The position numbers and the translations under genes were made by a program. The notes below the pieces were generated by a model. The model made no database searches, was not told where the DNA came from, and saw only the letters and a list, made by a program, of their open reading frames with translations. Source: a virus (Duplodnaviria; Caudoviricetes). Taken from it: a stretch of 54,814 bases of DNA. The DNA lies in the IMG/VR virus record IMGVR_UViG_3300033146_000595, positions 1 to 54,814 of that record. One strand, given 5' to 3'. Below are positions 1 to 54,814 of the stretch, piece after piece. The number at the start of each line of letters is the position of its first letter. The stretch's first letter is position 1.

Positions 1-55
1 AGTAGAACTTACTCCTGTGTTGAGTTATAACCAACATAAGAGTATAGTGAGATAA
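1..55 (+). CDS. 3' end of the ORF starting at 54684 (spans the window junction)
   Basis: Joining 54814 to base 1 keeps the frame open: ...TYYYRVI-A-VELTPVLSYNQHKSIVR*, stop TAA at 53-55. Confidence 0.55.
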   Translation, partial: VELTPVLSYNQHKSIVR

Positions 56-80
56 ACCATATGAGAAGGAATATAGTAAT

Positions 81-638
81 ATGACAGAATTTTGGGCATG
101 GTTCCTTTATATTGGTGGTGGATTAATATTCACCGTTAGTGTTTTGGACTCATTAATTAGATTTATTAAATGGTATAAAACAGGTAGGGCTTCGGCAGGT
201 AAACAAATTGATAAGCATATCAATGATATTATCGCTGAGGATAGAAAAACAAATTGCCCCTATCTACATGGGTATGAGCGAGATGTTTTAGCGAGAAATA
301 GAGAAAATGATTTATTAAAAGAATTCATACTCAAGGAGTTAACGCCTATAAAAGAAGGTTTAGAAGAGGTTCGGGAGTGGAACAAAAAAATGCATCATTC
401 CATAATGGACGATTTAAAAGTTAATCTTAGATCTATATATGTGCGATTTGAAAGAAAAGGGTCTATGACTAAGAACGATCAGACTAACTGGGATAAGTAC
501 TACTCCAACTACAAAGATCTTGGCGGTAATAGCGACATTAAGAGAATGGATGATATTATTCAAAAGGCAAGATTGGAGACAACGTTGGGGAAGGCACGAA
601 AAATGAAGGAGGAGAAAGAATCAAATGAAGGTAAATAG
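81..638 (+). CDS. Membrane-anchored lysis-cassette protein (holin-associated)
   Basis: One N-terminal TM helix; C-terminal YxxYKDLGGNS motif typical of phage proteins next to holins; overlaps the holin gene. Confidence 0.5.
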   Translation: MTEFWAWFLYIGGGLIFTVSVLDSLIRFIKWYKTGRASAGKQIDKHINDIIAEDRKTNCPYLHGYERDVLARNRENDLLKEFILKELTPIKEGLEEVREWNKKMHHSIMDDLKVNLRSIYVRFERKGSMTKNDQTNWDKYYSNYKDLGGNSDIKRMDDIIQKARLETTLGKARKMKEEKESNEGK

Positions 639-1035
639 AATGATGATACAGAGAGTTATAGCGGCATTGATATTCTTAATAGGATTTGTGTTTGCTATAC
701 TAAGTATGTTTGGGGTACAGGTTACCGTTAACCAAGCGGACATTAACAATGTTATATTTGGACTAGGGTCTGTTATAGCAGCTCTTATCGAGTTTGGACC
801 GTTATTATACGGCCTAGTTAAAGATAAGAATATTAGGGAACTATTATCTATCGTTAATGATGTAGTGTACGCGGTGGAAAAATCAAAAGGTCTTTCTGGA
901 CCAGAGAAGAAACAAAAAGCATTAGAAGCAATAACTACAATATGTGAAGAGCGAAACATTATATTTGACGCCGTACAGGTAGAGCAAATGATCGAATCTG
1001 TTATCGCTATATACAATACTGTAGTAAAAAAATAA
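625..1035 (+). CDS. Putative holin (LL-H-like)
   Basis: Two TM helices followed by VYAVEK..LSGPEKKQKAL...IESVI pattern of LL-H-type holins; strong RBS (aaggaggag). Confidence 0.65.
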   Translation: MKVNRMMIQRVIAALIFLIGFVFAILSMFGVQVTVNQADINNVIFGLGSVIAALIEFGPLLYGLVKDKNIRELLSIVNDVVYAVEKSKGLSGPEKKQKALEAITTICEERNIIFDAVQVEQMIESVIAIYNTVVKK

Positions 1036-1050
1036 TAGGAGGATACAAAA

Positions 1051-1221
1051 ATGAAAAAAAATGTAACTATTGAATTTGAGAACTCATCTCCAAGTGCTAT
1101 TCCTACGAAGGCTACTATACAGATGGAATTAGTTGAGGTTCCAGTTGTTCCAGCGGACGACGGTCTCGCATATGTATTAGAAGTTACCGATGGCGTTTTG
1201 TCTTGGGTACTAAAAGCATAA
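1051..1221 (+). CDS. Small hypothetical protein (56 aa, not in ORF track)
   Basis: aggagg RBS then ATG; MKKNVTIEFENSS...VLSWVLKA*. Confidence 0.65.
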   Translation: MKKNVTIEFENSSPSAIPTKATIQMELVEVPVVPADDGLAYVLEVTDGVLSWVLKA

Positions 1222-1230
1222 CTTAGATAA

Positions 1231-1274
1231 AAAAACCGAGTCTGACGTGTCTAGTACACAGGGACTTGGTTTTT
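1231..1274 (+). terminator. Intrinsic terminator ending the late/lysis transcript
   Basis: aaaaaccgagtct...ggacttggttttt stem-loop followed by T-rich tract. Confidence 0.7.
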
Positions 1275-1290
1275 GCTTTTTACCTAAACT

Positions 1291-1319
1291 CGCATGAATT
1301 ACATATACCATTATAGAAA
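1291..1319 (+). promoter_or_regulatory. Phage-specific promoter motif, copy 1
   Basis: CGCA TGAAT TACAT ATACCA TTATAGAAA directly upstream of RBS of ORF 1338. Confidence 0.75.
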
Positions 1320-1337
1320 GATAGAGGAGGAGAAATA

Positions 1338-1607
1338 ATGGAAAATTTAGATCGAATTTTTAACATAGAGAAGAACAAGAAATGGATGACATTTGGTGTT
1401 TACGAAATGGATGCTAACACAAGCACAATCGAACGAACATGTAAGGCTATGAATGTAGAAACAAGAATAGTAAATATGGAGGGCGATGTTGAGGGTGTTC
1501 ACGCCAAATTGAAAGCATTAGAGTTATACACGATTGATGTTGTCTTTGGTGAAATGGTCAAGTTAGTTATTATGAACGCGCTATTATTACAAGAAGAGGA
1601 AGAGTAA
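1338..1607 (+). CDS. Hypothetical early protein
   Basis: gaggagg RBS; lies between promoter motif and hairpin. Confidence 0.75.
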   Translation: MENLDRIFNIEKNKKWMTFGVYEMDANTSTIERTCKAMNVETRIVNMEGDVEGVHAKLKALELYTIDVVFGEMVKLVIMNALLLQEEEE

Positions 1608-1624
1608 GTTAAACACTTATTCTT
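1600..1624 (+). terminator. Cassette-closing hairpin
   Basis: aagagtaagt-taaac-acttattctt plus T tract. Confidence 0.6.
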
Positions 1625-1641
1625 TGCTTTTTACCTAAACT

Positions 1642-1670
1642 CGCACATTTTACATATACCATTATAGAAA
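1642..1670 (+). promoter_or_regulatory. Phage-specific promoter motif, copy 2
   Basis: CGCA CATTT TACAT ATACCA TTATAGAAA; 1623-1670 matches 1272-1319 at 44/48 nt. Confidence 0.75.
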
Positions 1671-1689
1671 ACTAAAGGAGGTTTTTATA

Positions 1690-1893
1690 ATGAAATTCAG
1701 TTTTATGAAGATTTTAGGAATTGGTATACTAGCCAGCATTGGAACAAATGCGGTAGTAAACACAGCAAGTAGAATTAGAAGAGACAGACTTGAAGATGAA
1801 AACTATCAAGAAGAGATTAGAAGAAAAAGAGAAGAAAGAGAAACTCGCAAAGCAGAGAAAGCAGCTAGAAAAGCAGCGGCTAAGACTGTCTGA
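1690..1893 (+). CDS. Small membrane-anchored charged protein
   Basis: Hydrophobic N-terminus, R/E/K-rich helical tail, aaggagg RBS. Confidence 0.75.
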   Translation: MKFSFMKILGIGILASIGTNAVVNTASRIRRDRLEDENYQEEIRRKREERETRKAEKAARKAAAKTV

Positions 1894-1919
1894 AGTAGAG
1901 TAAACTCTGCTTCTTTTTT
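1892..1919 (+). terminator. Cassette-closing hairpin
   Basis: gaagtagag-taaa-ctctgcttc-tttttt. Confidence 0.65.
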
Positions 1920-1951
1920 CTTTATATTTTAAAAAATAGGAGGAGAAAGAG

Positions 1952-2224
1952 ATGAAAAAAGAATTAACCGGATGTACGGATATGTGTAAGGATTTGAAGA
2001 AGCATTATTTAGTAGTGTGTCAAGTGGGGTTTGATGAAATCAACGTTAGTAGATTTCGCGCTAACTGTCCAGAGTGTGGAGCAATGTTGTATTCCGCACA
2101 ACACCCAAGTACGTTTAAATCAGTGTTTCCAATAGAAAGACCATTCTGTCACCATTGTGGGGTGCGTGTGGATTCGTCAAAAGTTGAAACGGACGAGTCT
2201 AAATATTGTAATTCGGCGGGATAA
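1952..2224 (+). CDS. Zinc-ribbon protein
   Basis: CPECG and CHHCG pairs; aggagg RBS. Confidence 0.65.
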   Translation: MKKELTGCTDMCKDLKKHYLVVCQVGFDEINVSRFRANCPECGAMLYSAQHPSTFKSVFPIERPFCHHCGVRVDSSKVETDESKYCNSAG

Positions 2225-2227
2225 TAT

Positions 2228-2256
2228 CGCATAAATTACATGCCTCTTTATAGAAA
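2228..2256 (+). promoter_or_regulatory. Phage-specific promoter motif, copy 3
   Basis: CGCA TAAAT TACAT GCCTCT TTATAGAAA. Confidence 0.75.
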
Positions 2257-2273
2257 GAAAGAGGAGGAATAAT

Positions 2274-2495
2274 ATGAGAAAATTAGGACGTTGGACAGTA
2301 ATATTTAGAGGTAACTACTTTAGAGTTATAAGAGATATGTTTGTTCGAATCTATAAGGGATTTATATTCGTTATGAGATTCAATTGGCAGATCATTAGAC
2401 ATCTATTGAGAGTTATACTATTTATAGTTGGCATCAACTGGTTTGAAGTAGAAAGACTCATCAGACGTAAAATAAGGGGAGACTATGTAACATAG
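2274..2495 (+). CDS. Small basic amphipathic protein
   Basis: gaggagg RBS; R/F/I-rich. Confidence 0.65.
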   Translation: MRKLGRWTVIFRGNYFRVIRDMFVRIYKGFIFVMRFNWQIIRHLLRVILFIVGINWFEVERLIRRKIRGDYVT

Positions 2496-2507
2496 GCTCT
2501 TCCTTTT
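2474..2507 (+). terminator. Cassette-closing hairpin
   Basis: aaggggagactatg-taa-cataggctcttcctttt. Confidence 0.6.
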
Positions 2508-2546
2508 CGTTGTTTGCGTAAATTAAACTATAGGAGGATTTTAATT

Positions 2547-2789
2547 TTGAGAAGATTTTATGTAAAGTTTTTAAAAGAAGTTTATGAAGAAGATGGTGGA
2601 GAGCACTATTCACAAGGAGAAATGGAAGTTAATATTTCAGACTACTATGCTGCGCCAACAGAGGCCAATACAAAACCAACAGAAACATGGAAGATGTTAA
2701 GTCGAAAGTTAGAAATAGAAGTGGATAAACATCTACCGAAAAGACAATGCGTTAATTACATCATTGATGCAGAATTAAGAAGTCAATAA
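2547..2789 (+). CDS. Hypothetical protein (start moved to TTG 2547)
   Basis: aggagg at 2532-2537 precedes an in-frame TTG. Confidence 0.6.
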   Translation: MRRFYVKFLKEVYEEDGGEHYSQGEMEVNISDYYAAPTEANTKPTETWKMLSRKLEIEVDKHLPKRQCVNYIIDAELRSQ

Positions 2790-2811
2790 GAAGAAAAGGA
2801 GAACGAAGACG

Positions 2812-3180
2812 ATGGGAAAATTTCTATATACAATAGTATGTAGACACTATACTATCAACGGCATAATCGAAATAGATTTATATGAAGTGCTCAGACGTCT
2901 TCGTATAAATCCTACATGGAATTCATACCACTTTATTCATTATCATGTGTATAGTGGACAAGCGGTCGAATACGTAATAAAGAAGGTATTACGCAAAGTA
3001 GATCTTAATGAACATACTAAACAATTTTATTCATATCATAGTCCTTTTTCGATTATGTACACGGGTATGTATGATTTAAAGGATGTGTCGAACATGAATA
3101 ACGAGAGCATATTTATGAGATTAGGTATGAGTAACACGGAATTTAATAAAATATACGGAAGGAAAGAGGTGACGAAATGA
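2812..3180 (+). CDS. Hypothetical protein
   Basis: aaaggag RBS, 122 aa. Confidence 0.7.
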   Translation: MGKFLYTIVCRHYTINGIIEIDLYEVLRRLRINPTWNSYHFIHYHVYSGQAVEYVIKKVLRKVDLNEHTKQFYSYHSPFSIMYTGMYDLKDVSNMNNESIFMRLGMSNTEFNKIYGRKEVTK

Positions 3181-3314
3181 TATTTGCACCATTTAGGTAT
3201 GTACTCACTGGTATGATAATAGGCGTCGTTGCCGTTAGTCTATCAAACGATTATGTTATACTCAGTAGAAGAAGATACAACAGATTAAGAAGGAGAAATA
3301 ATAATGAAGAATAA
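3177..3314 (+). CDS. Small membrane protein (45 aa, not in ORF track)
   Basis: ATGA overlap with upstream stop, gaggtg RBS; MIFAPFRYVLTGMIIGVVAVSLS...RRRNNNEE*. Confidence 0.55.
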   Translation: MIFAPFRYVLTGMIIGVVAVSLSNDYVILSRRRYNRLRRRNNNEE

Positions 3315-3540
3315 ATTATTAATGATTACCGCGGGTATTGGGTTTTTTACCGCCGGAGTATTTTCTGGAAAACAAATCCAGAAATCATCACATAAAAAGA
3401 AAACCGTATACGCTGGGACATTACAGGTATATTATGTAAACGACTCACCTGAATTATATTTAGCTTTAACCGTGCCACCAGAAGATTTAGTAAATGCAGC
3501 GGACGTTGTATTAAACGTTAGTAATGAAAAAGTTAAATAG
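3304..3540 (+). CDS. Small membrane-anchored protein
   Basis: N-terminal TM helix; AGTLQV...PELYLAL C-terminal domain. Confidence 0.7.
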   Translation: MKNKLLMITAGIGFFTAGVFSGKQIQKSSHKKKTVYAGTLQVYYVNDSPELYLALTVPPEDLVNAADVVLNVSNEKVK

Positions 3541-3567
3541 CATGAAATACATACCGTATTATAGAAA
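3539..3567 (+). promoter_or_regulatory. Phage-specific promoter motif, copy 4
   Basis: AGCA TGAAA TACAT ACCGTA TTATAGAAA. Confidence 0.7.
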
Positions 3568-3587
3568 CGTGAAGAGGAGAGAAGTTT

Positions 3588-4130
3588 ATGAAAAGTAAAA
3601 CGAAGAACGATTTGAACGCGATAATTGACGATATAGTCGTTGATTACAATAACGCAGCACCAGATGAAAAAGGAAAGGTATTAGGAGACCTAATCAAAGT
3701 AGTAAATGTTGCTAAAGAAATTGAAAGCACAACGATTGAAAATCAGATTAAAAAGAAGAAATTCAAACTAGATGTGGAAAAATTAGAGTTAGATAGACGA
3801 CGAATTGATATTGATGTGGATAAGTTAGATATGGAACGAGATAAGTTGGAAAACGATCGAGACAAATTTAAGTTAACCACGGATAATGATATTCGTAAAA
3901 TCGAACTAGATGATTCCAAATTAGAGTTTGAAAAACGGAAGTTTGGTTTCGAATTGGATAAAGTTAAGGCTGATAAAATATTTAGTGCAATTATGAAAGG
4001 ATTAGAGGTAGGATTACCATTAATTATTTATGGAGGACTGTCGGTGTTGTCATTGAAGGCTATATACAAGGATGACGTTCGAGTTCCAAGTGAGACATGG
4101 GGCTTCATCAGAAGTGTTTCAAAGAAATAA
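3588..4130 (+). CDS. Coiled-coil protein with C-terminal membrane segment
   Basis: Heptad repeats (KLELDRR/KLDMERD/KLENDRD) then a hydrophobic helix. Confidence 0.75.
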   Translation: MKSKTKNDLNAIIDDIVVDYNNAAPDEKGKVLGDLIKVVNVAKEIESTTIENQIKKKKFKLDVEKLELDRRRIDIDVDKLDMERDKLENDRDKFKLTTDNDIRKIELDDSKLEFEKRKFGFELDKVKADKIFSAIMKGLEVGLPLIIYGGLSVLSLKAIYKDDVRVPSETWGFIRSVSKK

Positions 4131-4151
4131 AGGGTATTCATATACCCTTTA
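4128..4151 (+). terminator. Cassette-closing hairpin
   Basis: Perfect 10-bp stem taaagggtat-tcat-atacccttta overlapping the stop codon. Confidence 0.6.
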
Positions 4152-4185
4152 ATCTTATAAAATAAGAAGAAAAGGAGAAATAGCA

Positions 4186-4446
4186 ATGAAGATGAACATA
4201 TTCAAAAAATTACATGACGTTGTTGATAAGGGTAGTAGTGATATAGAGAAACTCGTTACCAAAGCAGAGATGTTTGTTGAACAAACTGAAGAACTACTTA
4301 GGTCAAGTGATAACAGTATTAAGATTATCGCAGGATTTGTAGTGGCGTCAATGGGTATACAGATGATAGCATCATATACTCAATTAAGAGTTAATGTAAA
4401 AATGTTATCTATCATGAAGGGTATACAAAATGAAAAGATTAAATAA
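4186..4446 (+). CDS. Hypothetical membrane protein
   Basis: aaaggag RBS; one hydrophobic helix. Confidence 0.7.
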   Translation: MKMNIFKKLHDVVDKGSSDIEKLVTKAEMFVEQTEELLRSSDNSIKIIAGFVVASMGIQMIASYTQLRVNVKMLSIMKGIQNEKIK

Positions 4447-4660
4447 TAACCAGAACGAAATGACTAAGAGAAATAGAAAGATATTTGAAGATAGAGAGGC
4501 TGGTTCAATGATAGTTGAGCTGTCCGAAGAGTATGGTTTATCCATCCCAAGGATTCATAGGATTTGTGTTCAAGAGGAAGTAAAGGATTTACGAGATAAA
4601 AATATTCAATTGGAAAATCAAGTTAACGCATGCCATAATATTTTAAGGCATAAAAAATAG
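4430..4660 (+). CDS. HTH DNA-binding protein (Mor-like)
   Basis: RNRKIF...GSMIVELSEEYGLSIPRIHRI helix-turn-helix pattern plus C-terminal coiled coil. Confidence 0.6.
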   Translation: MKRLNNNQNEMTKRNRKIFEDREAGSMIVELSEEYGLSIPRIHRICVQEEVKDLRDKNIQLENQVNACHNILRHKK

Positions 4661-4666
4661 GAGGAA

Positions 4667-5059
4667 ATGATGAACAAATTTAAAAGCTGGTATAAACGAA
4701 ACAAAAAAACATTAGCGGTAGTAGGGTTTGGAGTCGTGGGCGGAGTTTGCGCGGTATATGCGTACAGAGGTATCAACAGCGCAATTCATATTAGTAAGGC
4801 GAAAATGCTTATGGTTGTGGAGAACAAACTTAAACTAGTACCCGATGGAGATGTAATTGATATTATAGTAGGTAATAGGAGTGATGATTTTTCAAGAACT
4901 GTAGTATCCAAGCAATGGACCAAGTTGGATGGAGAAGTATTATATTTGGGTAAGGTATTGAGTAGGGTAGAGTTATCTGATGATGAGAAGATAGCCAACC
5001 AATTGAGTCGAATCGGTCGTAGTATTACACACGCGATTAATAAGATCTCAAAAGATTAG
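4667..5059 (+). CDS. Hypothetical membrane-anchored protein
   Basis: Basic N-terminus followed by a TM helix. Confidence 0.7.
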   Translation: MMNKFKSWYKRNKKTLAVVGFGVVGGVCAVYAYRGINSAIHISKAKMLMVVENKLKLVPDGDVIDIIVGNRSDDFSRTVVSKQWTKLDGEVLYLGKVLSRVELSDDEKIANQLSRIGRSITHAINKISKD

Positions 5060-5063
5060 TATT

Positions 5064-5092
5064 CGCGTAAAATACATAGGCTATTATAGAAT
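5064..5092 (+). promoter_or_regulatory. Phage-specific promoter motif, copy 5
   Basis: CGCG TAAAA TACAT AGGCTA TTATAGAAT. Confidence 0.7.
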
Positions 5093-5118
5093 CATAAAAT
5101 AAAAAGGAGGATTTAAAA

Positions 5119-5478
5119 ATGCAAAAAGAAGTTATTATTAAAGTAGTTGAAGAAATTGCTGACGTGTTCACTAGCGCAGTAACAGTTGCCGGTATGGCAG
5201 GTGGAATGTGGGTAGTTATGGACGCAGTCGACAAAAGACTCAACAGACGAATAAAAGCTCACGCGGCTAAATTAGCTTTTGAAAATGATTTAAAAGAAGG
5301 AGAAATACAGGAAATTATTCGTATAGACAAGGGAATTCGATTCTTGGTGAAACCTTTTGTTATAGGTGTAGCATTATACATGGTTGTCAAGGTAAAAGAG
5401 GATGGTCAGTATGTAATGAGATACATTGGTAGCAGAGGAATTACACAAGCAGAATCGGTTAATATGTTTAACGAGTAA
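5119..5478 (+). CDS. Hypothetical membrane protein
   Basis: aaggagg RBS; two hydrophobic segments. Confidence 0.7.
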   Translation: MQKEVIIKVVEEIADVFTSAVTVAGMAGGMWVVMDAVDKRLNRRIKAHAAKLAFENDLKEGEIQEIIRIDKGIRFLVKPFVIGVALYMVVKVKEDGQYVMRYIGSRGITQAESVNMFNE

Positions 5479-5503
5479 AGAGAGCGTATGCTCTTTTTCT
5501 TTA
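5477..5503 (+). terminator. Cassette-closing hairpin
   Basis: aaagagagc-gtat-gctcttttt plus T tract. Confidence 0.6.
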
Positions 5504-5527
5504 TATTTTAAAAAAGGAGTAATGTGA

Positions 5528-5818
5528 ATGTATGATTTGGATACCCTGAGCGACATGATTAATTTCTTAGTTGATGAGTATCCAGATATTGATATTCGTA
5601 ACTCAAAGAAGTTGTTTAGGCAAAGAGAGTATGAAAAAATAATCATCGAGGAGATTGTTGAGTACTGTGGTGATCGACTCAGCGAAGACGTTATTGAATT
5701 GATAGAAGATTACGAGTTAGTGTATGAGTATTTCAATAACGCCCATAAAAACGATGCATACAAGTTTCAATTAAATGTGATACGTAAACTATTAAGGTTT
5801 TTAAGAAGGAGGAATTAG
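5528..5818 (+). CDS. Hypothetical acidic protein
   Basis: aaggag RBS, 96 aa. Confidence 0.7.
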   Translation: MYDLDTLSDMINFLVDEYPDIDIRNSKKLFRQREYEKIIIEEIVEYCGDRLSEDVIELIEDYELVYEYFNNAHKNDAYKFQLNVIRKLLRFLRRRN

Positions 5819-5822
5819 AAGT

Positions 5823-6173
5823 ATGACTAAATATGTAGTCAATACTAGTGTAAGTAGATTGGAAGCAATGAATGGTTATACTTGTAATTCGGAAAGCAAA
5901 GACCATTTTTTAAGACATCTGGGATATAGGTTCGCAAAGACGTGTGGTATGACTGCCATAAACAATGCGTATGAGAGCGGTGATTTAATGATTGATATTT
6001 ATGAGAAACCGGCCATCCAGACAGAAGAAAGAATATATGGGCCAAAATTAATAAAGGAATTTTGGGGCGAGTTCGGATACAAACTGGAACTCGATTATGG
6101 CGAAGAGGAAAATGTCACTAGGGTATTTACAAGTGATGTTGAGGCCCATGAATGGTTAGGAGAGAATTCATGA
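5823..6173 (+). CDS. Hypothetical protein
   Basis: aaggagg RBS, 116 aa. Confidence 0.7.
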   Translation: MTKYVVNTSVSRLEAMNGYTCNSESKDHFLRHLGYRFAKTCGMTAINNAYESGDLMIDIYEKPAIQTEERIYGPKLIKEFWGEFGYKLELDYGEEENVTRVFTSDVEAHEWLGENS

Positions 6174-6289
6174 AAGAAGATAACGGACGTGATGGAGTAG
6201 ACTTCATGATAGGATTATTCATCGCTGTAGGCATATCGATAGTGTTTTATGGTATAATAACGGGTTTAATGTTATTGATATTCTATTAA
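6170..6289 (+). CDS. Small membrane protein (39 aa, not in ORF track)
   Basis: ATGA overlap, aggag RBS, single TM helix. Confidence 0.55.
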   Translation: MKEDNGRDGVDFMIGLFIAVGISIVFYGIITGLMLLIFY

Positions 6290-6291
6290 AA

Positions 6292-6320
6292 CGCAGATTT
6301 AACATTGTCTATAATGAATA
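6292..6320 (+). promoter_or_regulatory. Phage-specific promoter motif, copy 6
   Basis: CGCA GATTT AACAT TGTCTA TAATGAATA. Confidence 0.65.
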
Positions 6321-6340
6321 ATAAAGAAGGAGGAATTTGA

Positions 6341-6553
6341 ATGAAAACTGTAACTAAGCTTGGTATAGTAGGACTTGCAACCTCAGCTATAATTTCGATT
6401 GTATTTGGAGTGATTGACATTAGTGATCGCCGTAAAGGAAAGAGACGATTCAATAAACAAGACATCGATTTAATAGCAGAGGAAGTAGCTACTAAACAAG
6501 AAGAAATTCGGTTAGCAAAACGAAGAAAACCTAAAGTTATTAAAGAAGATTAG
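6341..6553 (+). CDS. Small membrane-anchored basic protein
   Basis: N-terminal TM helix, aaggagg RBS. Confidence 0.7.
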   Translation: MKTVTKLGIVGLATSAIISIVFGVIDISDRRKGKRRFNKQDIDLIAEEVATKQEEIRLAKRRKPKVIKED

Positions 6554-6580
6554 GGGTATACACATATACCCTTTCTCTTT
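6552..6580 (+). terminator. Cassette-closing hairpin
   Basis: aggggtata-caca-tatacccttt plus pyrimidine tract. Confidence 0.6.
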
Positions 6581-6608
6581 ATATTTTAAGAAAAGGAGAA
6601 TTTAGAAA

Positions 6609-7490
6609 GTGAATGTAAAAGCAAAACAAGGAGTAGCAATAGGTTTTTCGCTATTAGGCGCCGTTGGTACTATATCGACCGCCGTATTAGTTAGAGAGGC
6701 CGCGAAGAAAGAAGAAAAAGTGTATCAAACTTTATTACCATTTAAGAAAGGTAATATTAAAGACATTTTACTTATGTATAAATTACCAATAGCAGTGGGT
6801 GTTGCCACAGTATCATCTATAGTAGCATCATCTATCATGAGTAGACGAGCTGAGGCATCATTGCTTAGTATGGCTGTCATGGCCGATCAAGGATGGAGAA
6901 GGTATAAGAATCAGGTTAAATCAACTCTTGGGATAGGTACTCATAATGATATTCTAAAGGGTATAGGTAATAAAGTACAAAAAAATAATCAATCACTCAT
7001 ACCCAAACTTTCTGACGATGATACTAGAGAGTTGTATTACGATGACCTAGTTGGATATTTTCAAGCTAAACCAGAAGATTTAATATATGCGTATGCTACT
7101 ATAAACGAGATGTTAAATACAAGTCTTGGTACCAACAAGGGTGATGTATTTGATGGCGTTACTATTGATACGTTCTTACGATTGGCGAAGGCGACTGTGG
7201 TTGGTGGTACTGGTACCGATGACTCGCTTGATGAGTGGGGTTGGTCGATGGATTATTTAGAAGAAGGTTTTAATGAGTGTTGGATACATATGGGGTTTAG
7301 TAATGAAGTTACTGACGATGGGATTGTCCCATATAAAATTATTTCATGGATTGAAGAACCCATTCTATTATGTGATTACATAGACAATTATGACGATCAA
7401 TATTCACACGAGGAAACTAGAAAGTTGAATATGGATGATTACGTCGAAAAAGTTGAATTGAGTAAGTTCAACAAGAAGAACTACAAATAA
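6609..7490 (+). CDS. Membrane-associated phage protein, DUF6353-like paralog 1
   Basis: Two hydrophobic helices then LYYDDLVGYF...INEML...WGW pattern shared with 7519 and 9395. Confidence 0.6.
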   Translation: MNVKAKQGVAIGFSLLGAVGTISTAVLVREAAKKEEKVYQTLLPFKKGNIKDILLMYKLPIAVGVATVSSIVASSIMSRRAEASLLSMAVMADQGWRRYKNQVKSTLGIGTHNDILKGIGNKVQKNNQSLIPKLSDDDTRELYYDDLVGYFQAKPEDLIYAYATINEMLNTSLGTNKGDVFDGVTIDTFLRLAKATVVGGTGTDDSLDEWGWSMDYLEEGFNECWIHMGFSNEVTDDGIVPYKIISWIEEPILLCDYIDNYDDQYSHEETRKLNMDDYVEKVELSKFNKKNYK

Positions 7491-7518
7491 TTTATGATGA
7501 AAGATGGGGCCTTAACTA

Positions 7519-8283
7519 ATGAAAAGTAATGTGTTAAAAACGGTAAAACCATTCGTGGCCAAACACGAACCAGAACTATTAATGGTGATGGGAATAAGTG
7601 GAATGATATTCTCAGTAGCATGGGGTATCAAAGCTACTGGTAAGGCGATTAGAAAAATTGACTTACGGAAACAAGAGTTAAATAAGGATAAATTAACAAC
7701 GCGAGAGGTTATACAAACTACGTGGAAATTATATTTACCAGTTGTAATTAGTACGGCCGCTTCTATACCGTGTATAGTTGCGGGGAACAGAGTTTCTAAT
7801 AAGCGTAACATGGCGCTTGCCGCCGCGTATACGATGACAGAGACAGCTTTACAGGAGTACCAGGATAAAACGAAAGAAATCCTTGGTGAGAAGAAATATG
7901 AAAAATTACAAGAACAAGTATCAGAAGAGAAGGTTCGAAATACATACCAAGAGGGTATGAAGAACGTTACATTAATAGGAGATGGCGAAAGTCTATTCTA
8001 TGAACCTTTGTCAGGAAGATATTTTAAAACAAACTGGAATCGAATATCGAAGGCCGCTAATGAGTTAAACGCAGATGCGCTGGGTAGCATGTCTGGTGAA
8101 ATAACATTAAGTGAGTGGTATGATATTCTTGGTTTACCTGATACAGAGTTGTCAGATGAACGTGGATGGACGATAGCGAACGGTAAACAGGGCATAATTG
8201 ATATTTCAATAGATTCTGTCATATCGCCAGATAACCAACCATGTGGAGCAATACGGTACAATACAATGCCTAATAAATTTTAA
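7519..8283 (+). CDS. DUF6353-like paralog 2
   Basis: PELL..G...KAT.KA...WKLYLP...ALAAAY...LFYEPLSGRYF...ANELN...LSEWYDILG...GW. Confidence 0.7.
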   Translation: MKSNVLKTVKPFVAKHEPELLMVMGISGMIFSVAWGIKATGKAIRKIDLRKQELNKDKLTTREVIQTTWKLYLPVVISTAASIPCIVAGNRVSNKRNMALAAAYTMTETALQEYQDKTKEILGEKKYEKLQEQVSEEKVRNTYQEGMKNVTLIGDGESLFYEPLSGRYFKTNWNRISKAANELNADALGSMSGEITLSEWYDILGLPDTELSDERGWTIANGKQGIIDISIDSVISPDNQPCGAIRYNTMPNKF

Positions 8284-8411
8284 TTGATATTCCCTATTAT
8301 AGGTTGTGATACGCAGGGCATGTGTATCATGGAAAAAATAGTTCACATACGTCCTAGATCGCTAGCCGATGAGGTTTTAAATATGCGCAGCGAGGTGTGT
8401 GAGTATGTCCA

Positions 8412-8440
8412 CGCAGATTATACATGGCTTATAATGAGGG
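8412..8440 (+). promoter_or_regulatory. Phage-specific promoter motif, copy 7
   Basis: CGCA GATTA TACAT GGCTTA TAATGAGGG. Confidence 0.7.
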
Positions 8441-8482
8441 AAACCTCAGTTAAGAAAAAATAAGAAAAAAGGAGAATGAAAG

Positions 8483-8674
8483 ATGGAAAATTTAGGAACA
8501 GATGTTGTTGAAGTAGTTTCAGGAGATGTATGTACGATTCAAAAAGCTTCAAAAGTATTATTGCCAGTTGCGGCAGTAATAGGATTGGGTGTATTGGTTG
8601 TATCATTATTCAAAAGAAACAAAGCTAAAAAAACAGCAGCTCAAGCTGAAGAAGTAAATCCAGAAGTCGAATAA
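8483..8674 (+). CDS. Small single-pass membrane protein
   Basis: aaaggag RBS; central TM helix. Confidence 0.7.
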   Translation: MENLGTDVVEVVSGDVCTIQKASKVLLPVAAVIGLGVLVVSLFKRNKAKKTAAQAEEVNPEVE

Positions 8675-8695
8675 TTTATTAGATAACTGGGCCCG

Positions 8696-8738
8696 GAGAG
8701 ATAAGAACGATGTTTTAGAACATGGTTCTTTATCTTTT
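8696..8738 (+). terminator. Cassette-closing hairpin
   Basis: gagagataagaacgatgtt-ttag-aacatggttctttatctttt. Confidence 0.6.
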
Positions 8739-8768
8739 CAACTTAAAAAATACTGAAAAGGAGTAAGT

Positions 8769-9383
8769 ATGGAAAAATTCATAGGAAATTCAAATGCTGG
8801 TAAAAATAAACCAGTCACGGAACGTGAAAAACTACAAGCGATAACGAGTAATGTTTCGGTAAAAAAAGATTCCGAATTTAAGAAGTTTAAGAGAAACTTC
8901 TTTGCGGAGGACGCTAACACGGTAAAAGGACAGGTGTTTGCTAGCGTTATCATTCCAGGTATTCAACGACTTATTACCGACATGGTTAAAACGAGCATCG
9001 ATGTTTTAATTTACGGGGGTAGAAGTAGGGATAATAGGGATAGTAGAAGTGGTAACATTAGCTATAAGTCATATTACGATAGAAATAATAATAATCGTTC
9101 TGACTATAATAAAATACCATCATCAACATATAATAAAAATGTTTTTTCATTTAATGAAGTAGTGTTGTTTGATAGGGGCGAAACAGAGGAAGTGTTGTTA
9201 AGTCTTAATGAGCAAATAGATAAGTATGGTATGGTTTCTGTCGCTGATTTCTACGATATGGTAGGGCAAAGTGCACCATATACGGCTAATAAATATGGAT
9301 GGCGTGACCTTAGAGATGTTGGAATAGACCGAGTACGAGATGGATATTCTATTAATTTCCCTAAAGCATCGCCATTAGAATAA
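8769..9383 (+). CDS. Conserved phage protein of unknown function
   Basis: C-terminal YGMVSVADFYD..G....YTANKYGW.DL motif recognised from related siphophages; resembles the C-terminal motif of the DUF6353-like proteins. Confidence 0.7.
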   Translation: MEKFIGNSNAGKNKPVTEREKLQAITSNVSVKKDSEFKKFKRNFFAEDANTVKGQVFASVIIPGIQRLITDMVKTSIDVLIYGGRSRDNRDSRSGNISYKSYYDRNNNNRSDYNKIPSSTYNKNVFSFNEVVLFDRGETEEVLLSLNEQIDKYGMVSVADFYDMVGQSAPYTANKYGWRDLRDVGIDRVRDGYSINFPKASPLE

Positions 9384-9394
9384 TAGGAGGATAC

Positions 9395-10384
9395 ATGATG
9401 AATAATTTTGGAAGTGTGTTAAATAAATTTGGGTTCTGGACCAAGAGAAAATCTCCAGAGTTGTTGGTTGCAGGAGCAATTATAGCGGCCGCAGGTAGTA
9501 TCATATTGGCGGTTAAAGCCACGCCAAAAGCGGAAATAGTAGTGTCAAAAGCTAATAAAGAAATTAAAAGAATTAAAATCAATATGAACGATGGTAATCT
9601 TATAGGTAATAAAGAATACTCTGTTAGTTTAGGTAAAAAGGATTTAACTAGAGTTTATGCTAAAACATCATTGGAATTAGGTAAATTATATTTACCAGCA
9701 GCGATTGGATTTGGATTAACCGTTAGTGGTATTTTAGGTTCTCATAAAATCATGAGAGGTCGAAACGTCGCGTTAGCAGCTGCATACACTACACTCGATA
9801 ATGGTTATAAATCATACAGAGGTAGAGTAGCCACTAAGGTTGGTGAGAAGGTTGAGAATGATATTTTCAGAGATATTCATGGGGAGAAGAAAGAAATAAC
9901 TACCTTGGATAAAGATGGTAATGAAGTAACAAAGATGAAAACTGTAAAAGGACCACACGTTGCTGTGGATAGTGACTTTGCTGTGCTATATGATCAAAAC
10001 GCCAAAGAGTGGATTAAAGATACGAACATGGTTCTTAATTTATTAGCGATGAAGGAAAAGTACCTGAATCAAAAACTACAATATGCAGGATCACTATTCC
10101 TACATGAAGTGTATGATGAAATTGGTATTGATATTCATAGCCTTGGTGAGAAGAAGTCTCAAGCATCAAGAGTATTGGGATGGATTTACGACCCATCTGA
10201 TGATACAAGAGATAGTTACATTTCTTTAGGGTTATTCGATACTATGGGTAATCGTAATCAATATGCAATGAATGCATTAAGAAATAACGAACAAGAAATA
10301 TTCTTAGAGTTTAATGTTGATGGTGATATTCTTACTGGAAACAATGGTAATAAAACATTCACTAAGTTTAGAAAGGTGATCTAA
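9395..10384 (+). CDS. DUF6353-like paralog 3
   Basis: KSPELL...KATPKA...KLYLPA...RNVALAAAY...LFLHEVYD.IG...GWIY...LEFNVDG. Confidence 0.7.
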   Translation: MMNNFGSVLNKFGFWTKRKSPELLVAGAIIAAAGSIILAVKATPKAEIVVSKANKEIKRIKINMNDGNLIGNKEYSVSLGKKDLTRVYAKTSLELGKLYLPAAIGFGLTVSGILGSHKIMRGRNVALAAAYTTLDNGYKSYRGRVATKVGEKVENDIFRDIHGEKKEITTLDKDGNEVTKMKTVKGPHVAVDSDFAVLYDQNAKEWIKDTNMVLNLLAMKEKYLNQKLQYAGSLFLHEVYDEIGIDIHSLGEKKSQASRVLGWIYDPSDDTRDSYISLGLFDTMGNRNQYAMNALRNNEQEIFLEFNVDGDILTGNNGNKTFTKFRKVI

Positions 10385-11049
10385 TGAAAAAGTTATTGAT
10401 ATTCATAGTAGTAGCCATTGGTGGTGGAGTCGGTTATCAAATCGGCTTTACGCTTACCAAGAAGAAGTATGAGGGGTTAGCGGACGAGGAAGTTAAGTCC
10501 GTTAAGGAAAAATTAATAAAGCATTATGAAGATAAAAAGATACATGAGAAAAAGACATCGCCAACGGGAGAAAAAGAAGTAGAGGATAAAACACCTGTTA
10601 AAAAGAAGGTTGTTGCCAGGAGAAAAAATGAACCGATCGATAGTAAGGTTCGACCAACAAAGGGCGAGGGCACTGATTATTCAAAACGATATAGATCTGA
10701 GTCTGACCCAGAACGAATCCCTGGAGATCCAAGTGAGACGATGGTCAAACATTTAAAAGAGGAAGAAATAGATACCACTAAACCATACGTCATCACCTCA
10801 GATGTTTTTAGTGAAAGTGAATTTCAATGCGTTCAGTTATTTTATTGCGCAGATAAAGTATTAACTGACGATGATTATAATCAAATAAGTAATATAGGGA
10901 TTGTTGGTGGTCATCCTAACCTAGAACAAATGGGTAAATACGACGCTGATTGCTTGTACGTTCGTGATGAAAAGAAAGGCATTGATTACGAAATTTTACT
11001 AGAAGAACGAACTTTTAGTAAACTGAAGCCATTGGGTATAGTCGAATAA
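10384..11049 (+). CDS. Conserved membrane-anchored phage protein
   Basis: N-terminal TM helix; C-terminal PYVIT...LFYCADKVLTDD...YVRDE...DYEI domain. Confidence 0.7.
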   Translation: MKKLLIFIVVAIGGGVGYQIGFTLTKKKYEGLADEEVKSVKEKLIKHYEDKKIHEKKTSPTGEKEVEDKTPVKKKVVARRKNEPIDSKVRPTKGEGTDYSKRYRSESDPERIPGDPSETMVKHLKEEEIDTTKPYVITSDVFSESEFQCVQLFYCADKVLTDDDYNQISNIGIVGGHPNLEQMGKYDADCLYVRDEKKGIDYEILLEERTFSKLKPLGIVE

Positions 11050-11053
11050 CCTG

Positions 11054-11617
11054 ATGATTGAGTTACAAGAATTATATTCTGATTGGATGCGCAAATTTGT
11101 ATTTAAGAACGCACGAGAAAGAGAACAATATGGTTATCTTTTGGATGCGTTACACGCGTCCATGTTTTATTTCTCTATCCCCATGGATGAAAATCGTATG
11201 AGGGATGGCATTGATTTACGATATCGTTTCGCTTATGAAAACGGTTACGATAACCATGAAGTTGAAAATGCTCTTAATGTTACCAGTAGTTGTAGCATGC
11301 TTGAGATGATGATTGCTCTATCAATAAAGGGGGATGAACGTATACTATACGATTATGAAACCGGTGGGAGAGCCGATTATATTTTCATGACAATGTTGGA
11401 ATCACTAGAGTTTAATGATATGACCAACGATCGATTCGATCCTGGGTATGTTAATAGTAAGATAAATGGTGTGCTTAATCATGAGTATGATTACAATGGT
11501 TATGGTGGATTATTTGTTGTCAATAACCCTCGTAGAGACATGCGCGAGGTTGATATTTGGTATCAGATGAATTGGTACCTACAAACGCTGTACAATAAAA
11601 ATAAAAGGAGAATTTAG
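11054..11617 (+). CDS. Conserved hypothetical phage protein
   Basis: DENR..DG.DLR.RF...SMLEMMIAL...GGLF...IWYQMNWYL pattern; typically lies upstream of the polymerase. Confidence 0.75.
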   Translation: MIELQELYSDWMRKFVFKNAREREQYGYLLDALHASMFYFSIPMDENRMRDGIDLRYRFAYENGYDNHEVENALNVTSSCSMLEMMIALSIKGDERILYDYETGGRADYIFMTMLESLEFNDMTNDRFDPGYVNSKINGVLNHEYDYNGYGGLFVVNNPRRDMREVDIWYQMNWYLQTLYNKNKRRI

Positions 11618-11618
11618 A

Positions 11619-11795
11619 ATGTTTAGATTAATAGACAGACGCCCATTTATATCTGGGTTAATTATAGGATTCATTGGAACAAGAATGATTGGTAGGAAAT
11701 TACAAAAATTATTACCTAATGGAATAACAATTATTCAGATAGAACAAATCGATGAAACCCCTTCTGGAAAAGAAGAAATAAAAGAAGAAAATTAA
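11619..11795 (+). CDS. Small membrane protein (58 aa, not in ORF track)
   Basis: aaaggag RBS; MFRLIDRRPFISGLIIGFIG...KEEN*. Confidence 0.6.
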   Translation: MFRLIDRRPFISGLIIGFIGTRMIGRKLQKLLPNGITIIQIEQIDETPSGKEEIKEEN

Positions 11796-11808
11796 GTAGG
11801 TAGCGAAT

Positions 11809-14800
11809 ATGCTTGATTTTCTGATAATTTCAACCAGAACCAGAAAAGGTGTTGTAGAAATATATCCGAAATTCAAAATTACAAGTAAAAGTAAAGATTT
11901 AATGATCCGAGGTGGTGATTTTTATGCCATATGGGTTGAACAAATTGGACTGTGGTCTACTAGCGAAGATGATGCATTAGTGTTAATCGACGGGTATTTA
12001 GATGAGTTTGCGCAAAAGAACAAACATCGTTTTGGGGAAGACAACGTGCGTATCATGTATATGTGGGACGCCGAAACCAATATGATAGATGTATGGCATA
12101 AGTATTGTCAAAAGCAATTGCGAACGAATTGGCGACAGTTAGATGAGAGATTGATATTTTTGAATCAAGCATCTACAAAAGAAGATTACGGAACAAAGAG
12201 ATTATCCTACTCGATCGACGATGAGGGTTCTAAAGATAGTTGGAACGAATTGATTTCAACATTGTATAAGGATAACGAACGTCATAAAATCGAATGGTGT
12301 ATTGGCGCTATACTTAGCGGTGAATCTAGATATATTCAGAAATTCGCCGTGTTGTATGGTCCGCCTGGTAGTGGTAAATCAACTCTTTTAAACGTTATTC
12401 AAGAGCTGTTTGACGGGTATACAAAAATGTTTGATGCGGAATCGTTAGGTTCATCAACGGATTCGTTTTCATTGGAACAATTTAAATCAAACCCGTTAGT
12501 GGCTATAAGTCATGACGGGGATTTATCGAGAATCGAAAATAATACAAAAATTAATAGTCTAGTTTCTCATGAGAAAATGGTTGTTAACGAAAAGCACAAA
12601 TCAATATATGAGATGAGATTTATTTCATTTCTATTCATGGGGACTAATCGTCCTGTAAAGATTACAAATGCTAAGTCTGGTTTACTACGTAGACTGATTG
12701 ATATTTACCCATCTGGCACTCATATACCATTGGCTAGATACAACAGACTTATTAGTCAAACCAAGTTTGAACTTGGTGCAATAGCGTTTCATTGTCTTAG
12801 TGTGTATGAAAATAATAAACATGCTTATGACGACTATCGACCAACGTTGATGATAAGTGAGTCAAACGACTTCTTTAACTTCGTATCAGATAGCTACATT
12901 ATATTTAAAAAGGACAACAGTGTAACATTAAAAACTGCTTGGGAAATGTATAAACTTTATTGCGATTCAGCTAGGGTGCCATATCCAATGTCAATGAGAG
13001 TATTCAAAAATGAATTAAGAAACTATTTTAAAGGGTATGAAGAACGTTATAGAACTCCTAAAGGAGATTATGTACGATCTTATTACTTTGATTTCAGGAA
13101 TGATATTTTCGACATAAAGGATAAGCCAATAAAACCAAGAAAAAAGAAAAGCAAAGATACATTTGAGTTGATTAATTTTGGTAAGAACAAATCTAAATTA
13201 GATACAATATGCGAAGATTGCCCAGCACAATATGGGAGTAGATCAGGAACACCTACTAAAAAGTGGGATGACTGTGATACAACGTTGAAAGACCTGGATA
13301 CTGGAAGACTGCATTACATTAGAGTTCCAGACAACCATATAGTTATTGATTTTGATATTCAGGATGAACATGGTGATAAAGATTTCAAAAAGAATTTAGA
13401 AGAGGCTAGTAAATGGCCTAAGACATACTCGGAAGTTAGTAAATCTGGTGGTGGTATACATCTTCATTATATTTATGATGGTGACCCAACCAAACTAAGT
13501 AGAGTGTATGCGGATAATATTGAAGTGAAAGTGTTCACAGGGAATAGTTCTCTTAGAAGACAAGTAACAAAATGTAATACGGAAGACATTAGCAAAATTA
13601 ATTCAGGTTTACCGTTAAGGGAGGTTGGTCGAGTGATAAACTTTGAAAGTGTTAAAAGTGAGAAAGCAATACGCTCACTAATTAGAAATAATCTCAACAA
13701 GCAGTATCACTCAGGAACAAAACCATCTATCGACTTTATATTTAAAATATTAGAAGATGCGTATAAGAGTGGACTTAAATATGATGTGAACGATTTACAT
13801 GGTATAGTATTGGCCTTTGCCGCGAGTAGCTCGAACCAAGCCGATTATTGTATAAAGTTGGTTCCGAAAATGAAATTTAAATCGAGTGAAGCTTCAGATA
13901 ATTTAGCGAACGAGGATAAACCAATAGCATTTTATGATGTAGAAGTATTCCCCAACTTGTTTATTGTTAACTGGAAGTTGCAGGGTGTAGGAAGACCAAT
14001 GAATAGGTTGATTAATCCTAACCCACATGAGATAGAGATGCTTCTTAAATACAGACTCGTTGGCTTCAATTGTAGACGTTATGATAACCATATATTATAT
14101 GGGGCATTGATTGGATATTCTAACATTAAGATTTATGAACTTAGTCAAAAGATTATTCATGGTAAGAAAGCAATGTTCAATGAAGCATGGAACATAAGTT
14201 ATACAGACGTGTATGATTATTCAAGAGAAAAAATGTCATTGAAGAAATGGCAAATTAAATTAAGAATCAAACATAAAGAACTTGGTTTACCTTGGGATCA
14301 ACCTGTTCCAGAAGAGAAATGGATCGAGGTCGCCGAGTATTGTGACAACGATGTTATAGCCACAGAAGCAGTGTTCGATTATACTGCTGGTGATTTCAGA
14401 GCTAGACAGATGCTTGTTGCGATGACGAAGGCATTACGAGGTATAAATGTTTGCGTAAACGATACAACTAATAGTATCACTACTAAAATGATATTTGGTA
14501 ATGATAGGAAACCACAATTAAATTATGTGGACTTATCTAAGGAATTTCCTGGGTATGAATTCGTTAAGACTTGGAATGACAAGACTCAGCGTTATGACAA
14601 GTTTAATATGTATCGTGGAGTAGACCTTAAGTTTGGAGGATATGTATACGCCGAACCAGGTATGTATACGGATGTCGGTTTAATGGACGTCACAAGTATG
14701 CATCCTAATTCAGCTATCATAATGAACTATTTTGGTAAGTATACATCCATCTTTGAATCTATAGTAAAAGCCAGAGTTTATATTAAGGATGGTAATTTGG

Positions 14801-15660
14801 AAATGGCGAAGGAATTATTTAATGGTGTCCTGAAACCATTCTTAGACGATCCATCAATGTCGGATGATACAGCGAACGCGCTTAAGATCGCTATTAATTC
14901 CGTATATGGATTAACATCAGCAAGATTTAATAACCCATTTAAAGACCCACAAAACGAAAATAACATTGTTGCATTGCGTGGAGCGTTGTTTATGAAAACC
15001 TTACAAGATGCATTGGTTGATATGGGGGTTCAAGTAATACACATTAAAACGGACTCGGTTAAGATTCCTAATATTACGCCTGAAATCGTAGAGTTCTGTC
15101 ACAAGTTTGCCGCCAAGTACAAGTATGAATTTAATCATGAGGCAACGTACGATCGCATATGCTTGGTTAACGACGCGGTTTATATTGCTAAGTTAGATAA
15201 ACATGGTATACGAAACAAAGGTGGAAAAAGGGCAAATGAATGGACTGCGACTGGTACACAGTTCAAAGTTCCGTACGTATTCAAAACGTTATTCAGTCAT
15301 GAGAAAGTATTATTGGATGATTTATCTGAGGTTAAACAAGTTAAATCCGCTATTTACTTGAATATGAACGAAAAAGACGGAGTGGAAAACCTACAATTCA
15401 TCGGACGTGTGGGTAATTTTAGCCCTGTTCTTCCGGGTAAAGGCGGTGGTATGTTAGTTAAGCCTGTTAAGAAAAAGGATGAGACGGTAGCGTACGACGC
15501 TGTAACCGGAACTAAAGGATTTAGATGGTTAGAAGCAGAGATGATTCAAGAATTAGATATGAGAGATGCAATTGATATTTCCTATTATACTAGAATGGTT
15601 GATGTAGCGGTTACTTCCATTAGTAAGTTTGGAGATTTCGAATGGTTTACAAGTGATTAA
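11809..15660 (+). CDS. Multifunctional replicase: SF3 helicase + AEP-type primase + 3'-5' exonuclease + family B DNA polymerase
   Basis: Walker A GPPGSGKST and FMGTN (SF3); VIDFD and SKSGGGIHLHY (prim-pol); FYDVEVF, GFNCRRYD, YCDND (Exo I-III); DVTSMHP, KIAINSVYG, IKTDS (PolB A-C). Confidence 0.85.
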   Translation: MLDFLIISTRTRKGVVEIYPKFKITSKSKDLMIRGGDFYAIWVEQIGLWSTSEDDALVLIDGYLDEFAQKNKHRFGEDNVRIMYMWDAETNMIDVWHKYCQKQLRTNWRQLDERLIFLNQASTKEDYGTKRLSYSIDDEGSKDSWNELISTLYKDNERHKIEWCIGAILSGESRYIQKFAVLYGPPGSGKSTLLNVIQELFDGYTKMFDAESLGSSTDSFSLEQFKSNPLVAISHDGDLSRIENNTKINSLVSHEKMVVNEKHKSIYEMRFISFLFMGTNRPVKITNAKSGLLRRLIDIYPSGTHIPLARYNRLISQTKFELGAIAFHCLSVYENNKHAYDDYRPTLMISESNDFFNFVSDSYIIFKKDNSVTLKTAWEMYKLYCDSARVPYPMSMRVFKNELRNYFKGYEERYRTPKGDYVRSYYFDFRNDIFDIKDKPIKPRKKKSKDTFELINFGKNKSKLDTICEDCPAQYGSRSGTPTKKWDDCDTTLKDLDTGRLHYIRVPDNHIVIDFDIQDEHGDKDFKKNLEEASKWPKTYSEVSKSGGGIHLHYIYDGDPTKLSRVYADNIEVKVFTGNSSLRRQVTKCNTEDISKINSGLPLREVGRVINFESVKSEKAIRSLIRNNLNKQYHSGTKPSIDFIFKILEDAYKSGLKYDVNDLHGIVLAFAASSSNQADYCIKLVPKMKFKSSEASDNLANEDKPIAFYDVEVFPNLFIVNWKLQGVGRPMNRLINPNPHEIEMLLKYRLVGFNCRRYDNHILYGALIGYSNIKIYELSQKIIHGKKAMFNEAWNISYTDVYDYSREKMSLKKWQIKLRIKHKELGLPWDQPVPEEKWIEVAEYCDNDVIATEAVFDYTAGDFRARQMLVAMTKALRGINVCVNDTTNSITTKMIFGNDRKPQLNYVDLSKEFPGYEFVKTWNDKTQRYDKFNMYRGVDLKFGGYVYAEPGMYTDVGLMDVTSMHPNSAIIMNYFGKYTSIFESIVKARVYIKDGNLEMAKELFNGVLKPFLDDPSMSDDTANALKIAINSVYGLTSARFNNPFKDPQNENNIVALRGALFMKTLQDALVDMGVQVIHIKTDSVKIPNITPEIVEFCHKFAAKYKYEFNHEATYDRICLVNDAVYIAKLDKHGIRNKGGKRANEWTATGTQFKVPYVFKTLFSHEKVLLDDLSEVKQVKSAIYLNMNEKDGVENLQFIGRVGNFSPVLPGKGGGMLVKPVKKKDETVAYDAVTGTKGFRWLEAEMIQELDMRDAIDISYYTRMVDVAVTSISKFGDFEWFTSD

Positions 15661-15684
15661 AAAAAATAAAAGGAGAAATAAAAA

Positions 15685-16314
15685 ATGCCAAATGTTATTG
15701 AAACAGGCCTAGAAAAGGTTGATAATACCAAATTTATATTTGATGATCGTGGTGGATTTGAAGTACGAAATGCCTACATCTTCTGGACGAATTTCAGAGG
15801 AGAGGCTAATCAATTTGGGAATTCTGCTAGAAACTTTAATTTAGCAGTTACCCCAGAAGTAGGAAAAATATTAATAGAACGTGGTTGGAGAGTTAGAGAA
15901 CGAGCATTATACAACGAAGGGTATATGCCAGAAGCGGTTGCTGCTGGGGATGAACCAAATCCAACATTATTCTTTGTTAGTATCAAGGTAAATATGAACA
16001 GTAAGAATCCTCCAATAATCAGTTTATATTCTGAATTTAGGGGTAGAAGAACTAAGAGAGCTCTTGAGATTGATAGTATCGGTGAGTTAGATCGCATTGA
16101 TATTTCAGAATGTGACTTTGCTGTTAACCCATATGAATCACCTCAGTTTCCAGGTAAGGTCACTGGGTATTTGAAAAAGTTAAATGCCATACAAGTTCCG
16201 GACATTGAGTTTGGTGGTAAGTACGATGATTGGCTAGAAGAGGAAGACGATTGTCTTGCGTTGGGTACTTGTTCGTTGGATGATGAAGGTCATAAGGTAT
16301 ATGCCAAAGTTTAA
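15685..16314 (+). CDS. Putative single-stranded DNA-binding protein
   Basis: Follows polymerase; NFRGE...RNFNL...GWRVR, beta-rich, acidic C-terminal tail. Confidence 0.65.
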   Translation: MPNVIETGLEKVDNTKFIFDDRGGFEVRNAYIFWTNFRGEANQFGNSARNFNLAVTPEVGKILIERGWRVRERALYNEGYMPEAVAAGDEPNPTLFFVSIKVNMNSKNPPIISLYSEFRGRRTKRALEIDSIGELDRIDISECDFAVNPYESPQFPGKVTGYLKKLNAIQVPDIEFGGKYDDWLEEEDDCLALGTCSLDDEGHKVYAKV

Positions 16315-16546
16315 AGTAATGTATAAAGTAAAGCAGTATGACTCGGAAGCTGGTGGATTAATAAGTCCACTGGCTAACAGTGCTGTGGATTATCGAATAG
16401 TCGATGTTCAAACTATTATCCGAGCTAAGACGAGTCGTCACGCACGTAAAAAAATAAGAAACGCGTTTGGATACTCGATAACGGGTATTCGTATAGAGGA
16501 GGTACCATCATGGATGACATTATTATTGAGAATGATACACCGTTAA
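16301..16546 (+). CDS. Hypothetical protein (start moved to ATG 16301)
   Basis: MPKFKVMYKV..., overlaps end of the SSB gene. Confidence 0.55.
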   Translation: MPKFKVMYKVKQYDSEAGGLISPLANSAVDYRIVDVQTIIRAKTSRHARKKIRNAFGYSITGIRIEEVPSWMTLLLRMIHR

Positions 16547-16827
16547 TCTTCGATGAGGATGAGATAACAAAACATCTTACGAAGACTGAGGGTAATATCC
16601 TATACAGTTTATATGAAAAAATGTATGCTGGTAGAAGAGAGGCTGGTTATAGACCACCGGTTTGTATGGAAGACAAGATAGCGGAACGAGTAAAGAATGT
16701 ATGTGATTACAGAGCAACATTTGTTATTAGATTCGATTATAAGAGTGCTGTTGTGGTAGAAGTAGAAGACCCTCGACAAAAAAAAATAGAAGGATGCAAA
16801 ATAATTTGGGAGAACTTAGAAGGGTGA
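16510..16827 (+). CDS. Hypothetical protein
   Basis: gaggaggt RBS. Confidence 0.65.
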   Translation: MDDIIIENDTPLIFDEDEITKHLTKTEGNILYSLYEKMYAGRREAGYRPPVCMEDKIAERVKNVCDYRATFVIRFDYKSAVVVEVEDPRQKKIEGCKIIWENLEG

Positions 16828-16836
16828 AAATCAATT

Positions 16837-17202
16837 ATGACAGAAGCTTATGGTGAAAAAATAGTGGACAACTATGGAATAATAACGCGTATAGGTTTAA
16901 TGACCTTTAAAGAGGAAGGTAACCTATTAATATCGGTGAATACTTTTGATAAAGCATTGAGAAGGATTGCAAGATTAAAATTTAAAAAAATAAGAAAAAC
17001 TATTTATACGAGTAGACCTGAAAAGTTATCAGCTACTCAAAAAGAACTATATGATGCATGTGTGAAAGAAGCGATGTTGGACTGTGCTAGACGCTCTGGA
17101 TATTCTAGTTGTACTTTTAGAGTATTAGAAAAGGCGTCGGATGGCGATGTACCTTGTATCATAATAGAGAGAGCGGATGGTGGAAAAATTGGATGGCAAT
17201 AA
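16837..17202 (+). CDS. Hypothetical protein
   Basis: ORF in operon, gggtg RBS. Confidence 0.65.
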   Translation: MTEAYGEKIVDNYGIITRIGLMTFKEEGNLLISVNTFDKALRRIARLKFKKIRKTIYTSRPEKLSATQKELYDACVKEAMLDCARRSGYSSCTFRVLEKASDGDVPCIIIERADGGKIGWQ

Positions 17203-17314
17203 ATGTGTAGCTTGTGGTAGGGATATGCCTGAGGGCAATCATGTATGTAAAGAGTGTTTGAAGAAAGCTAATGTTAAACCAATAGATAATGCTGTTAAAA
17301 ATAGCAATAATTAA
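17189..17314 (+). CDS. Small zinc-finger protein (41 aa, TTG start, not in ORF track)
   Basis: MDGNKCVACGRDMPEGNHVCKECLKK...; CxxC-x10-CxxC; ggtgg RBS. Confidence 0.6.
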   Translation: MDGNKCVACGRDMPEGNHVCKECLKKANVKPIDNAVKNSNN

Positions 17315-17329
17315 TAAAGGACGTGTATT

Positions 17330-18649
17330 ATGGCAGGAGTACAATTAAGAGATTACCAATATGACGCGATTGAAAAAATGTTTAATGGATGTATCCTTAA
17401 TGGTGGTACCGGGGTTGGAAAATCTCGTACCGCTCTTGCCTATTATTATATTATGAATGGTGGTGAAGTTAATACCTCCAAACATATAAAAATGAAGGCT
17501 CGACCTAAGGATTTGTACATCATTACAACCGCTCTTAAACGGGATAAGAAAGAATGGGAGTTAGAGTTACTTAACTTTCGCATGTCTGTTGACCCTATGG
17601 AGAGTGGTTATAAGCATAAAATAGTAATAGATAGTTGGAATAATATCAAAAAGTACATGGATGCAAAAGACGCATTCTTTATTTTTGATGAGCAACGAGT
17701 TATAGGCTATGGTGCTTGGACTAAATCGTTCTTAAAAATAACCAAAGAAAACGAATGGATATTACTATCTGCTACACCGGGTGATACGTGGTCTGACTAC
17801 ATGCCCGTGTTTATAGCAAATGGATGGTATAAGAACAAAACAGATTTTGAAAGAAAGCATGCTGTGTGGTCTAGATATTCTAAATACCCAAAGATCGAAC
17901 GATGGGTTAATGAAGGAAGATTAATACGTTTGCGTAAACATATTCTGATTGAGATGGCTATGATTAGAAGTACTGTACAACATCACGAACATATAATAGT
18001 GGATTATGATAAATTACTATATGCTTCGACGGCAACAAAACGATGGAATCCATACTTAGATAAACCTATAATAAACGCAAGTGAATTTTGTTATACGTTG
18101 CGTAAGATTGTTAATAGTGATCCATCAAGGTTTTATGCGGTCATTGGTATTCTAAAGAAGAAGCCAAAGGCTATAATCTTTTACAATTATGATTATGAGC
18201 TTGGTTTATTACGACGGTTATTCGGAGACACTCATAGAATCACAGAAAAGAATAAAGACAAACAAGATAGTATTACCAAGGATGATATTCCATGGATTCA
18301 TTTAGTGGACGAGCGAATCGCGAAGTCTGAGTGGAATGGTCATCGACATGAAAAAATACCCAGTGGGGATTATTGGGCGTACCTTGTTCAATACGCTGCT
18401 GGCTCTGAGGGTTGGAACTGTGTCACTACAGACACTATTATATTCTACTCGCTGAATTATTCATATAGAGTGCTTATGCAGTCAAGCGGACGAATCGATA
18501 GGATGAATACTCCATATACGGATTTATATTACTATCATCTAACGAGCCAAAGCAAGATTGACTTGGCTATACGTAATGCTCAGAAACGTAAGAAAAAATT
18601 TAATGAAAAAGGATTCTCACCAGAATTCCTAGAGGAGGAAATAAAATAA
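17330..18649 (+). CDS. Superfamily 2 (SNF2-like) DNA helicase
   Basis: LRDYQ, GTGVGKS, FDEQ, LSATP, SEGWN, QSSGRIDR motifs. Confidence 0.9.
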   Translation: MAGVQLRDYQYDAIEKMFNGCILNGGTGVGKSRTALAYYYIMNGGEVNTSKHIKMKARPKDLYIITTALKRDKKEWELELLNFRMSVDPMESGYKHKIVIDSWNNIKKYMDAKDAFFIFDEQRVIGYGAWTKSFLKITKENEWILLSATPGDTWSDYMPVFIANGWYKNKTDFERKHAVWSRYSKYPKIERWVNEGRLIRLRKHILIEMAMIRSTVQHHEHIIVDYDKLLYASTATKRWNPYLDKPIINASEFCYTLRKIVNSDPSRFYAVIGILKKKPKAIIFYNYDYELGLLRRLFGDTHRITEKNKDKQDSITKDDIPWIHLVDERIAKSEWNGHRHEKIPSGDYWAYLVQYAAGSEGWNCVTTDTIIFYSLNYSYRVLMQSSGRIDRMNTPYTDLYYYHLTSQSKIDLAIRNAQKRKKKFNEKGFSPEFLEEEIK

Positions 18650-18870
18650 TGGATGCAAAACAAAAGACATATTTAATTAATGATAAAGAAGTTACAGAAG
18701 CAGTGTTTATAAATGAATTAAATTATCAGTTGAAGTTGGAGAAGCGACAAAACATTAGCCATGGTAAATTTACACAGGATGAACTGTTTAGTGTGGTTAT
18801 GAATAATGAAAAAAAATCAACATTCTTCGAAGTGGGTAATAAGAAATTTAAATGTTATCCGAACGCATAA
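18649..18870 (+). CDS. Hypothetical protein
   Basis: gaggagg RBS, coupled to the helicase stop. Confidence 0.65.
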   Translation: MDAKQKTYLINDKEVTEAVFINELNYQLKLEKRQNISHGKFTQDELFSVVMNNEKKSTFFEVGNKKFKCYPNA

Positions 18871-18892
18871 ATTACATTGCCTACTATAGAAA
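18864..18892 (+). promoter_or_regulatory. Phage-specific promoter motif, copy 8
   Basis: CGCA TAAAT TACAT TGCCTA CTATAGAAA. Confidence 0.75.
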
Positions 18893-18906
18893 GAGGAGGA
18901 GATAAA

Positions 18907-19173
18907 ATGAACGATAACAATTTTAAAAAGTTGGTTTATGCAGGATTTGGTTTGATTTTCTTAAACGGTATTAAAAATAGAGTACTACGCATCAGACGAA
19001 ACAACAAAAGGGTTGAGACAATTAATGAAATAGTTGAAACAATCAACGATGTTGGCGAGATGGGTATGGGAACTGTTGACTGTGTTAAGGAACTTACTAG
19101 AATTGTGGTAAACCATGATAAGAAAATTATTGATATTCAAAACAATCCAAAACTTAAGAAGAAGAAGGTCTAA
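18907..19173 (+). CDS. Small membrane-anchored protein (start moved to ATG 18907)
   Basis: gaggaggag RBS precedes MNDNNFKKL; the track's TTG start lies inside the promoter motif. Confidence 0.7.
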   Translation: MNDNNFKKLVYAGFGLIFLNGIKNRVLRIRRNNKRVETINEIVETINDVGEMGMGTVDCVKELTRIVVNHDKKIIDIQNNPKLKKKKV

Positions 19174-19190
19174 CACAGACTTTTTTCTTC
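19158..19190 (+). terminator. Cassette-closing hairpin
   Basis: gaagaagaaggtct-aacac-agacttttttcttc. Confidence 0.6.
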
Positions 19191-19199
19191 TATTGTTTG

Positions 19200-19228
19200 C
19201 GCAAAAAATACATTGCCTACTATAGGAG
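19200..19228 (+). promoter_or_regulatory. Phage-specific promoter motif, copy 9
   Basis: CGCA AAAAA TACAT TGCCTA CTATAGGAG, abutting the RBS. Confidence 0.75.
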
Positions 19229-19239
19229 GAATGATAGAT

Positions 19240-19422
19240 ATGAAGATTAAATTCATTAAGGATTTCGGAACCGGTGCTATAGGTATAAAGATAGGCGAAG
19301 AATTTGAGGTTGTTACTAAGAAAGAAGCAGACAAATGGAATGACTATGTACGGTATCAGATTAGGATAACCGGTATTCTGGGAGTTATTAATGTACCATC
19401 AGCATATGTAATAGAACTATAA
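19240..19422 (+). CDS. Small beta-rich (SH3-like) protein (start moved to ATG 19240)
   Basis: aggagg at 19224-19229; MKIKFIKDFG...GEEFEV...NVPSAYVIEL. Confidence 0.65.
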   Translation: MKIKFIKDFGTGAIGIKIGEEFEVVTKKEADKWNDYVRYQIRITGILGVINVPSAYVIEL

Positions 19423-19451
19423 TAGAGAGATCACAAAGGTCTTTCTATTTT
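19421..19451 (+). terminator. Cassette-closing hairpin
   Basis: aatagagagatc-acaaa-ggtctttctatt. Confidence 0.6.
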
Positions 19452-19545
19452 ATATTTTAAAAAATAGAAGGAGAAAGAGATGAAAAACGAAGAAAGAAAA
19501 TATTTTAGAGTATCAAGAAATGTATTAATATGGAGTTGATAATAT

Positions 19546-20184
19546 ATGTGTAAAGAATTAAAAACAATCGGTATAGCAGGTGAAGGTGCCACTGGTAAAA
19601 GTGGTATGGTTGAACAAATAGTAAAGGACGTTAATGAAACATTACGTAAACGTGGAATAATAATAGCTGTATACCCAGGAATGGGACAGGATTTAATCAG
19701 TGATATTTATGATGAGTATGTTTATATGGATGTTAGTAGTCTTGATTTTTACGACTCTGATAACCACAAAACAAATACCAAAACGTATATCGAAGATGCG
19801 ATTGATATTGTGTCTGTGGAAAAAGGAAAGTATAGTGTGTGTTTTGTCGATGCTACTGATGAAATATTAGAAGCTTTGGCGTCTTTTAATGAACCATACG
19901 TTATATTCTATCCGGTAACTCCAAAAGAATCAATATTAAAAATGTTAGCTCAGATGTATGTGGCGAATCCTAGTGCTGGTCGCGCGAAGACGATAGCGGA
20001 CGTAATATTACACCACGAAGAAAGAATCAATGAATTAAGATTATATCCTAATTCAATAGGAGCATCAACGGGTATAATCAATGAGGATTTAGTGAATGAT
20101 TTGGTTTCTATGAGTTATGAAGAACGATTGCAAGTAATACGGGCATTCTCTATGATGAAAACTAGTTCGAAGAGGGGTAAATGA
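19546..20184 (+). CDS. P-loop / nucleotide-kinase-like protein, possibly degenerate
   Basis: IGIAGEGATGKS Walker-A-like start and a second degenerate IIAVYPGMGQD loop. Confidence 0.4.
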   Translation: MCKELKTIGIAGEGATGKSGMVEQIVKDVNETLRKRGIIIAVYPGMGQDLISDIYDEYVYMDVSSLDFYDSDNHKTNTKTYIEDAIDIVSVEKGKYSVCFVDATDEILEALASFNEPYVIFYPVTPKESILKMLAQMYVANPSAGRAKTIADVILHHEERINELRLYPNSIGASTGIINEDLVNDLVSMSYEERLQVIRAFSMMKTSSKRGK

Positions 20185-20185
20185 T

Positions 20186-20413
20186 ATGGTCGTGGCCCCC
20201 GAAAAGAATTGGATAACGTTTGATTACGTAAAGGGTGATATGATCGCTCATCAACCTCATGTTTTAACCAAGGGTGATAGAGTAGAGATTGATCACTTGG
20301 ATGGTGTTTATGAGGTGTATAGAGCAGATTTTTATACCGTGACCATCATTAATGTTGATACGAATGTACACCTGATCATACATATCAGAGATGTTAAAAG
20401 GGTGTGTGTGTGA
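20186..20413 (+). CDS. Hypothetical small beta-barrel protein
   Basis: GDRVEI...G.YEV pattern; gagggg RBS. Confidence 0.6.
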   Translation: MVVAPEKNWITFDYVKGDMIAHQPHVLTKGDRVEIDHLDGVYEVYRADFYTVTIINVDTNVHLIIHIRDVKRVCV

Positions 20414-20784
20414 TGGGACGAACATTAAGAACATTATCTGACATGCGTGCTGAACGGAGATATAAGAACGCCATCATCATTGATAATTGGCATCACTTAA
20501 AAGATTGGTATTCTAAAAATGGTCCATCAGACACACACGAGATAGTGTTTGATGATCACTCTGCTCGAATACAAGTGCGTAAAGAATTAAGAGATAAGAC
20601 TGGTTATTATGGTACGTATGGTAATCATTACCATTACCTATCAACTCATACTTTTTATGGGATGGGTATTTGGATTCAATCAACAGAACAATTATACAAA
20701 GCTGGATTCAAAGGAATCATCATTCGTAACTGGGATGCAAAAGAAGAAAATCAAGAATGGCCCAAGGAAACATGGACCAGTTAA
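20413..20784 (+). CDS. Hypothetical protein
   Basis: TGATG coupling with the upstream gene. Confidence 0.6.
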   Translation: MGRTLRTLSDMRAERRYKNAIIIDNWHHLKDWYSKNGPSDTHEIVFDDHSARIQVRKELRDKTGYYGTYGNHYHYLSTHTFYGMGIWIQSTEQLYKAGFKGIIIRNWDAKEENQEWPKETWTS

Positions 20785-21122
20785 AAAAATACATCCTGAA
20801 CATTCGACATTTGACGGAGGAGACTCAGTTAGAGCTTAAGGAGTATGCCAATGAGTTACAGATCGATGACGAAACCTTGTGGTTTGATATTTGCATACAT
20901 AATTCAACAGAGGCCATACTAACCACCGATGACATACGTATGTTAATCACTAAGTATAGACCTAGAGCTATTGATACCTTATTAATATCATACGTTACCG
21001 TAAAAGCAATAATGCAAATTAGTGGGGTTAGTCAATACAATCCTTGGGGGGCGTATACCACACCCAAAAGAAAAAAGAAAAAAATATTTAATCAAGAAAC
21101 CAAACAATATGAATTTAAATAA
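20757..21122 (+). CDS. Hypothetical protein
   Basis: ORF in operon; exact start uncertain. Confidence 0.6.
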   Translation: MAQGNMDQLKKYILNIRHLTEETQLELKEYANELQIDDETLWFDICIHNSTEAILTTDDIRMLITKYRPRAIDTLLISYVTVKAIMQISGVSQYNPWGAYTTPKRKKKKIFNQETKQYEFK

Positions 21123-21143
21123 AAGGATGACTTAAAATAATTC

Positions 21144-21161
21144 ATTGTTTACCTAAACAGG
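21144..21161. promoter_or_regulatory. Palindromic operator-like site TGTTTA-CC-TAAACA
   Basis: Intergenic; exact 18-bp inverted copy at 36406-36423. Confidence 0.45.
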
Positions 21162-21206
21162 GTTTAGTAAAAACTTAAGCGTGTTTGCGCAAAAAAAGGA
21201 GAACTT

Positions 21207-21716
21207 ATGAGTAATATGAGTGAATTAGATATAGAAAGACAAGAAGCAAAGAGAGTAAGAGCGTATATAGCTAATGATATTCGAGTAGCAAGAGAAGTAT
21301 TCATTATGCAATTATGCTTAGCGTTATATGAAGAACAAGAAACTAATATAGAATTCGGAGTAACTAATTTTAGAGAGGTTATTAACGAATTCATTAAAGG
21401 TGATTCAGCAGACACATTAACTTTGGATGGAAAAATATTCTCATCCTACCTGGAAGACATCGCGTATGATGTGGGTGGCCCAGATGGAGATGATACGGCA
21501 TGCGTGTTCACGATGGTTGGGGACACGCCTCAAATCTATCCGATGAAAATGTATACGGTAACGTATGATATTAATGTGGTTCCATTAATCGTTGCTAAAG
21601 TTAGACGTGCTCAAAAATGGAAACGAGTTTCAACATTCATCGAGGCGACTAGTTTCAAAGAAGCTCGAGAAGTATTTAAAGCGGAATTCAAGAAGAATAA
21701 TTCAGATAGAAATTAA
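21207..21716 (+). CDS. Hypothetical protein
   Basis: aaaggag RBS, 169 aa. Confidence 0.7.
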   Translation: MSNMSELDIERQEAKRVRAYIANDIRVAREVFIMQLCLALYEEQETNIEFGVTNFREVINEFIKGDSADTLTLDGKIFSSYLEDIAYDVGGPDGDDTACVFTMVGDTPQIYPMKMYTVTYDINVVPLIVAKVRRAQKWKRVSTFIEATSFKEAREVFKAEFKKNNSDRN

Positions 21717-22005
21717 GAGAACCTGGACAGAAGCGTTCACGGACATATCACAGGCGTGGAAAGATTACAAATTAGATGATTGGAATAAAGTAGGTAAACC
21801 AATAGCGGTATTTTTCATCACGTTAACAAATGTTATGTATACATTAGTTATGCTTATGGGATTATTAATTATTACCATATTAATGAGCGTGGTGTTTCCC
21901 GCGTTAATCATAGTCGTTGGACCACCCATGTGGTTATTAGGATTGATATTTGAAAAGATAGTTAGAGTACTCAAGAAGAAGAGTGAGACGATAGCGGACG
22001 AATAA
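21592..22005 (+). CDS. Membrane protein, start unclear (possible frameshifted continuation of 21207)
   Basis: Long hydrophobic C-terminal half; no clear RBS/start; 125-nt overlap with the upstream ORF. Confidence 0.45.
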   Translation: MLKLDVLKNGNEFQHSSRRLVSKKLEKYLKRNSRRIIQIEIKRTWTEAFTDISQAWKDYKLDDWNKVGKPIAVFFITLTNVMYTLVMLMGLLIITILMSVVFPALIIVVGPPMWLLGLIFEKIVRVLKKKSETIADE

Positions 22006-22020
22006 GAAAGGAGGAATCCT

Positions 22021-22221
22021 ATGATGTATAGTTATTGCGATTTATATGGGTATGGTAAACCATCTAGTTTATATGGGTATGGTAAACCATCTAGTAAGGA
22101 GTTGTATAGAGAGTACACTGAGAGTAGAACTAGAAGAATGGAGAAACCTTTTTTATACCCAGATCCGATATACAAAGACATTAGGAGTTATAGGTGTCGG
22201 AACCCAGATACTACTGATTGA
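22021..22221 (+). CDS. Hypothetical protein with internal tandem duplication
   Basis: aaaggagg RBS; LYGYGKPSS x2. Confidence 0.55.
   Translation: MMYSYCDLYGYGKPSSLYGYGKPSSKELYREYTESRTRRMEKPFLYPDPIYKDIRSYRCRNPDTTD
22041..22094 (+). repeat. Perfect 27-bp tandem duplication
   Basis: tttatatgggtatggtaaaccatctag x2. Confidence 0.95.
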
Positions 22222-22256
22222 AATTTAAGAAGAGTAGTTCATACAGAAGACCATAT

Positions 22257-22290
22257 AAAAAGAAGCGGCTACATAGTCTCTTCTTTTTTT
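22257..22290 (+). terminator. Intrinsic terminator-like hairpin
   Basis: aaaaagaagcggcta-ca-tagtctcttcttttttt. Confidence 0.55.
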
Positions 22291-22294
22291 GTAA

Positions 22295-22323
22295 CGCATC
22301 AAATACATACCTCTTTATAGAAA
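22295..22323 (+). promoter_or_regulatory. Phage-specific promoter motif, copy 10
   Basis: CGCA TCAAA TACAT ACCTCT TTATAGAAA; 22315-22338 identical to 1662-1685. Confidence 0.75.
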
Positions 22324-22341
22324 ACTAAAGGAGGTTTTAAA

Positions 22342-22455
22342 ATGATTGAAGGATTAATATTTTGTACGTTATTTGTATTAGTATATGCAATAGTGAGACA
22401 CGAGTATTATAGAGACATAGATCGTAATAAAGCAGAGAAGGTTATAAGAGATTAG
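22342..22455 (+). CDS. Small membrane protein (37 aa, not in ORF track)
   Basis: aaggagg RBS; MIEGLIFCTLFVLVYAIVRHEYY...VIRD*. Confidence 0.7.
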   Translation: MIEGLIFCTLFVLVYAIVRHEYYRDIDRNKAEKVIRD

Positions 22456-22483
22456 GGAAATTTACATATTCCCTTTCTTTTTT
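22454..22483 (+). terminator. Cassette-closing hairpin
   Basis: agggaaat-ttac-atattccct plus T tract. Confidence 0.55.
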
Positions 22484-22512
22484 CGCACATATTACATGGT
22501 CCATAATAGAAA
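22484..22512 (+). promoter_or_regulatory. Phage-specific promoter motif, copy 11
   Basis: CGCA CATAT TACAT GGTCCA TAATAGAAA. Confidence 0.75.
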
Positions 22513-22531
22513 GAAAAAGGAGGAATAAATT

Positions 22532-22828
22532 ATGAAAGAGGAATTTTTAAAAGTTATACCAGCCATACCAAATGGCAAGGGAACGATTATGATGTATCTA
22601 CACAGTAATGGTAAAACACATCCGACCGGATTAGAATTCGCAACTTTAGAGTTAGCCGATAAATATTCAGACATCATTGGAGATGTTGTGGATGATTGGG
22701 TTAGAACTGAGGTTCTTATCAATAGGGGACGAGGTATGTTACTAGGTGTTGGTATTGGAGTGATTGGTATTGGAGTAGTATTATTGGTTAAAAAACTTAA
22801 AAAGAATAAACTTGAACAGGATATTTAA
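22532..22828 (+). CDS. Tail-anchored membrane protein
   Basis: aaggagg RBS; Gly-rich C-terminal TM helix. Confidence 0.7.
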   Translation: MKEEFLKVIPAIPNGKGTIMMYLHSNGKTHPTGLEFATLELADKYSDIIGDVVDDWVRTEVLINRGRGMLLGVGIGVIGIGVVLLVKKLKKNKLEQDI

Positions 22829-22847
22829 CATATCCTTTTCTTTTTTT
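22818..22847 (+). terminator. Cassette-closing hairpin
   Basis: aggatat-ttaac-atatcct plus long T tract. Confidence 0.6.
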
Positions 22848-22879
22848 ATTTACGCAAACACTGGTAAAAAAGACGAATC

Positions 22880-23200
22880 ATACACCGTGGAGTTTACCTA
22901 ATAAAGCCCTGTCACTTTTGTGTCAATTATCAATATATAAATGACATATTCATTGATATTCGCACAATATAATAATATAACAGTAAAAAACATCTTTTTG
23001 TGTCACTTTTGTGTCACTTTTGTGTCACTTTTCGGGAAGGAATTGACATGGAGTTTGGGTAATAATACGGGGTGTTTAGGTAATTCTCACGGTGTGTGTA
23101 TGGGTTTGTGTCACTTATGTCACTTTTATTTATATATTAATTTAAAATAAAATATTAATATAAGATTAACTTAGAAAAGTTTTTGACATTTGACACAAAT
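22880..23200. repeat. Iteron-like repeat cluster, putative replication origin
   Basis: ttttgtgtcac x3 tandem (22996-23028), further TGTCAC/TGACA copies in both orientations, AT-rich tract 23124-23180, imperfect inverted repeat 22882-22900/23077-23095. Confidence 0.6.
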
Positions 23201-23208
23201 GATAGTGT

Positions 23209-23237
23209 CGCACTAAATACATAGTCTTTTATAGAGA
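23209..23237 (+). promoter_or_regulatory. Phage-specific promoter motif, copy 12 (heads the nuclease-RNAP operon)
   Basis: CGCA CTAAA TACAT AGTCTT TTATAGAGA. Confidence 0.7.
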
Positions 23238-23311
23238 GAAGAGAGTATATTGCCGAAAAAGTGGTATACATTTATTTTTACATTTTACTCAGTTAGAGAA
23301 GGCGGAGATGT

Positions 23312-23647
23312 ATGATGAGAGAGACAGGTAAAAATGGGTATCAATCAGTAGTCAAGAATAAGTTGAAGAAACAATTTCCCGACTGCGAAGTACACAAGTT
23401 AGACCCAAATGATATTCAGGGTAGTCCAGACTTACTAATGCTATGTCCAATAACATGGGCCACATTAGAAGTTAAGGGTAGTAGTAAATCAAAAAGACAA
23501 CCCAACCAAGAGTACTACGTGAAGAAGCACGATAGTATGAGTTTTTCAAATATTATATTTCCCGAAAATGAAAAAGAAGTTTTTGACAGATTACATATAC
23601 ACGTTAAACACTTTAATAAAGGAGAAGGAGAACATAATGATATTTAA
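23312..23647 (+). CDS. VRR-NUC domain nuclease (Holliday-junction-resolvase-like)
   Basis: QGSPDL...LEVK...QPNQEYY PD-(D/E)xK pattern. Confidence 0.8.
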   Translation: MMRETGKNGYQSVVKNKLKKQFPDCEVHKLDPNDIQGSPDLLMLCPITWATLEVKGSSKSKRQPNQEYYVKKHDSMSFSNIIFPENEKEVFDRLHIHVKHFNKGEGEHNDI

Positions 23648-24278
23648 TGAACATAAGAAATTAGAAGGACAACACGCTTTCTTAGGCGCGAGTACATACC
23701 ATTGGTTAAGATGGGATGAGGATACGCTTGAGAAAAGATACTATGGTAGATATTCAAAAACTATAGGAACGGCACTTCACGAGTTAGCGGCAGATTTAAT
23801 AAGTAACAAAATTAAATTGGCAAAGAGTGATAAGAAAATAATTATCATAACACTCACTAAACTAATGATACCAAGAGGTGCGTATGATCCAGAAGAAATA
23901 TTAAACAATCTAATGTCATTCGTTAATGATGCTATTGGATTTAGAATGGCTGCCGAGGTAATATTATTTTACTCACACAGTTGTTTTGGCACAACAGATA
24001 CTATAGTATTCGATGAATTCAATAAGATTCTAAGGATACACGATTATAAATCAGGAATCACACCATCCAAAATGGACCAGTTAATGATTTATGCTGCCCT
24101 ATTTTGTTTGGAGTATAAAAAGAATCCATTCGATTTTGAAACGGAATTACGAATATACCAAAACGGGGAAGTAATGATATTTACCCCAGAACCAACAGAG
24201 ATCGAAGGTGTAATGAATTTAATAGTTTTTAAAAATAAATCAATTTTAAAATTTTTAGAAAGGGAGTATAGAAGATGA
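23637..24278 (+). CDS. PD-(D/E)xK exonuclease (RecB/Cas4-like) (start moved to ATG 23637)
   Basis: GTALHE...E...FGTTD...IHDYKSG...QLMIYA. Confidence 0.75.
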   Translation: MIFNEHKKLEGQHAFLGASTYHWLRWDEDTLEKRYYGRYSKTIGTALHELAADLISNKIKLAKSDKKIIIITLTKLMIPRGAYDPEEILNNLMSFVNDAIGFRMAAEVILFYSHSCFGTTDTIVFDEFNKILRIHDYKSGITPSKMDQLMIYAALFCLEYKKNPFDFETELRIYQNGEVMIFTPEPTEIEGVMNLIVFKNKSILKFLEREYRR

Positions 24279-27238
24279 GTCATGACATAAATGATTTAAC
24301 TGATGAAGAATACTTACTTCACTATGGTACTCCCAGACATTCGGGTAGATATCCTTGGGGTAGTGGTGAAGAACCATTCCAAAGAAGTGGTGATTTTTTA
24401 AGTAGAATAGACGACCTAAAAAAACAAGGTATGACCCCAACACAAATAGGCGAATCATTGGGTATTAAAACAACTCGTCTTAGAGCATTGGAGACAATAG
24501 CAAAGAATATTAGAAGAAAAGATCTATATTCCAAAGCTAAAACACTAAAGGAAGAAGGATTTAGTAATGTTCAAATTGCTGATAGACTCGGTCTTCGTGG
24601 GGAATCATCTGTTAGATCGTTATTAAACGCCGACTCATTGGCTAGGATGGCGATAGCAGATGACTTAACAAACACATTACGTGAATTAATTGACACGCGT
24701 GGTATGATTGATATTGGTGCTGGTGTACCTAGACAATTGGGTGTATCTAAAGAAAAAATGGATGTTGCCATAGAGATGTTAAAAAATGAAGGTTATGTGG
24801 TACATGGGAACAGAGTCCCACAAGTTACAAACATTGGTAAACTAACAACACTAAAAGTTATATGTCCTCCAGGCACACCATCATCCGCTATATATAATTA
24901 CGGGGATATTAAATCGGTATATGATGTGACATCATTCGATGGTGGTAAAACATTAAAACCAGCGTTTCGATATCCCGCTAGTCTAGATTCAAACAGGATA
25001 CAAATTAGATATGCAGAAGAAGGCGGTACTGAAAAAGATGGGGTTATAGAGTTAAGAAGAGGTGTGGATGATATTTCATTAGGCACATCAAACTATTCAC
25101 AGGTGCGTATATTAGTTGATGGAACACATTATTTAAAAGGTATGGCCGTTTATTCGGATAACATGCCAGATGGTGTAGATGTTATATTTAACACTAATAA
25201 AAAATCAAATGTTTCTAAAATGGACACTATGAAAAAAATAAAAGATGACCCATTGAATCCATTCGGTTCCACTATTAAAGAAAGAGGTGGACAATCAGAA
25301 TGGACTGATGAAAATGGTGTTGTGAGGTTGACCGTAATAAATAAGAGATCTGATGAAGGTGATTGGGGTAATTGGTCAAGGGAGATATCGGCTCAATTTC
25401 TATCAAAACAACCACAAAAGTTAATAGATAGACAGATTGATATTTCAATAAAAGCGAAAGTAGCCGAATTTGATGAAATTATGTCACTAACAAACCCAAC
25501 GGTCAAGAAAGCGTTATTAGAATCGTTCGCTGACGAATGTGACGCAGCCGCGGTTAGTTTGAAAGCTGCTGGATTACCAGGAGCTATGTATAAAGTTATA
25601 TTACCAGTGACATCACTAAAGGATAACGAAGTATATGCACCCCATCTAGATGATGGTTCCATGGTCGCACTAGTTAGGTATCCTCATGGTGGTACATTTG
25701 AGATACCAACACTAACGGTTAATAATAGGAACAAAGAGGCTATTAACATAATGACAAAAAACGCAACCGACGCGATAGGTATTAACGCGGTCGTAGCTGA
25801 TATTATGTCAGGAGCAGACTTTGATGGTGATACCGTAATGGTAATACCAATGAGTGATAGAATAAAAATTAAATCACAAAACCCACTAAAGGATTTAAAA
25901 GGGTTTGATACCATATTAGCATATGGACCAGATGAAACACACGTTGATTCTGATGGTAATGAGAGATACTATAGAGGTGGGAAAGAGTTTGCAATACTAA
26001 GTGAAACAAACACCCAAAATCAAATGGGTATCATATCAAATTTAATTACAGATATGACGTTACTTGGGGCTCCCAATGATGAATTAGCTAGAGCAGTTAA
26101 ACATTCAATGGTTATCATAGATGCTAATAAACATGGACTAGACTATAAGCAGTCTGAAGCAGATAATGGTATAAAGGCATTACATAAGAAGTACCAGACA
26201 CAAGTCGGTCCATCGGGTAAGATACATGGTGGAGCAGCTACATTAATATCTAAATCTAAGTCAAAAGCACCAGTTGGTGAAAGAAAGTTGGGTATGTATG
26301 TACATAAAGACACACTCAACGAACTAACACTGTTTGATGCTGATAATAAAATCTATTTAGATGAGAAGACTGGTCGTTTCTATACCGATAAAGAAAAGAG
26401 AACCATATACATTGATCGAAAGACTGGTGAGAAGCTATATACGTACACTAATCGGGAGTATATGCAGACGGCATATAAGAATGCTGCTGGAAAAACAAAA
26501 AAAGCATCGGTTATAGTTAAGGATGAGAAACTTTATTACAAAGGTGAAGATGGTACGTATAAAGAGATCACGAATGAAATAATTAAATCGATACCCGCCC
26601 TCACGTACTCAAAGAAGATGGCCGAAACCAACGATGCACACACACTATCATCAGGTACACCACAAGAAGAGGCTTATGCTGAGTATGCCAATCAACTTAA
26701 AGCACTTGGTAACCTTGCTAGACTTGAAACATTAACTATCACTAGTACACCTATGTCTAAGTCCGCTAAGGCGGCATACATAGAAGAGTATAAAACCCTT
26801 GTATTTAAGATAGATGAGGCATTACTCAATGCTCCAAGAGAAAGACAAGCACAAACAATGGCCGCATCAATTGTGCAATTGAGAAAACAAGAGAATCTTC
26901 GCATGACTCATGAGGAAGAGAGAAAGATTAGACAACAAGAGCTAAGTAGGGCCCGTATGCGTGCTGGTGCATCAAGAAAGATGATAGAAATCACACAAAA
27001 TGAATGGAATGCTATACAAGCGGGTGCTATAAGTACTCATAGATTAAAACAAATTATTGCTAATGCAAACATGGACATACTTAGACAGTTCGCAATGCCT
27101 AGAGCAAGATTAACATTGAGTCCTGCAAAACTAAGAAGAATAGAGAACATGTCGAGGTCTGGTTATACTACGGCCGAGATAGCTAAAGCATTAGGTGTAT
27201 CAGTTAGTACTGTATCTAAGACATTGAGAGGAGAATAA
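24275..27238 (+). CDS. Single-subunit two-barrel RNA polymerase (YonO/RdRP-like) with terminal HTH domains
   Basis: GADFDGD (25811-25831), VRYP, QVR..GTHYLKG, MGIISNL, LARAVKHSMVIIDANKHG in the order found in QDE-1-type RdRPs; HTHs at both ends. Confidence 0.8.
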   Translation: MSHDINDLTDEEYLLHYGTPRHSGRYPWGSGEEPFQRSGDFLSRIDDLKKQGMTPTQIGESLGIKTTRLRALETIAKNIRRKDLYSKAKTLKEEGFSNVQIADRLGLRGESSVRSLLNADSLARMAIADDLTNTLRELIDTRGMIDIGAGVPRQLGVSKEKMDVAIEMLKNEGYVVHGNRVPQVTNIGKLTTLKVICPPGTPSSAIYNYGDIKSVYDVTSFDGGKTLKPAFRYPASLDSNRIQIRYAEEGGTEKDGVIELRRGVDDISLGTSNYSQVRILVDGTHYLKGMAVYSDNMPDGVDVIFNTNKKSNVSKMDTMKKIKDDPLNPFGSTIKERGGQSEWTDENGVVRLTVINKRSDEGDWGNWSREISAQFLSKQPQKLIDRQIDISIKAKVAEFDEIMSLTNPTVKKALLESFADECDAAAVSLKAAGLPGAMYKVILPVTSLKDNEVYAPHLDDGSMVALVRYPHGGTFEIPTLTVNNRNKEAINIMTKNATDAIGINAVVADIMSGADFDGDTVMVIPMSDRIKIKSQNPLKDLKGFDTILAYGPDETHVDSDGNERYYRGGKEFAILSETNTQNQMGIISNLITDMTLLGAPNDELARAVKHSMVIIDANKHGLDYKQSEADNGIKALHKKYQTQVGPSGKIHGGAATLISKSKSKAPVGERKLGMYVHKDTLNELTLFDADNKIYLDEKTGRFYTDKEKRTIYIDRKTGEKLYTYTNREYMQTAYKNAAGKTKKASVIVKDEKLYYKGEDGTYKEITNEIIKSIPALTYSKKMAETNDAHTLSSGTPQEEAYAEYANQLKALGNLARLETLTITSTPMSKSAKAAYIEEYKTLVFKIDEALLNAPRERQAQTMAASIVQLRKQENLRMTHEEERKIRQQELSRARMRAGASRKMIEITQNEWNAIQAGAISTHRLKQIIANANMDILRQFAMPRARLTLSPAKLRRIENMSRSGYTTAEIAKALGVSVSTVSKTLRGE

Positions 27239-27239
27239 G

Positions 27240-27524
27240 ATGATGAATACTAATAAAGCATTACGCCTTACAACAGTAGACAACCCTTATGATCCATTTA
27301 CTCATTGGAAAGAATGGCTGCTATTTGATACAAATGCAGGATACCATACCTGTTCTAGATTGGCAAGAGTCACGTACATTAGTGATGCGTTCACTGAACC
27401 AGAGATATATGAACGTATTGAAGAAGGAATGGACGTGTTGATCACTACTGGGTCTCTGTCTAAAGATGGATCCCTAATAGAATACAAAAAGGTAATAAAA
27501 GAAACCAACATTGCTAAACAATAG
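27240..27524 (+). CDS. Conserved hypothetical protein downstream of the RNAP
   Basis: LTTVDNPYDPF...W..FD...GYHT...LAR motif. Confidence 0.75.
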   Translation: MMNTNKALRLTTVDNPYDPFTHWKEWLLFDTNAGYHTCSRLARVTYISDAFTEPEIYERIEEGMDVLITTGSLSKDGSLIEYKKVIKETNIAKQ

Positions 27525-27660
27525 TTTAGTTAAACAAACGAAATAAACAATAAGATACACAAATTGGTACACAATTAGATCAAAAGACACATCAAACTGT
27601 GTTAAACAGTCAATGATTGTCACACAATACAATGATGTGCTGTTGGACGCACATGTCTGG

Positions 27661-27740
27661 CACCCGTAGGGGGGTCTCTCAAAATATACACCCCCCTCAG
27701 CATCGCCCCGCTCTTAAAAATTCCTCCGGGGGTAAAATTT
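27661..27740. other. Putative cos site / physical genome end
   Basis: GC-rich island (gggggg...cccccc...catcgccccgctct aaaaa ttcctccggggg) between the last early gene and the TerS-like/HNH genes. Confidence 0.55.
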
Positions 27741-27753
27741 GGGTAGGGTTTTA

Positions 27754-27885
27754 CTTTAAGTATCTAGTCAGGTGCATGGGCATTTGACATTATAAAGGAT
27801 TTTCTTCTTTCTAAGTTCTCCTTTCCTTCTAAAATCTATTAAGATAGTGCGCAGATGTTCTGTGTATCTGACTAGATACTTAAAG
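27754..27885 (+). ncRNA. Long RNA hairpin with anti-Shine-Dalgarno apical loop
   Basis: 18-bp perfect basal stem extended by pairs whose mismatches are G-U on the + strand; pyrimidine loop contains ttctccttt. Confidence 0.6.
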
Positions 27886-27910
27886 AAACTATACCGAAAG
27901 GAGGGGTATC

Positions 27911-28270
27911 ATGCCTCAAAGTAAGAGACAAGGAAGTGCGGTTAAAAGTAGCAATGCTATTAAGACCATGCGTCCAGCGTTAACACCAGAGGCTGATGAA
28001 CAACAACTTATTTCGTTAGCCACAGATGTTGCTAGGGAACAATTGTTGAATGGAACAGCCTCTTCTCAAGTGTTAACACACTTCTTAGTTTTAGGGTCTA
28101 GTAAAAAAAGACTCGAGAGTGAGATTATGGAATTACAAAAAGATTTATTAGTTGCTAAGACAGAAGCCATACGATCTACAAAAACGATTGAAGAATTATA
28201 CAGCAAAGCTATTCAAGCAATGCGAGTGTACTCTGGGCATGATGATGGTGGGGATGAATATGAGAAATAA
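27911..28270 (+). CDS. Putative terminase small subunit
   Basis: First gene after the putative cos, before HNH; RPALTPEA.EQQLISLA...GTASSQVLTHFL; call is mostly positional. Confidence 0.5.
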   Translation: MPQSKRQGSAVKSSNAIKTMRPALTPEADEQQLISLATDVAREQLLNGTASSQVLTHFLVLGSSKKRLESEIMELQKDLLVAKTEAIRSTKTIEELYSKAIQAMRVYSGHDDGGDEYEK

Positions 28271-28685
28271 CATTAAAACATACTCCGACCTAATGCAATT
28301 AGAAACGTATGAGGAAAAATTTGACTACTTAACATTAAATGGTGCTGTCGGAGAAGACACGTTCGGTTTTGATAGGTATTTAAATCAACAACTTTATAAA
28401 TCAAAAGAATGGAAGATGGTAAGAGACATCGTTATAATGAGAGACAATGGGTGTGATCTTGGATGTGATGGATATGACATTTTTGGAACGATATACGTAC
28501 ATCATATGAATCCTCTATCACCTGATGATTTTACGAACTCGTCGGAATACTTACTAAATCCAGAATATTTAATATGTGTGACATTGGATACACATAATGC
28601 AATTCATTACGGAACGAATGATTACGTAAATAAAAATAGGATAGTGACAAGGGAAGCTAATGATCACTGTCCTTGGAGAAACTAA
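28260..28685 (+). CDS. HNH endonuclease (packaging-associated) (start moved to ATG 28260)
   Basis: RDNGCDLG...VHHMNP...LICV...THNAIH. Confidence 0.85.
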   Translation: MRNNIKTYSDLMQLETYEEKFDYLTLNGAVGEDTFGFDRYLNQQLYKSKEWKMVRDIVIMRDNGCDLGCDGYDIFGTIYVHHMNPLSPDDFTNSSEYLLNPEYLICVTLDTHNAIHYGTNDYVNKNRIVTREANDHCPWRN

Positions 28686-28702
28686 AAAAAGGAGAAATTA
28701 AA

Positions 28703-29137
28703 ATGGAACTAGATAATAATGTATTAAAAGAAGAAGTAAAAGAAGAAATAAAAGAAGAAATAAAAGAAGAAATAAAAGAAGAAATAAAAGAGAAAAAAAC
28801 AGCGGTGGTTAAAAAACCGGAGCCTAAGAAAAAACCAGCTCCTAAGAAAAAACCAGCACCTAAGAAAAAAGTAGTAAGGGAAAAACAACCACATGAGGAT
28901 GTTGTCCCAATTAAACCCGTTACACCAAAAAAACTAGGTGTGAAGACTGGCCATGTCACTAATTGTAATGCTTTAAGATTACGAGAAGGGGCTAATATTA
29001 GAACTAGTATATTGGCAACTATGCCAAAAGACTCAAAAGTGGAAGTTAATCTGGATAACTCAACGGAATCTTTTTATGAAGTAGTATATAAAGATTTGAT
29101 CGGATTTTGTGTTAAAAAGTTTATTGACATAGGTTAA
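28703..29137 (+). CDS. SH3b-domain protein with low-complexity N-terminus (start moved to ATG 28703)
   Basis: (KEEI)n and (PKKKPA)n repeats, then GHVTNCNALRLRE...FYEV...GFCVKKFI. Confidence 0.7.
   Translation: MELDNNVLKEEVKEEIKEEIKEEIKEEIKEKKTAVVKKPEPKKKPAPKKKPAPKKKVVREKQPHEDVVPIKPVTPKKLGVKTGHVTNCNALRLREGANIRTSILATMPKDSKVEVNLDNSTESFYEVVYKDLIGFCVKKFIDIG
28726..28870 (+). repeat. 12-bp and 18-bp coding tandem repeats
   Basis: aaagaagaaata x~5; cctaagaaaaaaccagc x2-3. Confidence 0.85.
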
Positions 29138-29142
29138 TAAAC

Positions 29143-29535
29143 ATGGCTTCTATATTAAATTCAGCGACCGACTCAATACTAGAACAGGTAAAAAAAATAT
29201 TGGGATTGGCCAGGGAATATACCTCATTTGACATCGATATTGCAATACATATTAATTCAGTGTTTAGTAACCTGACTCAAATGGGCGTTGGTCCGGAGGA
29301 TGGGTTTACTATAGATGGATATGACCAATGTTGGTCAGACTTCACCACATCAAATATATTAAAAACACAACAAATCAAATCATATTTACCATTAAAGGTT
29401 AGATCAATATTTGATCCACCACAAAACGCCAATGTGTTAAAAGCGATGAATGATTCCATCGCCGAATTAGAACATAGGCTTTTTATTGAGGAAGAAAATA
29501 GTAGATATGTCGAATCCGTTGTGGAGGAGGAATAA
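29143..29535 (+). CDS. Putative head-tail connector/adaptor
   Basis: SILEQVKKILG...FDIDI.IHINSVFS.LTQMGVGP...FDPP...ELE.RL. Confidence 0.6.
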   Translation: MASILNSATDSILEQVKKILGLAREYTSFDIDIAIHINSVFSNLTQMGVGPEDGFTIDGYDQCWSDFTTSNILKTQQIKSYLPLKVRSIFDPPQNANVLKAMNDSIAELEHRLFIEEENSRYVESVVEEE

Positions 29536-29536
29536 C

Positions 29537-30070
29537 ATGATAAAAAAACATTTATCTCATCATGGAATCAAAGGGCAAAGATGGGGAGTAAGGCGTTATC
29601 AGAATCCCGATGGGTCGTTGACCGCATTGGGACAAAAGAAGTATAATACTGATAAGGACTATGACTCGAGATATAACAAAGCGTCTAGTGACGCACTTAC
29701 TAGAGACTATAAAGAAAGAGACGCGGCCGCAGCAAAAGCAATTATAACCGGTACTGGAAAAGCAGCCACACAAACATCTGTCGCTATAGGTAACTCTGGT
29801 AAAAACAAATCTAAAGTTATAAATACTAAAAATTATGGTAAAATTTCAGATAATGATTTGCGGGCTAGGATAAATCGCATTAATATGGAAAATACATATG
29901 GTGAATTAACCGGTGATGCAAAAAGAGTTAGGACTGGTTCGGATTGGACTAGAGAAATATTACAAACCACTGGAGCTGTTATTGGTGTAGCTGGTACCGC
30001 AGCTGGTATAGCATTAACGATTGCCCAAATTAGAAACAAACAAGTTCCAAAAGCCAAAGGAGGCCCATAA
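29537..30070 (+). CDS. HHGIKGQxWGVRR-motif basic protein 1 (putative internal head protein)
   Basis: MIKKHLSHHGIKGQRWGVRRYQNPDGSLT; ggaggagg RBS; start moved to 29537. Confidence 0.75.
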   Translation: MIKKHLSHHGIKGQRWGVRRYQNPDGSLTALGQKKYNTDKDYDSRYNKASSDALTRDYKERDAAAAKAIITGTGKAATQTSVAIGNSGKNKSKVINTKNYGKISDNDLRARINRINMENTYGELTGDAKRVRTGSDWTREILQTTGAVIGVAGTAAGIALTIAQIRNKQVPKAKGGP

Positions 30071-30074
30071 CACC

Positions 30075-30557
30075 ATGGTAAAAAAATATTTATCACACCA
30101 TGGAATAAAAGGGCAAAAATGGGGAGTAAGAAGGTATCAAAATAATGATGGATCGTTAACGGCACAGGGTAGAAGAAAGTATAACGTTAATGATGATGGT
30201 ACCACGCAAATGAAAAAAAGTTATAAGAATAAACAACGCGCTATAGGCGCTGTTAAAACCCTTGTTGGTACATCCGTTGTATTAAGGGGTGGTTTAGGAA
30301 TAAGTAATGCAAAAAGAGCGAATCTCGGAACCAGATCTAATAGGAGATTTTTACAAACTGGTAATATTAATCGTAGCGTGACCAATATGTTAATTGGGTC
30401 TATAGTTGTGGGAGCCGGGGTAAAAAACTTTATTAATTCGGTGAAGGATCAAACATTCAATTCAACTGGTATGGGGGCAACTCCTGAATATTTCGAAGGT
30501 AAACCCAAAACCAGAAAACAAGTAATAGCTCAAGAAAAAAGAAATAAAGGTAAGTAG
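30075..30557 (+). CDS. HHGIKGQxWGVRR-motif basic protein 2
   Basis: MVKKYLSHHGIKGQKWGVRRYQNNDGSLT; start moved to 30075. Confidence 0.75.
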   Translation: MVKKYLSHHGIKGQKWGVRRYQNNDGSLTAQGRRKYNVNDDGTTQMKKSYKNKQRAIGAVKTLVGTSVVLRGGLGISNAKRANLGTRSNRRFLQTGNINRSVTNMLIGSIVVGAGVKNFINSVKDQTFNSTGMGATPEYFEGKPKTRKQVIAQEKRNKGK

Positions 30558-30567
30558 GTGATTAATT

Positions 30568-32313
30568 ATGGCGTTATCTAATACTGCAACACCTATATAT
30601 TATGGTGAGTTTAGAGAAGCCGTAGTTAGAGGTGATATACCAGTATGTAGAGAAATCTCTATGGAGATGAATCGAATTGATGATTTAATCAAAAATCCAG
30701 GTATATACTATGATGATTTAGCAATAAACGGTTTTATCGAATATTGTGAAAAAGAATTAACCCTTACCGATGGATCTGATTTAAAAATGTTAGACACGTT
30801 TAAGTTGTGGTCAGAACAAGTATTAAGTTGGTTTTATTATGTGGAACGGAGTATATATGTAAAAGATGAAAGTGATAAACACGGCCACTATATAAAAAAG
30901 ATGATAAAGAAAAGATTGATTAACAAGCAATACTTAATAGTATCAAGGGGTGCCGCGAAGTCGATGTACGCATCAGTACTTCAAAGCTATTTTTTAAACA
31001 TAGACCCTAGTACGACATATCAAATAACCACTGCTCCAACCATGAAGCAGGCTGATGAAGTAATGTCTCCGATAAAAACAGCGATAACGAGAGCCAAAGG
31101 CCCTTTATTTCAGTTTTTAACAGAAGGATCTTTGCAGAACACAACTGGTTCAAAAGCTAATAGAGTTAAACTAGCCTCTACTAAAAGGGGTATCGAAAAC
31201 TTCCTTACTGGTTCTATCTTAGAGATAAGACCTATGAAGATTGACAAATTACAAGGATTAAGATGTAAAGTCGCTTCTATTGATGAGTGGTTATCGGGCG
31301 ATGTTAGAGAAGATGTTGTTGGAGCAATTGAACAAGGTGCTTCTAAAGTTGATGACTATTTGATAATAGCCGTATCATCTGAGGGTACTGTTCGTAATGG
31401 TTCTGGAGATACTATAAAGATGGAATTATTAGACATTCTAAAAGGGGAGTATGTTAACCCCCATGTTTCAATATTTTACTACAGATTGGATAGCGTTGAG
31501 GAAGTTGGAAACCCTGATATGTGGATTAAAGCTAATCCTAATTTAGGTAAAACAGTTTCTTACGAAACTTATCAATTGGATGTAGAAAGAGCTGAAAAAG
31601 CTCCCGCTGTTAGAAATGACATCTTGGCAAAAAGGTTTGGGATACCGATGGAGGGGTTTACTTATTACTTTACGTATGAGGAAACACTACCGCATCCTAA
31701 AAAGTCTTTTTGGGGGTTACCATGTGCACTTGGTGTGGATTTATCTCAAGGGGATGACTTCTGTGCATTCACATTCCTGTTCCCACTTCAAAATGGTGAA
31801 TTTGGTGTGAAAACTAGAAGTTACATAACAGACTTTACTTTATTAAAGTTGCCAACGGCAATGCGTTTTAAGTATGACGAATTCATGAGAGAAGGGTCGC
31901 TCGTTGTGCACGAAGGTGCTATACTCGATATGATCCAAGTCTATGAGGATTTAGACGAACATATAATAAAAGAAGAGTATGATGTAAGATGTCTTGGGTT
32001 TGACCCATATAACGCAAAAGATTTTATCGAAAGATGGCAATTAGAAAACGGTCCTTATGGGATTGTTAAAGTAATACAAGGAGCAAAAAGCGAATCGGTT
32101 CCTTTAGGAGAATTGAAAAATTTAGCAGAGGAAAGATTATTATTATTTGATGAAGACTTAATGACGTTTGCTATGGGTAACGCTATAACATTAGAAGACA
32201 CTAATGGGAATAGAAAACTTTATAAAAAACGTAGAGAAGCAAAGATTGACAATGTCGCAGCTTTAATGGACGCGTTCATTGCATATAAATTAAATAAGGA
32301 GGCGTTCGAATGA
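30568..32313 (+). CDS. terL: Terminase large subunit
   Basis: Walker A VSRGAAKS, Walker B ASIDE, coupling SSEG, nuclease GVDLS, FDPYN, KIDNVAALMDA. Confidence 0.92.
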   Translation: MALSNTATPIYYGEFREAVVRGDIPVCREISMEMNRIDDLIKNPGIYYDDLAINGFIEYCEKELTLTDGSDLKMLDTFKLWSEQVLSWFYYVERSIYVKDESDKHGHYIKKMIKKRLINKQYLIVSRGAAKSMYASVLQSYFLNIDPSTTYQITTAPTMKQADEVMSPIKTAITRAKGPLFQFLTEGSLQNTTGSKANRVKLASTKRGIENFLTGSILEIRPMKIDKLQGLRCKVASIDEWLSGDVREDVVGAIEQGASKVDDYLIIAVSSEGTVRNGSGDTIKMELLDILKGEYVNPHVSIFYYRLDSVEEVGNPDMWIKANPNLGKTVSYETYQLDVERAEKAPAVRNDILAKRFGIPMEGFTYYFTYEETLPHPKKSFWGLPCALGVDLSQGDDFCAFTFLFPLQNGEFGVKTRSYITDFTLLKLPTAMRFKYDEFMREGSLVVHEGAILDMIQVYEDLDEHIIKEEYDVRCLGFDPYNAKDFIERWQLENGPYGIVKVIQGAKSESVPLGELKNLAEERLLLFDEDLMTFAMGNAITLEDTNGNRKLYKKRREAKIDNVAALMDAFIAYKLNKEAFE

Positions 32314-32314
32314 T

Positions 32315-32833
32315 ATGAATAAAAAATATTTAATTCATCGCATTAGAAGCGATACGGATGATGTTTTAATTCATTACGGTACCAAAGGACAAAAATGGGG
32401 TATTAGAAGATATCAGAATCCCGATGGGTCTTTAACATCTGCTGGAACTCGTAGATATGGTACTGTTGAAAACATGGATCGAACAAGGTCTAGAAATCAA
32501 AGAGTAGCAATTGGTGTCGGGGTGACGACGGCCGTTGTTGCTGGGACCATCATTGCTCGTAAAAATCGTAGTTTAAAAAAAAGAATAAGAGTGAATGATG
32601 CGGCAGATGCTGCTAGAAAATCTAAGCAAAAAGCCACAAACGCTAAGAGAGCTGCTACAATAGCAAAAAAGAAAGCTAATGGAACTTGGAGGACTGCTAC
32701 CAAAATATCGATCCCAAAAGGCTCAGATGTTAAAATAACTAAGTATAGTAGTACTCTTGCTGGAACCCCATCCAATATTGTCAAAAGTGTATCTTATTAT
32801 TTAAACGTTTTTGGTGGTACTCTTAAACCATGA
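32315..32833 (+). CDS. HYGTKGQKWG-motif basic protein 3
   Basis: DVLIHYGTKGQKWGIRRYQNPDGSLT. Confidence 0.75.
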   Translation: MNKKYLIHRIRSDTDDVLIHYGTKGQKWGIRRYQNPDGSLTSAGTRRYGTVENMDRTRSRNQRVAIGVGVTTAVVAGTIIARKNRSLKKRIRVNDAADAARKSKQKATNAKRAATIAKKKANGTWRTATKISIPKGSDVKITKYSSTLAGTPSNIVKSVSYYLNVFGGTLKP

Positions 32834-33309
32834 TAAAAAAACATTTATCTCATCATGGAATTTTAGGGCAAAAATGGGGAGTAAGGCGTTATCAGAATCC
32901 CGACGGATCGTTGACCACTAGAGGCGTCAAACGTTATCAGCGATTGGACCAAAAGTGGATTAATAAAAAGTCCGATAGGGTGTATGATAAAGCCATGAAA
33001 GATTCGAAACCGGAAATGAAAGCCTATGTAAAAGAACTACGAACAAAGGCTCCAAATGCTGGTAAAAGAACCATATTTAATATGTATAATAAAAAATTGG
33101 CATCGGTGATGAGAACCAAAACAAAAGACATTAGGTCACCATCTGGTAAAGTAATAGAATGGGTTGCCAAAAGAGGAACCGTTGGGGTTCATATGGCGTT
33201 GGCAGACCAGGGTTACGATATTAATAAATTAAAAAACGGTGTATGGGCTGATGGAAGAATCGCCTATAGAAAAAATCTAGTAGACATGCAAGAACAGAAA
33301 GGTGGTTAA
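32830..33309 (+). CDS. HHGILGQKWG-motif basic protein 4
   Basis: MIKKHLSHHGILGQKWGVRRYQNPDGSLT; 5' end nearly identical in DNA to 29537. Confidence 0.75.
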   Translation: MIKKHLSHHGILGQKWGVRRYQNPDGSLTTRGVKRYQRLDQKWINKKSDRVYDKAMKDSKPEMKAYVKELRTKAPNAGKRTIFNMYNKKLASVMRTKTKDIRSPSGKVIEWVAKRGTVGVHMALADQGYDINKLKNGVWADGRIAYRKNLVDMQEQKGG

Positions 33310-33312
33310 GCC

Positions 33313-34566
33313 ATGAGTGTAATTGATAGATTTAAACATGCTTGGAATTCGTTCATCGGCGAAGAGATAAAATCACCAATCGGTTATCATGATCTAGGGT
33401 ATTCAACTAGTTATAAACCCGATAGAGTTAGGTATTCGAATGGTAATGATAGAACCATGGTTACTGCTATATACAATAGAATAGCCATAGACTGTTCGAC
33501 GATACCTTTAAAACATGCTCGGGTGGACGATGATGATAGATTTTTAGAAATAATAAAATCCGGTTTAAACGAGTGTTTGACGATTGGTGCTAATAAGGAC
33601 CAACCATCTAGAGCGTTTATACAAGACATAGTTATGTCACTATTTGATGAAGGAAGTGTCGCTATAGTACCAATAGATACGTCCGTTGACATCACTAAAG
33701 GTAGTTTCGACATAAATAGTATGAGAACCGGAAGAATCCTACAGTGGTTTCCAGATCACATTCAGGTTGAAGTGTATAATGACAGAAAAGGTGTAAGAGA
33801 AACCTTGACGCTTCCTAAAAAATCTGTAGCAATTATAGAGAATCCTCATTATGCAGTAATGAATGAGAGAAACTCAGTTTTACAAAGACTTATCCGTAAA
33901 TTAAGCATTCTAGATATGATAGACGAACAGTCTGGATCTGGTAAGCTAGATTTAATAATACAATTACCTTATGTGATTAAATCGGAAGCTCGAAGAAAGC
34001 AAGCCGATCTCAGAAGGAAAAGTATGGAAGATCAATTGGCGAATTCCAAATTCGGGGTAGCATATACTGATGGAAGTGAAAAAATAACACAACTGAATAG
34101 AGCTGTGGAAAACAACTTATTGAAACAAATTGAGTACTTAACGAGTATGCTAAACGGCCAGTTAGGAATCAATGCGGCGATATTAGATGGATCTGCAAAC
34201 GAGGTAGTTATGTTAAATTATATCACACGCACACTTGAACCGATTTTGGCAGCTATATCACAAGAGTTTAATAGGAAGTTCTTAACAAAAACTGCAAGAA
34301 CTCAAGGACAGACGATTAGATACTTTAACGATCCTTTCAGGTTAGTGACGGTAACAAACTTGGCTGAAATAGCAGACAAATTCACAAGAAACGAAATAAT
34401 GACTTCTAATGAAATGAGACAAGTAATTGGTATGAGACCAAATAAAGATCCTAGAGCGGATGAACTCCGTAATAAGAATCTTAATGAGGCCGAGCCAAAA
34501 ACCGAGGAAGTTGTTAAAAAAGAAGAAGTCGTAGATAAAATAAAAAAAGGAGAAAAAGATGAGTAA
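33313..34566 (+). CDS. Portal protein (HK97-type)
   Basis: Position after terL; IYNRIAID...AN..Q..RAF...MTSNEMR..IGM.P. Confidence 0.88.
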   Translation: MSVIDRFKHAWNSFIGEEIKSPIGYHDLGYSTSYKPDRVRYSNGNDRTMVTAIYNRIAIDCSTIPLKHARVDDDDRFLEIIKSGLNECLTIGANKDQPSRAFIQDIVMSLFDEGSVAIVPIDTSVDITKGSFDINSMRTGRILQWFPDHIQVEVYNDRKGVRETLTLPKKSVAIIENPHYAVMNERNSVLQRLIRKLSILDMIDEQSGSGKLDLIIQLPYVIKSEARRKQADLRRKSMEDQLANSKFGVAYTDGSEKITQLNRAVENNLLKQIEYLTSMLNGQLGINAAILDGSANEVVMLNYITRTLEPILAAISQEFNRKFLTKTARTQGQTIRYFNDPFRLVTVTNLAEIADKFTRNEIMTSNEMRQVIGMRPNKDPRADELRNKNLNEAEPKTEEVVKKEEVVDKIKKGEKDE

Positions 34567-36403
34567 ACAATGGGACTTTAAAGGTTGGGCCACAAGACAT
34601 AATGTGTTGTGTGGTGACGGACGCACCATTAAACCAGGCGCATTCGAACACAACGATAATCAAACAGTACCTTTAGTTTGGAATCACAACCATAAAGACG
34701 CCGATAATGTATTAGGACACGCATTATTAGAGTATAGAGATGAAGGAGTATATGCTTACGCAAAATTCAACGACACTAGTCAAGGACGAAATGCAAAAGA
34801 ATTAGTGCGTAATAAAGATATAACAGCTTTATCAATATACGCTAATAAATTAAAACATAACATCAAAGATGTAATTCATGGTAACATTAGAGAATTAAGT
34901 CTTGTTTTAGCGGGATCAAATCCTGGTGCATATATCGAAACGGTTATGGCGCATGGTGAAGGTGATGATAGATCTGAAGAAGCTATTATTACAAACAATG
35001 CAGAGTTAGAATTACTTCACACTGGAACTGAAAAAGAACTTAGTGAAGAAGCAAAAACGGCATTAGCTATTAAAGAAGCAGCGAATCTTAAGCATGCAGA
35101 AGAATTAAAAGTTGCAAAAGAAGCAGCGGATCTTAAACATGCCGAGGAAGAAAAACAAAAAGAAGTAGATGCTAAAAAACAAAAAGAAATAGACGATAAG
35201 AAACCTAAGAAAAAATCCGAGGAGGAAAAGAAGAAAATGAAAGATAAAACAATAAAAGAAGTCTTTGAAACATTAGACGACGACCAAAAATTAATGGTGT
35301 ACGCGCTTGTAGGTGCGGCACAAGAAGGGGACAACAGTATGAAACAAAATTTATTTGACAAAGAAATCGATAATGAAGACGAGTTCTTAACTCACGCGGA
35401 ATTTGAAACAGCATTAACAGAAGCAAAACGTAATGGGTCTTTAAAGGAAGCGTTTATCGCACATAGTATCAGTAATATTAATAACTTATTCCCAGAAGTA
35501 CAAAATTTAAACAAACAACCTGAGTTAATCTCAAGAGATGTTCAATGGGTTGCTGGAGTTATGGCTGGGGTATCAAAATCACCATTCTCAAGAGTTAAAT
35601 CAACAGGTGCTAACCTTACTGCTGATGAAGCAAGAGCAAAAGGGTATGTTAAAGGCGCACAAAAAGTTGAAGAAGTTATTACATCTTTAAAACGTGTAAC
35701 TACGCCTACAACTGTTTACAAATTACAAAAATTAGACCGTGATGATGTAATCGATATCACTGATTTCGATGTAATCGTATTCATGAAATCTGAAATGAGA
35801 ATTATGTTAAACGAAGAATTAGCAAGAGCATTCTTAATTGGTGATGGACGTTCAGGAGCAAGTCCTGATAAAGTAAACCCATTAAACATTCGCCCAATCT
35901 GGGGAGACGATCCAGTTTATACTGTGGTTCGTGAATTAGTTCCAGCGGCGGAAGATACAGCAGCTCAAAAAGCTAAAGCATTTATTCAAGACATCATCCG
36001 TTCGAGAAAATTATACAAAGGTTCAGGAAATCCTGCATTATACACTACGGAAGATCAATTAGTGGAAATGTTATTAATGGAAGACACTAATGGTAGAGTG
36101 ATTTATGACTCAGTTGCTAAATTGCAAACTGCTTTACGTGTAAGTAAAATAGTAACAGTTGAAGTAATGGAAGGTGTAAACCGTGTTATTTCAGAGGATC
36201 AATGGGACTTAATGGGCATTCTTGTAAACTTAACTGATTACAATGTTGGTGCTGATAAAGGCGGACAAGTAAACATGTTTGATGATTTCGATCTTAACTT
36301 TAATAAATACGAGTACTTAATTGAAACTCGTTGTTCTGGAGCTTTAAAGAAACCTTATAGTGCAGTTGTATTTGAATCTAAAGGCCCAGTAGTAGCAGGT
36401 TAA
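34559..36403 (+). CDS. Prohead protease-scaffold-major capsid fusion protein
   Basis: N-terminal HK97-type protease (FKGWA, PLVWNH, LSI, ELSLV..GSNPGA), charged linker, C-terminal capsid domain (ELARAFLIGDG...ETRCSG). Confidence 0.88.
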   Translation: MSKQWDFKGWATRHNVLCGDGRTIKPGAFEHNDNQTVPLVWNHNHKDADNVLGHALLEYRDEGVYAYAKFNDTSQGRNAKELVRNKDITALSIYANKLKHNIKDVIHGNIRELSLVLAGSNPGAYIETVMAHGEGDDRSEEAIITNNAELELLHTGTEKELSEEAKTALAIKEAANLKHAEELKVAKEAADLKHAEEEKQKEVDAKKQKEIDDKKPKKKSEEEKKKMKDKTIKEVFETLDDDQKLMVYALVGAAQEGDNSMKQNLFDKEIDNEDEFLTHAEFETALTEAKRNGSLKEAFIAHSISNINNLFPEVQNLNKQPELISRDVQWVAGVMAGVSKSPFSRVKSTGANLTADEARAKGYVKGAQKVEEVITSLKRVTTPTTVYKLQKLDRDDVIDITDFDVIVFMKSEMRIMLNEELARAFLIGDGRSGASPDKVNPLNIRPIWGDDPVYTVVRELVPAAEDTAAQKAKAFIQDIIRSRKLYKGSGNPALYTTEDQLVEMLLMEDTNGRVIYDSVAKLQTALRVSKIVTVEVMEGVNRVISEDQWDLMGILVNLTDYNVGADKGGQVNMFDDFDLNFNKYEYLIETRCSGALKKPYSAVVFESKGPVVAG

Positions 36404-36405
36404 TA

Positions 36406-36423
36406 CCTGTTTAGGTAAACAAT
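36406..36423. promoter_or_regulatory. Palindromic operator-like site after the capsid gene
   Basis: cctgtttaggtaaacaat, exact reverse complement of 21144-21161. Confidence 0.45.
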
Positions 36424-36427
36424 CAAA

Positions 36428-36748
36428 ATGGGAAAATATTGTGGTACGATAGGATACGGAACAACAGTTGAGACGGTACCAGGGGTGTGGAAACCAGTGA
36501 TCACAGAGCGTCCGATTTATGGGGACGTGGTTAAAAACACCAGACGACTTGATAGCAGTGAAAATCTGAACGACAACCTTGGGGTGTTAATTAAGATTAG
36601 TTTTCTAGCCGATCCATATGCGTTACAAAATTTTCACCTGATTAAATTCGTGAGTTACATGGGGGCTCTTTGGAAGGTCAAGTTGGTCGACGAAGAGTTC
36701 CCTAGACTTATACTGACTTTAGGGGGTGTGTATAATGATGAGCGCTAG
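36428..36748 (+). CDS. Putative head closure (stopper) protein
   Basis: Position; PGVW...YGDV...ISFLADPYA...WKV...PRLILTLGGVYN. Confidence 0.65.
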   Translation: MGKYCGTIGYGTTVETVPGVWKPVITERPIYGDVVKNTRRLDSSENLNDNLGVLIKISFLADPYALQNFHLIKFVSYMGALWKVKLVDEEFPRLILTLGGVYNDER

Positions 36749-37055
36749 CAGGCAGAAACTGCATACAGAATTAATGTTAATTCTAAAATCAAAGAACGTC
36801 TATTTTCAACCCCCGGAGTCAATTAAAATTAAATACCCCGCGATAGTGTATTCGCGTAATGATGTCGATAACACGCACGCAAACAATGGGGTGTACAATC
36901 AAAAAATTAAATACAAAGTAACGGTGATCGATTACGATCCCGATAGTAGAATAGTAGAAAAAATGTTAAAACATGAGTATGTGGTATTTGATAGACATTT
37001 TGCCGTTAATGGTTTAAATCACGATCAGTTCACAATTACTCATACACAAAAATAA
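36735..37055 (+). CDS. Putative tail terminator / completion protein
   Basis: NVYFQPPES.KIKYPAIVY...Y.VTVID.DPDS...LNHD. Confidence 0.65.
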   Translation: MMSASRQKLHTELMLILKSKNVYFQPPESIKIKYPAIVYSRNDVDNTHANNGVYNQKIKYKVTVIDYDPDSRIVEKMLKHEYVVFDRHFAVNGLNHDQFTITHTQK

Positions 37056-37075
37056 AATAAAAGGAGAAATAAAAA

Positions 37076-37933
37076 ATGCCAAAATTAATTTGGGACAAAT
37101 CAGGAGAAAGATTCTGGGAAACAGGTGTTTCTAAAGGTGTATTATTCCCTATGAATGATCTGGGAGAATACCAAGACGGTGTGGCGTGGAATGGATTAAC
37201 AAACGTTACACAAAGTCCTTCAGGAGCAGAACCATCTGCTATTTATGCAGATAATATTAAATATTTAAGTTTGATGTCAGTAGAAGAATTAGAAGCATCA
37301 GTTGAAGCATATACATATCCAGATGAATGGGCTCAATGCGATGGTTCGTCAGAACTTGTAGATGGTAGTGGGGTTTCGCTAGGTCAACAACCTCGTAAAA
37401 AGTTTGCACTATCATACCAAACAAAAATCGGTAATGATTTAAATGCTGATTTAGGGTACAAGATTCACATTATTTATGGATGTTATGCGGGACCAAGTGA
37501 GAAATCACATGATACTGTTAATGATAGTCCAGAAGCAATGACTTTCAGTTGGGATATCACAACAACACCCGTTGATGTAGTTAATTTTAAACCAACAGCA
37601 TCAATCGTAATTGATTCGACGAAAGTGGATCAAGCAGTAATGGCAGAAATAGAATTAGTTCTTTATGGAGATACTAGTCCTGCTGCAATATTATTACCTA
37701 GTGATATATTCACTATAGTTGATACGGGATCATATTTAGAATTCCTTGACTTCTCTATATTATCTGCACAATCGTATCAAATAACTCACGCACCATTCCC
37801 AGCAACACTTGCAATTAAAGATGGGGAAACAGCATTAGTAGTAACAACTGACTACACATATGATAATACGACTGGTATCATCTCATTTGTAGCAGAGCCA
37901 ACAGGAACTATCACTATTACAGAAGGTTCGTAA
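37076..37933 (+). CDS. Major tail protein with C-terminal Ig-like extension
   Basis: ETGVSKGVL...AWNGLT...PSGAE...YADNIKY...YKIHIIY...FSW; extra beta-rich C-terminal ~70 aa. Confidence 0.88.
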   Translation: MPKLIWDKSGERFWETGVSKGVLFPMNDLGEYQDGVAWNGLTNVTQSPSGAEPSAIYADNIKYLSLMSVEELEASVEAYTYPDEWAQCDGSSELVDGSGVSLGQQPRKKFALSYQTKIGNDLNADLGYKIHIIYGCYAGPSEKSHDTVNDSPEAMTFSWDITTTPVDVVNFKPTASIVIDSTKVDQAVMAEIELVLYGDTSPAAILLPSDIFTIVDTGSYLEFLDFSILSAQSYQITHAPFPATLAIKDGETALVVTTDYTYDNTTGIISFVAEPTGTITITEGS

Positions 37934-37951
37934 TAGATAAATTAAAATAAA

Positions 37952-37998
37952 ATTAAATAGGGGTTGTGGTTTAATCTGCAGTCCCTTTTAATTTTTTT
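37952..37998 (+). terminator. Intrinsic terminator after the major tail gene
   Basis: aggggttgtgg...ctgcagtccct stem plus T tracts. Confidence 0.6.
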
Positions 37999-38032
37999 AA
38001 AAAATTAAACTAAAAAAAGGAGAAATTAGAAA

Positions 38033-38419
38033 ATGTTAACTAAAAAAGTAAAGTATACAGATTACAAAGGTGTTGAAAGAGAAGAAGAATTTTTCTTCAA
38101 CTTATCAAAAGCAGAAGTAGCAGAAATGGAATTAAGTCATCAAGGTGGATTATCAGCGAAAATCGAAAGAATCGTTGCGGCACAAGATAGCTCTGAAATT
38201 ATTTCATTATTTAAAGATTTAATCACTAGATCATATGGGGTTATCTCAGATGATGGACGAAGATTCATTAAGACGGGTCAACTTAGAGAAGAGTTCCTAC
38301 AAACAGAAGCCTATTCAGAATTATTCATTGAATTAGCTGGCGATGCCGATGCGGCGTCCGCATTTGTAAATGGTATTATCCCTAAGATGGATAAGCAACT
38401 AGCGGCAACTACAAAATAA
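38033..38419 (+). CDS. Tail assembly chaperone
   Basis: Position; YTDY.G.ER.E.F.FNLSKAE...YG..S.DGRRF.K. Confidence 0.75.
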   Translation: MLTKKVKYTDYKGVEREEEFFFNLSKAEVAEMELSHQGGLSAKIERIVAAQDSSEIISLFKDLITRSYGVISDDGRRFIKTGQLREEFLQTEAYSELFIELAGDADAASAFVNGIIPKMDKQLAATTK

Positions 38420-38440
38420 AAAAACAAAGGAGAAAAAGGA

Positions 38441-39001
38441 ATGCTAAAAATATATATACCGAGCACCAGACTCTGGAATGTAAAAACAGAAGAGTTTACG
38501 ACAACAAAAGAGTGCACGTTTATGATAGAGCATTCCTTAATCTCTATCTCTAAATGGGAATCAACATGGCATATACCATTCATAAGTGATAAACCAAAAA
38601 CCAACGAACAAACAATAGATTATGTTAAGTGCATGACAATTACACAGAATGTTAAACCAGAAGCGTATGCTGGTCTAACAAAAGGTAATTTAGAAGCGAT
38701 AAGTAATTATATACAAGACTCTAGAACAGCAACATGGTTTGGTAAACCAAGAGTTCCACCCAAACCACAAAAAAAAGAAACGGTTACAAGCGAATTAATA
38801 TACTATTGGATGGTATCATTAGAGATACCTTTTGAGTGTCAAAAATGGCATTTAAATAGATTATTAACATTGGTGAAAGTTTGTAATGCGAAAGCGAAAT
38901 TAGCAAATACCAAACAACCAAAAGGTAATAAAAAGAAAGTATTAGCTAAAAATTCTGAAATGAACGCAGCTAGAAGAAAATCACTAGGAACTTCTGGTTA
39001 A
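38441..39001 (+). CDS. Second tail assembly chaperone-like protein
   Basis: EHSLISISKWES.W...TSELIYYWM...IPFECQKWHLNRLLTL. Confidence 0.65.
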   Translation: MLKIYIPSTRLWNVKTEEFTTTKECTFMIEHSLISISKWESTWHIPFISDKPKTNEQTIDYVKCMTITQNVKPEAYAGLTKGNLEAISNYIQDSRTATWFGKPRVPPKPQKKETVTSELIYYWMVSLEIPFECQKWHLNRLLTLVKVCNAKAKLANTKQPKGNKKKVLAKNSEMNAARRKSLGTSG

Positions 39002-39024
39002 AAACTAAAAAAGGGGACTTCGCA

Positions 39025-39402
39025 ATGATAAAGATAAAAAGTAAAGGTAATTGGGATAGAACCGAACAGTTTTTCAAGAAGTCCAATAGGATAACCAAAA
39101 TTGAAAAGATTACGGCACTAGCTGAAAAATGTATAGACCGTTTAATAGAAGCAACGCCAAAAGATTCTGGCGTAACAGCAGAGTCATGGAGTTACGAAAT
39201 AGAGAGATTGAATAATAAAGTAAAGTTATACATAAACAATTCAAACATTCAAAATGGAATAAATATAGCATTGTTATTGGAGTTTGGCCATTCTACCAAG
39301 GGTGGTACATGGGTAGAAGGACAAGAATTTATTGGATGTATAACACAAGAAGAGTATAATAAAATACTATCTGAAACATGGAAGGAGTTGGAAAAATTAT
39401 GA
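39025..39402 (+). CDS. HK97 gp10-like neck/tail completion protein
   Basis: TPKDSG.TA.SW...LEFGH.T.GG.WV.G. Confidence 0.7.
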   Translation: MIKIKSKGNWDRTEQFFKKSNRITKIEKITALAEKCIDRLIEATPKDSGVTAESWSYEIERLNNKVKLYINNSNIQNGINIALLLEFGHSTKGGTWVEGQEFIGCITQEEYNKILSETWKELEKL

Positions 39403-42400
39403 GTAAGTTCGTGGATGAACGCGTCGTTGAGATGTCGTTTGAAAATAAAAAATTTGAGAAAAATGTAAAAACCAGTATGGGTACAATTGACGAACTTAAA
39501 AATAGTTTGGACTTCTCTGGGGCAGCGAATACAATAAACGAACAATTAAATGGGGTAAACGCCAATGGATTAACGTCTGCTATTATGAGCGTTAAACAAG
39601 GTTTTACAGCATTTGAAGTATCTTCTATAACTGCTATAGCCAACATCACCAATAGATTAATAGATATGGGTATAAGTATGGTGAAAGTATTAAGTACCGA
39701 TAACATTGGAGAAGGTTGGACCAAATTCGGTCAAATAGCAATTAGTGAAGCAACATTATTAGCACAAGGGATAGAAACATACGATGGTGAAATTACCGAT
39801 ATACTAGCGAAATTAACTTGGTACGCGGATGAGACATCGTATTCATTAACTGATATGGTTGATAACATGTCTAAGTTCACCGCTTCTGGTAGAACACTGG
39901 ATGAATCAGCAAATGCGATGATGGGTATTGCGAACTGGGCGGCGTTAGCTGGTCAAAATTCACAAAAAGCAAGCACCGCAATGTATCAATTATCTCAAGC
40001 ATTGGGTAAAGGTTCTGTTAGATGGGCCGATTATAGATCTATAGTTAATGCTAATATGGATATGAAAGAGTTTAGAAAAAAAGCATTGGAAACGGGTGTA
40101 TTATTAGGAGAGTTAACTCAAGACGTAGATGGTATGTACACATCAATGGATGGTAGAACATTCGGTGCAGATCAATTCACAGATTCATTAACCTCGCAAT
40201 GGTTCACATCAGATGTATTATTAAGGGTTCTTAATGAGTATGCAGATGGTGCTAATAAAATTTACGAATTAATACAACAAGATGATGATATAAACACCGC
40301 AACAGACGCTATAAAAAAATATGGGGACACTATAGACGCGTTTTCATTAAAAGCTTTCTTAGCGGCACAAGAAGCAAGAACGTTCAGAGATACAATAATG
40401 GCCGTACAGGATGCAGTATCATCTGGGTATATGATGATCTTCACTCAAATGTTTGGTAATGTTGCTGAGGCGAAAGTGTTATGGACAAACCTAGCGAATG
40501 AGTTGTATAATGTTTTTACAAAAGGTATATGGAAAAAAATAGACGTTTTATCTTTATGGGCCGATCTCGGTGGTAGAGATGATTTGTTTGCAAGTACAGA
40601 AGATAATACTGGCGCTTTTTGGAATTTGTTTAATGCTATGGTGGCCATAAAAGATTTAATAGCAGGCGCGTGGCGTGATGTATTTGGGTTATCAGACTTA
40701 GAAGACTATGATGACCAAGTAGTGGACATCGCTCATCAACTAAAGAGATTAACTGAAAGAATTAAAGAATTTACAAGCTGGTTATTCTTGAATAAAAAAG
40801 CAACCGAAGATGTAACTAATATATTTAGAGGGTTATTTTCAGTATTTAAAATCATAGGTAAAGTAGTAATCGCGGTGGCTAAAGGATTTGCACCATTACT
40901 TGCTGTATTTGGAGTATTGGGTGGTCAGACAGATGTATTAGGTTTCTTAGGTGATTTAGGATATCAGTTATACATGTTTGCTGAAAGCGACGCACCATTC
41001 GATGCTATAACAGCATCCATCACAAGATTTTTTGATTATTTGATAAGTACTTACAAAGATGTAAAAAACTATTTCGATTTATTGAATAGTGATAATAAAT
41101 GGGCTAAATTAGCTGGTCGAAGTATCGAGCAATTGACACCTTTGGCACAATTTTTAATTCCAATAATTATAAATCTTACAACAGCCTTTAATTGGCTTAA
41201 AGATAAGTTGGTAAACAATGTTTATCCAGCGTTATTAAAAATTGGAGGATTCTTCGTATGGTTTGGGCCAGCGATATGGGATGTAATGAAAAAAACAGGA
41301 GCGCTTATATCTCAATGGATAAACTGGATTCAAACGAATGAAAAAATTCAAAATGGTTTTATAAAACTCAAAGAAGTATTGGCGGACATAGGCGCCGCGT
41401 TCTTAATAGCGTATGAAGCTGTTAAAAAATTCTTTGAATCATTCAGTAAGAAAGATACTCAGGAGTTTGAGGCTGTTCCGGAAAATGTAGAAAAATCACT
41501 AACGCCTTTACAAAATTTCATAAAAGGCCTAGTGACATTATTGGAAGGTTTTTGGGCCGTGTTAAAAGCGGTTGCATCAACAGTAGGGGAAATCTTTTTC
41601 TATATAGGTAATGTGTTAAGTGTTATCGGAACTAAATTAAAAGAAATATTTACTGGTTCAGATGGAGCTTTAAACTTTGCGAAAATATTTAACATGACCT
41701 TTTGGGCTGCTGTTATACTTGGCATATATAGATTCGCAGATATGTTAAGATCAGTAACCGCGGTATTTAGAGATGCGTTTGATTCAATGTTTGACTACTT
41801 TAATTCTAAAGCGTTAGAACAATATATGAACACTATAAGAAACATGGCTATTAGTATACTAATGATGGTTGGAGCATTGTTAATATTGGCATCCATGGAT
41901 GCAGCAGCTCTTAAAAAGAGTATGATAGCAATGACAGCACTTGTTAGTTTTATAGTTGGTGCTATATGGCTTATGAAAACACTTGCTGCGGTGACTAGCT
42001 CAGTGAGTAAATCAGGGAGTTTATTTAAAGGAATTAAGGATATAAAAAGTGAATATTACAACCTATACGGGGTTGCAGCAGCGTTTATGGCAATAGGCGC
42101 CGCTATATTATTATTAACATTCTCATTGAAGATGATATCAAACATGGAGCCAGTGGCGATATTAAAAGGGTTGGCTGTTATAGCATTAATGTTAGTAATG
42201 ATAATTAGTGTTATGAAATTAGTGGCTGAAAAAAAAGATGATGAAAGAGCTGTTAATAAAACAGTTAAATCAATGGTTAAAGTGGCATTAGCGATAGCGT
42301 TACTAGTGAGACCGTTGAAAATAATTGGTAACATTGATTCAGAAACTAGTAAAAGAGGATTAATCAATATAGGTGTGTTAATGGGTATATTAGCATTATA

Positions 42401-45272
42401 TTCTAGATTTTCAAAGTCGATAAGTAAGTCCGAAAGGGCAATACACTCATCTATAGCAATGGCGGTGGCATTAACTATACTATTAATTCCATTAAATGTT
42501 ATAGGAAATATGGCGGATGAAACCATAATAAGAGCATTGACAACGATGCTTGGGGTATTTTTGGTATTGGTGCTTATTAATAAGGTATTGGATAAACAAT
42601 TAACAAAAGCTAGAATGCAAAATATGGCAACAATGATGTGGTCGTTAATACCGTTTGCAATTGGTATGACGTTATTTGCTGGAGCATTGCTTGCACTAGG
42701 TAGTCTTCGTATGACTACGGTTGGAAAAGCTCTTTTAACAATGGTTGGTATATTCGGAATATTAGTGATAGTAAATAAAGTACTAACGAATAAATTAACA
42801 AAACCAAGAATGAAAAATATGACTAGAATGATGTTCATGCTTTATCCAATGGCTGGTGCTATGATGGCGTTCACATTCGTATTATTGGGATTGGGCAGCA
42901 TACCTTTGGTCAAACTAGCAAAGAGTTTGGGTACAATGGCTGCCATATTCGGAATGATAGTTGTAATTAATAAGGTTTCAAAGAATCAATTAACAAAACC
43001 AAGAATGAAAAATATGACTAGAATGATGTTCGCATTGATGCCGATGGCTGTTGGTATGGCCGCACTTGGGGTATCACTTGCGTTTTTAGGAAGTATGAAA
43101 TGGGAAACAATAATAAAAGGATTAGGATTATTCACATCAATGTTAGTGTTATTAGGGGCTATGTCTTATGTGGCAAATTATTTTGGCGCTACATTAGCAT
43201 TAGCGGCTCTAGGGTTTTCATTAGTGCCATTAGCATATGGTATCATGGCAATTACCGCGGCAGTAACAGCGGTTGGTTTGTTACCATTCGAGGCTATTAA
43301 AAAAGGATTGCTATCAATAGCGGCCATATTCGTAGTACTAACGGTATTAGGATACATAATACAACCAGTGGTACCGGCGTTATTAGGTGTGGCAGCGACA
43401 TTCTTTTTATTTGCAGCAGCAATGGGTATATTAGCGGCATCGTTAGCGGCTGTGGTAACAGTTGTATCAGTGTCTGGTATTGCATTTGCCGGAGCATTAT
43501 TAGCAATGGCTGCAGCTACATTAGCAGCAGTTCCAATGTTTATGGCGGCTTTATGGGTATTCGTAGAGGGATTGGCGTTAATAATAAAAAAAGCGATACC
43601 TTTAATCATAGATAATATTGTATTATTCTTCACGAAGATTTTAATAGCATTCGTCACGGTAATACCATTACTAATAGAAACACTAGTGACTCTAACAAGA
43701 GCTATAACCACCGCAATGGTGGATGTATTTCCAGAAGTGGTAACAGCATTGTTAACGTTAATGGACATTCTGTTTACAGCGCTTTATCAAAAACTTCCGG
43801 CATTAGTGTCAACATGGATAGATTATTTTATTGCTATGATGGAAATGATAACAACAAGGATACCAGACATAGAACCATCGATTAGTAAATTTATGGTGGC
43901 GTTTGTTAAAGCTATGGTAGACCATACCATAACAATGTTACCAGTACTTATTGATGCGGGTTATGATTTGATATTAGCCTTATTAGAAGGTATAGGAAAT
44001 GCTGTAGTAGAAAAAGCACCCGAGTTTAGAAAAGCAGTAGATGTATTCTGCTCCCAAATCTGGGAAGGCATGAAATCATTCTTTAAAATCGGCGAGGCAG
44101 CTACGAAGATGGGCGAATTAGTAGGATTTTTAATAGGTGGACTGAAGGCAAGTTTTAATGGCGGGACCGTAGGACTCGCGTTATACATTGCTGAATGGGC
44201 CGCGGATGTATTTGAACCATTAATAACAGAAGCTAAAACAGCAGGAAAAGATTTAGTAAACAAAATCAAAGATGGTATTAGCGACGCTTGGGAATCAAAT
44301 AAATCGTGGTTCTCAGAAAAAGCCGACAAATTACTGTTAGCATTTAAATTTACAACACTCATATTAAAAGCTGTTGGTAAAAACTTCTTAGATAACATTA
44401 AAGAAGGGGCCAGTGATGCTTGGGAGGTAGTTAACACCTGGTTCTCAGAAAAAGCGGCGGCTATTTTATTACTATTTAGCGCATTATCATCAAAGTTTAA
44501 AACACAAGGTGAGGATATGTTATATAATTTAAAATTAGGAGCGATTATTGGATGGATTGCGGTCAATGTGTGGTTTACCAATAAAGTGGCAGCTATCGGA
44601 GAATTCTTTGGAATTGATACGTTAAAACAAGCTGGTATAGATATAATGAAAGGTTTAGCCCAAGGAGTTATAGAGGGTTGGAATGCAATACCAGAATTAG
44701 TAGCAGAACTTGGTGATGGATTTGTTACCTTATGGAATGATATGTGGGGTATAGAATCACCATCGAAAGTGTTTGCTGAAATTGGTAAATATGTAGATTT
44801 AGGTCTTGCTAAAGGTATATCGGATAATACTGACGCCATTCATAAAGCAACTAGAGAAGTGGGCGATGAAGCATCCGATGGTTTAGAAAGTTCTGGATTA
44901 TCAAAAGTATTACAAGATCTAAACAAATCATTAGAAGCGGACTTCGAAAACGAGGTTGTTATACGCCCGGTCATGGATCTTTCAGAAATTCAAAATGGAA
45001 AAAATATGCTACTTAGCATGATGAAAGAGTTTGATGGATATGGTATAGCGGGATCAAATAGTATAGCAGGGTCCGCGAGAGATCAAATAAACAAAGTTGT
45101 AGCGGCGAACAGATCTAATAATCCGAGCTCAACCGTAGAAGGAAATGATACATCGGGTACGATAAACAATACATTTAATATTCAAGGGTCTAACCCTAAA
45201 GAAATAGCAGCAGAAGTTTCAAAAGTATTACAAATACAAGTGAATAGGAGAAATGCTAAATGGGCACTTTAA
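39399..45272 (+). CDS. Tape measure protein (start moved to ATG 39399)
   Basis: ~1957 aa, helical, MSKFVDERVVEM start, tape-measure N-terminal domain, long hydrophobic repeats, GIESPSKVF. Confidence 0.92.
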   Translation: MSKFVDERVVEMSFENKKFEKNVKTSMGTIDELKNSLDFSGAANTINEQLNGVNANGLTSAIMSVKQGFTAFEVSSITAIANITNRLIDMGISMVKVLSTDNIGEGWTKFGQIAISEATLLAQGIETYDGEITDILAKLTWYADETSYSLTDMVDNMSKFTASGRTLDESANAMMGIANWAALAGQNSQKASTAMYQLSQALGKGSVRWADYRSIVNANMDMKEFRKKALETGVLLGELTQDVDGMYTSMDGRTFGADQFTDSLTSQWFTSDVLLRVLNEYADGANKIYELIQQDDDINTATDAIKKYGDTIDAFSLKAFLAAQEARTFRDTIMAVQDAVSSGYMMIFTQMFGNVAEAKVLWTNLANELYNVFTKGIWKKIDVLSLWADLGGRDDLFASTEDNTGAFWNLFNAMVAIKDLIAGAWRDVFGLSDLEDYDDQVVDIAHQLKRLTERIKEFTSWLFLNKKATEDVTNIFRGLFSVFKIIGKVVIAVAKGFAPLLAVFGVLGGQTDVLGFLGDLGYQLYMFAESDAPFDAITASITRFFDYLISTYKDVKNYFDLLNSDNKWAKLAGRSIEQLTPLAQFLIPIIINLTTAFNWLKDKLVNNVYPALLKIGGFFVWFGPAIWDVMKKTGALISQWINWIQTNEKIQNGFIKLKEVLADIGAAFLIAYEAVKKFFESFSKKDTQEFEAVPENVEKSLTPLQNFIKGLVTLLEGFWAVLKAVASTVGEIFFYIGNVLSVIGTKLKEIFTGSDGALNFAKIFNMTFWAAVILGIYRFADMLRSVTAVFRDAFDSMFDYFNSKALEQYMNTIRNMAISILMMVGALLILASMDAAALKKSMIAMTALVSFIVGAIWLMKTLAAVTSSVSKSGSLFKGIKDIKSEYYNLYGVAAAFMAIGAAILLLTFSLKMISNMEPVAILKGLAVIALMLVMIISVMKLVAEKKDDERAVNKTVKSMVKVALAIALLVRPLKIIGNIDSETSKRGLINIGVLMGILALYSRFSKSISKSERAIHSSIAMAVALTILLIPLNVIGNMADETIIRALTTMLGVFLVLVLINKVLDKQLTKARMQNMATMMWSLIPFAIGMTLFAGALLALGSLRMTTVGKALLTMVGIFGILVIVNKVLTNKLTKPRMKNMTRMMFMLYPMAGAMMAFTFVLLGLGSIPLVKLAKSLGTMAAIFGMIVVINKVSKNQLTKPRMKNMTRMMFALMPMAVGMAALGVSLAFLGSMKWETIIKGLGLFTSMLVLLGAMSYVANYFGATLALAALGFSLVPLAYGIMAITAAVTAVGLLPFEAIKKGLLSIAAIFVVLTVLGYIIQPVVPALLGVAATFFLFAAAMGILAASLAAVVTVVSVSGIAFAGALLAMAAATLAAVPMFMAALWVFVEGLALIIKKAIPLIIDNIVLFFTKILIAFVTVIPLLIETLVTLTRAITTAMVDVFPEVVTALLTLMDILFTALYQKLPALVSTWIDYFIAMMEMITTRIPDIEPSISKFMVAFVKAMVDHTITMLPVLIDAGYDLILALLEGIGNAVVEKAPEFRKAVDVFCSQIWEGMKSFFKIGEAATKMGELVGFLIGGLKASFNGGTVGLALYIAEWAADVFEPLITEAKTAGKDLVNKIKDGISDAWESNKSWFSEKADKLLLAFKFTTLILKAVGKNFLDNIKEGASDAWEVVNTWFSEKAAAILLLFSALSSKFKTQGEDMLYNLKLGAIIGWIAVNVWFTNKVAAIGEFFGIDTLKQAGIDIMKGLAQGVIEGWNAIPELVAELGDGFVTLWNDMWGIESPSKVFAEIGKYVDLGLAKGISDNTDAIHKATREVGDEASDGLESSGLSKVLQDLNKSLEADFENEVVIRPVMDLSEIQNGKNMLLSMMKEFDGYGIAGSNSIAGSARDQINKVVAANRSNNPSSTVEGNDTSGTINNTFNIQGSNPKEIAAEVSKVLQIQVNRRNAKWAL
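42793..43031 (+). repeat. 44-bp exact repeat inside the tape measure gene (195-bp period)
   Basis: aattaacaaaaccaagaatgaaaaatatgactagaatgatgttc at 42793-42836 and 42988-43031. Confidence 0.9.
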
Positions 45273-46033
45273 AGTTTAATGGTGTAACCATTCTCGATAA
45301 TGATTCGACATTTACCGAACCTAAAATTGAAGGGGTTGTGATACAAACCCCTCCTCTTTATGAGTTTCCAGCAAAAAGGGTAAGTACGATTCAGATTCAG
45401 GGTCGAAATGGTGATATAATCATGGATAAAAATTCTTATGAGAATGTTTTAAGATCTTATAATATTGCATCTGTGTTTAGAGCAGGTGAAACGTTCGTAT
45501 CAAGAGCGCGTGAGCTAGTAGACTGGTTAACATCGACTAATGGATATGCCAGACTTGAAGATTCATATGAGCCTCTTTACTTTCGACTAGCGATGTATAG
45601 AGCAGGGGGGAGATTTCCAAATTACTTTGATAAAGCGACAGCTATCAAGATTGATTTTGAGTGTAAACCACAAAGATTTTTAATAACTGGAGAAACACCA
45701 GAGGACTTGGACGATGCTACATGGGTAAATATAGTAAACACTACTAATTATGTAGCGTTACCAGAGATAACTATAAATGGTGAAGATGTTAAATTAGAGT
45801 TTTCCGATACAGAAGACGGTACTATTATTTCGGACATTACTATACAAGGAGAGGTCGTTAATGGCGTGATTGATTCGGAATTACAAGACAGTTATGACGA
45901 CACGGAATACCTCAATAATAGGACAATTATGACTAATGGTTTTCCTAAACTATATCCTGGTGATAACTGGGTTAGGGTTACCTCAACAGTGTTTGCATCA
46001 GCTGTAATTAAACCTAGGACGTGGGTGTTATAA
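45260..46033 (+). CDS. Distal tail protein (Dit)
   Basis: Follows the tape measure gene; GRNGD...WL....GY.RLEDSY...F.CKPQR...FPKL.PG.N. Confidence 0.8.
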   Translation: MGTLKFNGVTILDNDSTFTEPKIEGVVIQTPPLYEFPAKRVSTIQIQGRNGDIIMDKNSYENVLRSYNIASVFRAGETFVSRARELVDWLTSTNGYARLEDSYEPLYFRLAMYRAGGRFPNYFDKATAIKIDFECKPQRFLITGETPEDLDDATWVNIVNTTNYVALPEITINGEDVKLEFSDTEDGTIISDITIQGEVVNGVIDSELQDSYDDTEYLNNRTIMTNGFPKLYPGDNWVRVTSTVFASAVIKPRTWVL

Positions 46034-49000
46034 TGATTAGAATATATGATAGTCAAGCACGAGATTTTAGCCACAATGGATTAGGAAGTCTTGATGAGGC
46101 ATTATCCGCTGTTGTTGGTGAGGAATTAAACGGCTCTTATGAAATGGAGATGGAGTATCCCATAAGTGGACGACACTTTGATAAGATACAATTACGAAAT
46201 ATTATATTCTGTAAACCAAATCCACATAATAGCGAACAACCTTTTAGAATCTATTCGATAACCAAACCATTAAATGGTGTTGTTGTAATAAGCGCGGAAC
46301 ATATTTCCTATGACACTAGTGGGGTAATAATATTACCAAAAAGAAAAACAACAACCAACACGTATATTAGGGATGGTGTAGAACCATCACACGCTGCGGA
46401 TTGGTTGTCGTTATCAGAAGGTGGTGTCGCGTTAACACCAGATAGTGAATTGATTTACATTATAAAAACGGCGAATGATTACGAGAATCTTTTATATATA
46501 TGGGATTCAGAAGGACCATTCTACACAAGAGTCGACGACTCAGTATTACATGAAATACATTCGTATGGTGTTAAAGATCATAAGGATGATAAAGATGGGT
46601 ATTTTTTAGAAACAATATTAACCGAGATTAATAATTCCGGTGCGTTACAGTCTAGAAATTATTTCGAGTTAGAGGCCCACGAATCAAAAGAAGCTGATTT
46701 TAAAGAAGAAGGGTATTCGATACCAATGCCAATGAGTCTAAGGGCTATGCTTGGCGGTAGTGATGCGTCTCTATTAACAGTATTTGAAGGCGAGTTTATA
46801 TTTGATAAATTTCTTATCACTCTTACCGAAAAAAGAGGAATTAATAGGGGTATAACAATTCGTCATGGTAAAAACTTGACGGAAATGGAACAAGAATCGG
46901 ATGGATCAAATTTATTCACAGGAGTATTCCCATTCTATTCTAAAAATTATACGGAAACACGCACGTCGATGGATCTTATATATCAACCTTGTTATATAAG
47001 AGAGGGTGTAAATCCTTTAAGGGGTGATTGGTTATCAACTAAAACGATAGATCCGGCTAATGGGATTGGTGGGATAGCAATACCACCGGTCGTAGAGACA
47101 ATATCGGTTATAATAGGAGAGTTTAATACTGTCATTGAGAAATTAGTAGCGATGCAAATAAAAACGCCGGGTGAATATTTAGATAAAATATATGCGTATA
47201 AAGAAAGTACACTGGCTAATGATTTAGTAGTGTTGGCATACGTTAAGGAAAAAGAGACGATCATCGTTGAAACCATAATTGAAGAAGAGACGATCGAGAC
47301 GAGTGTTGAAATTCCTTTATCATTAACTTCGGACGCCGATTTATTAGTGGATATAGATCCTGACTATGGTATTATTTATCTTATTAAAACTGATACGCCG
47401 GGATTATATAACAATAAATACATATATGAAAATGTAGATGGTGTTGACAAATTTGTAAAGTATGATGATGATGGTTTTTATATCGAATGTACTGATATTA
47501 ATACATTGAATGATGAACAACAAGAAGCGTTGCCATCGATATTACCACCTTGGAAAATTAAATATAGTCCATTAACAACACCTAAATGGACTGAAGACAC
47601 TGAAGACGATGGTGGCATTAGAGTAGTAAGACCGCTGAGACCAAACATTGGGACAGTGAGCGTTGATAAGTTTGTATATTTGGATTTATTATCCCCAGAA
47701 ATATTTGTACCAGAACCAGAGTCAACTTCGATATTGGAAGATGGTATAATATACGTTAATCAAACTTTAAAAGATTTACCGGTACAACGAATATTACCAT
47801 TAGATTTAACCTCGGTGTTAGATGCGATAGGTGGATTAACACCAGAGCAGATGACACAAACACATCTGTTTAATAAGGTGGAGAAGCATATGGAGGATAA
47901 TGATTACACGAGCATAAAGGAATCTATAGATATTTCATTCCTTAAATTATCAGGGAGCCCAGAATACGAACACTTAAAAGAATTAGAGGTCGTGGAGCTT
48001 GGTGATGAGGTAACGGTTATTTATGAGAAACTTGGAGTGGATACCATACATCGTGTAATATCTACAGAGTATAATGTTTTATCTGACGAGTATACAGAGA
48101 TAGAACTTGGTGATAAGAAAGAGAAAATAACGAATACCATCGTTACCACAGGAGATAATCTATCAAGTTTGAAGAATGATGTGGATTATGCGAGTAAGGA
48201 ATACATCACAAAACTCGTTGCCGATAACGCTCAAATAATAAATGTAGAGATACAAAATGCAATGATACAGAATTTAGAAGCAGTAAGCGCCGATATTTCT
48301 GGGTCGTTGAAAGCATCTATCGCTACAATAGATGCATTAATAGCAAGGTTATTTACAACCGATTATGCGGAAGTAGCGAAAGCATTAATAGCAGGAACCG
48401 TTAGAGTAAAAGGTGATTTGACACTGGATAGTGGATCAATAACCATAAACAGAACAATAGTGGGAGCTCCAATAAACGTTTATGTGTTAGACGGAGCTGA
48501 TTTATACGGATTGAATTGGTTATCAGAAGATAATATAGATCCAATAGATGTTATGGTAATCGAAACCGGAACTGTTTTCAAGGTGGTGTCCGAGGGTTTA
48601 TGGCTTGATAAATGTTATAAATGGAATGCCATACTTGGGTATTATGTGTTAGTTAGTACGTATGTGTTTTCTGTAGATAGAGATGGTAATGTTATAGCTA
48701 ACAATTTAATAATTACCGGAGGTTCTTTGGATATAGGCGATAATTTCAGAGTTACAAACGAGGGTATTTTAACAGCAAGAGGAGTAAAAGTAATCGATGG
48801 AGAAATATCGATAACCGCGGACGGTGTAGAGAGATTCGCCGTTAGTAAAAGTGGAGGGGTTAAGGCCTCGTCAATGATCGTTGATAATTTATATGCCGAT
48901 AACATATTCCCCACCAAGGTAAAGGCGAAGGATGTTATAACCGATAGGTTATATTTGAGCGCTGATAAAAAAGTATATATGGAAAGAGTAACTGGTGATA

Positions 49001-49470
49001 ATTTCGTAGAACAGACTGTGACACTAACGGGAGATCTGTTTGGTGTTGAGTTGTTGGAGGACAATATCACTTGGCATGGTTATATGAGAGCAGAGGCGTC
49101 GGTGCCGGTGTTTGAGGATAAATTATGTGAAATCGTATTAATGTATACAAATGGGGTTGGTGATATTGACTTCATGCTTAGGTCAGTCACAATATCCAAA
49201 GGAAGTACTCTTAGTAACACAGAAGAATTTTCTATAATAGCACCTCTACCATTGGGTGGAATTGTGAGAGCAAATACAGTCCCAACGTCATATGATGAAA
49301 CAAAAATAGATGGAGAAGTCTACAGCATCATCATTAATGCGAATGGTACGGAATACGATATAATAACCGGTATAGAAGCGGCCGTAAGTCCACTCGATAT
49401 ACCAGTTCAAGAAGACGAACCAGACCTAGAAGAGTATGAAGGCAATATATGGTTTAGAGTAGAAACTTAA
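46033..49470 (+). CDS. Tal-like minor tail / baseplate hub protein with inserted repeat modules
   Basis: NGLGSL...EELNG.YE.EMEYP...QPFRIY...AEHISYD; IRHGKNL; VELGDEV...IELG. Confidence 0.8.
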   Translation: MIRIYDSQARDFSHNGLGSLDEALSAVVGEELNGSYEMEMEYPISGRHFDKIQLRNIIFCKPNPHNSEQPFRIYSITKPLNGVVVISAEHISYDTSGVIILPKRKTTTNTYIRDGVEPSHAADWLSLSEGGVALTPDSELIYIIKTANDYENLLYIWDSEGPFYTRVDDSVLHEIHSYGVKDHKDDKDGYFLETILTEINNSGALQSRNYFELEAHESKEADFKEEGYSIPMPMSLRAMLGGSDASLLTVFEGEFIFDKFLITLTEKRGINRGITIRHGKNLTEMEQESDGSNLFTGVFPFYSKNYTETRTSMDLIYQPCYIREGVNPLRGDWLSTKTIDPANGIGGIAIPPVVETISVIIGEFNTVIEKLVAMQIKTPGEYLDKIYAYKESTLANDLVVLAYVKEKETIIVETIIEEETIETSVEIPLSLTSDADLLVDIDPDYGIIYLIKTDTPGLYNNKYIYENVDGVDKFVKYDDDGFYIECTDINTLNDEQQEALPSILPPWKIKYSPLTTPKWTEDTEDDGGIRVVRPLRPNIGTVSVDKFVYLDLLSPEIFVPEPESTSILEDGIIYVNQTLKDLPVQRILPLDLTSVLDAIGGLTPEQMTQTHLFNKVEKHMEDNDYTSIKESIDISFLKLSGSPEYEHLKELEVVELGDEVTVIYEKLGVDTIHRVISTEYNVLSDEYTEIELGDKKEKITNTIVTTGDNLSSLKNDVDYASKEYITKLVADNAQIINVEIQNAMIQNLEAVSADISGSLKASIATIDALIARLFTTDYAEVAKALIAGTVRVKGDLTLDSGSITINRTIVGAPINVYVLDGADLYGLNWLSEDNIDPIDVMVIETGTVFKVVSEGLWLDKCYKWNAILGYYVLVSTYVFSVDRDGNVIANNLIITGGSLDIGDNFRVTNEGILTARGVKVIDGEISITADGVERFAVSKSGGVKASSMIVDNLYADNIFPTKVKAKDVITDRLYLSADKKVYMERVTGDNFVEQTVTLTGDLFGVELLEDNITWHGYMRAEASVPVFEDKLCEIVLMYTNGVGDIDFMLRSVTISKGSTLSNTEEFSIIAPLPLGGIVRANTVPTSYDETKIDGEVYSIIINANGTEYDIITGIEAAVSPLDIPVQEDEPDLEEYEGNIWFRVET

Positions 49471-49493
49471 AAACAAAAAAGGAGAATTTAGAA

Positions 49494-49856
49494 ATGAAAT
49501 CGAAATTAGAATTTAAAAAAATGAGCAAGGACGAATTAATAGAACTATGTCACCGTGATCAATGCTTACAATCAACTATCGAGGATAAGGATAAAGAGAT
49601 CACTAAAATTAAAAACGCAGAAGCGATTAAATTTGAAAAAGAAAAAAGAACCATCGTAACAGCTGCAGAAAAAGAAAAAGAGGGACTAATAAGTCAAATG
49701 GGTTATATTGAGCATAAATCTCATATATATTTGGAGCTTGCGGAGAAAGCAATGAGTCGATATAAATCGCTTATAAAAGTACTTGAGGGATTAACCGATA
49801 CAGCAGCGGAGTTATTGGAATATTCAGAAATAATACTAGATACAAATAAAAAATGA
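49494..49856 (+). CDS. Coiled-coil hypothetical protein
   Basis: aaaggag RBS; helical and charged. Confidence 0.7.
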   Translation: MKSKLEFKKMSKDELIELCHRDQCLQSTIEDKDKEITKIKNAEAIKFEKEKRTIVTAAEKEKEGLISQMGYIEHKSHIYLELAEKAMSRYKSLIKVLEGLTDTAAELLEYSEIILDTNKK

Positions 49857-49869
49857 AGGAGTGATTTAA

Positions 49870-50808
49870 ATGGGCGACGTAAAGATTAGTCTTAGGAAGA
49901 GGGGCGTGAGCGACTTTCTAACAACTGGTGACAGATTGTTACCAGTTACCAAACCAGAATATGTTTTGGGGCTATTGGGACCTGATGGTAAATTAGCGGA
50001 TCAATACGCTCCTGCGACCGCTTTAGAAGGAGCCAATTATATTGGAATTGCCGATCTAAATGAGGTTGGGACGATATCGATCGGTGATTTATATGCTAGT
50101 GAGTTTGGTAGCACGGTGGATCCAAGCACGGCTGGTTCATATTTAAAAGTGACCTCTGCGGGTAACTTGGAAAATAATACCGATCCTGGAGACCATTCGA
50201 TATTTGGTCCTGGTGATGAAGGGGATATTACATTCCCTATACATTTAGAAGTCGGAGATTACATCATACTTAAAAGTGTAAATGCGGGTGGTGAGTGTGA
50301 GTGGGCTATTAGAAATAATAGTTACGAGATAGCCACAGTGGTTAAATATGGTGTTACCAAATTATATGCCGGGATCGATAGTGTATCTGATGTATTGGCG
50401 GCTACCGCTGGTGCTATGAAAACTACGTACGACTTGGCGAACAGTAAAGAAGATGCTATTGGAACTAAAGGTTCGGCATTTAATAAATCGTTTGGTTCAG
50501 GTGCTGGGCAAGTATCTGAGGGTAATCATCGACATGCTAGTTTCGATAGAGCGGCTGGTAATGTAGGCGGTAATGTTATATCAGACATAACAATCACCAA
50601 TGGTGTTGTAACAGCCTTATCATGGGTTAGTATAGGTAGTATAGCATTTTTAGATAATGCGCTTAGCGACATTGATGATGGGATGGTACTGATAGATGAA
50701 CAATCACTTGATGCGAAAAAACAAGGGATGGAATACTATACTACAGTATCGAATGCAGATGGTGGAAACCACAACGCCGGAGACATCGTTGCAGTATTAG
50801 AAGCGTAA
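49870..50808 (+). CDS. Tail fibre-like protein
   Basis: AT...YGVTKL...S.VLAAT..A.KT.YDLA fibre repeat; FGSGAGQVSEGNH.H. Confidence 0.7.
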   Translation: MGDVKISLRKRGVSDFLTTGDRLLPVTKPEYVLGLLGPDGKLADQYAPATALEGANYIGIADLNEVGTISIGDLYASEFGSTVDPSTAGSYLKVTSAGNLENNTDPGDHSIFGPGDEGDITFPIHLEVGDYIILKSVNAGGECEWAIRNNSYEIATVVKYGVTKLYAGIDSVSDVLAATAGAMKTTYDLANSKEDAIGTKGSAFNKSFGSGAGQVSEGNHRHASFDRAAGNVGGNVISDITITNGVVTALSWVSIGSIAFLDNALSDIDDGMVLIDEQSLDAKKQGMEYYTTVSNADGGNHNAGDIVAVLEA

Positions 50809-51645
50809 TGGGTGTATAATCATGAGTGTTAAAAAAATTAGTTTAAGAAAAAGAGGAGCGTCTTTTGCCGGGGGAGACACATTATATCCAGTTACAAGTT
50901 GGAATTTTTTAGTGGATAGACCGGCGTCATATAATCCAGCAGCGCATACACATGTTAAAGCCAATATAACCGATTTTCCAACATCGATGCCAGCGAGCGA
51001 TGTTTATGCATGGGCTAAAGCGGCATCAAAACCAGCGTACACGCCTGGTGAAATAGGCACCAAAACATCAGCAGAAATTACAGCAGAAATATCAGCGGCA
51101 ATAAACGCGTTAATTGGTGGGGCTCCTGGAGCTTTAAATACTTTAAACGAGTTAGCTGCTGCTATGGCGGACGATGCAGCATTCGCCGCCACTATTACAT
51201 CGGCTTTAGCCGGTAAGATGAATACATCACACCCTGCTAATAACATAACATCAACCCATTTGTATATGGCAAATGGCGATGGTTTTGTATGGGATGATAC
51301 AGGTAATATAATGTACGTTCGCAAGGATGGTACAGATTATATAATAAGAGATTCTGGGAATTTTGTGGCTGGAGTCGGAGCATCAAATTGGTGTGCGGGC
51401 AATGATAATCGATTAAGTAATGAAAGAAATGCGGCCGATGTGTCTGCATGGGCTAAAGCGGCAGTGAAGCCGAGTTATACATGGTCAGAAATAAACAGCA
51501 AACCATCGACATTTCCACCAGCAACACATCAACATGCTAGTTTCGATAGAGCGGCTGGTAATGTAGGCGGTAATGTTATATCAGACATAACAATCACCAA
51601 TGGTGTTGTAACAGCCTTATCATGGGTTAGTATAGGTAGTATAGC
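50532..51645 (+). repeat. Exact 114-bp direct repeat (50532-50645 = 51532-51645)
   Basis: acatgctagtttcgatag...ggtagtatagc identical, 1000 bp apart, in adjacent fibre genes. Confidence 0.95.
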
Positions 51646-51950
51646 TTTCTAAGAGCTCTGGATTTAACAAAGTAATGGGCACAGGTGCCGGTCAAGTTGC
51701 GGAAGGTAATCACTCACATAGTTTTGATAACTATAATGGATGGGACCTACAAGCAAATGGTGGCACAGTGAATAGAATAACCTCTGGTGAGAACGTGAAC
51801 TTTGTAGAAAGTACTGGTATAGACATAGCGTTATCGGGGGGTACAATTACTATATCACAAAAAGCATCGACTAGTACTGTATTTGGTGGCCTTAAATCAA
51901 GAGTAAGTGGGACTACTTTATATTTACGTAATGATGGAAGTAATGCATAA
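50822..51950 (+). CDS. Tail fibre protein split by a +1 frameshift at ~51647 (ORFs 50822-51652 and 51675-51950)
   Basis: HTH.KA.ITDFP, DVYAWAKA..KP.Y and GAPGALNTLNELAAA fibre motifs; the +1 frame continues SKSSGFNKVMGTGAGQVAEGNH, paralogous to the intact 49870 gene. Confidence 0.65.
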
Positions 51951-52393
51951 TGGGTTTTAATTTCAACGGATCCGATATGGATGATATATATTTTAATGGT
52001 ACTAAAATGGAAAAAGTGTATTTCAATGGGACATTAAAATTCGAGGAACATGTTGATATAGGATGTTCCCCAAATAGCATTAGTGTTATAGAATCATCAC
52101 CGTATACTACCGCCGAGATTACTTGTGATAAGGCGGGGGATATATACGTTGAAGATAGCAATGGTCCAAACCCAGAGTACCAAATAGAATGGTATAAGAA
52201 TGGAACGGGTCAAGGATACCTAATAGCATGGAATGGTTCCTCATATGATCTCGGTCCAGATACGATAACTGTTGCTGCAGGTGATAAAATTAAATTTAGA
52301 GTCACGGTGGTTGGTGCTTTTGCCGGTTGGCGAATGAGAGATACAGACCCTAGTGGTAATATTATATTTTCGGGATACGTGGAGAAAGTTTAA
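51950..52393 (+). CDS. Putative tail-tip/receptor-binding accessory protein
   Basis: FNG..M..IYFNG..M.KVYFNG N-terminus and beta-rich domain. Confidence 0.55.
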   Translation: MGFNFNGSDMDDIYFNGTKMEKVYFNGTLKFEEHVDIGCSPNSISVIESSPYTTAEITCDKAGDIYVEDSNGPNPEYQIEWYKNGTGQGYLIAWNGSSYDLGPDTITVAAGDKIKFRVTVVGAFAGWRMRDTDPSGNIIFSGYVEKV

Positions 52394-52394
52394 A

Positions 52395-52949
52395 ATGAGA
52401 AAAATTAAATTCACACTATTAATGTTATTGTGTAATATGGTAGCGTTTGTGCTATACAAGGAGCACTTAATCGGTTATTGGGGCATTGTCGTTATACGAG
52501 GGGAGCTCCGTGATTGGTGGACATTAATGACATATGGATTTTTTCATACTGAACTAAGACATTTAGTGCTGAATATGGCATTCATATTATTATTATCCGG
52601 AGTCTATGAGATAAAAAAAGGAATGTTAAAAACTATAATAATATACTTCACTGGTATAATATCCGGTGGTGTATTTTATATAGTATTAACGGATAGGTGG
52701 TTATTAATGACCCTCGGCGCTAGTGGCGCTTGGTATAGCATACTAGGGGGTTTATTAGCCAGCTCAAATTTATTGAGTAAAAAAGAAATATTGGCTGTGA
52801 TAATATTAACGGTGGCGTGTTTCTACGACACTTTCACAGCAACCAACATAAACGTCACAGCACATGTTACGGCTTTTATAACCGGTATATGTGTGGTGTT
52901 CGTGTTTAATGTATACGAGATAGTAAAGAATAGGAGGTGGCGCAAATGA
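52395..52949 (+). CDS. Rhomboid-family intramembrane serine protease (start moved to ATG 52395)
   Basis: WWTLMTYGFFH...HLVLNM...GASG (catalytic Ser)...NVTAH (catalytic His); about 6 TM helices. Confidence 0.85.
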   Translation: MRKIKFTLLMLLCNMVAFVLYKEHLIGYWGIVVIRGELRDWWTLMTYGFFHTELRHLVLNMAFILLLSGVYEIKKGMLKTIIIYFTGIISGGVFYIVLTDRWLLMTLGASGAWYSILGGLLASSNLLSKKEILAVIILTVACFYDTFTATNINVTAHVTAFITGICVVFVFNVYEIVKNRRWRK

Positions 52950-53356
52950 GCGTAGAAACTTATATACCAGGTATTGAAAAAATAGTACATACCGCACGAG
53001 TGGATTTTCTTCGTCGGGGTGCTGCAGATACGGTGTATATGGTGCAGTATGATTCGGTTATACCAGTCATAGGTGTTGAATTATATTCTAGAGGTGCCGT
53101 GTATACATTACCCTCAGATGCACTTTTGGAAGTGAAAGTTCGATGGGGTAAAAAAGATAGTAATATATTCGTTTATAAAACTCTATTGGGGTGTAATGCG
53201 GCGAGAAATATAGTGTATTTGGAAGTTGACGCCGAAATGACGGATAAGGATGGTTTTTTTAATATAGTAATAGAGATGTCTTTTGGTGGTAACAGCAAAG
53301 CTGGTACATCGCCAATTATTATAGTGATAGAACCGAATCCAATTCAGGAGGCATGA
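52937..53356 (+). CDS. BppU-N-like baseplate domain protein
   Basis: VQYD...P...V.LY..G..Y.LP...VRWGK.D; paralog of 53361. Confidence 0.55.
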   Translation: MAQMSVETYIPGIEKIVHTARVDFLRRGAADTVYMVQYDSVIPVIGVELYSRGAVYTLPSDALLEVKVRWGKKDSNIFVYKTLLGCNAARNIVYLEVDAEMTDKDGFFNIVIEMSFGGNSKAGTSPIIIVIEPNPIQEA

Positions 53357-53360
53357 TGAT

Positions 53361-54117
53361 ATGATAACGTTATATAATCCAGGTGATCTTAAAATAGTAC
53401 ACGTAACAAGTGTTGATTTTATAAAAAGACCACACAAAAAACCAGTACACATAGTTCAATATGATAAGACAATTCCAATCATGAAGGTTAAGTTATATTC
53501 GAACGATATAGAATACGCATTACCAGAGGATATGGATGTGAGGGTTCGATGGGGTAAAGAAGATAATACATTTGTATACAAAGATATTCTAGGGTGTGAT
53601 GACGAGCGTACTAGTATCTATTTTGAAATAGATGAACAAATGTCATATTACGCCGGAATAGTATATCCTATTATCGAATTGAAATTCATTGCCGATGACC
53701 AAGAACATAGGGCTGGGTCAGCGCAAATACCAGTCGTTATAGATCCGAATCCCATATTAGACTCGGATGTAGAATCACAGTCCCAATATTTCGATACATT
53801 ATACATATTAACTAAAGCTAAAATCGAAGCTGAATTAACGGGTGAAATCGATACTCATACACACGCTAGTGATAACACTTGGCGTGGTATAGTGGATGAT
53901 TTAACTAGTTTTAAAAGGATTAATAGATACGATTAACGCGTTATTATTAAGCGATGAATCAACCTTAGACTCGTTACAAGAGATAGTGGATTATATAGAA
54001 TTAAATAAAGATACGTTAGATACGTTAAGTATATCTAATATAGCAGGGTTACAAGCAGCATTAGACGCTAAGGTTAATAATGATAGAGTGCGATATGCTT
54101 TAATGCTATCAATGTAG
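53361..54117 (+). CDS. BppU-N-like/fibre protein interrupted by a frameshift at ~53910
   Basis: Frame 1 ends IVDDLTSFKRINRYD* (53936); the +1 frame from 53911 reads LKGLIDTINALLLSDESTLDSLQEIVDYI...IAGLQAALDAK...*, with no start of its own. Confidence 0.55.
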
Positions 54118-54129
54118 GAGGAGATAATT

Positions 54130-54462
54130 ATGTTAACAGAAAAACATTTAGGAACAGCGCATCCAACGGACACAAACAATTTAACACTATACACAACACC
54201 TGCTTTGACGACTACTATAATTAAATCAATTAGAGTATGCAATACAGCAAGCAGTGATGTAAAGTTTAGAATATTTAGAGTAACAAGTGGTGGGAGTGCA
54301 GGAATAGCTAACGCAGTTTATTATGATATTAACTTACCAGCACATCAATCAATAGGTGATGATGGATTTCTTGTATTAGAAACAGGAGATAGTTTAGTGG
54401 TTCAAGCAGAAGTCGCTAATACTTTAACATTTACATTAAGTGGTGGTGAGATTAGTGGATAG
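54130..54462 (+). CDS. Small beta-sandwich virion-associated protein
   Basis: LYTTP...TIIKSI.VCN...LVLETGDSL.V. Confidence 0.65.
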   Translation: MLTEKHLGTAHPTDTNNLTLYTTPALTTTIIKSIRVCNTASSDVKFRIFRVTSGGSAGIANAVYYDINLPAHQSIGDDGFLVLETGDSLVVQAEVANTLTFTLSGGEISG

Positions 54463-54691
54463 AATTATAACAATAACTGAAACAAAAGAGATAAACATAT
54501 CAGCGATAGAACGACAAAGAGATGAGTTTATAGAACAAGCAAACTCTATTATGTTGGTAGATATTCCTAATGGATTAAGTGAAGAAGTTGAGGACATCTT
54601 AACGGAAAAAAATAGCGAATTGGAATTAGTTAAAGCAGATTTATTAGACCAAGCAAATACGCTTAATGAAGAAGTGAAATCATATGGCTAA
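54455..54691 (+). CDS. Acidic coiled-coil hypothetical protein
   Basis: ORF coupled to neighbours; start uncertain (GTG 54455 or 54440). Confidence 0.55.
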   Translation: MDRIITITETKEINISAIERQRDEFIEQANSIMLVDIPNGLSEEVEDILTEKNSELELVKADLLDQANTLNEEVKSYG

Positions 54692-54814
54692 AACTTTTAG
54701 TATAAGAGAAAGGCCTGTGGGTAATGGTAATGTTCACGCAGTTGCAGTTCCACGAACTCATAAAGGAGCAGCTGGTTCAATGTTAGCAGGGACTTATTAT
54801 TACAGAGTAATTGC
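54684..54814 (+). CDS. 5' part of an ORF running off the window end (FN3-like TYYYRV motif)
   Basis: MAKTFSIRERPVGNG...AGTYYYRVI, open to the end of the window. Confidence 0.6.
   Translation, partial: MAKTFSIRERPVGNGNVHAVAVPRTHKGAAGSMLAGTYYYRVI

Follow-up and report, generated by a model that had tools for sequence, protein, structure and literature searches.

The window, a stretch of 54,814 nucleotides analysed over its full length, is an entire phage genome, in permuted form, of the Lactococcus-1706/actinophage supergroup. A 30-base signal is repeated 12 times before its early genes, and the last copy stands before a group of genes that includes a two-barrel single-subunit RNA polymerase (Table 1).

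Table 1 Motif copies and features of the polymerase region in the window
Feature	Position	Strand	Remarks
Motif copy 1	1291..1320	+	CGCA..TACAT..CATTATA-GAAAG; before gene 1338-1607; hairpin and T-run just upstream; first copy after the holin closing the late module
Motif copy 2	1642..1671	+	Before gene 1690-1893; hairpin and T-run upstream; orthologous G001 copy at 28418
Motif copy 3	2228..2257	+	Hexamer CTTTAT; before gene 2274-2495
Motif relic, shortened	2515..2533	+	Box B lost, about 7 nt missing; ribosome-binding site directly after
Motif copy 4	3539..3568	+	AGCA variant; before gene 3588-4130; G001 orthologue at 30365 likewise AGCA
Motif copy 5	5064..5093	+	CGCG variant; before gene 5119-5478
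Motif copy 6	6292..6321	+	TATAATG subtype; before 6341-6553 and DUF6353 genes
Motif copy 7	8412..8441	+	TATAATG subtype; before 8483-8674 and the long series of replication genes that extends to about 18.9 kb
Motif copy 8	18864..18893	+	Before gene 18907-19173
Motif copy 9	19200..19229	+	GGAGG from motif base 26, directly after TATA; strong hairpin and T-run upstream
Motif copy 10	22295..22324	+	Before small ORF 22342-22455
Motif copy 11	22484..22513	+	Before gene 22532-22828
Motif copy 12	23209..23238	+	Before the resolvase-like, exonuclease and RNA polymerase genes; best conserved copy family-wide
Resolvase-like gene	23312-23647	+	Upstream of polymerase; kept in 4 of 4 compared phages
Exonuclease gene	23568-24278	+	Upstream of polymerase; kept in 4 of 4 compared phages
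Two-barrel single-subunit RNA polymerase, 987 aa	24275..27238	+	GADFDGD catalytic loop at 513-519
94-aa protein, phrog_4303	27240..27524	+	Directly after the polymerase gene in 4 of 4 compared phages
Non-coding region	27525..27910		G+C-rich conserved blocks

A repeated three-box motif

Searching the window with the pattern CGCA-N5-TACAT-N6-YWATR gave 9 exact matches where 0.01 were expected, a number reached in none of 100 shuffles, and 12 matches against 0.17 expected when up to one mismatch was allowed (9 exact and 3 with one mismatch). All 12 are on the + strand, between 1291 and 23233, and the - strand of the window holds none at up to one mismatch. The start coordinates given for the twelve copies in a first-pass annotation agreed exactly with these, as did their placement on the + strand at gene boundaries: where the gene call paired a site with a gene, a start codon with a Shine-Dalgarno sequence follows base 26 by 15-30 nt, with the exception of the copy at 23209 (78 nt), and the 8412 copy lies about 46 nt upstream of the gene at 8483. 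Five of the 12 copies come directly after hairpin plus T-run terminators, which are signals known for the bacterial polymerase.

The motif consists of three boxes about one helical turn apart, A (CGCR, bases 1-4), B (wACAT, 10-14) and C (CTwTwAT, 18-24), followed by a purine tract (25-30) and then the ribosome-binding site. Conservation extends past the pattern first proposed, with T at -6 in 11 of the 12 sites and GAAA after TATA. The motif has neither dyad symmetry nor a predicted fold of its own. Most copies have unrelated flanks; those at 1291 and 1642 have 15 nt upstream in common. The relic near 2.5 kb that had been described as carrying a 9-bp deletion is real, and by alignment it lacks about 7 nt of a full copy.

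With a weight matrix derived from them, the 12 sites scored 26-42 bits, and the rest of the window held nothing of 8 bits or more in either orientation; the highest score obtained in 20 shuffles was 13.4. That the structural arm is free of the motif, as previously stated, holds in so far as it contains no convincing copy. A looser family-wide matrix gives one borderline late-arm match at 51187, inside an ORF and with neither a TAT hexamer nor a ribosome-binding site, which is probably due to chance.

The polymerase and candidate readers of the motif

The 987-aa polymerase matches phrog_4291 over its full length, and its catalytic loop is invariant in 30 homologues. Foldseek searches with its AlphaFold model (mean pLDDT 77.6) retrieved QDE-1 (E 3.7e-8), the Thermus-phage gp64-type polymerases 8f72 (E 2.5e-6) and 8f5m (E 3.9e-6), and the P23-45 virion polymerase gp96 (E 9e-4). 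In a scan of the whole protein a C-terminal helix-turn-helix unit (HTH; about 950-985), resembling sigma region 4, exceeded the Pfam cut-offs for HTH_23, HTH_38 and Sigma70_r4_2; two N-terminal HTH units (about residues 48-108) gave weak matches. The resolvase-like and exonuclease genes are predicted to be co-transcribed with the polymerase. The non-coding region that follows this gene group is probably where the cos/packaging site and the physical ends of the genome lie; neither a motif copy nor a strong sigma-70-like promoter was found in it. At the equivalent place of ReqiPoco6 a 3' cos overhang is annotated. The phage 1706 homologue of the polymerase, orf75, is labelled 'structural protein' in the depositors' annotation, a lead towards the virion that stands as an annotation label, and the same label in ReqiPoco6 was copied by similarity.

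Only seven non-structural proteins are kept in all four compared phages, and of these the polymerase alone has a recognisable DNA-binding domain. The left arm yielded no sigma factor, nor was a MotA, AsiA or sigma-like protein detected. The Mor-like protein at 4430, itself a weak match, is conserved solely in the closest relative and is thus ruled out as a family-wide reader of the motif. Two other universally conserved proteins, encoded at 8769-9383 and 27240-27524, could instead be what recognises the motif; searches with them did not reveal a function.

Motif and polymerase in other phages

Scanning related genomes, as the first-pass annotation had suggested, recovered the same architecture and register in G001 (13 copies), phage 1706 (12), Streptomyces phage Scap1 (61% G+C; 6-8) and Arthrobacter phage Arcadia (8), boxes and spacing being found independently with a repeat finder. 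The hexamer is a perfect TATAAT in all eight Arcadia copies. The polymerases of the motif-bearing phages are only 38-47% identical. In contrast, three unrelated control phages (sk1 and TP901-1 of Lactococcus, phiC31 of Streptomyces) gave no match on either strand; the annotated early promoters of sk1 are canonical TTGACA-17-TATAAT. Within bases 1-30, eight orthologous pairs of the window and G001 show 71% identity, compared with 43% in the sequence upstream. Several G001 copies at 49.8-51.0 kb resemble tandem cassette duplicates.

The association was seen in both directions. Out of 80 IMG/VR loci selected solely for encoding the polymerase (44-73% identity), 74 had at least one match of at least 14 bits, with 131 matches forward and 3 reverse; five of the six loci lacking a match have less than 850 nt of upstream sequence. 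Conversely, when loci were picked by a 14-base DNA pattern alone, 69 of the 80 listed, among 112 stretches, carried family marker proteins, and each of the 85 matches in those loci had the orientation of the genes, the opposite strand having none. Many of the 80 loci are relatives from a single sample, and removal of identical sites left 163 of 182. The polymerase-operon promoter is the best conserved copy in 56 non-identical relatives, its conservation starting sharply at base 1; TTGAC occurs upstream of it in 2 of these 56.

Which enzyme reads the motif

Bases 19-24 resemble a sigma-70 -10 box. We regard it as possible, though unlikely, that the host sigma-A holoenzyme uses them in this way, boxes A and B being the site of a phage activator that replaces the -35 contact, either a conserved protein of unknown function or the 987-aa protein itself, working as an accessory factor through its HTH domains. 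In the 163 non-identical sites, selected with a gap-free matrix so that fixed spacing and the composition of bases 1-27 are partly built in, T19 and A23 are each conserved at 88% and T24 at 99%, and to this is added the perfect TATAAT of Arcadia; base 20 (the '-11' place), however, is A in just 45% and T in 44%. The hexamers that had been said to miss the key A (CTTTAT, TTTTAT) are indeed present, TTTTAT in the best conserved copy. The window copies have no TG extension, and the reported absence of a -35 box was borne out, nothing being conserved at that place in the 12 sites, the 163 family sites or the 56 operon promoters. T4 middle promoters, in which the -35 element gives way to a phage-specific box some 12 bp upstream of a -10-like hexamer, have a similar layout (MotA box and sigma-70 -10), and with bases 19-24 numbered -12 to -7 box A would fall at about -30, the position of the T4 MotA box. 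Unlike T4, the window has no detected MotA, AsiA or sigma homologue and its ribosome-binding sites lie too close for a sigma-70-type start: AGGAGG abuts the hexamer at 19200, as had been pointed out, and of the 121 scorable sites, for which ribosome-binding site, start codon and ORF are all clear, 19 have a ribosome-binding site whose first base is base 30 or earlier, and in seven it opens right at base 25-26, so that a start near base 31 would remove it. Host reading would fit the classical intrinsic terminators before five copies and account for the first expression of the polymerase without a virion enzyme, but would leave the phage polymerase without a recognisable promoter genome-wide. 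Conservation through bases 25-32 would be unusual for a discriminator region, and the same A+T-rich motif is kept both in a Streptomyces phage of 61% G+C and in Firmicutes phages.

A role other than as a promoter, either as a regulator site (operator, antiterminator loading) or as an RNA signal (processing site, translation leader), appears very unlikely. Such a role would suit a motif that is always on the coding strand just before ribosome-binding sites, and hence present in read-through RNA, and whose purine tract runs into them. The lack of dyad symmetry and of a predicted fold argues against it, as does the fact that five copies immediately follow a terminator-like hairpin, a place at which transcription has to start anew. 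Moreover, units that otherwise lack a promoter, among them the polymerase operon of the 56 relatives, have the motif as their sole repeated upstream signal, and sigma-70-type sites are not enriched as a substitute (74 against 85.6 expected; 69 against 79.9 expected). We give hardly any credit to functionless chance repeats or remnants of recent small-cassette duplication: the similar flanks at 1291 and 1642 and the cassette-like G001 copies would fit duplication, but the excess over expectation, the unrelated flanks of most copies, the retention of the motif at orthologous places despite drifting flanks and its conservation across phages with such divergent polymerases contradict it.

We consider it probable, then, that the 12 copies are promoters read by the phage's own 987-aa polymerase, and not by the host sigma-A holoenzyme, with RNA starting at purine 25 or 26. 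All computed evidence supports the earlier proposal of a non-sigma-70-like promoter class for a phage polymerase with initiation at or near TATA|G, the link from protein to DNA being drawn from co-occurrence. The polymerase would bring its own DNA readers, the two N-terminal HTH units and the C-terminal sigma-region-4-like unit. The HTH units may dock on boxes A and B, one helical turn apart on the same face of the duplex, and so set the catalytic core over the A+T-rich box C for melting. Family-wide conservation (R25 in 100% of the 163 sites, bases 25-30 almost all purine, including 28-30 outside the matrix) makes a start at the T24|R25 junction likely, which in the window would be A25 or G26, after the invariant T24; the mRNA would then open with the conserved purine tract and retain its ribosome-binding site. 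Transcription from the copies would cover short early units, several of which end in a hairpin plus T-run terminator, as well as two long replication units and the polymerase's own operon. Because this operon has solely a motif-type promoter, the first polymerase molecules would most likely be delivered with the virion. No promoter of their own was seen for the late genes, which would probably be reached by read-through from 23209 over the joined genome ends.

The T7/SP6-type promoters of Autographiviridae are likewise compact, rigidly spaced signals of about 25-30 nt that recur on one strand; in them an A+T-rich TATA directly precedes the starting purine, and the first transcribed bases are conserved. 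The 18864 copy (..CTACTATAGAAAG) presumably resembles the SP6 core. The likeness is an analogy and not homology: the window polymerase is two-barrel rather than a T7-like right hand, and its promoter is longer, with three spaced boxes.

Closer in enzyme type are gp96 (virion) and gp64 (non-virion) of Thermus phage P23-45, according to the accessible part of that study also two-barrel polymerases that phages encode as a single chain, each having a conserved promoter motif of its own before early genes, as here; motif-polymerase co-occurrence among relatives was taken as support there too. The window polymerase model matches 8f72, 8f5m and 8h2m at just 11-14% sequence identity. It has HTH units, a term absent from the text of the P23-45 paper, and it is not fused to the tape measure protein as gp96 is. 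The same part of the study ties the P23-45 motifs to start sites by ONT-cappable-seq and ChIP-seq, whereas the window motif is known from sequence, and does not mention a tripartite layout with about 10-bp spacing. YonO of the Bacillus prophage SPbeta, which we link to the window protein through the literature rather than by direct comparison, is described in the available sections of its paper as another single-chain polymerase of about 100 kDa that is a distant relative of the multisubunit enzymes and transcribes phage genes in the form of long operons; those sections map one start site and leave the promoter sequence undetermined. YonO serves late genes, whereas the window motif serves early and middle genes.

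The putative RNA polymerase of the 1706/actinophage supercluster (10.1101/842583) belongs to the same protein family as the window polymerase. The word 'promoter' does not occur in the main text of that preprint, and papers of 2024 and 2026 still name the protein 'RNA-dependent RNA polymerase' and do not comment on its role. The link of the 1706-family polymerase to a DNA signal is new here, and the motif accompanies this polymerase in phages of Firmicutes and Actinobacteria, very different bacteria.

Arrangement of the motif and of the genome

All twelve copies of the motif placed in the window by the first-pass annotation were recovered. Its pattern, CGCA-N5-TACAT-N6-YWATR, gave 12 matches with one mismatch allowed versus 0.17 in shuffled sequences, and as first written it gave 9 exact matches versus 0.01 from dinucleotide-preserving shuffles of the window. 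The copies are indeed confined to one strand (12/12 on + and 0 on -). A weight matrix built from the 12 sites scored these same sites at 26-42 bits; nothing beyond them reached 8 bits when the 54.8 kb were scanned on both strands, and the top score among 20 shuffled genomes was 13.4. The conserved stretch is longer than first described, from a T at -6 (11/12 sites) through the GAAA after TATA, in the order T, CGCA, A/T-only spacer, TACAT, weak G..CT, hexamer and, past the TATA, GAAA. In the following, bases are counted within a 30-base motif made of box A (CGCR, bases 1-4), box B (wACAT, bases 10-14), box C (CTwTwAT, bases 18-24, with the hexamer at 19-24) and a purine tract (bases 25-30).

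The copies had been described as standing just before a ribosome binding site (RBS), and for those paired with a gene base 26 does lie 15-30 nt 5' of an SD-bearing start codon; the exception is copy 23209, the promoter copy of the polymerase operon, where the distance is 78 nt. The crude gene caller used here gives wrong starts for long genes and was applied only to motif-adjoining genes. A strong hairpin with a T-run lies directly upstream of 5 of the 12 copies, and two of these five hairpins were also recovered in a separate scan. The annotated relic of a copy is real and lies at 2515-2533, but it is about 7 nt shorter than a full copy and not 9. Copies 6292 and 8412, together with copy 34492 of the closest relative, G001, form a subtype ending in TATAATG-A and not TATAG-AAA. 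In the window these two copies head two long replication-gene units, not single small ORFs, and the subtype could be a middle class or reflect a different promoter strength.

The window, an entire IMG/VR virus record of 54,814 bp, is estimated to be 91% complete and has a G+C content of 35%. Its long ORFs are all on the + strand, and both GC and AT skew are positive across its whole length. The DUF6353 paralogues and the 204-aa protein interleaved with them form a set that is kept in actinophages and only partly in Lactococcus phage 1706.

Features of the window in coordinate order
Feature	Position	Strand	Remark
Holin	625-1035		Closes the late module; the first motif copy, 1291, comes next
Many small ORFs	after 1291		No recognised families in Pfam/PHROGs scans
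Three DUF6353 proteins, 1283-aa primase-polymerase, ssDNA-binding protein, helicase			After the small ORFs
The same three DUF6353 proteins (paralogues)	6609-7490, 7519-8283, 9395-10384		Region 6609-10384
204-aa protein	8769-9383		Conserved
Resolvase-like protein, exonuclease, 987-aa polymerase, 94-aa protein	23312-27524
987-aa polymerase	24275-27238
94-aa protein	27240-27524		Conserved; phrog_4303
Non-coding stretch	27525-27910		386 bp, with G+C-rich blocks; after the 94-aa gene

The G+C-rich blocks of the non-coding stretch include ..CACCCCCCTC.., ..TAGGGGGG.. and ..TCCGGGGG.., plus a TTCTCCTTTC element. Among 32 dereplicated relatives, 18-25 have variants of these blocks 3' of their polymerase gene, and the record of phage ReqiPoco6 annotates a 3' cos overhang at the equivalent place. 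The stretch is probably the cos/terminase recognition region and holds the physical genome ends, so that the assembly is circularly permuted. In virion order, no large gene of the right arm comes after the polymerase gene, and the same holds in phage 1706, Streptomyces phage Scap1 and Arthrobacter phage Arcadia. A megablast of the primase-polymerase gene against phages gave no match. The host scan of genome contigs returned a single 1310-bp MAG contig labelled Spirochaetia, and one polymerase homologue is labelled as coming from an Izemoplasmataceae MAG; we draw no host from either.

Association of the motif with a two-barrel polymerase

The genome encodes a two-barrel single-subunit polymerase, the 987-aa protein, with the sequence GADFDGD at residues 513-519, which is invariant across aligned homologues (n=30). 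The match to phrog_4291 ('RNA-dependent RNA polymerase') covers the entire protein (E = 0). In Pfam it gave a weak RdRP match and a C-terminal helix-turn-helix (HTH) above the cut-offs for HTH_23, HTH_38 and Sigma70_r4_2, and its N-terminal part scanned alone matched HTH-type domains twice, both times weakly, around residues 48-67 and 89-108. Foldseek run on an AlphaFold model made from the 30-sequence alignment (mean pLDDT 77.6) retrieved QDE-1 (E 3.7e-8), the Thermus-phage gp64-type polymerases 8f72 (E 2.5e-6) and 8f5m (E 3.9e-6), plant RDR2 and the virion polymerase gp96 of P23-45 (E 9e-4), whereas a sequence search against solved structures returned nothing meaningful. The family counts at least 7999 proteins at E <= 1e-10. 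Members are found in 250 phage records (95 Arthrobacter, 55 Gordonia, 54 Streptomyces, 13 Lactococcus and others), and every one has less than 60% identity to the window polymerase. A stretch at residues 16-31 (HYGTPR.SGRYPWGSG, within window positions 24275-24370) is near-invariant in 30 homologues, is modelled with pLDDT < 50 and might act as a short linear signal in, for example, packaging or processing. The preprint 10.1101/842583 already describes the DxDGD loop, along with HTH domains at the ends of the protein, and proposes polymerase activity; the word 'promoter' is absent from its main text. Databases, and papers from 2024 and 2026, still list the family as an 'RNA-dependent RNA polymerase' or an 'HTH DNA-binding protein', with no role assigned to it.

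A repeat finder run on the named phages without a register prior returned the same three boxes with the same spacing in phages 1706, Scap1 and Arcadia. In phage 1706 the 12 copies are spread over 24.0-46.5 kb; most have CACA as box A, and the hexamer is TATAGT. For Scap1, with 61% G+C, the repeat finder counts 6 copies, the pattern 7 and a threshold of >= 14 bits 8, and Arcadia has 8 copies, all with the hexamer TATAAT. G001, whose polymerase is 71% identical to that of the window, has 13 copies, all on the + strand. In each genome the copies start directly after the lysis genes and one copy precedes the polymerase operon. In eight orthologous promoter pairs of the window and G001, identity is 71% in bases 1-30 and 43% in the 30 nt upstream. 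Phage 1706 also carries a second repeat family, distinct from the main motif, at 26602-26662, 29946-30006 and 43294-43354. It consists of a hairpin, a T10 run and then GAAAATrAATrGAAA, and resembles a terminator with a further conserved element behind it.

We scanned 80 IMG/VR loci, picked solely for encoding the polymerase at 44-73% identity, with a 27-nt family matrix made from the five genomes weighted equally. Out of these 80 loci, 74 had at least one gene-strand match of at least 14 bits, and the matches numbered 131 forward versus 3 reverse. In five of the six loci without a match the gene is preceded by under 850 nt of sequence, and the sixth (L061) is a true miss. In the reverse direction, IMG/VR was scanned with a 14-base motif pattern alone and 80 of the 112 returned stretches were examined. 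At least one of eleven family marker proteins was found in 69 of them, and the polymerase itself in 40. These 69 loci hold 85 pattern matches on the gene strand and 0 on the opposite strand; the remaining 11 loci, which lack a marker, may be chance matches or marker-free stretches. Absence of the motif elsewhere was assessed on three unrelated phages of the same host genera, sk1 and TP901-1 (Lactococcus) and phiC31 (Streptomyces), which gave 0 family-matrix matches on both strands. In the sk1 record, the annotated early promoters have the ordinary TTGACA-17-TATAAT layout.

Promoter class and candidate reader

We compared the motif with the known promoter classes using 163 non-identical family sites. 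No TTGACA-like -35 element is conserved 16-18 bp before the hexamer, either in these sites or in the 12 window sites. Box B reads wwTACA and is -35-like but stands just 5 bp ahead of the box C hexamer. There is no TG extension at bases 16-17 in the 12 window sites. T24 is conserved at 99%, and base 20, the would-be -11, is split between A (45% of the sites) and T (44%), which does not fit a sigma-70 -10 element; in the window, 4 of the 12 hexamers lack this A (CTTTAT, CTTTAT, CTTTAT-type or TTTTAT). Nor does the window hold an excess of sigma-70-type sites (74 vs 85.6 expected and 69 vs 79.9 expected). Bases 25-30 are nearly all purine in the 163 sites, base 25 always, and bases 28-30 lie outside the matrix used to pick the sites. 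Sites were scorable if they had a strict RBS, a start codon and an ORF of 40 codons or more, as 121 of the 163 did. In 19 of these the RBS begins no later than base 30, and in 7, including window copy 19200 and G001 copies 29453 and 44797, it starts at base 25-26. A sigma-70 start does not fit, because initiation 6-8 nt past the hexamer would sever these RBSs. A start at the T24|R25 junction would keep the RBS in every scorable site.

No copy is better conserved than the promoter of the polymerase operon. Across 56 non-identical relatives, its conservation sets in abruptly at base 1 and continues to about base 32, its hexamer consensus is TTTTAT, and the -35 place is unconserved, with TTGAC in 2/56. 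Just 5' of this promoter, the window (23179-23208) and G001 (51665-51694) carry a tandem TTGACATTTGRCACAAAT, which may be a lineage-specific regulator site. We discarded the tandem TTGACA before 23209 as a host -35: no usable -10 lies at 16-18 bp, and TTGAC is found in only those 2 of 56 relatives.

Could the host holoenzyme read the motif together with a phage factor? The polymerase gene itself lies behind a promoter of the same class, with no other promoter type visible 5' of it, and therefore either the host enzyme reads this class or the first polymerase enters with the DNA. Pfam and PHROGs scans found no sigma factor in the left arm. The same scans of the left-arm proteins, which remote homologues could escape, found no MotA/AsiA-like family, and a T4 MotA-type middle promoter was set aside. 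The Mor-like protein at 4430-4660, which the first-pass annotation had put forward as a possible reader, is below cut-off (Pfam Mor E 1.1e-3; phrog_532 E 6e-4) and conserved in G001 only. We consider a host holoenzyme with a phage factor an improbable reader. A T7-like promoter would require a right-hand single-subunit polymerase, and we discarded it: the window polymerase is of the two-barrel type, and the second large non-structural protein, of 1283 aa, carries a DUF5906 P-loop and is a primase-polymerase (the two large structural-arm ORFs were left out of the Pfam scan). All remaining explanations together have, in our view, a slight chance.

Seven non-structural window proteins are conserved in all of G001, 1706, Scap1 and Arcadia: the 204-aa protein, the primase-polymerase, the helicase, the resolvase-like protein, the exonuclease, the polymerase and the 94-aa protein. 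Among these, only the polymerase has a recognisable DNA-binding domain; look-alike searches with the 94-aa and 204-aa proteins gave nothing informative. The three boxes are centred about 9.5 bp apart and therefore lie on one helix face, and the polymerase has three HTH units. We infer that these units would read the boxes. The interpretation of the first-pass annotation, promoters of a phage polymerase, is supported by strong comparative evidence, and we consider it probable that the 12 copies serve the 987-aa enzyme in this way. The gene of the 94-aa protein always follows directly upon that of the polymerase, and the genomes of 1706, Scap1, Arcadia and ReqiPoco6 end with it; the 94-aa product could be a polymerase cofactor.

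First polymerase molecules, late genes and implications

We take it that the laboratory working on phage 1706 assigns the label 'structural protein' from virion mass spectrometry. In the depositors' record of this phage, EU081845.1, the polymerase homologue orf75 carries this label. The non-structural arm of the record has three such labels, orf62, orf71 and orf75, and the RefSeq copy relabels orf75 as 'RNA-dependent RNA polymerase'. The 'structural protein' label in ReqiPoco6 was given solely by similarity to 1706.

The claim that the structural arm has no copy held for the late arm with both the window and the family matrices, apart from a borderline family-matrix match at 51187, which lies inside an ORF without a hexamer and which we take as chance. 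A search for a late promoter motif 3' of the polymerase gene found only G+C-rich blocks resembling packaging signals. A strong sigma-70-like site lies within 1.5 kb past the polymerase gene in 1 of 41 relatives, and no + strand terminator is predicted from 23209 to about 35.9 kb. The lack of a late motif, the scarcity of sigma-70-like sites and the lack of a terminator together suggest that the late genes may rely on read-through, which would reach them over the joined genome ends.

Phage-specific promoters of phage-encoded polymerases are known from T7, N4, P23-45, phiKZ and AR9. The nearest described case is Thermus phage P23-45. In that phage, virion and non-virion two-barrel polymerases each have their own motif at mapped starts, and polymerase and motif co-occur in its relatives. 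YonO of SPbeta is the other characterised single-chain relative, and the paper on it leaves the promoter sequence open. A search of the full-text literature, motif strings included and with supplements and older 1706/ReqiPepy6 papers outside its scope, found no account of these promoters and no start-site data for any member of the polymerase family. What is new is a candidate promoter for the 1706/actinophage polymerase family, with its tripartite layout and its conservation over two bacterial phyla.

A joint reading, which we put forward tentatively and would sooner doubt than assert, is that this large polymerase family is a self-contained, virion-carried and sigma-free transcription machine, an orthogonal pair of enzyme and promoter that is portable between phyla. 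In siphophages of 45-80 kb, a two-barrel core fused to three HTH readers would recognise the tripartite promoter of about 30 bp without a sigma factor. The virion-carried enzyme would be injected, and early, middle and (by read-through) late transcription would be independent of the host polymerase. On this joint reading the same signal would work in Firmicutes and Actinobacteria because promoter and polymerase travel together. If true, this would help explain how the lineage crossed phyla while its G+C content stayed far from that of its hosts, and it would offer a compact orthogonal polymerase/promoter pair, a single-protein expression system, for Gram-positive hosts. The candidate promoter would also show how a two-barrel polymerase can find its promoters via built-in HTH units and not via sigma or a template-strand motif. 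With a candidate this sharply bounded, and conserved in phages from those of Lactococcus to those of Streptomyces, the annotation puzzle becomes a directly testable question, and several hundred sequenced actinophages and dairy phages would gain a transcription map.

Follow-up and report, generated by a model that had tools for sequence, protein, structure and literature searches.

The window, a stretch of 54,814 nucleotides, is a complete, circularly permuted copy of the 55-kb genome of a cos siphophage, and this phage carries its own transcription system. As judged from its sequence and modeled fold, the central component is a 110-kDa single-chain RNA polymerase (RNAP) of the YonO/QDE-1 kind. 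Since this RNAP occurs together with matching promoter-like copies and a candidate head-loading tag, the phage may begin transcription without the host enzyme. The best explanation as a whole, towards which we lean, is an injected two-barrel RNAP that reads its own promoters and is loaded into the head by a peptide tag.

Genome and polymerase operon

The phage belongs to a group that includes Lactococcus phage 1706, Faecalibacterium phage FP_oengus, and clusters of Arthrobacter, Gordonia, and Streptomyces phages. The polymerase operon is the final operon before cos, where the right end matches those of ReqiPoco6 (annotated 3' cos overhang), Arcadia, Scap1, and 1706. A scan covering 20 early open reading frames (ORFs) found no sigma-like gene among them.

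23312..23647, + strand: first gene of the RNAP operon, 111 aa; the syntenic Arcadia gene is annotated as a RuvC-like endonuclease
23568..24278, + strand: exonuclease (phrog_3953), second gene of the operon
24275..27238, + strand: single-chain two-barrel RNAP, 987 aa, 109.7 kDa, with helix-turn-helix (HTH) modules at both ends
24395..24787, + strand: N-terminal helical region with HTH-like modules, residues 41-171 (predicted secondary structure; weak phrog ParB/HTH matches)
25817..25831, + strand: DFDGD catalytic loop, residues 515-519, invariant in 47 aligned homologues
27113..27232, + strand: C-terminal sigma-region-4-like HTH, residues 947-986 (HTH_23, 37.2 bits; Sigma70_r4_2, 26.8 bits)
27240..27524, + strand: conserved small gene 3' of the RNAP, 94 aa (phrog_4303), final gene before the genome end
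27666..27714, + strand: cos-proximal G6...C6 element and probable physical right genome end (about 27712-27714), matching the right ends of relatives

The 111-aa product of the first operon gene had no match in a PHROG search. ORF 24275-27238 is almost certainly a two-barrel polymerase, as the initial annotation had proposed when it described a 987-aa enzyme with built-in HTH domains: the full-length match to phrog_4291 "RNA-dependent RNA polymerase" (residues 9-985, E=0, 1160 bits), the DFDGD loop, the HTH, and the fold matches all agree. R468-x-P470 is likewise invariant in the 47 aligned homologues, and the C-terminal HTH lies above the curated Pfam cut-offs for HTH_23, HTH_38, and Sigma70_r4_2. 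In Foldseek searches, the AF2 model (pLDDT 79.8) matched QDE-1 (6.5e-7) and structures of siphophage two-barrel RNAPs (8f72, 3.5e-6; 8f5m, 4.4e-6; 8h2m, 1.9e-3), among them phage P32 gp64 RNAP (3.5e-6) and P74 gp62 (4.4e-6), and in BFVD it matched P23-45 A7XX94 (E 4.1e-5). The TM-scores are low (0.21-0.29), which is not strong, yet is expected for a multi-domain model.

Contrary to the initial impression, the enzyme is not new: the polymerase family and its presence in 1706 and actinophages are already on record in earlier reports, which noted its YonO-like nature in 2010 and 2021 (PMC2919709; bioRxiv 10.1101/842583). HTH modules at both polymerase ends have also been reported for the family (10.1101/842583). 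We found no biochemistry on the phrog_4291 family in the literature.

A promoter-like motif in the non-structural arm

We searched the window for the 26-nt motif CGCR-N5-WACAT-N7-WATRR with the pattern CGCRNNNNNWACATNNNNNNNWATRR, allowing at most one mismatch. This returned 13 matches, of which 12 are + strand; chance would give 0.58 for the two strands together, and none of 100 shuffles reached 13. The lone minus-strand match (848-873, 1 mismatch) is probably due to chance.

1291..1316, + strand: promoter-like motif, class I
1642..1667, + strand: promoter-like motif, class I
2228..2253, + strand: promoter-like motif, class I
3539..3564, + strand: promoter-like motif, class I, 1 mismatch
5064..5089, + strand: promoter-like motif, class I
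6292..6317, + strand: promoter-like motif, class II (3' end TATAATGA), precedes the replication block
8412..8437, + strand: promoter-like motif, class II (3' end TATAATGA)
18864..18889, + strand: promoter-like motif, class I
19200..19225, + strand: promoter-like motif, class I, 3' end abutted by the ribosome site GGAGG
22295..22320, + strand: promoter-like motif, class I
22484..22509, + strand: promoter-like motif, class I
23209..23234, + strand: promoter-like motif, class I, preceding the RNAP operon; position kept in 64/69 relatives
19157..19191, + strand: terminator-like hairpin immediately 5' of motif 19200
1892-1913, 5477-5498, 6552-6573, and 19421-19449: similar terminator-like hairpins

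The ten class I copies are tight, end in TATAG, and score 34.9-43.1 bits on their position weight matrix (PWM); the class II copies at 6292 and 8412 score 2.8 and 10.0 on the class I PWM, within the shuffle maxima. All 12 + strand copies are intergenic and lie directly 5' of a ribosome site and ATG, with the ribosome site 5-20 nt past the motif in 11 of them. All are in the non-structural arm and the structural arm holds no + strand copy, which bears out the earlier description of twelve non-sigma70 elements confined to the early arm, including one in front of the RNAP operon (23209).

The motif is not confined to this phage. All five near-complete relatives have 7-20 coding-strand copies (reversed control, 0-1). 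Among the cultured relatives, Arcadia has 8 and a further copy ahead of its polymerase operon, five similar sequences with 1-2 mismatches lie at 24.4-29.6 kb in 1706, and Scap1 has 3. At 64 of 69 IMG/VR loci, a copy precedes the polymerase by 913-1408 nt (median 962), whereas a control kilobase inside the polymerase gene holds the motif at 0/69. The relatives bearing it are phages of Firmicutes and Actinobacteria, hosts that cover GC contents of 31-53%. This conservation alongside the polymerase in phages of two host phyla, as read from the sequences, is new here and, with the fixed copy before the polymerase, speaks for a promoter specific to the phage, not for a site read by host sigma.

Could the motif nevertheless be a variant host sigma-A promoter that has only a -10 box and overlaps an operator, bound by a regulator from phage or host? 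In that case the large protein would be mainly a DNA-binding regulator or have another nucleotide-polymerizing role, and in many databases its annotation goes no further than HTH DNA-binding protein. The box at the 3' end looks like a -10 hexamer (TATAAT in Arcadia and in class II, TATAGT in 1706; TATAAT, TATTAT, or TATAGT in class II and several relatives), so that a contribution of host sigma-A is possible. However, the ten class I copies end in TATAGA, missing the conserved final T of the -10 box, and have no -35 box at 16-18 nt, the would-be spacer being occupied by the conserved CGCR and WACAT boxes. Phages of Lactococcus, Arthrobacter, Streptomyces, and uncultured hosts all share the element, as would be expected if the phage itself encodes its reader, and the catalytic DFDGD and R-x-P residues are invariant. 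We therefore consider this reading improbable. That the motif behaves as a promoter without sigma-70 design is supported, and it is quite probably the promoter of the two-barrel polymerase.

In the mechanism that we propose, the HTH modules of the RNAP would recognize CGCR-N5-WACAT-N7-WATRR, and initiation would take place at or just past the TATA-like 3' box. The twelve elements would drive short early units bounded by terminators (at 1.3-6.2 and 18.9-23.2 kb), those at 6.3 and 8.4 kb the replication block, and an element of the same type the polymerase operon. Because the polymerase gene thus sits behind its own promoter type, the first polymerase molecules would most likely arrive inside the virion.

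Possible virion association of the polymerase

Virion association is indirectly supported, by analogy with phage 1706. [quoted passage not shown]" Since two small ORFs of the non-structural arm (orf62 and orf71) were also labeled structural, co-purifying proteins are possible in 1706. The structural label in ReqiPoco6 was copied from 1706, so that the two represent a single depositor annotation.

The alternative is a polymerase that stays outside the virion, as in T7. The right end with the polymerase operon would enter first, host RNAP would make small amounts of polymerase from a weak host-type promoter or the -10-like box, and the phage enzyme would then take over at the 12 motifs; the N-terminal peptide would serve the enzyme itself or bind a host factor. 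In lambda-like cos phages, the last-packaged end exits first, and if this applies here the polymerase operon, last before cos, would be the first in. The -10-like 3' box fits this alternative too, as does YonO, the nearest characterized enzyme, which is made after induction and transcribes late genes (PMC5467207). Against it, the conserved upstream element of the operon in 64/69 relatives is the phage motif, with a 3' box that in most is TTATGAAG and not a TAnnnT hexamer; sigma-70-like sites are not enriched in the window (74 against 85.6 expected; 65 against 75.1 expected); the 1706 homologue is labeled structural; and the disordered, near-invariant polymerase peptide shares its start with head-module proteins. 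We thus regard a non-virion polymerase as rather unlikely and slightly favor a virion-borne one.

A candidate head-loading peptide

Virion delivery with protease-cleaved head loading is plausible from the sequence features below.

24314..24367, + strand: near-invariant N-terminal peptide LLHYGTPRHSGRYPWGSG, codons for RNAP residues 14-31, inside a predicted disordered stretch
29534..30070, + strand: DUF7211-type small basic protein 1, 178 aa, pI 10.2, upstream of TerL
30075..30557, + strand: DUF7211 small basic protein 2, 160 aa, pI 11.1, upstream of TerL
30568..32313, + strand: TerL (profile match)
32315..32833, + strand: DUF7211-type small basic protein 3, 172 aa, between TerL and portal
32830..33309, + strand: DUF7211-type small basic protein 4, 159 aa, between TerL and portal
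33313..34566, + strand: portal protein (profile match)
34559..36403, + strand: fusion of prohead protease (S78), scaffold helix, and major capsid protein, 614 aa
35012..35020, + strand: LLH, residues 152-154, disordered linker after the protease domain; candidate processing site
35339..35347, + strand: MKQ, residues 261-263, disordered linker before the capsid domain; candidate processing site

RNAP residues 1-39 are predicted to be disordered (pLDDT below 50). Of 120 polymerase homologues, 116 have the peptide [LIV]-x-H-[YF]-G...GSG and the other 4 are N-terminally truncated; the His of the peptide falls at residue 6 to 106, so the leader varies in length. Among + strand frames of at least 60 aa (85 frames, 18,318 aa), [LIV]-x-H-[HYF]-G has exactly 5 matches, one in the RNAP and one in each of the four small basic proteins (pI 10.2-11.1), against a shuffled expectation of 0.39. 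One of the four passes the curated Pfam DUF7211 cut-off of 27 (30.0); the rest score 25.7, 26.8, and 23.9. DUF7211 genes flank TerL and portal in Arcadia, Scap1, 1706, and 39 of 85 loci examined, and DUF7211 heads the repeated units of polyproteins with GNAT and glutamine-deamidase domains. No papers mentioning DUF7211 were found.

In the capsid fusion, both linkers are disordered in the model, and a hydrophobic-x-His tripeptide is found at each in 27 of 32 homologues (His missing in 5/32 at each); at the second, these have M-K-H where the window has Q, not H. The repeats previously noted in the scaffold are present as LLH152, LKH177, and LKH192.

The variable acidic leader and the [LIV]-x-H-[YF]-G...GSG peptide may mark the polymerase for the prohead. 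The DUF7211 proteins, whose genes lie next to those of terminase and portal, have the same L-x-H-[HY]-G start, and the prohead protease would cut at hydrophobic-x-His, the tripeptide also seen at the fusion linkers. Such head loading and maturation are plausible, and a protease-processed loading tag is our tentative reading of the peptide. It is just as conceivable that the likeness among polymerase N-terminus, DUF7211, and capsid linkers is coincidental or reflects different functions, with DUF7211 being membrane-active in the virion or lysis-related and the polymerase peptide being, e.g., a glycine-rich priming or DNA-contact loop. The echo of the four head-module proteins in the RNAP start, claimed initially, holds for the pentapeptide but ends after 5-6 residues, where the spacing diverges (G-x-x-W-G after H-Y-G versus 5-10 residues and then GSGRY..GSG). 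hhalign aligned 13 columns (probability 1.3%, E 0.039), the Pfam DUF7211 model did not match the RNAP N-terminus, and the bare tripeptide is frequent by chance ([LIMV]-x-H occurs 9 times in the capsid fusion alone); homology is thus statistically weak. Against coincidence, the extended pentapeptide is found in no other protein of this genome, follows a variable leader at the N-terminus of both families, and occurs in both protein classes of every cultured relative examined (1706, Arcadia, and Scap1), and both motif-bearing 1706 proteins are labeled structural.

Comparison with known systems

The four small proteins match Pfam DUF7211 (PF23847) at their N-termini, and relatives have 1-7 repeats per protein; this is a 25-residue family, and the polymerase N-terminus falls outside its model. 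T4 internal proteins have a capsid-targeting sequence that is cleaved by gp21 at L/I-x-E. They resemble the present case in a short N-terminal leader ending in hydrophobic-x-charged, common to head cargo and capsid/scaffold proteins, whereas the candidate site here is hydrophobic-x-His and the capsid protein is itself fused to the protease, an enzyme of the S78/HK97 type.

N4 gp50 and crAss-like phi14:2 gp66 are injected polymerases that read phage-specific early promoters. The virion RNAPs of N4 and crAss-like phages have 2,100-3,500 residues and belong to podophages, and that of N4 is T7-like, not two-barrel. The window enzyme has 987 residues, its gene has its own promoter type, and its model shows weak fold similarity to 6vr4 (Foldseek, E 0.18).

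YonO of the Bacillus prophage SPbeta is similar in being a phage-encoded single chain of ~100 kDa that has a DxDGD loop and is homologous to the RdRP/QDE-1 bipartite core, and the 1706 protein is one of five YonO-like families listed in PMC2919709. PMC5467207 assigns YonO to late genes after induction and leaves open its promoter and need for extra factors. The window enzyme, compared with YonO through the literature, differs in its HTH at both ends, N-terminal peptide, and candidate promoter, and, unlike YonO, probably acts early.

Thermus phage P23-45 also is a siphophage with two-barrel RNAPs, so that virion enzymes of this type were already known from siphophages, contrary to the initial impression; its virion enzyme transcribes pre-early genes (PMC10770324). 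P23-45 has two enzymes, the virion RNAP gp96, fused to the tape measure protein, and the non-virion gp64, whereas the window has one free-standing gene at the genome end, without tape-measure fusion and with built-in HTH.

Conservation of the promoter-like motif

Repeat finding and pattern search recovered 12 copies of a 26-nt motif, CGCR-N5-WACAT-N7-WATRR, all on the + strand, against 0.58 expected on both strands. A position weight matrix (PWM) built from the ten TATAG-type copies (class I) scored these copies at 34.9-43.1 bits, and the next best site in the window reached 10.0 bits. The two class-II copies, at 6292 and 8412, have CGCAGATT..ACAT..TATAATGA in common and precede the replication block. 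All 12 copies are intergenic and stand before early and middle genes, with a ribosome site and start codon ~20-75 nt downstream in 11 of them; the exception is copy 23209, which precedes the polymerase operon (23.2-27.5 kb) with a leader of ~80 nt. The structural arm of the window holds no copy, and the count and placement given in the initial annotation (twelve copies in the early arm, one in front of the polymerase operon) were borne out. Since several copies lie directly 3' of hairpin-plus-T terminators, the early arm appears to be split into small promoter-terminator units.

Hairpin-plus-T terminators with a common AT-rich tail (CTTTATATTTTAAAAAA) delimit these units at 1892-1913, 5477-5498, 6552-6573, 19157-19191, and 19421-19449, and 1-20 kb contains 17 terminator-like sites (8.3 expected). 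Just upstream of the polymerase-operon promoter, a 380-nt non-coding stretch is occupied by iteron-like direct repeats (TGTCACTTTTG) at 22910-23146, with at least six copies in three blocks spaced 97-102 nt. The window's repeats may represent an origin of replication or an array for a regulator. Arthrobacter phage Arcadia has GTGGCCAAAA-type repeats at the corresponding place (1660-2020 of locus L085).

The motif had been described as unlike a sigma-70 promoter, and comparison with the host consensus (sigma-70/sigma-A; -35 and -10 hexamers 16-18 nt apart, TAnnnT in the -10) agreed with this. None of the ten class-I copies was flagged, sigma-70-like sites showed no enrichment overall, and the class-I 3' box, TATAGA, is missing the last T of the -10 hexamer. 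The scan did flag one class-II copy (6286-6315, TTAAAA-18-TATAAT, 10/12). No sigma-like gene was found among the 20 early ORFs scanned. Likeness of the 3' half of the motif (TATAG, then purines) to a T7 promoter was rejected: the likeness is superficial, and both register and enzyme class differ.

Applied to 80 IMG/VR loci bearing the polymerase gene (GC, 31-53%), the window's PWM detected the motif in most of them. Among the 69 loci with enough upstream sequence, the motif was found 913-1408 nt (median, 962) upstream of the codons for the polymerase N-terminus in 64, and a control kilobase within the polymerase gene contained it in none. All five near-complete relatives carry 7-20 coding-strand copies, against 0-1 for the reversed pattern. 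In cultured phages, Arcadia carries eight copies within 25-31 kb (CGCGTAAATTACAnGGGCTATAATGA) plus another ahead of the polymerase operon; Lactococcus phage 1706 carries five similar copies within 24.4-29.6 kb, with 1-2 mismatches, and three are present in Streptomyces phage Scap1. This conservation in relatives, read from sequence comparison, is the main new result. Because the motif has been kept together with the polymerase in Lactococcus, Arthrobacter, and Streptomyces phages, it is best explained by a phage-encoded reader, for which the polymerase, with its predicted helix-turn-helix (HTH) modules, is the obvious candidate.

The polymerase and its family

The polymerase (ORF 24275-27238, +; 987 aa, 109.7 kDa) is covered end to end by a match to phrog_4291, "RNA-dependent RNA polymerase." Its C-terminal HTH exceeds the Pfam cut-offs of HTH_23, HTH_38, and Sigma70_r4_2, and the Pfam RdRP model (PF05183) matched residues 507-626 below the cut-off (15.4 bits versus 23.8). 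The DFDGD loop lies at residues 515-519, and a DxDGD regular expression was positive at this loop in 119 of 120 homologues; in the remaining one, P0061, the expression stopped at an earlier DPDGD at residue 361. In 47 aligned homologues, 53-73% identical to the polymerase, D515, D517, and D519 of this loop and R468 and P470 of VRYPH are invariant, as are R278 and K288 in the preceding beta region. For the two-barrel branch, PMC2919709 lists eight invariant residues, including an R-x-P before DxDGD and basic residues of the first barrel.

The AlphaFold2 model (pLDDT, 79.8) has a disordered N-terminus (residues 1-39), a helical N-terminal region (41-171), beta-rich barrels, and two three-helix modules at the C-terminus. 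A fold search was required because a PDB sequence search with the polymerase gave nothing below E 0.5. Foldseek matched QDE-1 (7y7t; E 6.5e-7, probability 1.00), plant RDR2, the RNA polymerases (RNAPs) of phages P32 (gp64) and P74 (gp62), P23-45 gp96, and, weakly, the virion RNAP of crAss-like phage phi14:2, with TM-scores of only 0.21-0.29 for these matches. A viral structure library returned P23-45 A7XX94 and proteins named RdRP. On sequence and modeled fold, the protein is assigned to the YonO/QDE-1-like two-barrel group with a predicted role in DNA-templated RNA synthesis, and the initial description of a two-barrel RNAP with built-in HTH domains is well supported.

In the phage collection, megablast with the polymerase gene gave no match, and its relatives are detectable at the protein level only. 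By tblastn, the family was found in 250 of 50,697 phage records (249 matches near full length), including ~200 teaching-collection actinophages and the dairy phage 1706, and a metagenome protein collection yielded at least 8,000 homologues at E 1e-10, all 8,000 scored having passed. Family members are mostly annotated as "helix-turn-helix DNA-binding protein." The only named close homologue, P0006 (73% identical), comes from a Candidatus Izemoplasmataceae metagenome-assembled genome, which hints at the host group of the window's phage.

Both the family and its distribution are already known. The 1706 protein appears in PMC2919709 as one of five YonO-like families, its role being called an enigma. 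bioRxiv 10.1101/842583 describes the DxDGD motif and an HTH domain at either end, and proposes the protein as a signature of the actinophage supercluster together with phages of Lactococcus and Faecalibacterium. None of the words promoter, intergenic, and transcription appears in it. A search of a limited literature collection found no account of the promoter motif, the N-terminal peptide discussed below, or the biochemistry of the family, and no description of the cross-phylum conservation of the motif or of the peptide's link to DUF7211 proteins and capsid linkers. Within this collection, the impression that the combination is uncharacterised holds for the motif, the peptide, and the DUF7211/linker tie, but not for the polymerase family and its distribution.

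Genome layout and cos end

All long ORFs of the window (54,814 nt) are on the + strand and GC is 33-41%; a tRNA scan found none, and an Rfam search of its full length at gathering thresholds returned no match. The structural module extends from ~27.9 kb to the window end and wraps to ~1.2 kb, with the following features.

From 625: holin
From 29143: connector protein family
From 30568, +: large terminase subunit (TerL)
From 33313, +: portal
From 34559, +: protease-scaffold-capsid fusion
From 37076: major tail protein
39378-45272, +: ORF of 1,964 aa, probably tape measure (size and position)

The right ends of four cultured relatives match a GC-rich stretch at 27666-27714, and for one of these, ReqiPoco6, the end is annotated as a 3' cos overhang; the window is therefore taken to be a cos genome in permuted form, and the matches place its physical right end at ~27,712-27,714. 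The final block ahead of this end is the polymerase operon, as it is in 1706, Scap1, Arcadia, and ReqiPoco6. The same stretch carries a cos-proximal element, G6-TCTC-N-C6-TC(T/A)GCATCGCC, also present at the ends of four relatives' sequences (L082, L084, L085, and L087). It is kept across Lactococcus, Arthrobacter, Streptomyces, and Rhodococcus phages and at many IMG/VR contig ends, an apparent conservation that is unusually deep for a packaging site.

Several other features were noted. A 128-nt direct repeat (97% identical) has copies at 50527-50654 and 51527-51654, exactly 1,000 nt apart, within two adjacent genes (49870-50808 and 50822-51652) downstream of the tail genes, and three repeats with 195-nt spacing (70-85% identical; 42543-43031) lie inside the 1,964-aa ORF. 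Between ORF 28152-28685, which has HNH-like sequence without Pfam confirmation, and the connector protein gene, 28673-29137 encodes 154 residues that contain (EEIK)n and PAPKKK repeats; at the C-terminus of this protein, an SH3_3-like domain scores under the Pfam cut-off. The 1,283-aa protein at 11809-15660 has a DUF5906 P-loop domain (primase/helicase-like), and its syntenic counterpart, 1706 orf55, is annotated as helicase or DNA polymerase.

The N-terminal peptide, DUF7211 proteins, and capsid linkers

Near its start, the polymerase carries a peptide, [LIV]-x-H-[YF]-G followed by GSG, that is present in 116 of 120 homologues, the other four being N-terminally truncated. Its His falls anywhere from residue 6 to residue 106, which indicates a variable, often acidic leader, after which comes a near-invariant stretch, HYG(T/M)PR(H/R)SGRYPWGSG. 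Four homologous proteins (P0066, P0068, P0069, and P0080) have an extra 79-106 residues ahead of L-x-H-Y-G, so this sequence need not be near the N-terminus.

Four small basic proteins (pI 10.2-11.1) flanking TerL have L-x-H-[HY]-G-x-x-G-x-x-W-G-x-R-R N-termini.

Start 29534, +: small basic protein
Start 30075, +: small basic protein
Start 32315, +: small basic protein
Start 32830, +: small basic protein

Against Pfam DUF7211 (PF23847; cut-off, 27 bits) they scored 30.0, 26.8, 25.7, and 23.9 bits, one of the four above the cut-off, and close relatives and multi-repeat DUF7211 proteins scored 37-152 bits. The initial annotation had held that the start of the polymerase echoes those of the small proteins. 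At the level of the pentapeptide this stands, [LIV]-x-H-[HYF]-G occurring in the genome only in the polymerase and the four small proteins (5 versus 0.39 expected), but profile comparison did not extend it: the DUF7211 model did not match the polymerase N-terminus, and hhalign aligned 13 columns at a probability of 1.3% (E 0.039). A function in common is put forward as a hypothesis from sequence, with common origin unproven.

The DUF7211 arrangement recurs in Arcadia gp07 (two repeats) and gp09, Scap1 gp06, and 1706 orf7 (two clear repeats), and in 39 of 85 loci; tblastn with a DUF7211 protein matched 8 records of the phage collection, a search too insensitive to gauge occurrence outside the polymerase-bearing group. 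Among the best 120 of 370 matches, longer DUF7211 proteins have the motif 1-7 times, typically every 150-250 residues, and in 100 of these 120 the initial 30 residues contain the first copy; in the same set, GNAT acetyltransferase domains are found in the units, and three proteins include a papain-fold glutamine-deamidase toxin domain. Such polyproteins resemble strings of cargo units with the motif at the head of each, as would be expected of a motif that marks where processing or loading takes place. Metagenomic examples (P0121-P0129 and others) reach 1,872 aa with 2-7 repeats, a length that may in part reflect the genetic code applied in gene prediction, and multi-repeat proteins also occur in cultured phages (1706 orf7 and Arcadia gp07).

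In the capsid fusion (34559-36403, +; 614 aa), the model delimits the following parts.

Residues 1-118: protease
Residues 119-161: disordered
Residues 163-211: long helix
Residues 252-275: disordered
Residues 279-614: HK97-type capsid domain

Each disordered linker contains one tripeptide of interest, LLH152-154 and MKQ261-263. At each linker, the aligned tripeptide is hydrophobic-x-His in 27 of 32 homologues (e.g., LEHSD and MKHNVFD), the window's own second linker having Q instead of His. Such a bare tripeptide is frequent by chance. Because the fused protease must release itself and the tripeptide is conserved in otherwise variable linkers, it is a reasonable candidate for the cut site of this protease; it also corresponds to the L-x-H at the head of the polymerase and of the DUF7211 proteins. 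Complex prediction of the protease domain (1-150) with the polymerase N-terminus (1-45) gave 0.01 versus a mark of 0.32 and carries no weight either way. The portal (MSVIDRFKHAW) has hydrophobic-x-His at residues 7-9 (33331-33339), and Arcadia gp11 (7831-8442 of L089), between portal and capsid fusion, starts ..FLEHYSS; these may be chance occurrences or may add to the same processing set.

Possible virion association and proposed mechanism

In the original 1706 GenBank record, the depositors applied the labels "structural protein" and "major structural protein" to eleven ORFs. The polymerase homologue (orf75) is one of these, as are the DUF7211 protein encoded ahead of TerL (orf7) and two small ORFs from the non-structural arm. 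This labeling reportedly came from virion mass spectrometry. RefSeq later named orf75 "RNA-dependent RNA polymerase." As independent virion evidence from Rhodococcus phages we rejected the "structural" label of ReqiPoco6, copied from 1706, and that of ReqiPepy6 gp012 (region 1-14000 examined), copied from 1706 gp06; GU580940 and GU580943, considered as sources of virion labels, are unrelated phages.

We propose that the polymerase would bind CGCR and WACAT through its HTH modules, melt the TATA-like box, and initiate a short distance 5' of the ribosome site. Given the self-promoted operon and the structural label in 1706, we infer that a few polymerase molecules may be carried in the head, exit with the DNA, and start the early units, after which newly made polymerase would amplify transcription; late genes might be reached by transcription that runs on from the polymerase operon through the joined cos site. 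More speculatively, the N-terminal peptide would load the polymerase into the prohead, and the capsid-fused protease would trim it at hydrophobic-x-His, along with the DUF7211 cargo.

A broader and rather doubtful reading, offered tentatively, is that L-x-His-(Tyr/His)-Gly serves as a general cargo address label in a very large group of siphophages of Gram-positive hosts. The capsid-fused S78 protease would then recognize and cut hydrophobic-x-His, freeing itself from the scaffold and capsid domains and releasing cargo from leaders or polyprotein arrays. This cargo (the promoter-specific polymerase, membrane-active DUF7211 proteins, GNAT acetyltransferases, and the glutamine-deamidase toxin) would all be injected with the DNA, allowing transcription and host take-over with no host enzyme, and one enzyme family would read the same 26-nt promoter grammar across >8,000 protein clusters and two bacterial phyla.

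If the polymerase reads the motif, it would represent a single-chain, factor-independent enzyme of compact size (110 kDa), with a short portable promoter functional in hosts of very different GC content. Such an enzyme would be of interest as a tool and, having a sigma-like HTH built onto its two-barrel core, for the evolution of transcription. Were it packaged as well by way of a short cleavable tag common to other cargo, that tag would give a general handle on injected proteins, and the odd genes between terminase and portal would be explained.

On our reading, the polymerase would work like the virion RNAPs of N4, crAss-like phages, and P23-45, from which it differs in being free-standing, at 987 aa, with predicted built-in HTH modules. 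The closest parallel for the tag is with T4-type capsid-targeting peptides, where cargo and capsid are cleaved at one consensus site; here, hydrophobic-x-His, which lies at both capsid-fusion linkers (27 of 32 homologues each) and at the cargo N-termini, is the candidate site.

Follow-up and report, generated by a model that had tools for sequence, protein, structure and literature searches.

Regulators that act on translation start regions are known from several phages and bacteria. The c4 antisense RNA of phages P1 and P7 is a structured operon-leader RNA whose loops pair with a ribosome-binding region and control translation; its one target lies downstream in the same operon, and RNase P excises the RNA. 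In Firmicutes, the hairpins of RsaE/RoxS and RNAIII expose CUCC or UCCC loops that pair with the Shine-Dalgarno regions of several mRNAs. Phage T4 relies on proteins, the repressor RegA and the endonuclease RegB, which shut down earlier phage genes at their translation start regions. The early mRNAs of T7 and SP82 carry RNase III processing hairpins in the form of long intercistronic or leader stems, and we know of no such hairpin with an invariant loop complementary to gene starts.

The mycobacteriophages of Cluster K offer a further point of comparison. Their start-associated sequences (SAS), as described in the main text of the 2011 report, form a motif longer than the Shine-Dalgarno core and lie a few bases 5' of the start codons of many genes, often of different families, almost all in one orientation (Pope et al., 2011; PMC3203893). 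The same text notes a lone copy in the opposite orientation, away from gene starts, and proposes 'RNA or protein' as the binder (Pope et al., 2011). In the main text of a 2024 paper on Adephagia and a 2025 comparative paper the role of the SAS is still called unknown (PMC11373665, PMC12699233), and no mention of an antisense hairpin for the SAS was found in the searched text of these three papers.

The DNA analysed here (the window, 54,814 b) is one complete IMG/VR virus record with 36% G+C and a CheckV completeness estimate of 91%, and its + strand carries all of the tiling ORFs. Judged by its sequence, the phage is a 1706/Rima-like siphophage, and its large terminase (30568-32313) is 77-78% identical to the terminases of Streptomyces Rimavirus phages. 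A 987-aa homologue of RdRP/YonO-like RNA polymerases is encoded at 24275-27238 (+ strand), as the second-to-last gene before cos. This protein matches phrog_4291 ('RNA-dependent RNA polymerase') with E = 0 and PF05183 weakly (E 0.008, below the Pfam cut-off), its C-terminus holds a sigma-region-4-like helix-turn-helix (from matches to helix-turn-helix families), and a search of solved structures returned chance matches alone (E > 0.5). With tblastn it reaches 250 phage records, including phages of Arthrobacter, Gordonia and Streptomyces, Lactococcus phage 1706, Faecalibacterium phages and others. In the available text of a preprint, the RdRP-like protein is a signature of an actinophage/Firmicute-phage group (Koert et al., 10.1101/842583), and no mention of a hairpin, inverted repeat or non-coding RNA was found in that text. 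Elsewhere in the window, a 1283-aa protein (11809-15660) contains DUF5906 and probably corresponds to GP55, the 'four-in-one' replicase of phage 1706 (available text of PMC12205980).

Gene 1 (27911-28270, + strand; phrog_4259) is the first gene of the structural module, with its Shine-Dalgarno sequence GAAAGGAGGGG and ATG read in the sequence at 27896-27913 (+ strand). It is followed by genes for an HNH nuclease, an SH3-domain protein, a connector protein and the large terminase, and by further ORFs of the head/tail region. The block from gene 1 on is the structural and lysis block, which from its gene content would presumably be expressed late. Phage Rima has the same end layout, with the RdRP-like protein and a small ORF last, then the genome end, then the homologue of 27911-28270. 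Nucleotide searches of the hairpin region against 50,697 phage records, in near and distant modes, gave no match, after which relatives were reached through protein searches: thirteen came from a search with the gene-1 protein, and a profile search with gene-1 proteins brought at least 558 from IMG/VR, from which 80 loci were kept. Among public sequencing runs, only three, of DNA or unknown type, contained 4-6% of the sampled words, and no RNA run was listed.

The cos region (27669-27712, + strand) has six consecutive G at 27669-27674 and six consecutive C at 27691-27696, and GCATCGCCCCGCT comes next. The G6...C6 box with GCATCGCCCCGCC lies just 5' of the homologue of 27713 and is kept in those relatives whose contigs run through. 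The contigs of nine of the thirteen gene-1 relatives end 160-320 nt upstream of gene 1, and because the contigs of several relatives begin exactly at the homologue of 27713 (CTTAAAAATTCC...), we infer that this position is the left physical end of the virion DNA, a predicted cohesive end. The end-proximal box that starts there (CTTAAAAATTCCTCCGGGGGTAAAA; 27713-27737, + strand) forms the contig start of L006, L009, L011, L014 and L015 and is also found in Streptomyces phage Rima; the conserved CTTAAAAATTCCTCCGGGGG at the predicted left end is common even to this high-G+C phage, which has it twice. The box probably serves terminase/HNH recognition. Between the last gene and cos, at 27510-27628, there are three direct repeats of ATTGnnACACAAT, exactly 53 nt apart, which may be terminase or cos accessory sites.

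The element of interest begins ~25-40 nt inside 27713, on the gene 1 side of cos, and has its 3' end at the gene 1 Shine-Dalgarno sequence; an earlier note on this DNA had likewise put it between a putative cos site and the first late gene. That note had reported a ~130-nt RNA hairpin at 27754-27885, and the hairpin is real: its MFE is -50.7 kcal/mol (z -8.58), shuffles of the same segment average -22.9 ± 3.2 kcal/mol, and 0 of 200 fold as well. These limits of the core hairpin on the + strand rest on the fold, the shuffles and conservation among 12 sequences. The reported 18-bp perfect base (27754-27771 with 27868-27885) is entirely Watson-Crick, and the G-U wobbles and one bulge described beyond it are also present. 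Among the 20 inverted repeats in the window with arms up to 200 nt apart it is the longest, and it is single-copy. A fold of 27713-27925 (MFE -72.5 kcal/mol, z -6.4) extends the core to a rod-like leader hairpin at 27738-27899 (+ strand), the 3' foot of which stops inside the GAAA of the gene 1 Shine-Dalgarno sequence. The core is predicted to form a helix of ~33 pairs, a number that rises in the extended hairpin, below an apical region of ~65 nt, and as modelled would offer RNase III the double-stranded helix of at least ~20 bp that defines its substrates.

Several familiar identities were considered for this hairpin. A search of Rfam, which the earlier note had proposed, found no family that matches it at gathering score; the Rfam 15 covariance models gave 0 such matches in the whole window, and the best sub-threshold match in 26500-29000 was to a plant microRNA model (21.9 bits, threshold 230). 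An intrinsic terminator is ruled out, as the hairpin is followed 3' by AAACTATACC instead of a U-run, and no + strand terminator was called in 26900-28400. A sigma-70 scan of the same interval gave 4 promoter-like sites, with 5.1 expected, none usefully placed. A miniature inverted-repeat transposable element is rejected because the window has just one copy of the hairpin and all relatives have it at one fixed locus.

Close homologues were collected by scanning viral and metagenome collections, the window included, with a 20-mer of the loop, which gave 12 distinct homologues in addition to five chance matches and one fold-back chimera. Metagenome contig L030 folds back at the hairpin and has the gene 1 start reverse-complemented beside the 5' arm, probably because the palindrome misled the assembly. 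The loop is invariant in 12/12 close homologues and is part of a near-invariant, pyrimidine-rich apical block of ~39 nt (AAAGGATTTTCTTCTTTCTAAGTTCTCCTTTCCTTCTAA; 27794-27832, + strand; columns 40-78 of alignment A1). The stem is kept, with compensatory changes, in all 12: the outer stem is conserved, while in the middle stem the sequence varies and pairing is kept. The earlier note had named an unconserved stem or anti-Shine-Dalgarno loop as grounds against itself, and at the sequence level neither is seen. In an alignment fitted with a covariance model, 85.7% of cells are paired versus 32-48% with the partners slid, a control that is given because the refit leans towards structure. Eleven pairs are changed on both sides, compared with 6.3 ± 1.6 in shuffles, of which 3 in 500 reach 11. 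RNAalifold detects little covariation in a plain MAFFT alignment, because this misaligned the variable middle stem.

The wobble pairs bear on which strand, and which nucleic acid, has been under selection. Among the non-Watson-Crick cells of the 12 homologues, 53 are G-U and 25 are A-C, which favours the + strand and fits the earlier note's suggestion of selection on RNA, and 11 of the 12 fold more stably as + strand than as - strand. More distant relatives (L014-L017 and phage 1706) have a hairpin of the same size in the same place with unrelated stem sequences. We examined 88 leaders (78 new loci, eight earlier ones including Rima, and the leader of the window for the duplex comparison only), and CTCCTT lies between complementary arms in 72 of them. 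A long, plus-strand-biased hairpin occupies the same place in more than 60 diverse relatives, the cultured Lactococcus phage 1706 among them. The + strand duplex is the more stable one in 56 of 64 distinct strong leaders, and over these 64 the G-U pairs number 621 versus 405 (Wilcoxon p 5e-10, which overstates independence because the leader sequences are related, and is not an exact probability). In Rima, the only relative of high G+C that was looked at, the hairpin is short and CTCCTT is confined to the end box. The leader hairpin of Lactococcus phage 1706 (L133:32-178) bears three small loops with CCUCCUU, UUCUCCUUU and CUCCCUC.

The core of the loop (TCTCCTTTC; 27817-27825, + strand) is, by its sequence, the exact complement of the Shine-Dalgarno consensus used by these phages, GAAAGGAGA. 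In 61 non-redundant leaders CTCCTT is present in 46, with 2.4 expected after shuffling, and the 9-mer UCUCCUUUC / TCTCCTTTC in 38; AAGGAG is present in 4 and the complementary 9-mer GAAAGGAGA in 0. On the + strand of the window CTCCTTT occurs once, in the loop, versus 25 occurrences of AAAGGAG, and ten further genomes have TCTCCTTTC 0-3 times and GAAAGGAGA 2-21 times on the sense strand. A minus-strand gene start within the loop was considered and rejected, as no start codon follows the minus-strand ribosome site. Opening the segment 27807-27824 is predicted to cost 2.1 kcal/mol. Against a pairing role, UCCUUU (27819-27824) is partly paired with AAAGGA in the MFE fold, with P(unpaired) of 0.2-0.4.

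The exactness of the Shine-Dalgarno complement is hard to reconcile with a purely DNA-level role, for instance that the hairpin, extruded from DNA, is the late promoter of the RdRP/YonO-like polymerase in the style of the N4 virion RNA polymerase. There is one conserved motif per genome, placed just 5' of the late block in a family whose signature is a polymerase, as such a promoter would be. The N4 promoters have, on the template strand, a stem of 5-7 bp and a loop of 3 nt, and the present stems of 33-60 bp (at least 33 pairs in the window) and loops of 14-100 nt (an apical region of ~65 nt in the window) are unlike them; the wobble bias is on the + strand, the non-template strand for rightward transcription. 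Nor does a promoter predict that the loop should complement the Shine-Dalgarno sequence or that its flanks should follow start regions. Even with the promoter of YonO still undefined in the available text of PMC5467207, we regard this explanation as very improbable.

Complementarity extends beyond the core. The segment 27807-27824 (+ strand) is complementary to AAAGGAGAAYTTAGAAAG and is, as the earlier note stated, the reverse complement of AAAGGAGAACTTAGAAAG. This pattern, with up to 3 mismatches, matches 6 times in the window (0.12 expected; 0 of 100 shuffles reach 6). Five of the matches lie at + strand gene starts (6592, 11604, 28688, 38016 and 49478), and the sixth, on the - strand, is the loop itself. 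The pairing runs quoted in the earlier note were all reproduced. The best candidate target is the start of the first DUF6353 gene (6609-7490, GTG start), where the run covers 18 nt with one G-U (6592-6609, + strand). Others, likewise on the + strand, are the start regions of a 120-aa gene (49478-49494, 17 nt), a 58-aa ORF (11604-11619, 16 nt) and a 128-aa gene (38016-38032, 17 nt with one mismatch), in addition to 13 nt at 21195-21207. Predicted net interaction energies in the window, opening included, are -19.0 kcal/mol for 6609, -17.1 for 49494, -16.8 for 11619 and -12.2 for 38033. For host mRNAs, which had also been suggested as targets, support is limited to generic Shine-Dalgarno complementarity.

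Two relatives, G001 and G002, show the same arrangement. A search for AAAGGAGAAYTTAGAAA with up to 2 mismatches found 11 sense copies and 1 reverse copy in G001 and 7 and 1 in G002, with 0 matches to the backwards pattern in either; in both, as in the window, the single reverse copy is the hairpin loop. Start regions with complementary runs of at least 15 nt number 3 in the window (16-18 nt), 6 in G001 and 5 in G002 (15-19 nt in the relatives). One orthologous group alone, the first DUF6353 paralogue, carries the motif in all 3 genomes. Its start in G001 pairs with the loop over 27 nt with 2 mismatches, and the predicted start-loop duplexes have energies of -40.1 (G001), -34.9 (G002) and -30.6 kcal/mol (window). 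This start region is identical at 22-23 of 27 positions between genomes, versus a mean of ~15 ± 5 in other orthologues, and the first DUF6353 proteins themselves are ~50% identical between the 3 genomes. By simple duplex energy gene 6609 ranks only third in the window, which counts against the antisense explanation preferred below.

The DUF6353 locus has features of its own. The window has three paralogous genes (6609, 7519 and 9395, within 6609-10384; Pfam DUF6353), and the first protein has, by eye, a hydrophobic N-terminus. By tblastn such paralogues, mostly three, are present in 13 of 15 genomes, with none in G004 and with G011 left out. An intrinsic-terminator-like hairpin with a T-run (6553-6590, + strand) lies directly 5' of the 6609 start region, and a terminator-like hairpin precedes the DUF6353 gene in G001 and G002 too, with differing stem sequences. 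In G005, the sense strand at ~34760-34830, before the first DUF6353 paralogue, looks tRNA-like by eye, with GGTTCAAATCC as T-arm.

The loop and the start sites have also changed together between clades. The start patterns are TTAGAAAGGAGAATAAA in G007 and G010 (runs up to 22 nt), AAAGGAGAAATAAATAT in G013 (up to 20 nt), ACATTTGAAAGGAGAA in G015 (up to 17 nt) and CTGAAAGGAGAAAA in G012 (a run of 18 nt), and each complements the loop flanks of its own genome. When 16 contiguous pairs are required and G-U is accepted, a genome's own loop gives a mean of 2.67 matches and other loops give 0.52. For nine clade representatives the diagonal sum at this threshold is 21, which 86 of 362,880 column permutations reach (29 of 362,880 are as good at a threshold of 15), and reversed-loop controls give 0-1 matches. 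Across these nine clades the loop flanks track the start-site consensus of each clade, with G009, G012 and G014 ambiguous in the comparison. Extended own-loop matches were absent from 5 of 14 other genomes tested (G003-G006 and G008), and co-variation was negative in G003-G005, their DUF6353 genes included. By an anchored score of spacer complementarity the own loop came first in 7 of 12 genomes, with small effect sizes. Within the close clade no compensatory change between loop and target can be scored, because the loop is invariant there.

The repeated start motif invites another reading, in which it is a recombination linker or a preferred strong ribosome site and the loop goes back to an ancient inverted copy of a gene start that was retained for some other structural purpose, such as packaging (cosB-like) or DNA bending. 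Apart from DUF6353, the motif-bearing genes are mostly accessory or non-orthologous between genomes, so the motif could reflect cassette exchange rather than regulation, and in an unrelated metagenome contig, L029, the loop 20-mer is a genuine gene start, read from the opposite strand. The hairpin also stands at the place which we take to correspond to lambda cosB, but there is already another box, kept even in Rima, that would suit terminase recognition. A relic would not readily explain a loop that is invariant in 12 homologues when the gene 1 protein is only 61-78% identical in 8 of them, nor a 9-mer that 38 of 61 diverse leaders share, and always on the same strand; the G-U bias indicates RNA, and the loop and start-site flanks changed together between clades. 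We hold a by-product of this kind to be distinctly unlikely. The Shine-Dalgarno match, conservation on one strand, wobble bias and co-variation between clades argue against both this and the DNA-level reading.

Closer to hand is a purely cis-acting leader, a 5' stabiliser and/or RNase III site of the late mRNA that governs how gene 1 is translated. The foot of the stem lies within the GAAA of the gene 1 Shine-Dalgarno sequence, the 33-60 bp helices are shaped like RNase III substrates, the strand bias fits an RNA, and the MFE folds of L016 and L017 pair the end-proximal CUCC box with the gene 1 Shine-Dalgarno sequence. From the geometry, the intact stem would put the loop ~50 bp from that sequence, and the loop should be unable to reach it because few nucleotides are unpaired between the stem foot and the core; the two would meet solely in an alternative fold, for example after cleavage or transcription from an internal start. 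Gene 1's GAAAGGAGGGG, moreover, matches the loop over 8 nt only, and a cis role leaves unexplained why the loop flanks follow the clade consensus start and not gene 1's own start. We consider a leader acting only in cis unlikely, though less so than the other two alternatives.

Our preferred, and still tentative, explanation is that the structured plus-strand leader RNA is an antisense regulator of translation start sites. As would be expected of the seed of a trans-acting antisense small RNA, the loop is predicted to be accessible, is complementary to its candidate targets, and is conserved or co-varies with them. The leader RNA of the structural/lysis block would be transcribed from the plus strand, and its long, near-perfect stem would present the pyrimidine-rich loop, possibly after RNase III had cut the stem and freed the loop-bearing top as a small RNA. 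The loop could then pair with start regions bearing the extended motif, that of the first DUF6353 gene (6609) above all, and the pairing would block 30S binding or make a duplex cleavable by RNase III. One RNA may in this way tune a regulon of mostly non-structural genes, the likely effect being repression late in infection. Motif-bearing starts are, however, only weakly enriched in the second (non-structural) half, where 36 of the 46 lie, versus 550 of the remaining 876 (odds ratio 2.1, p 0.04). Besides this weakness, it counts against the antisense-regulator explanation that a generic anti-Shine-Dalgarno RNA would strike the phage's own late genes too.

An antisense, anti-Shine-Dalgarno regulatory RNA is a kind already known, and what is new is the unusual setting; a literature search aimed at the leader hairpin found nothing relevant. 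The leader hairpin is unrelated to c4 in sequence, its stem is far longer, and its candidate targets are several and lie at scattered sites. RsaE/RoxS and RNAIII are independent chromosomal genes with terminators of their own, whereas here the loop belongs to a leader hairpin without a U-tract. The effectors in T4 are the proteins RegA and RegB, and the effector proposed here is an RNA. The SPbeta leader before yonK (L141:9153-9310, minus strand), at the head of the late operon that YonO transcribes, has an inverted repeat of 16 nt, CAATAATCTCCTTCGG / CCGAAGGAGCTTATTG, whose arms lie 87 nt from each other and flank CAUCUCCUUUAU, with CUCCUU segments in the repeat; its fold (z -1.8) is not statistically distinct and its motif counts are at chance, and the resemblance is a hint only.

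The SAS of Cluster K bear a closer likeness. The window motif, too, has a Shine-Dalgarno core just 5' of starts (5 sense copies in the window, 11 in G001 and 7 in G002) and one orientation, with a single reverse copy off gene starts in each of the three genomes. The differences are that the SAS consensus, GGGATAGGAGCCC, is unlike the window's AAAGGAGAAYTTAGAAAG and belongs to the Cluster K lineage, whereas the relatives of the window are 1706/Rima-like, and that the reverse copy in Adephagia lies near the right end and not in a first-gene leader. Mycobacterium phage Adephagia (JF704105) carries the SAS 16 times in sense and once in reverse. The reverse copy (58682-58694) falls in the 432 non-coding nucleotides that separate genes 92 and 93, ~1 kb short of the right end. 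There the reverse SAS forms the 10-nt apical loop, CCUCCUAUCC, of a strong forward-strand hairpin at 58660-58715 (L135:8660-8715); a 241-nt fold around it has z = -4.8. The hairpin region is conserved in 131 Cluster K records. All six Cluster K phages that were aligned retain the hairpin; one compensatory pair and several G-U pairs are seen among them, and the exact loop CCUCCUAUCC is found in 4 of the 6, DarthP having a variant and SirPhilip a different loop. Taken from these sequences, it is possible, if rather doubtful, that some phages mark a subset of genes with an extended motif and run it as one regulon through the antisense loop of an end-encoded hairpin, an arrangement that the 1706-like phages of low-G+C hosts and the Cluster K mycobacteriophages would have evolved separately.

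What gives this element more than average interest is its wide distribution, the chance to test it in a cultured phage, and its bearing on the open question of the SAS. It is conserved across a very large, mostly uncultured group of phages, given the at least 558 IMG/VR relatives of the adjacent gene, and the dairy phage 1706, which belongs to the group, is cultured and open to testing at the bench. If the idea of a hairpin-run regulon is true, the logic of an anti-start RNA would account for the SAS, the role of which has been open since 2011. Should the loop regulate start sites, the leader hairpin would be an RNA counterpart of the protein-based shut-off of early genes in T4.
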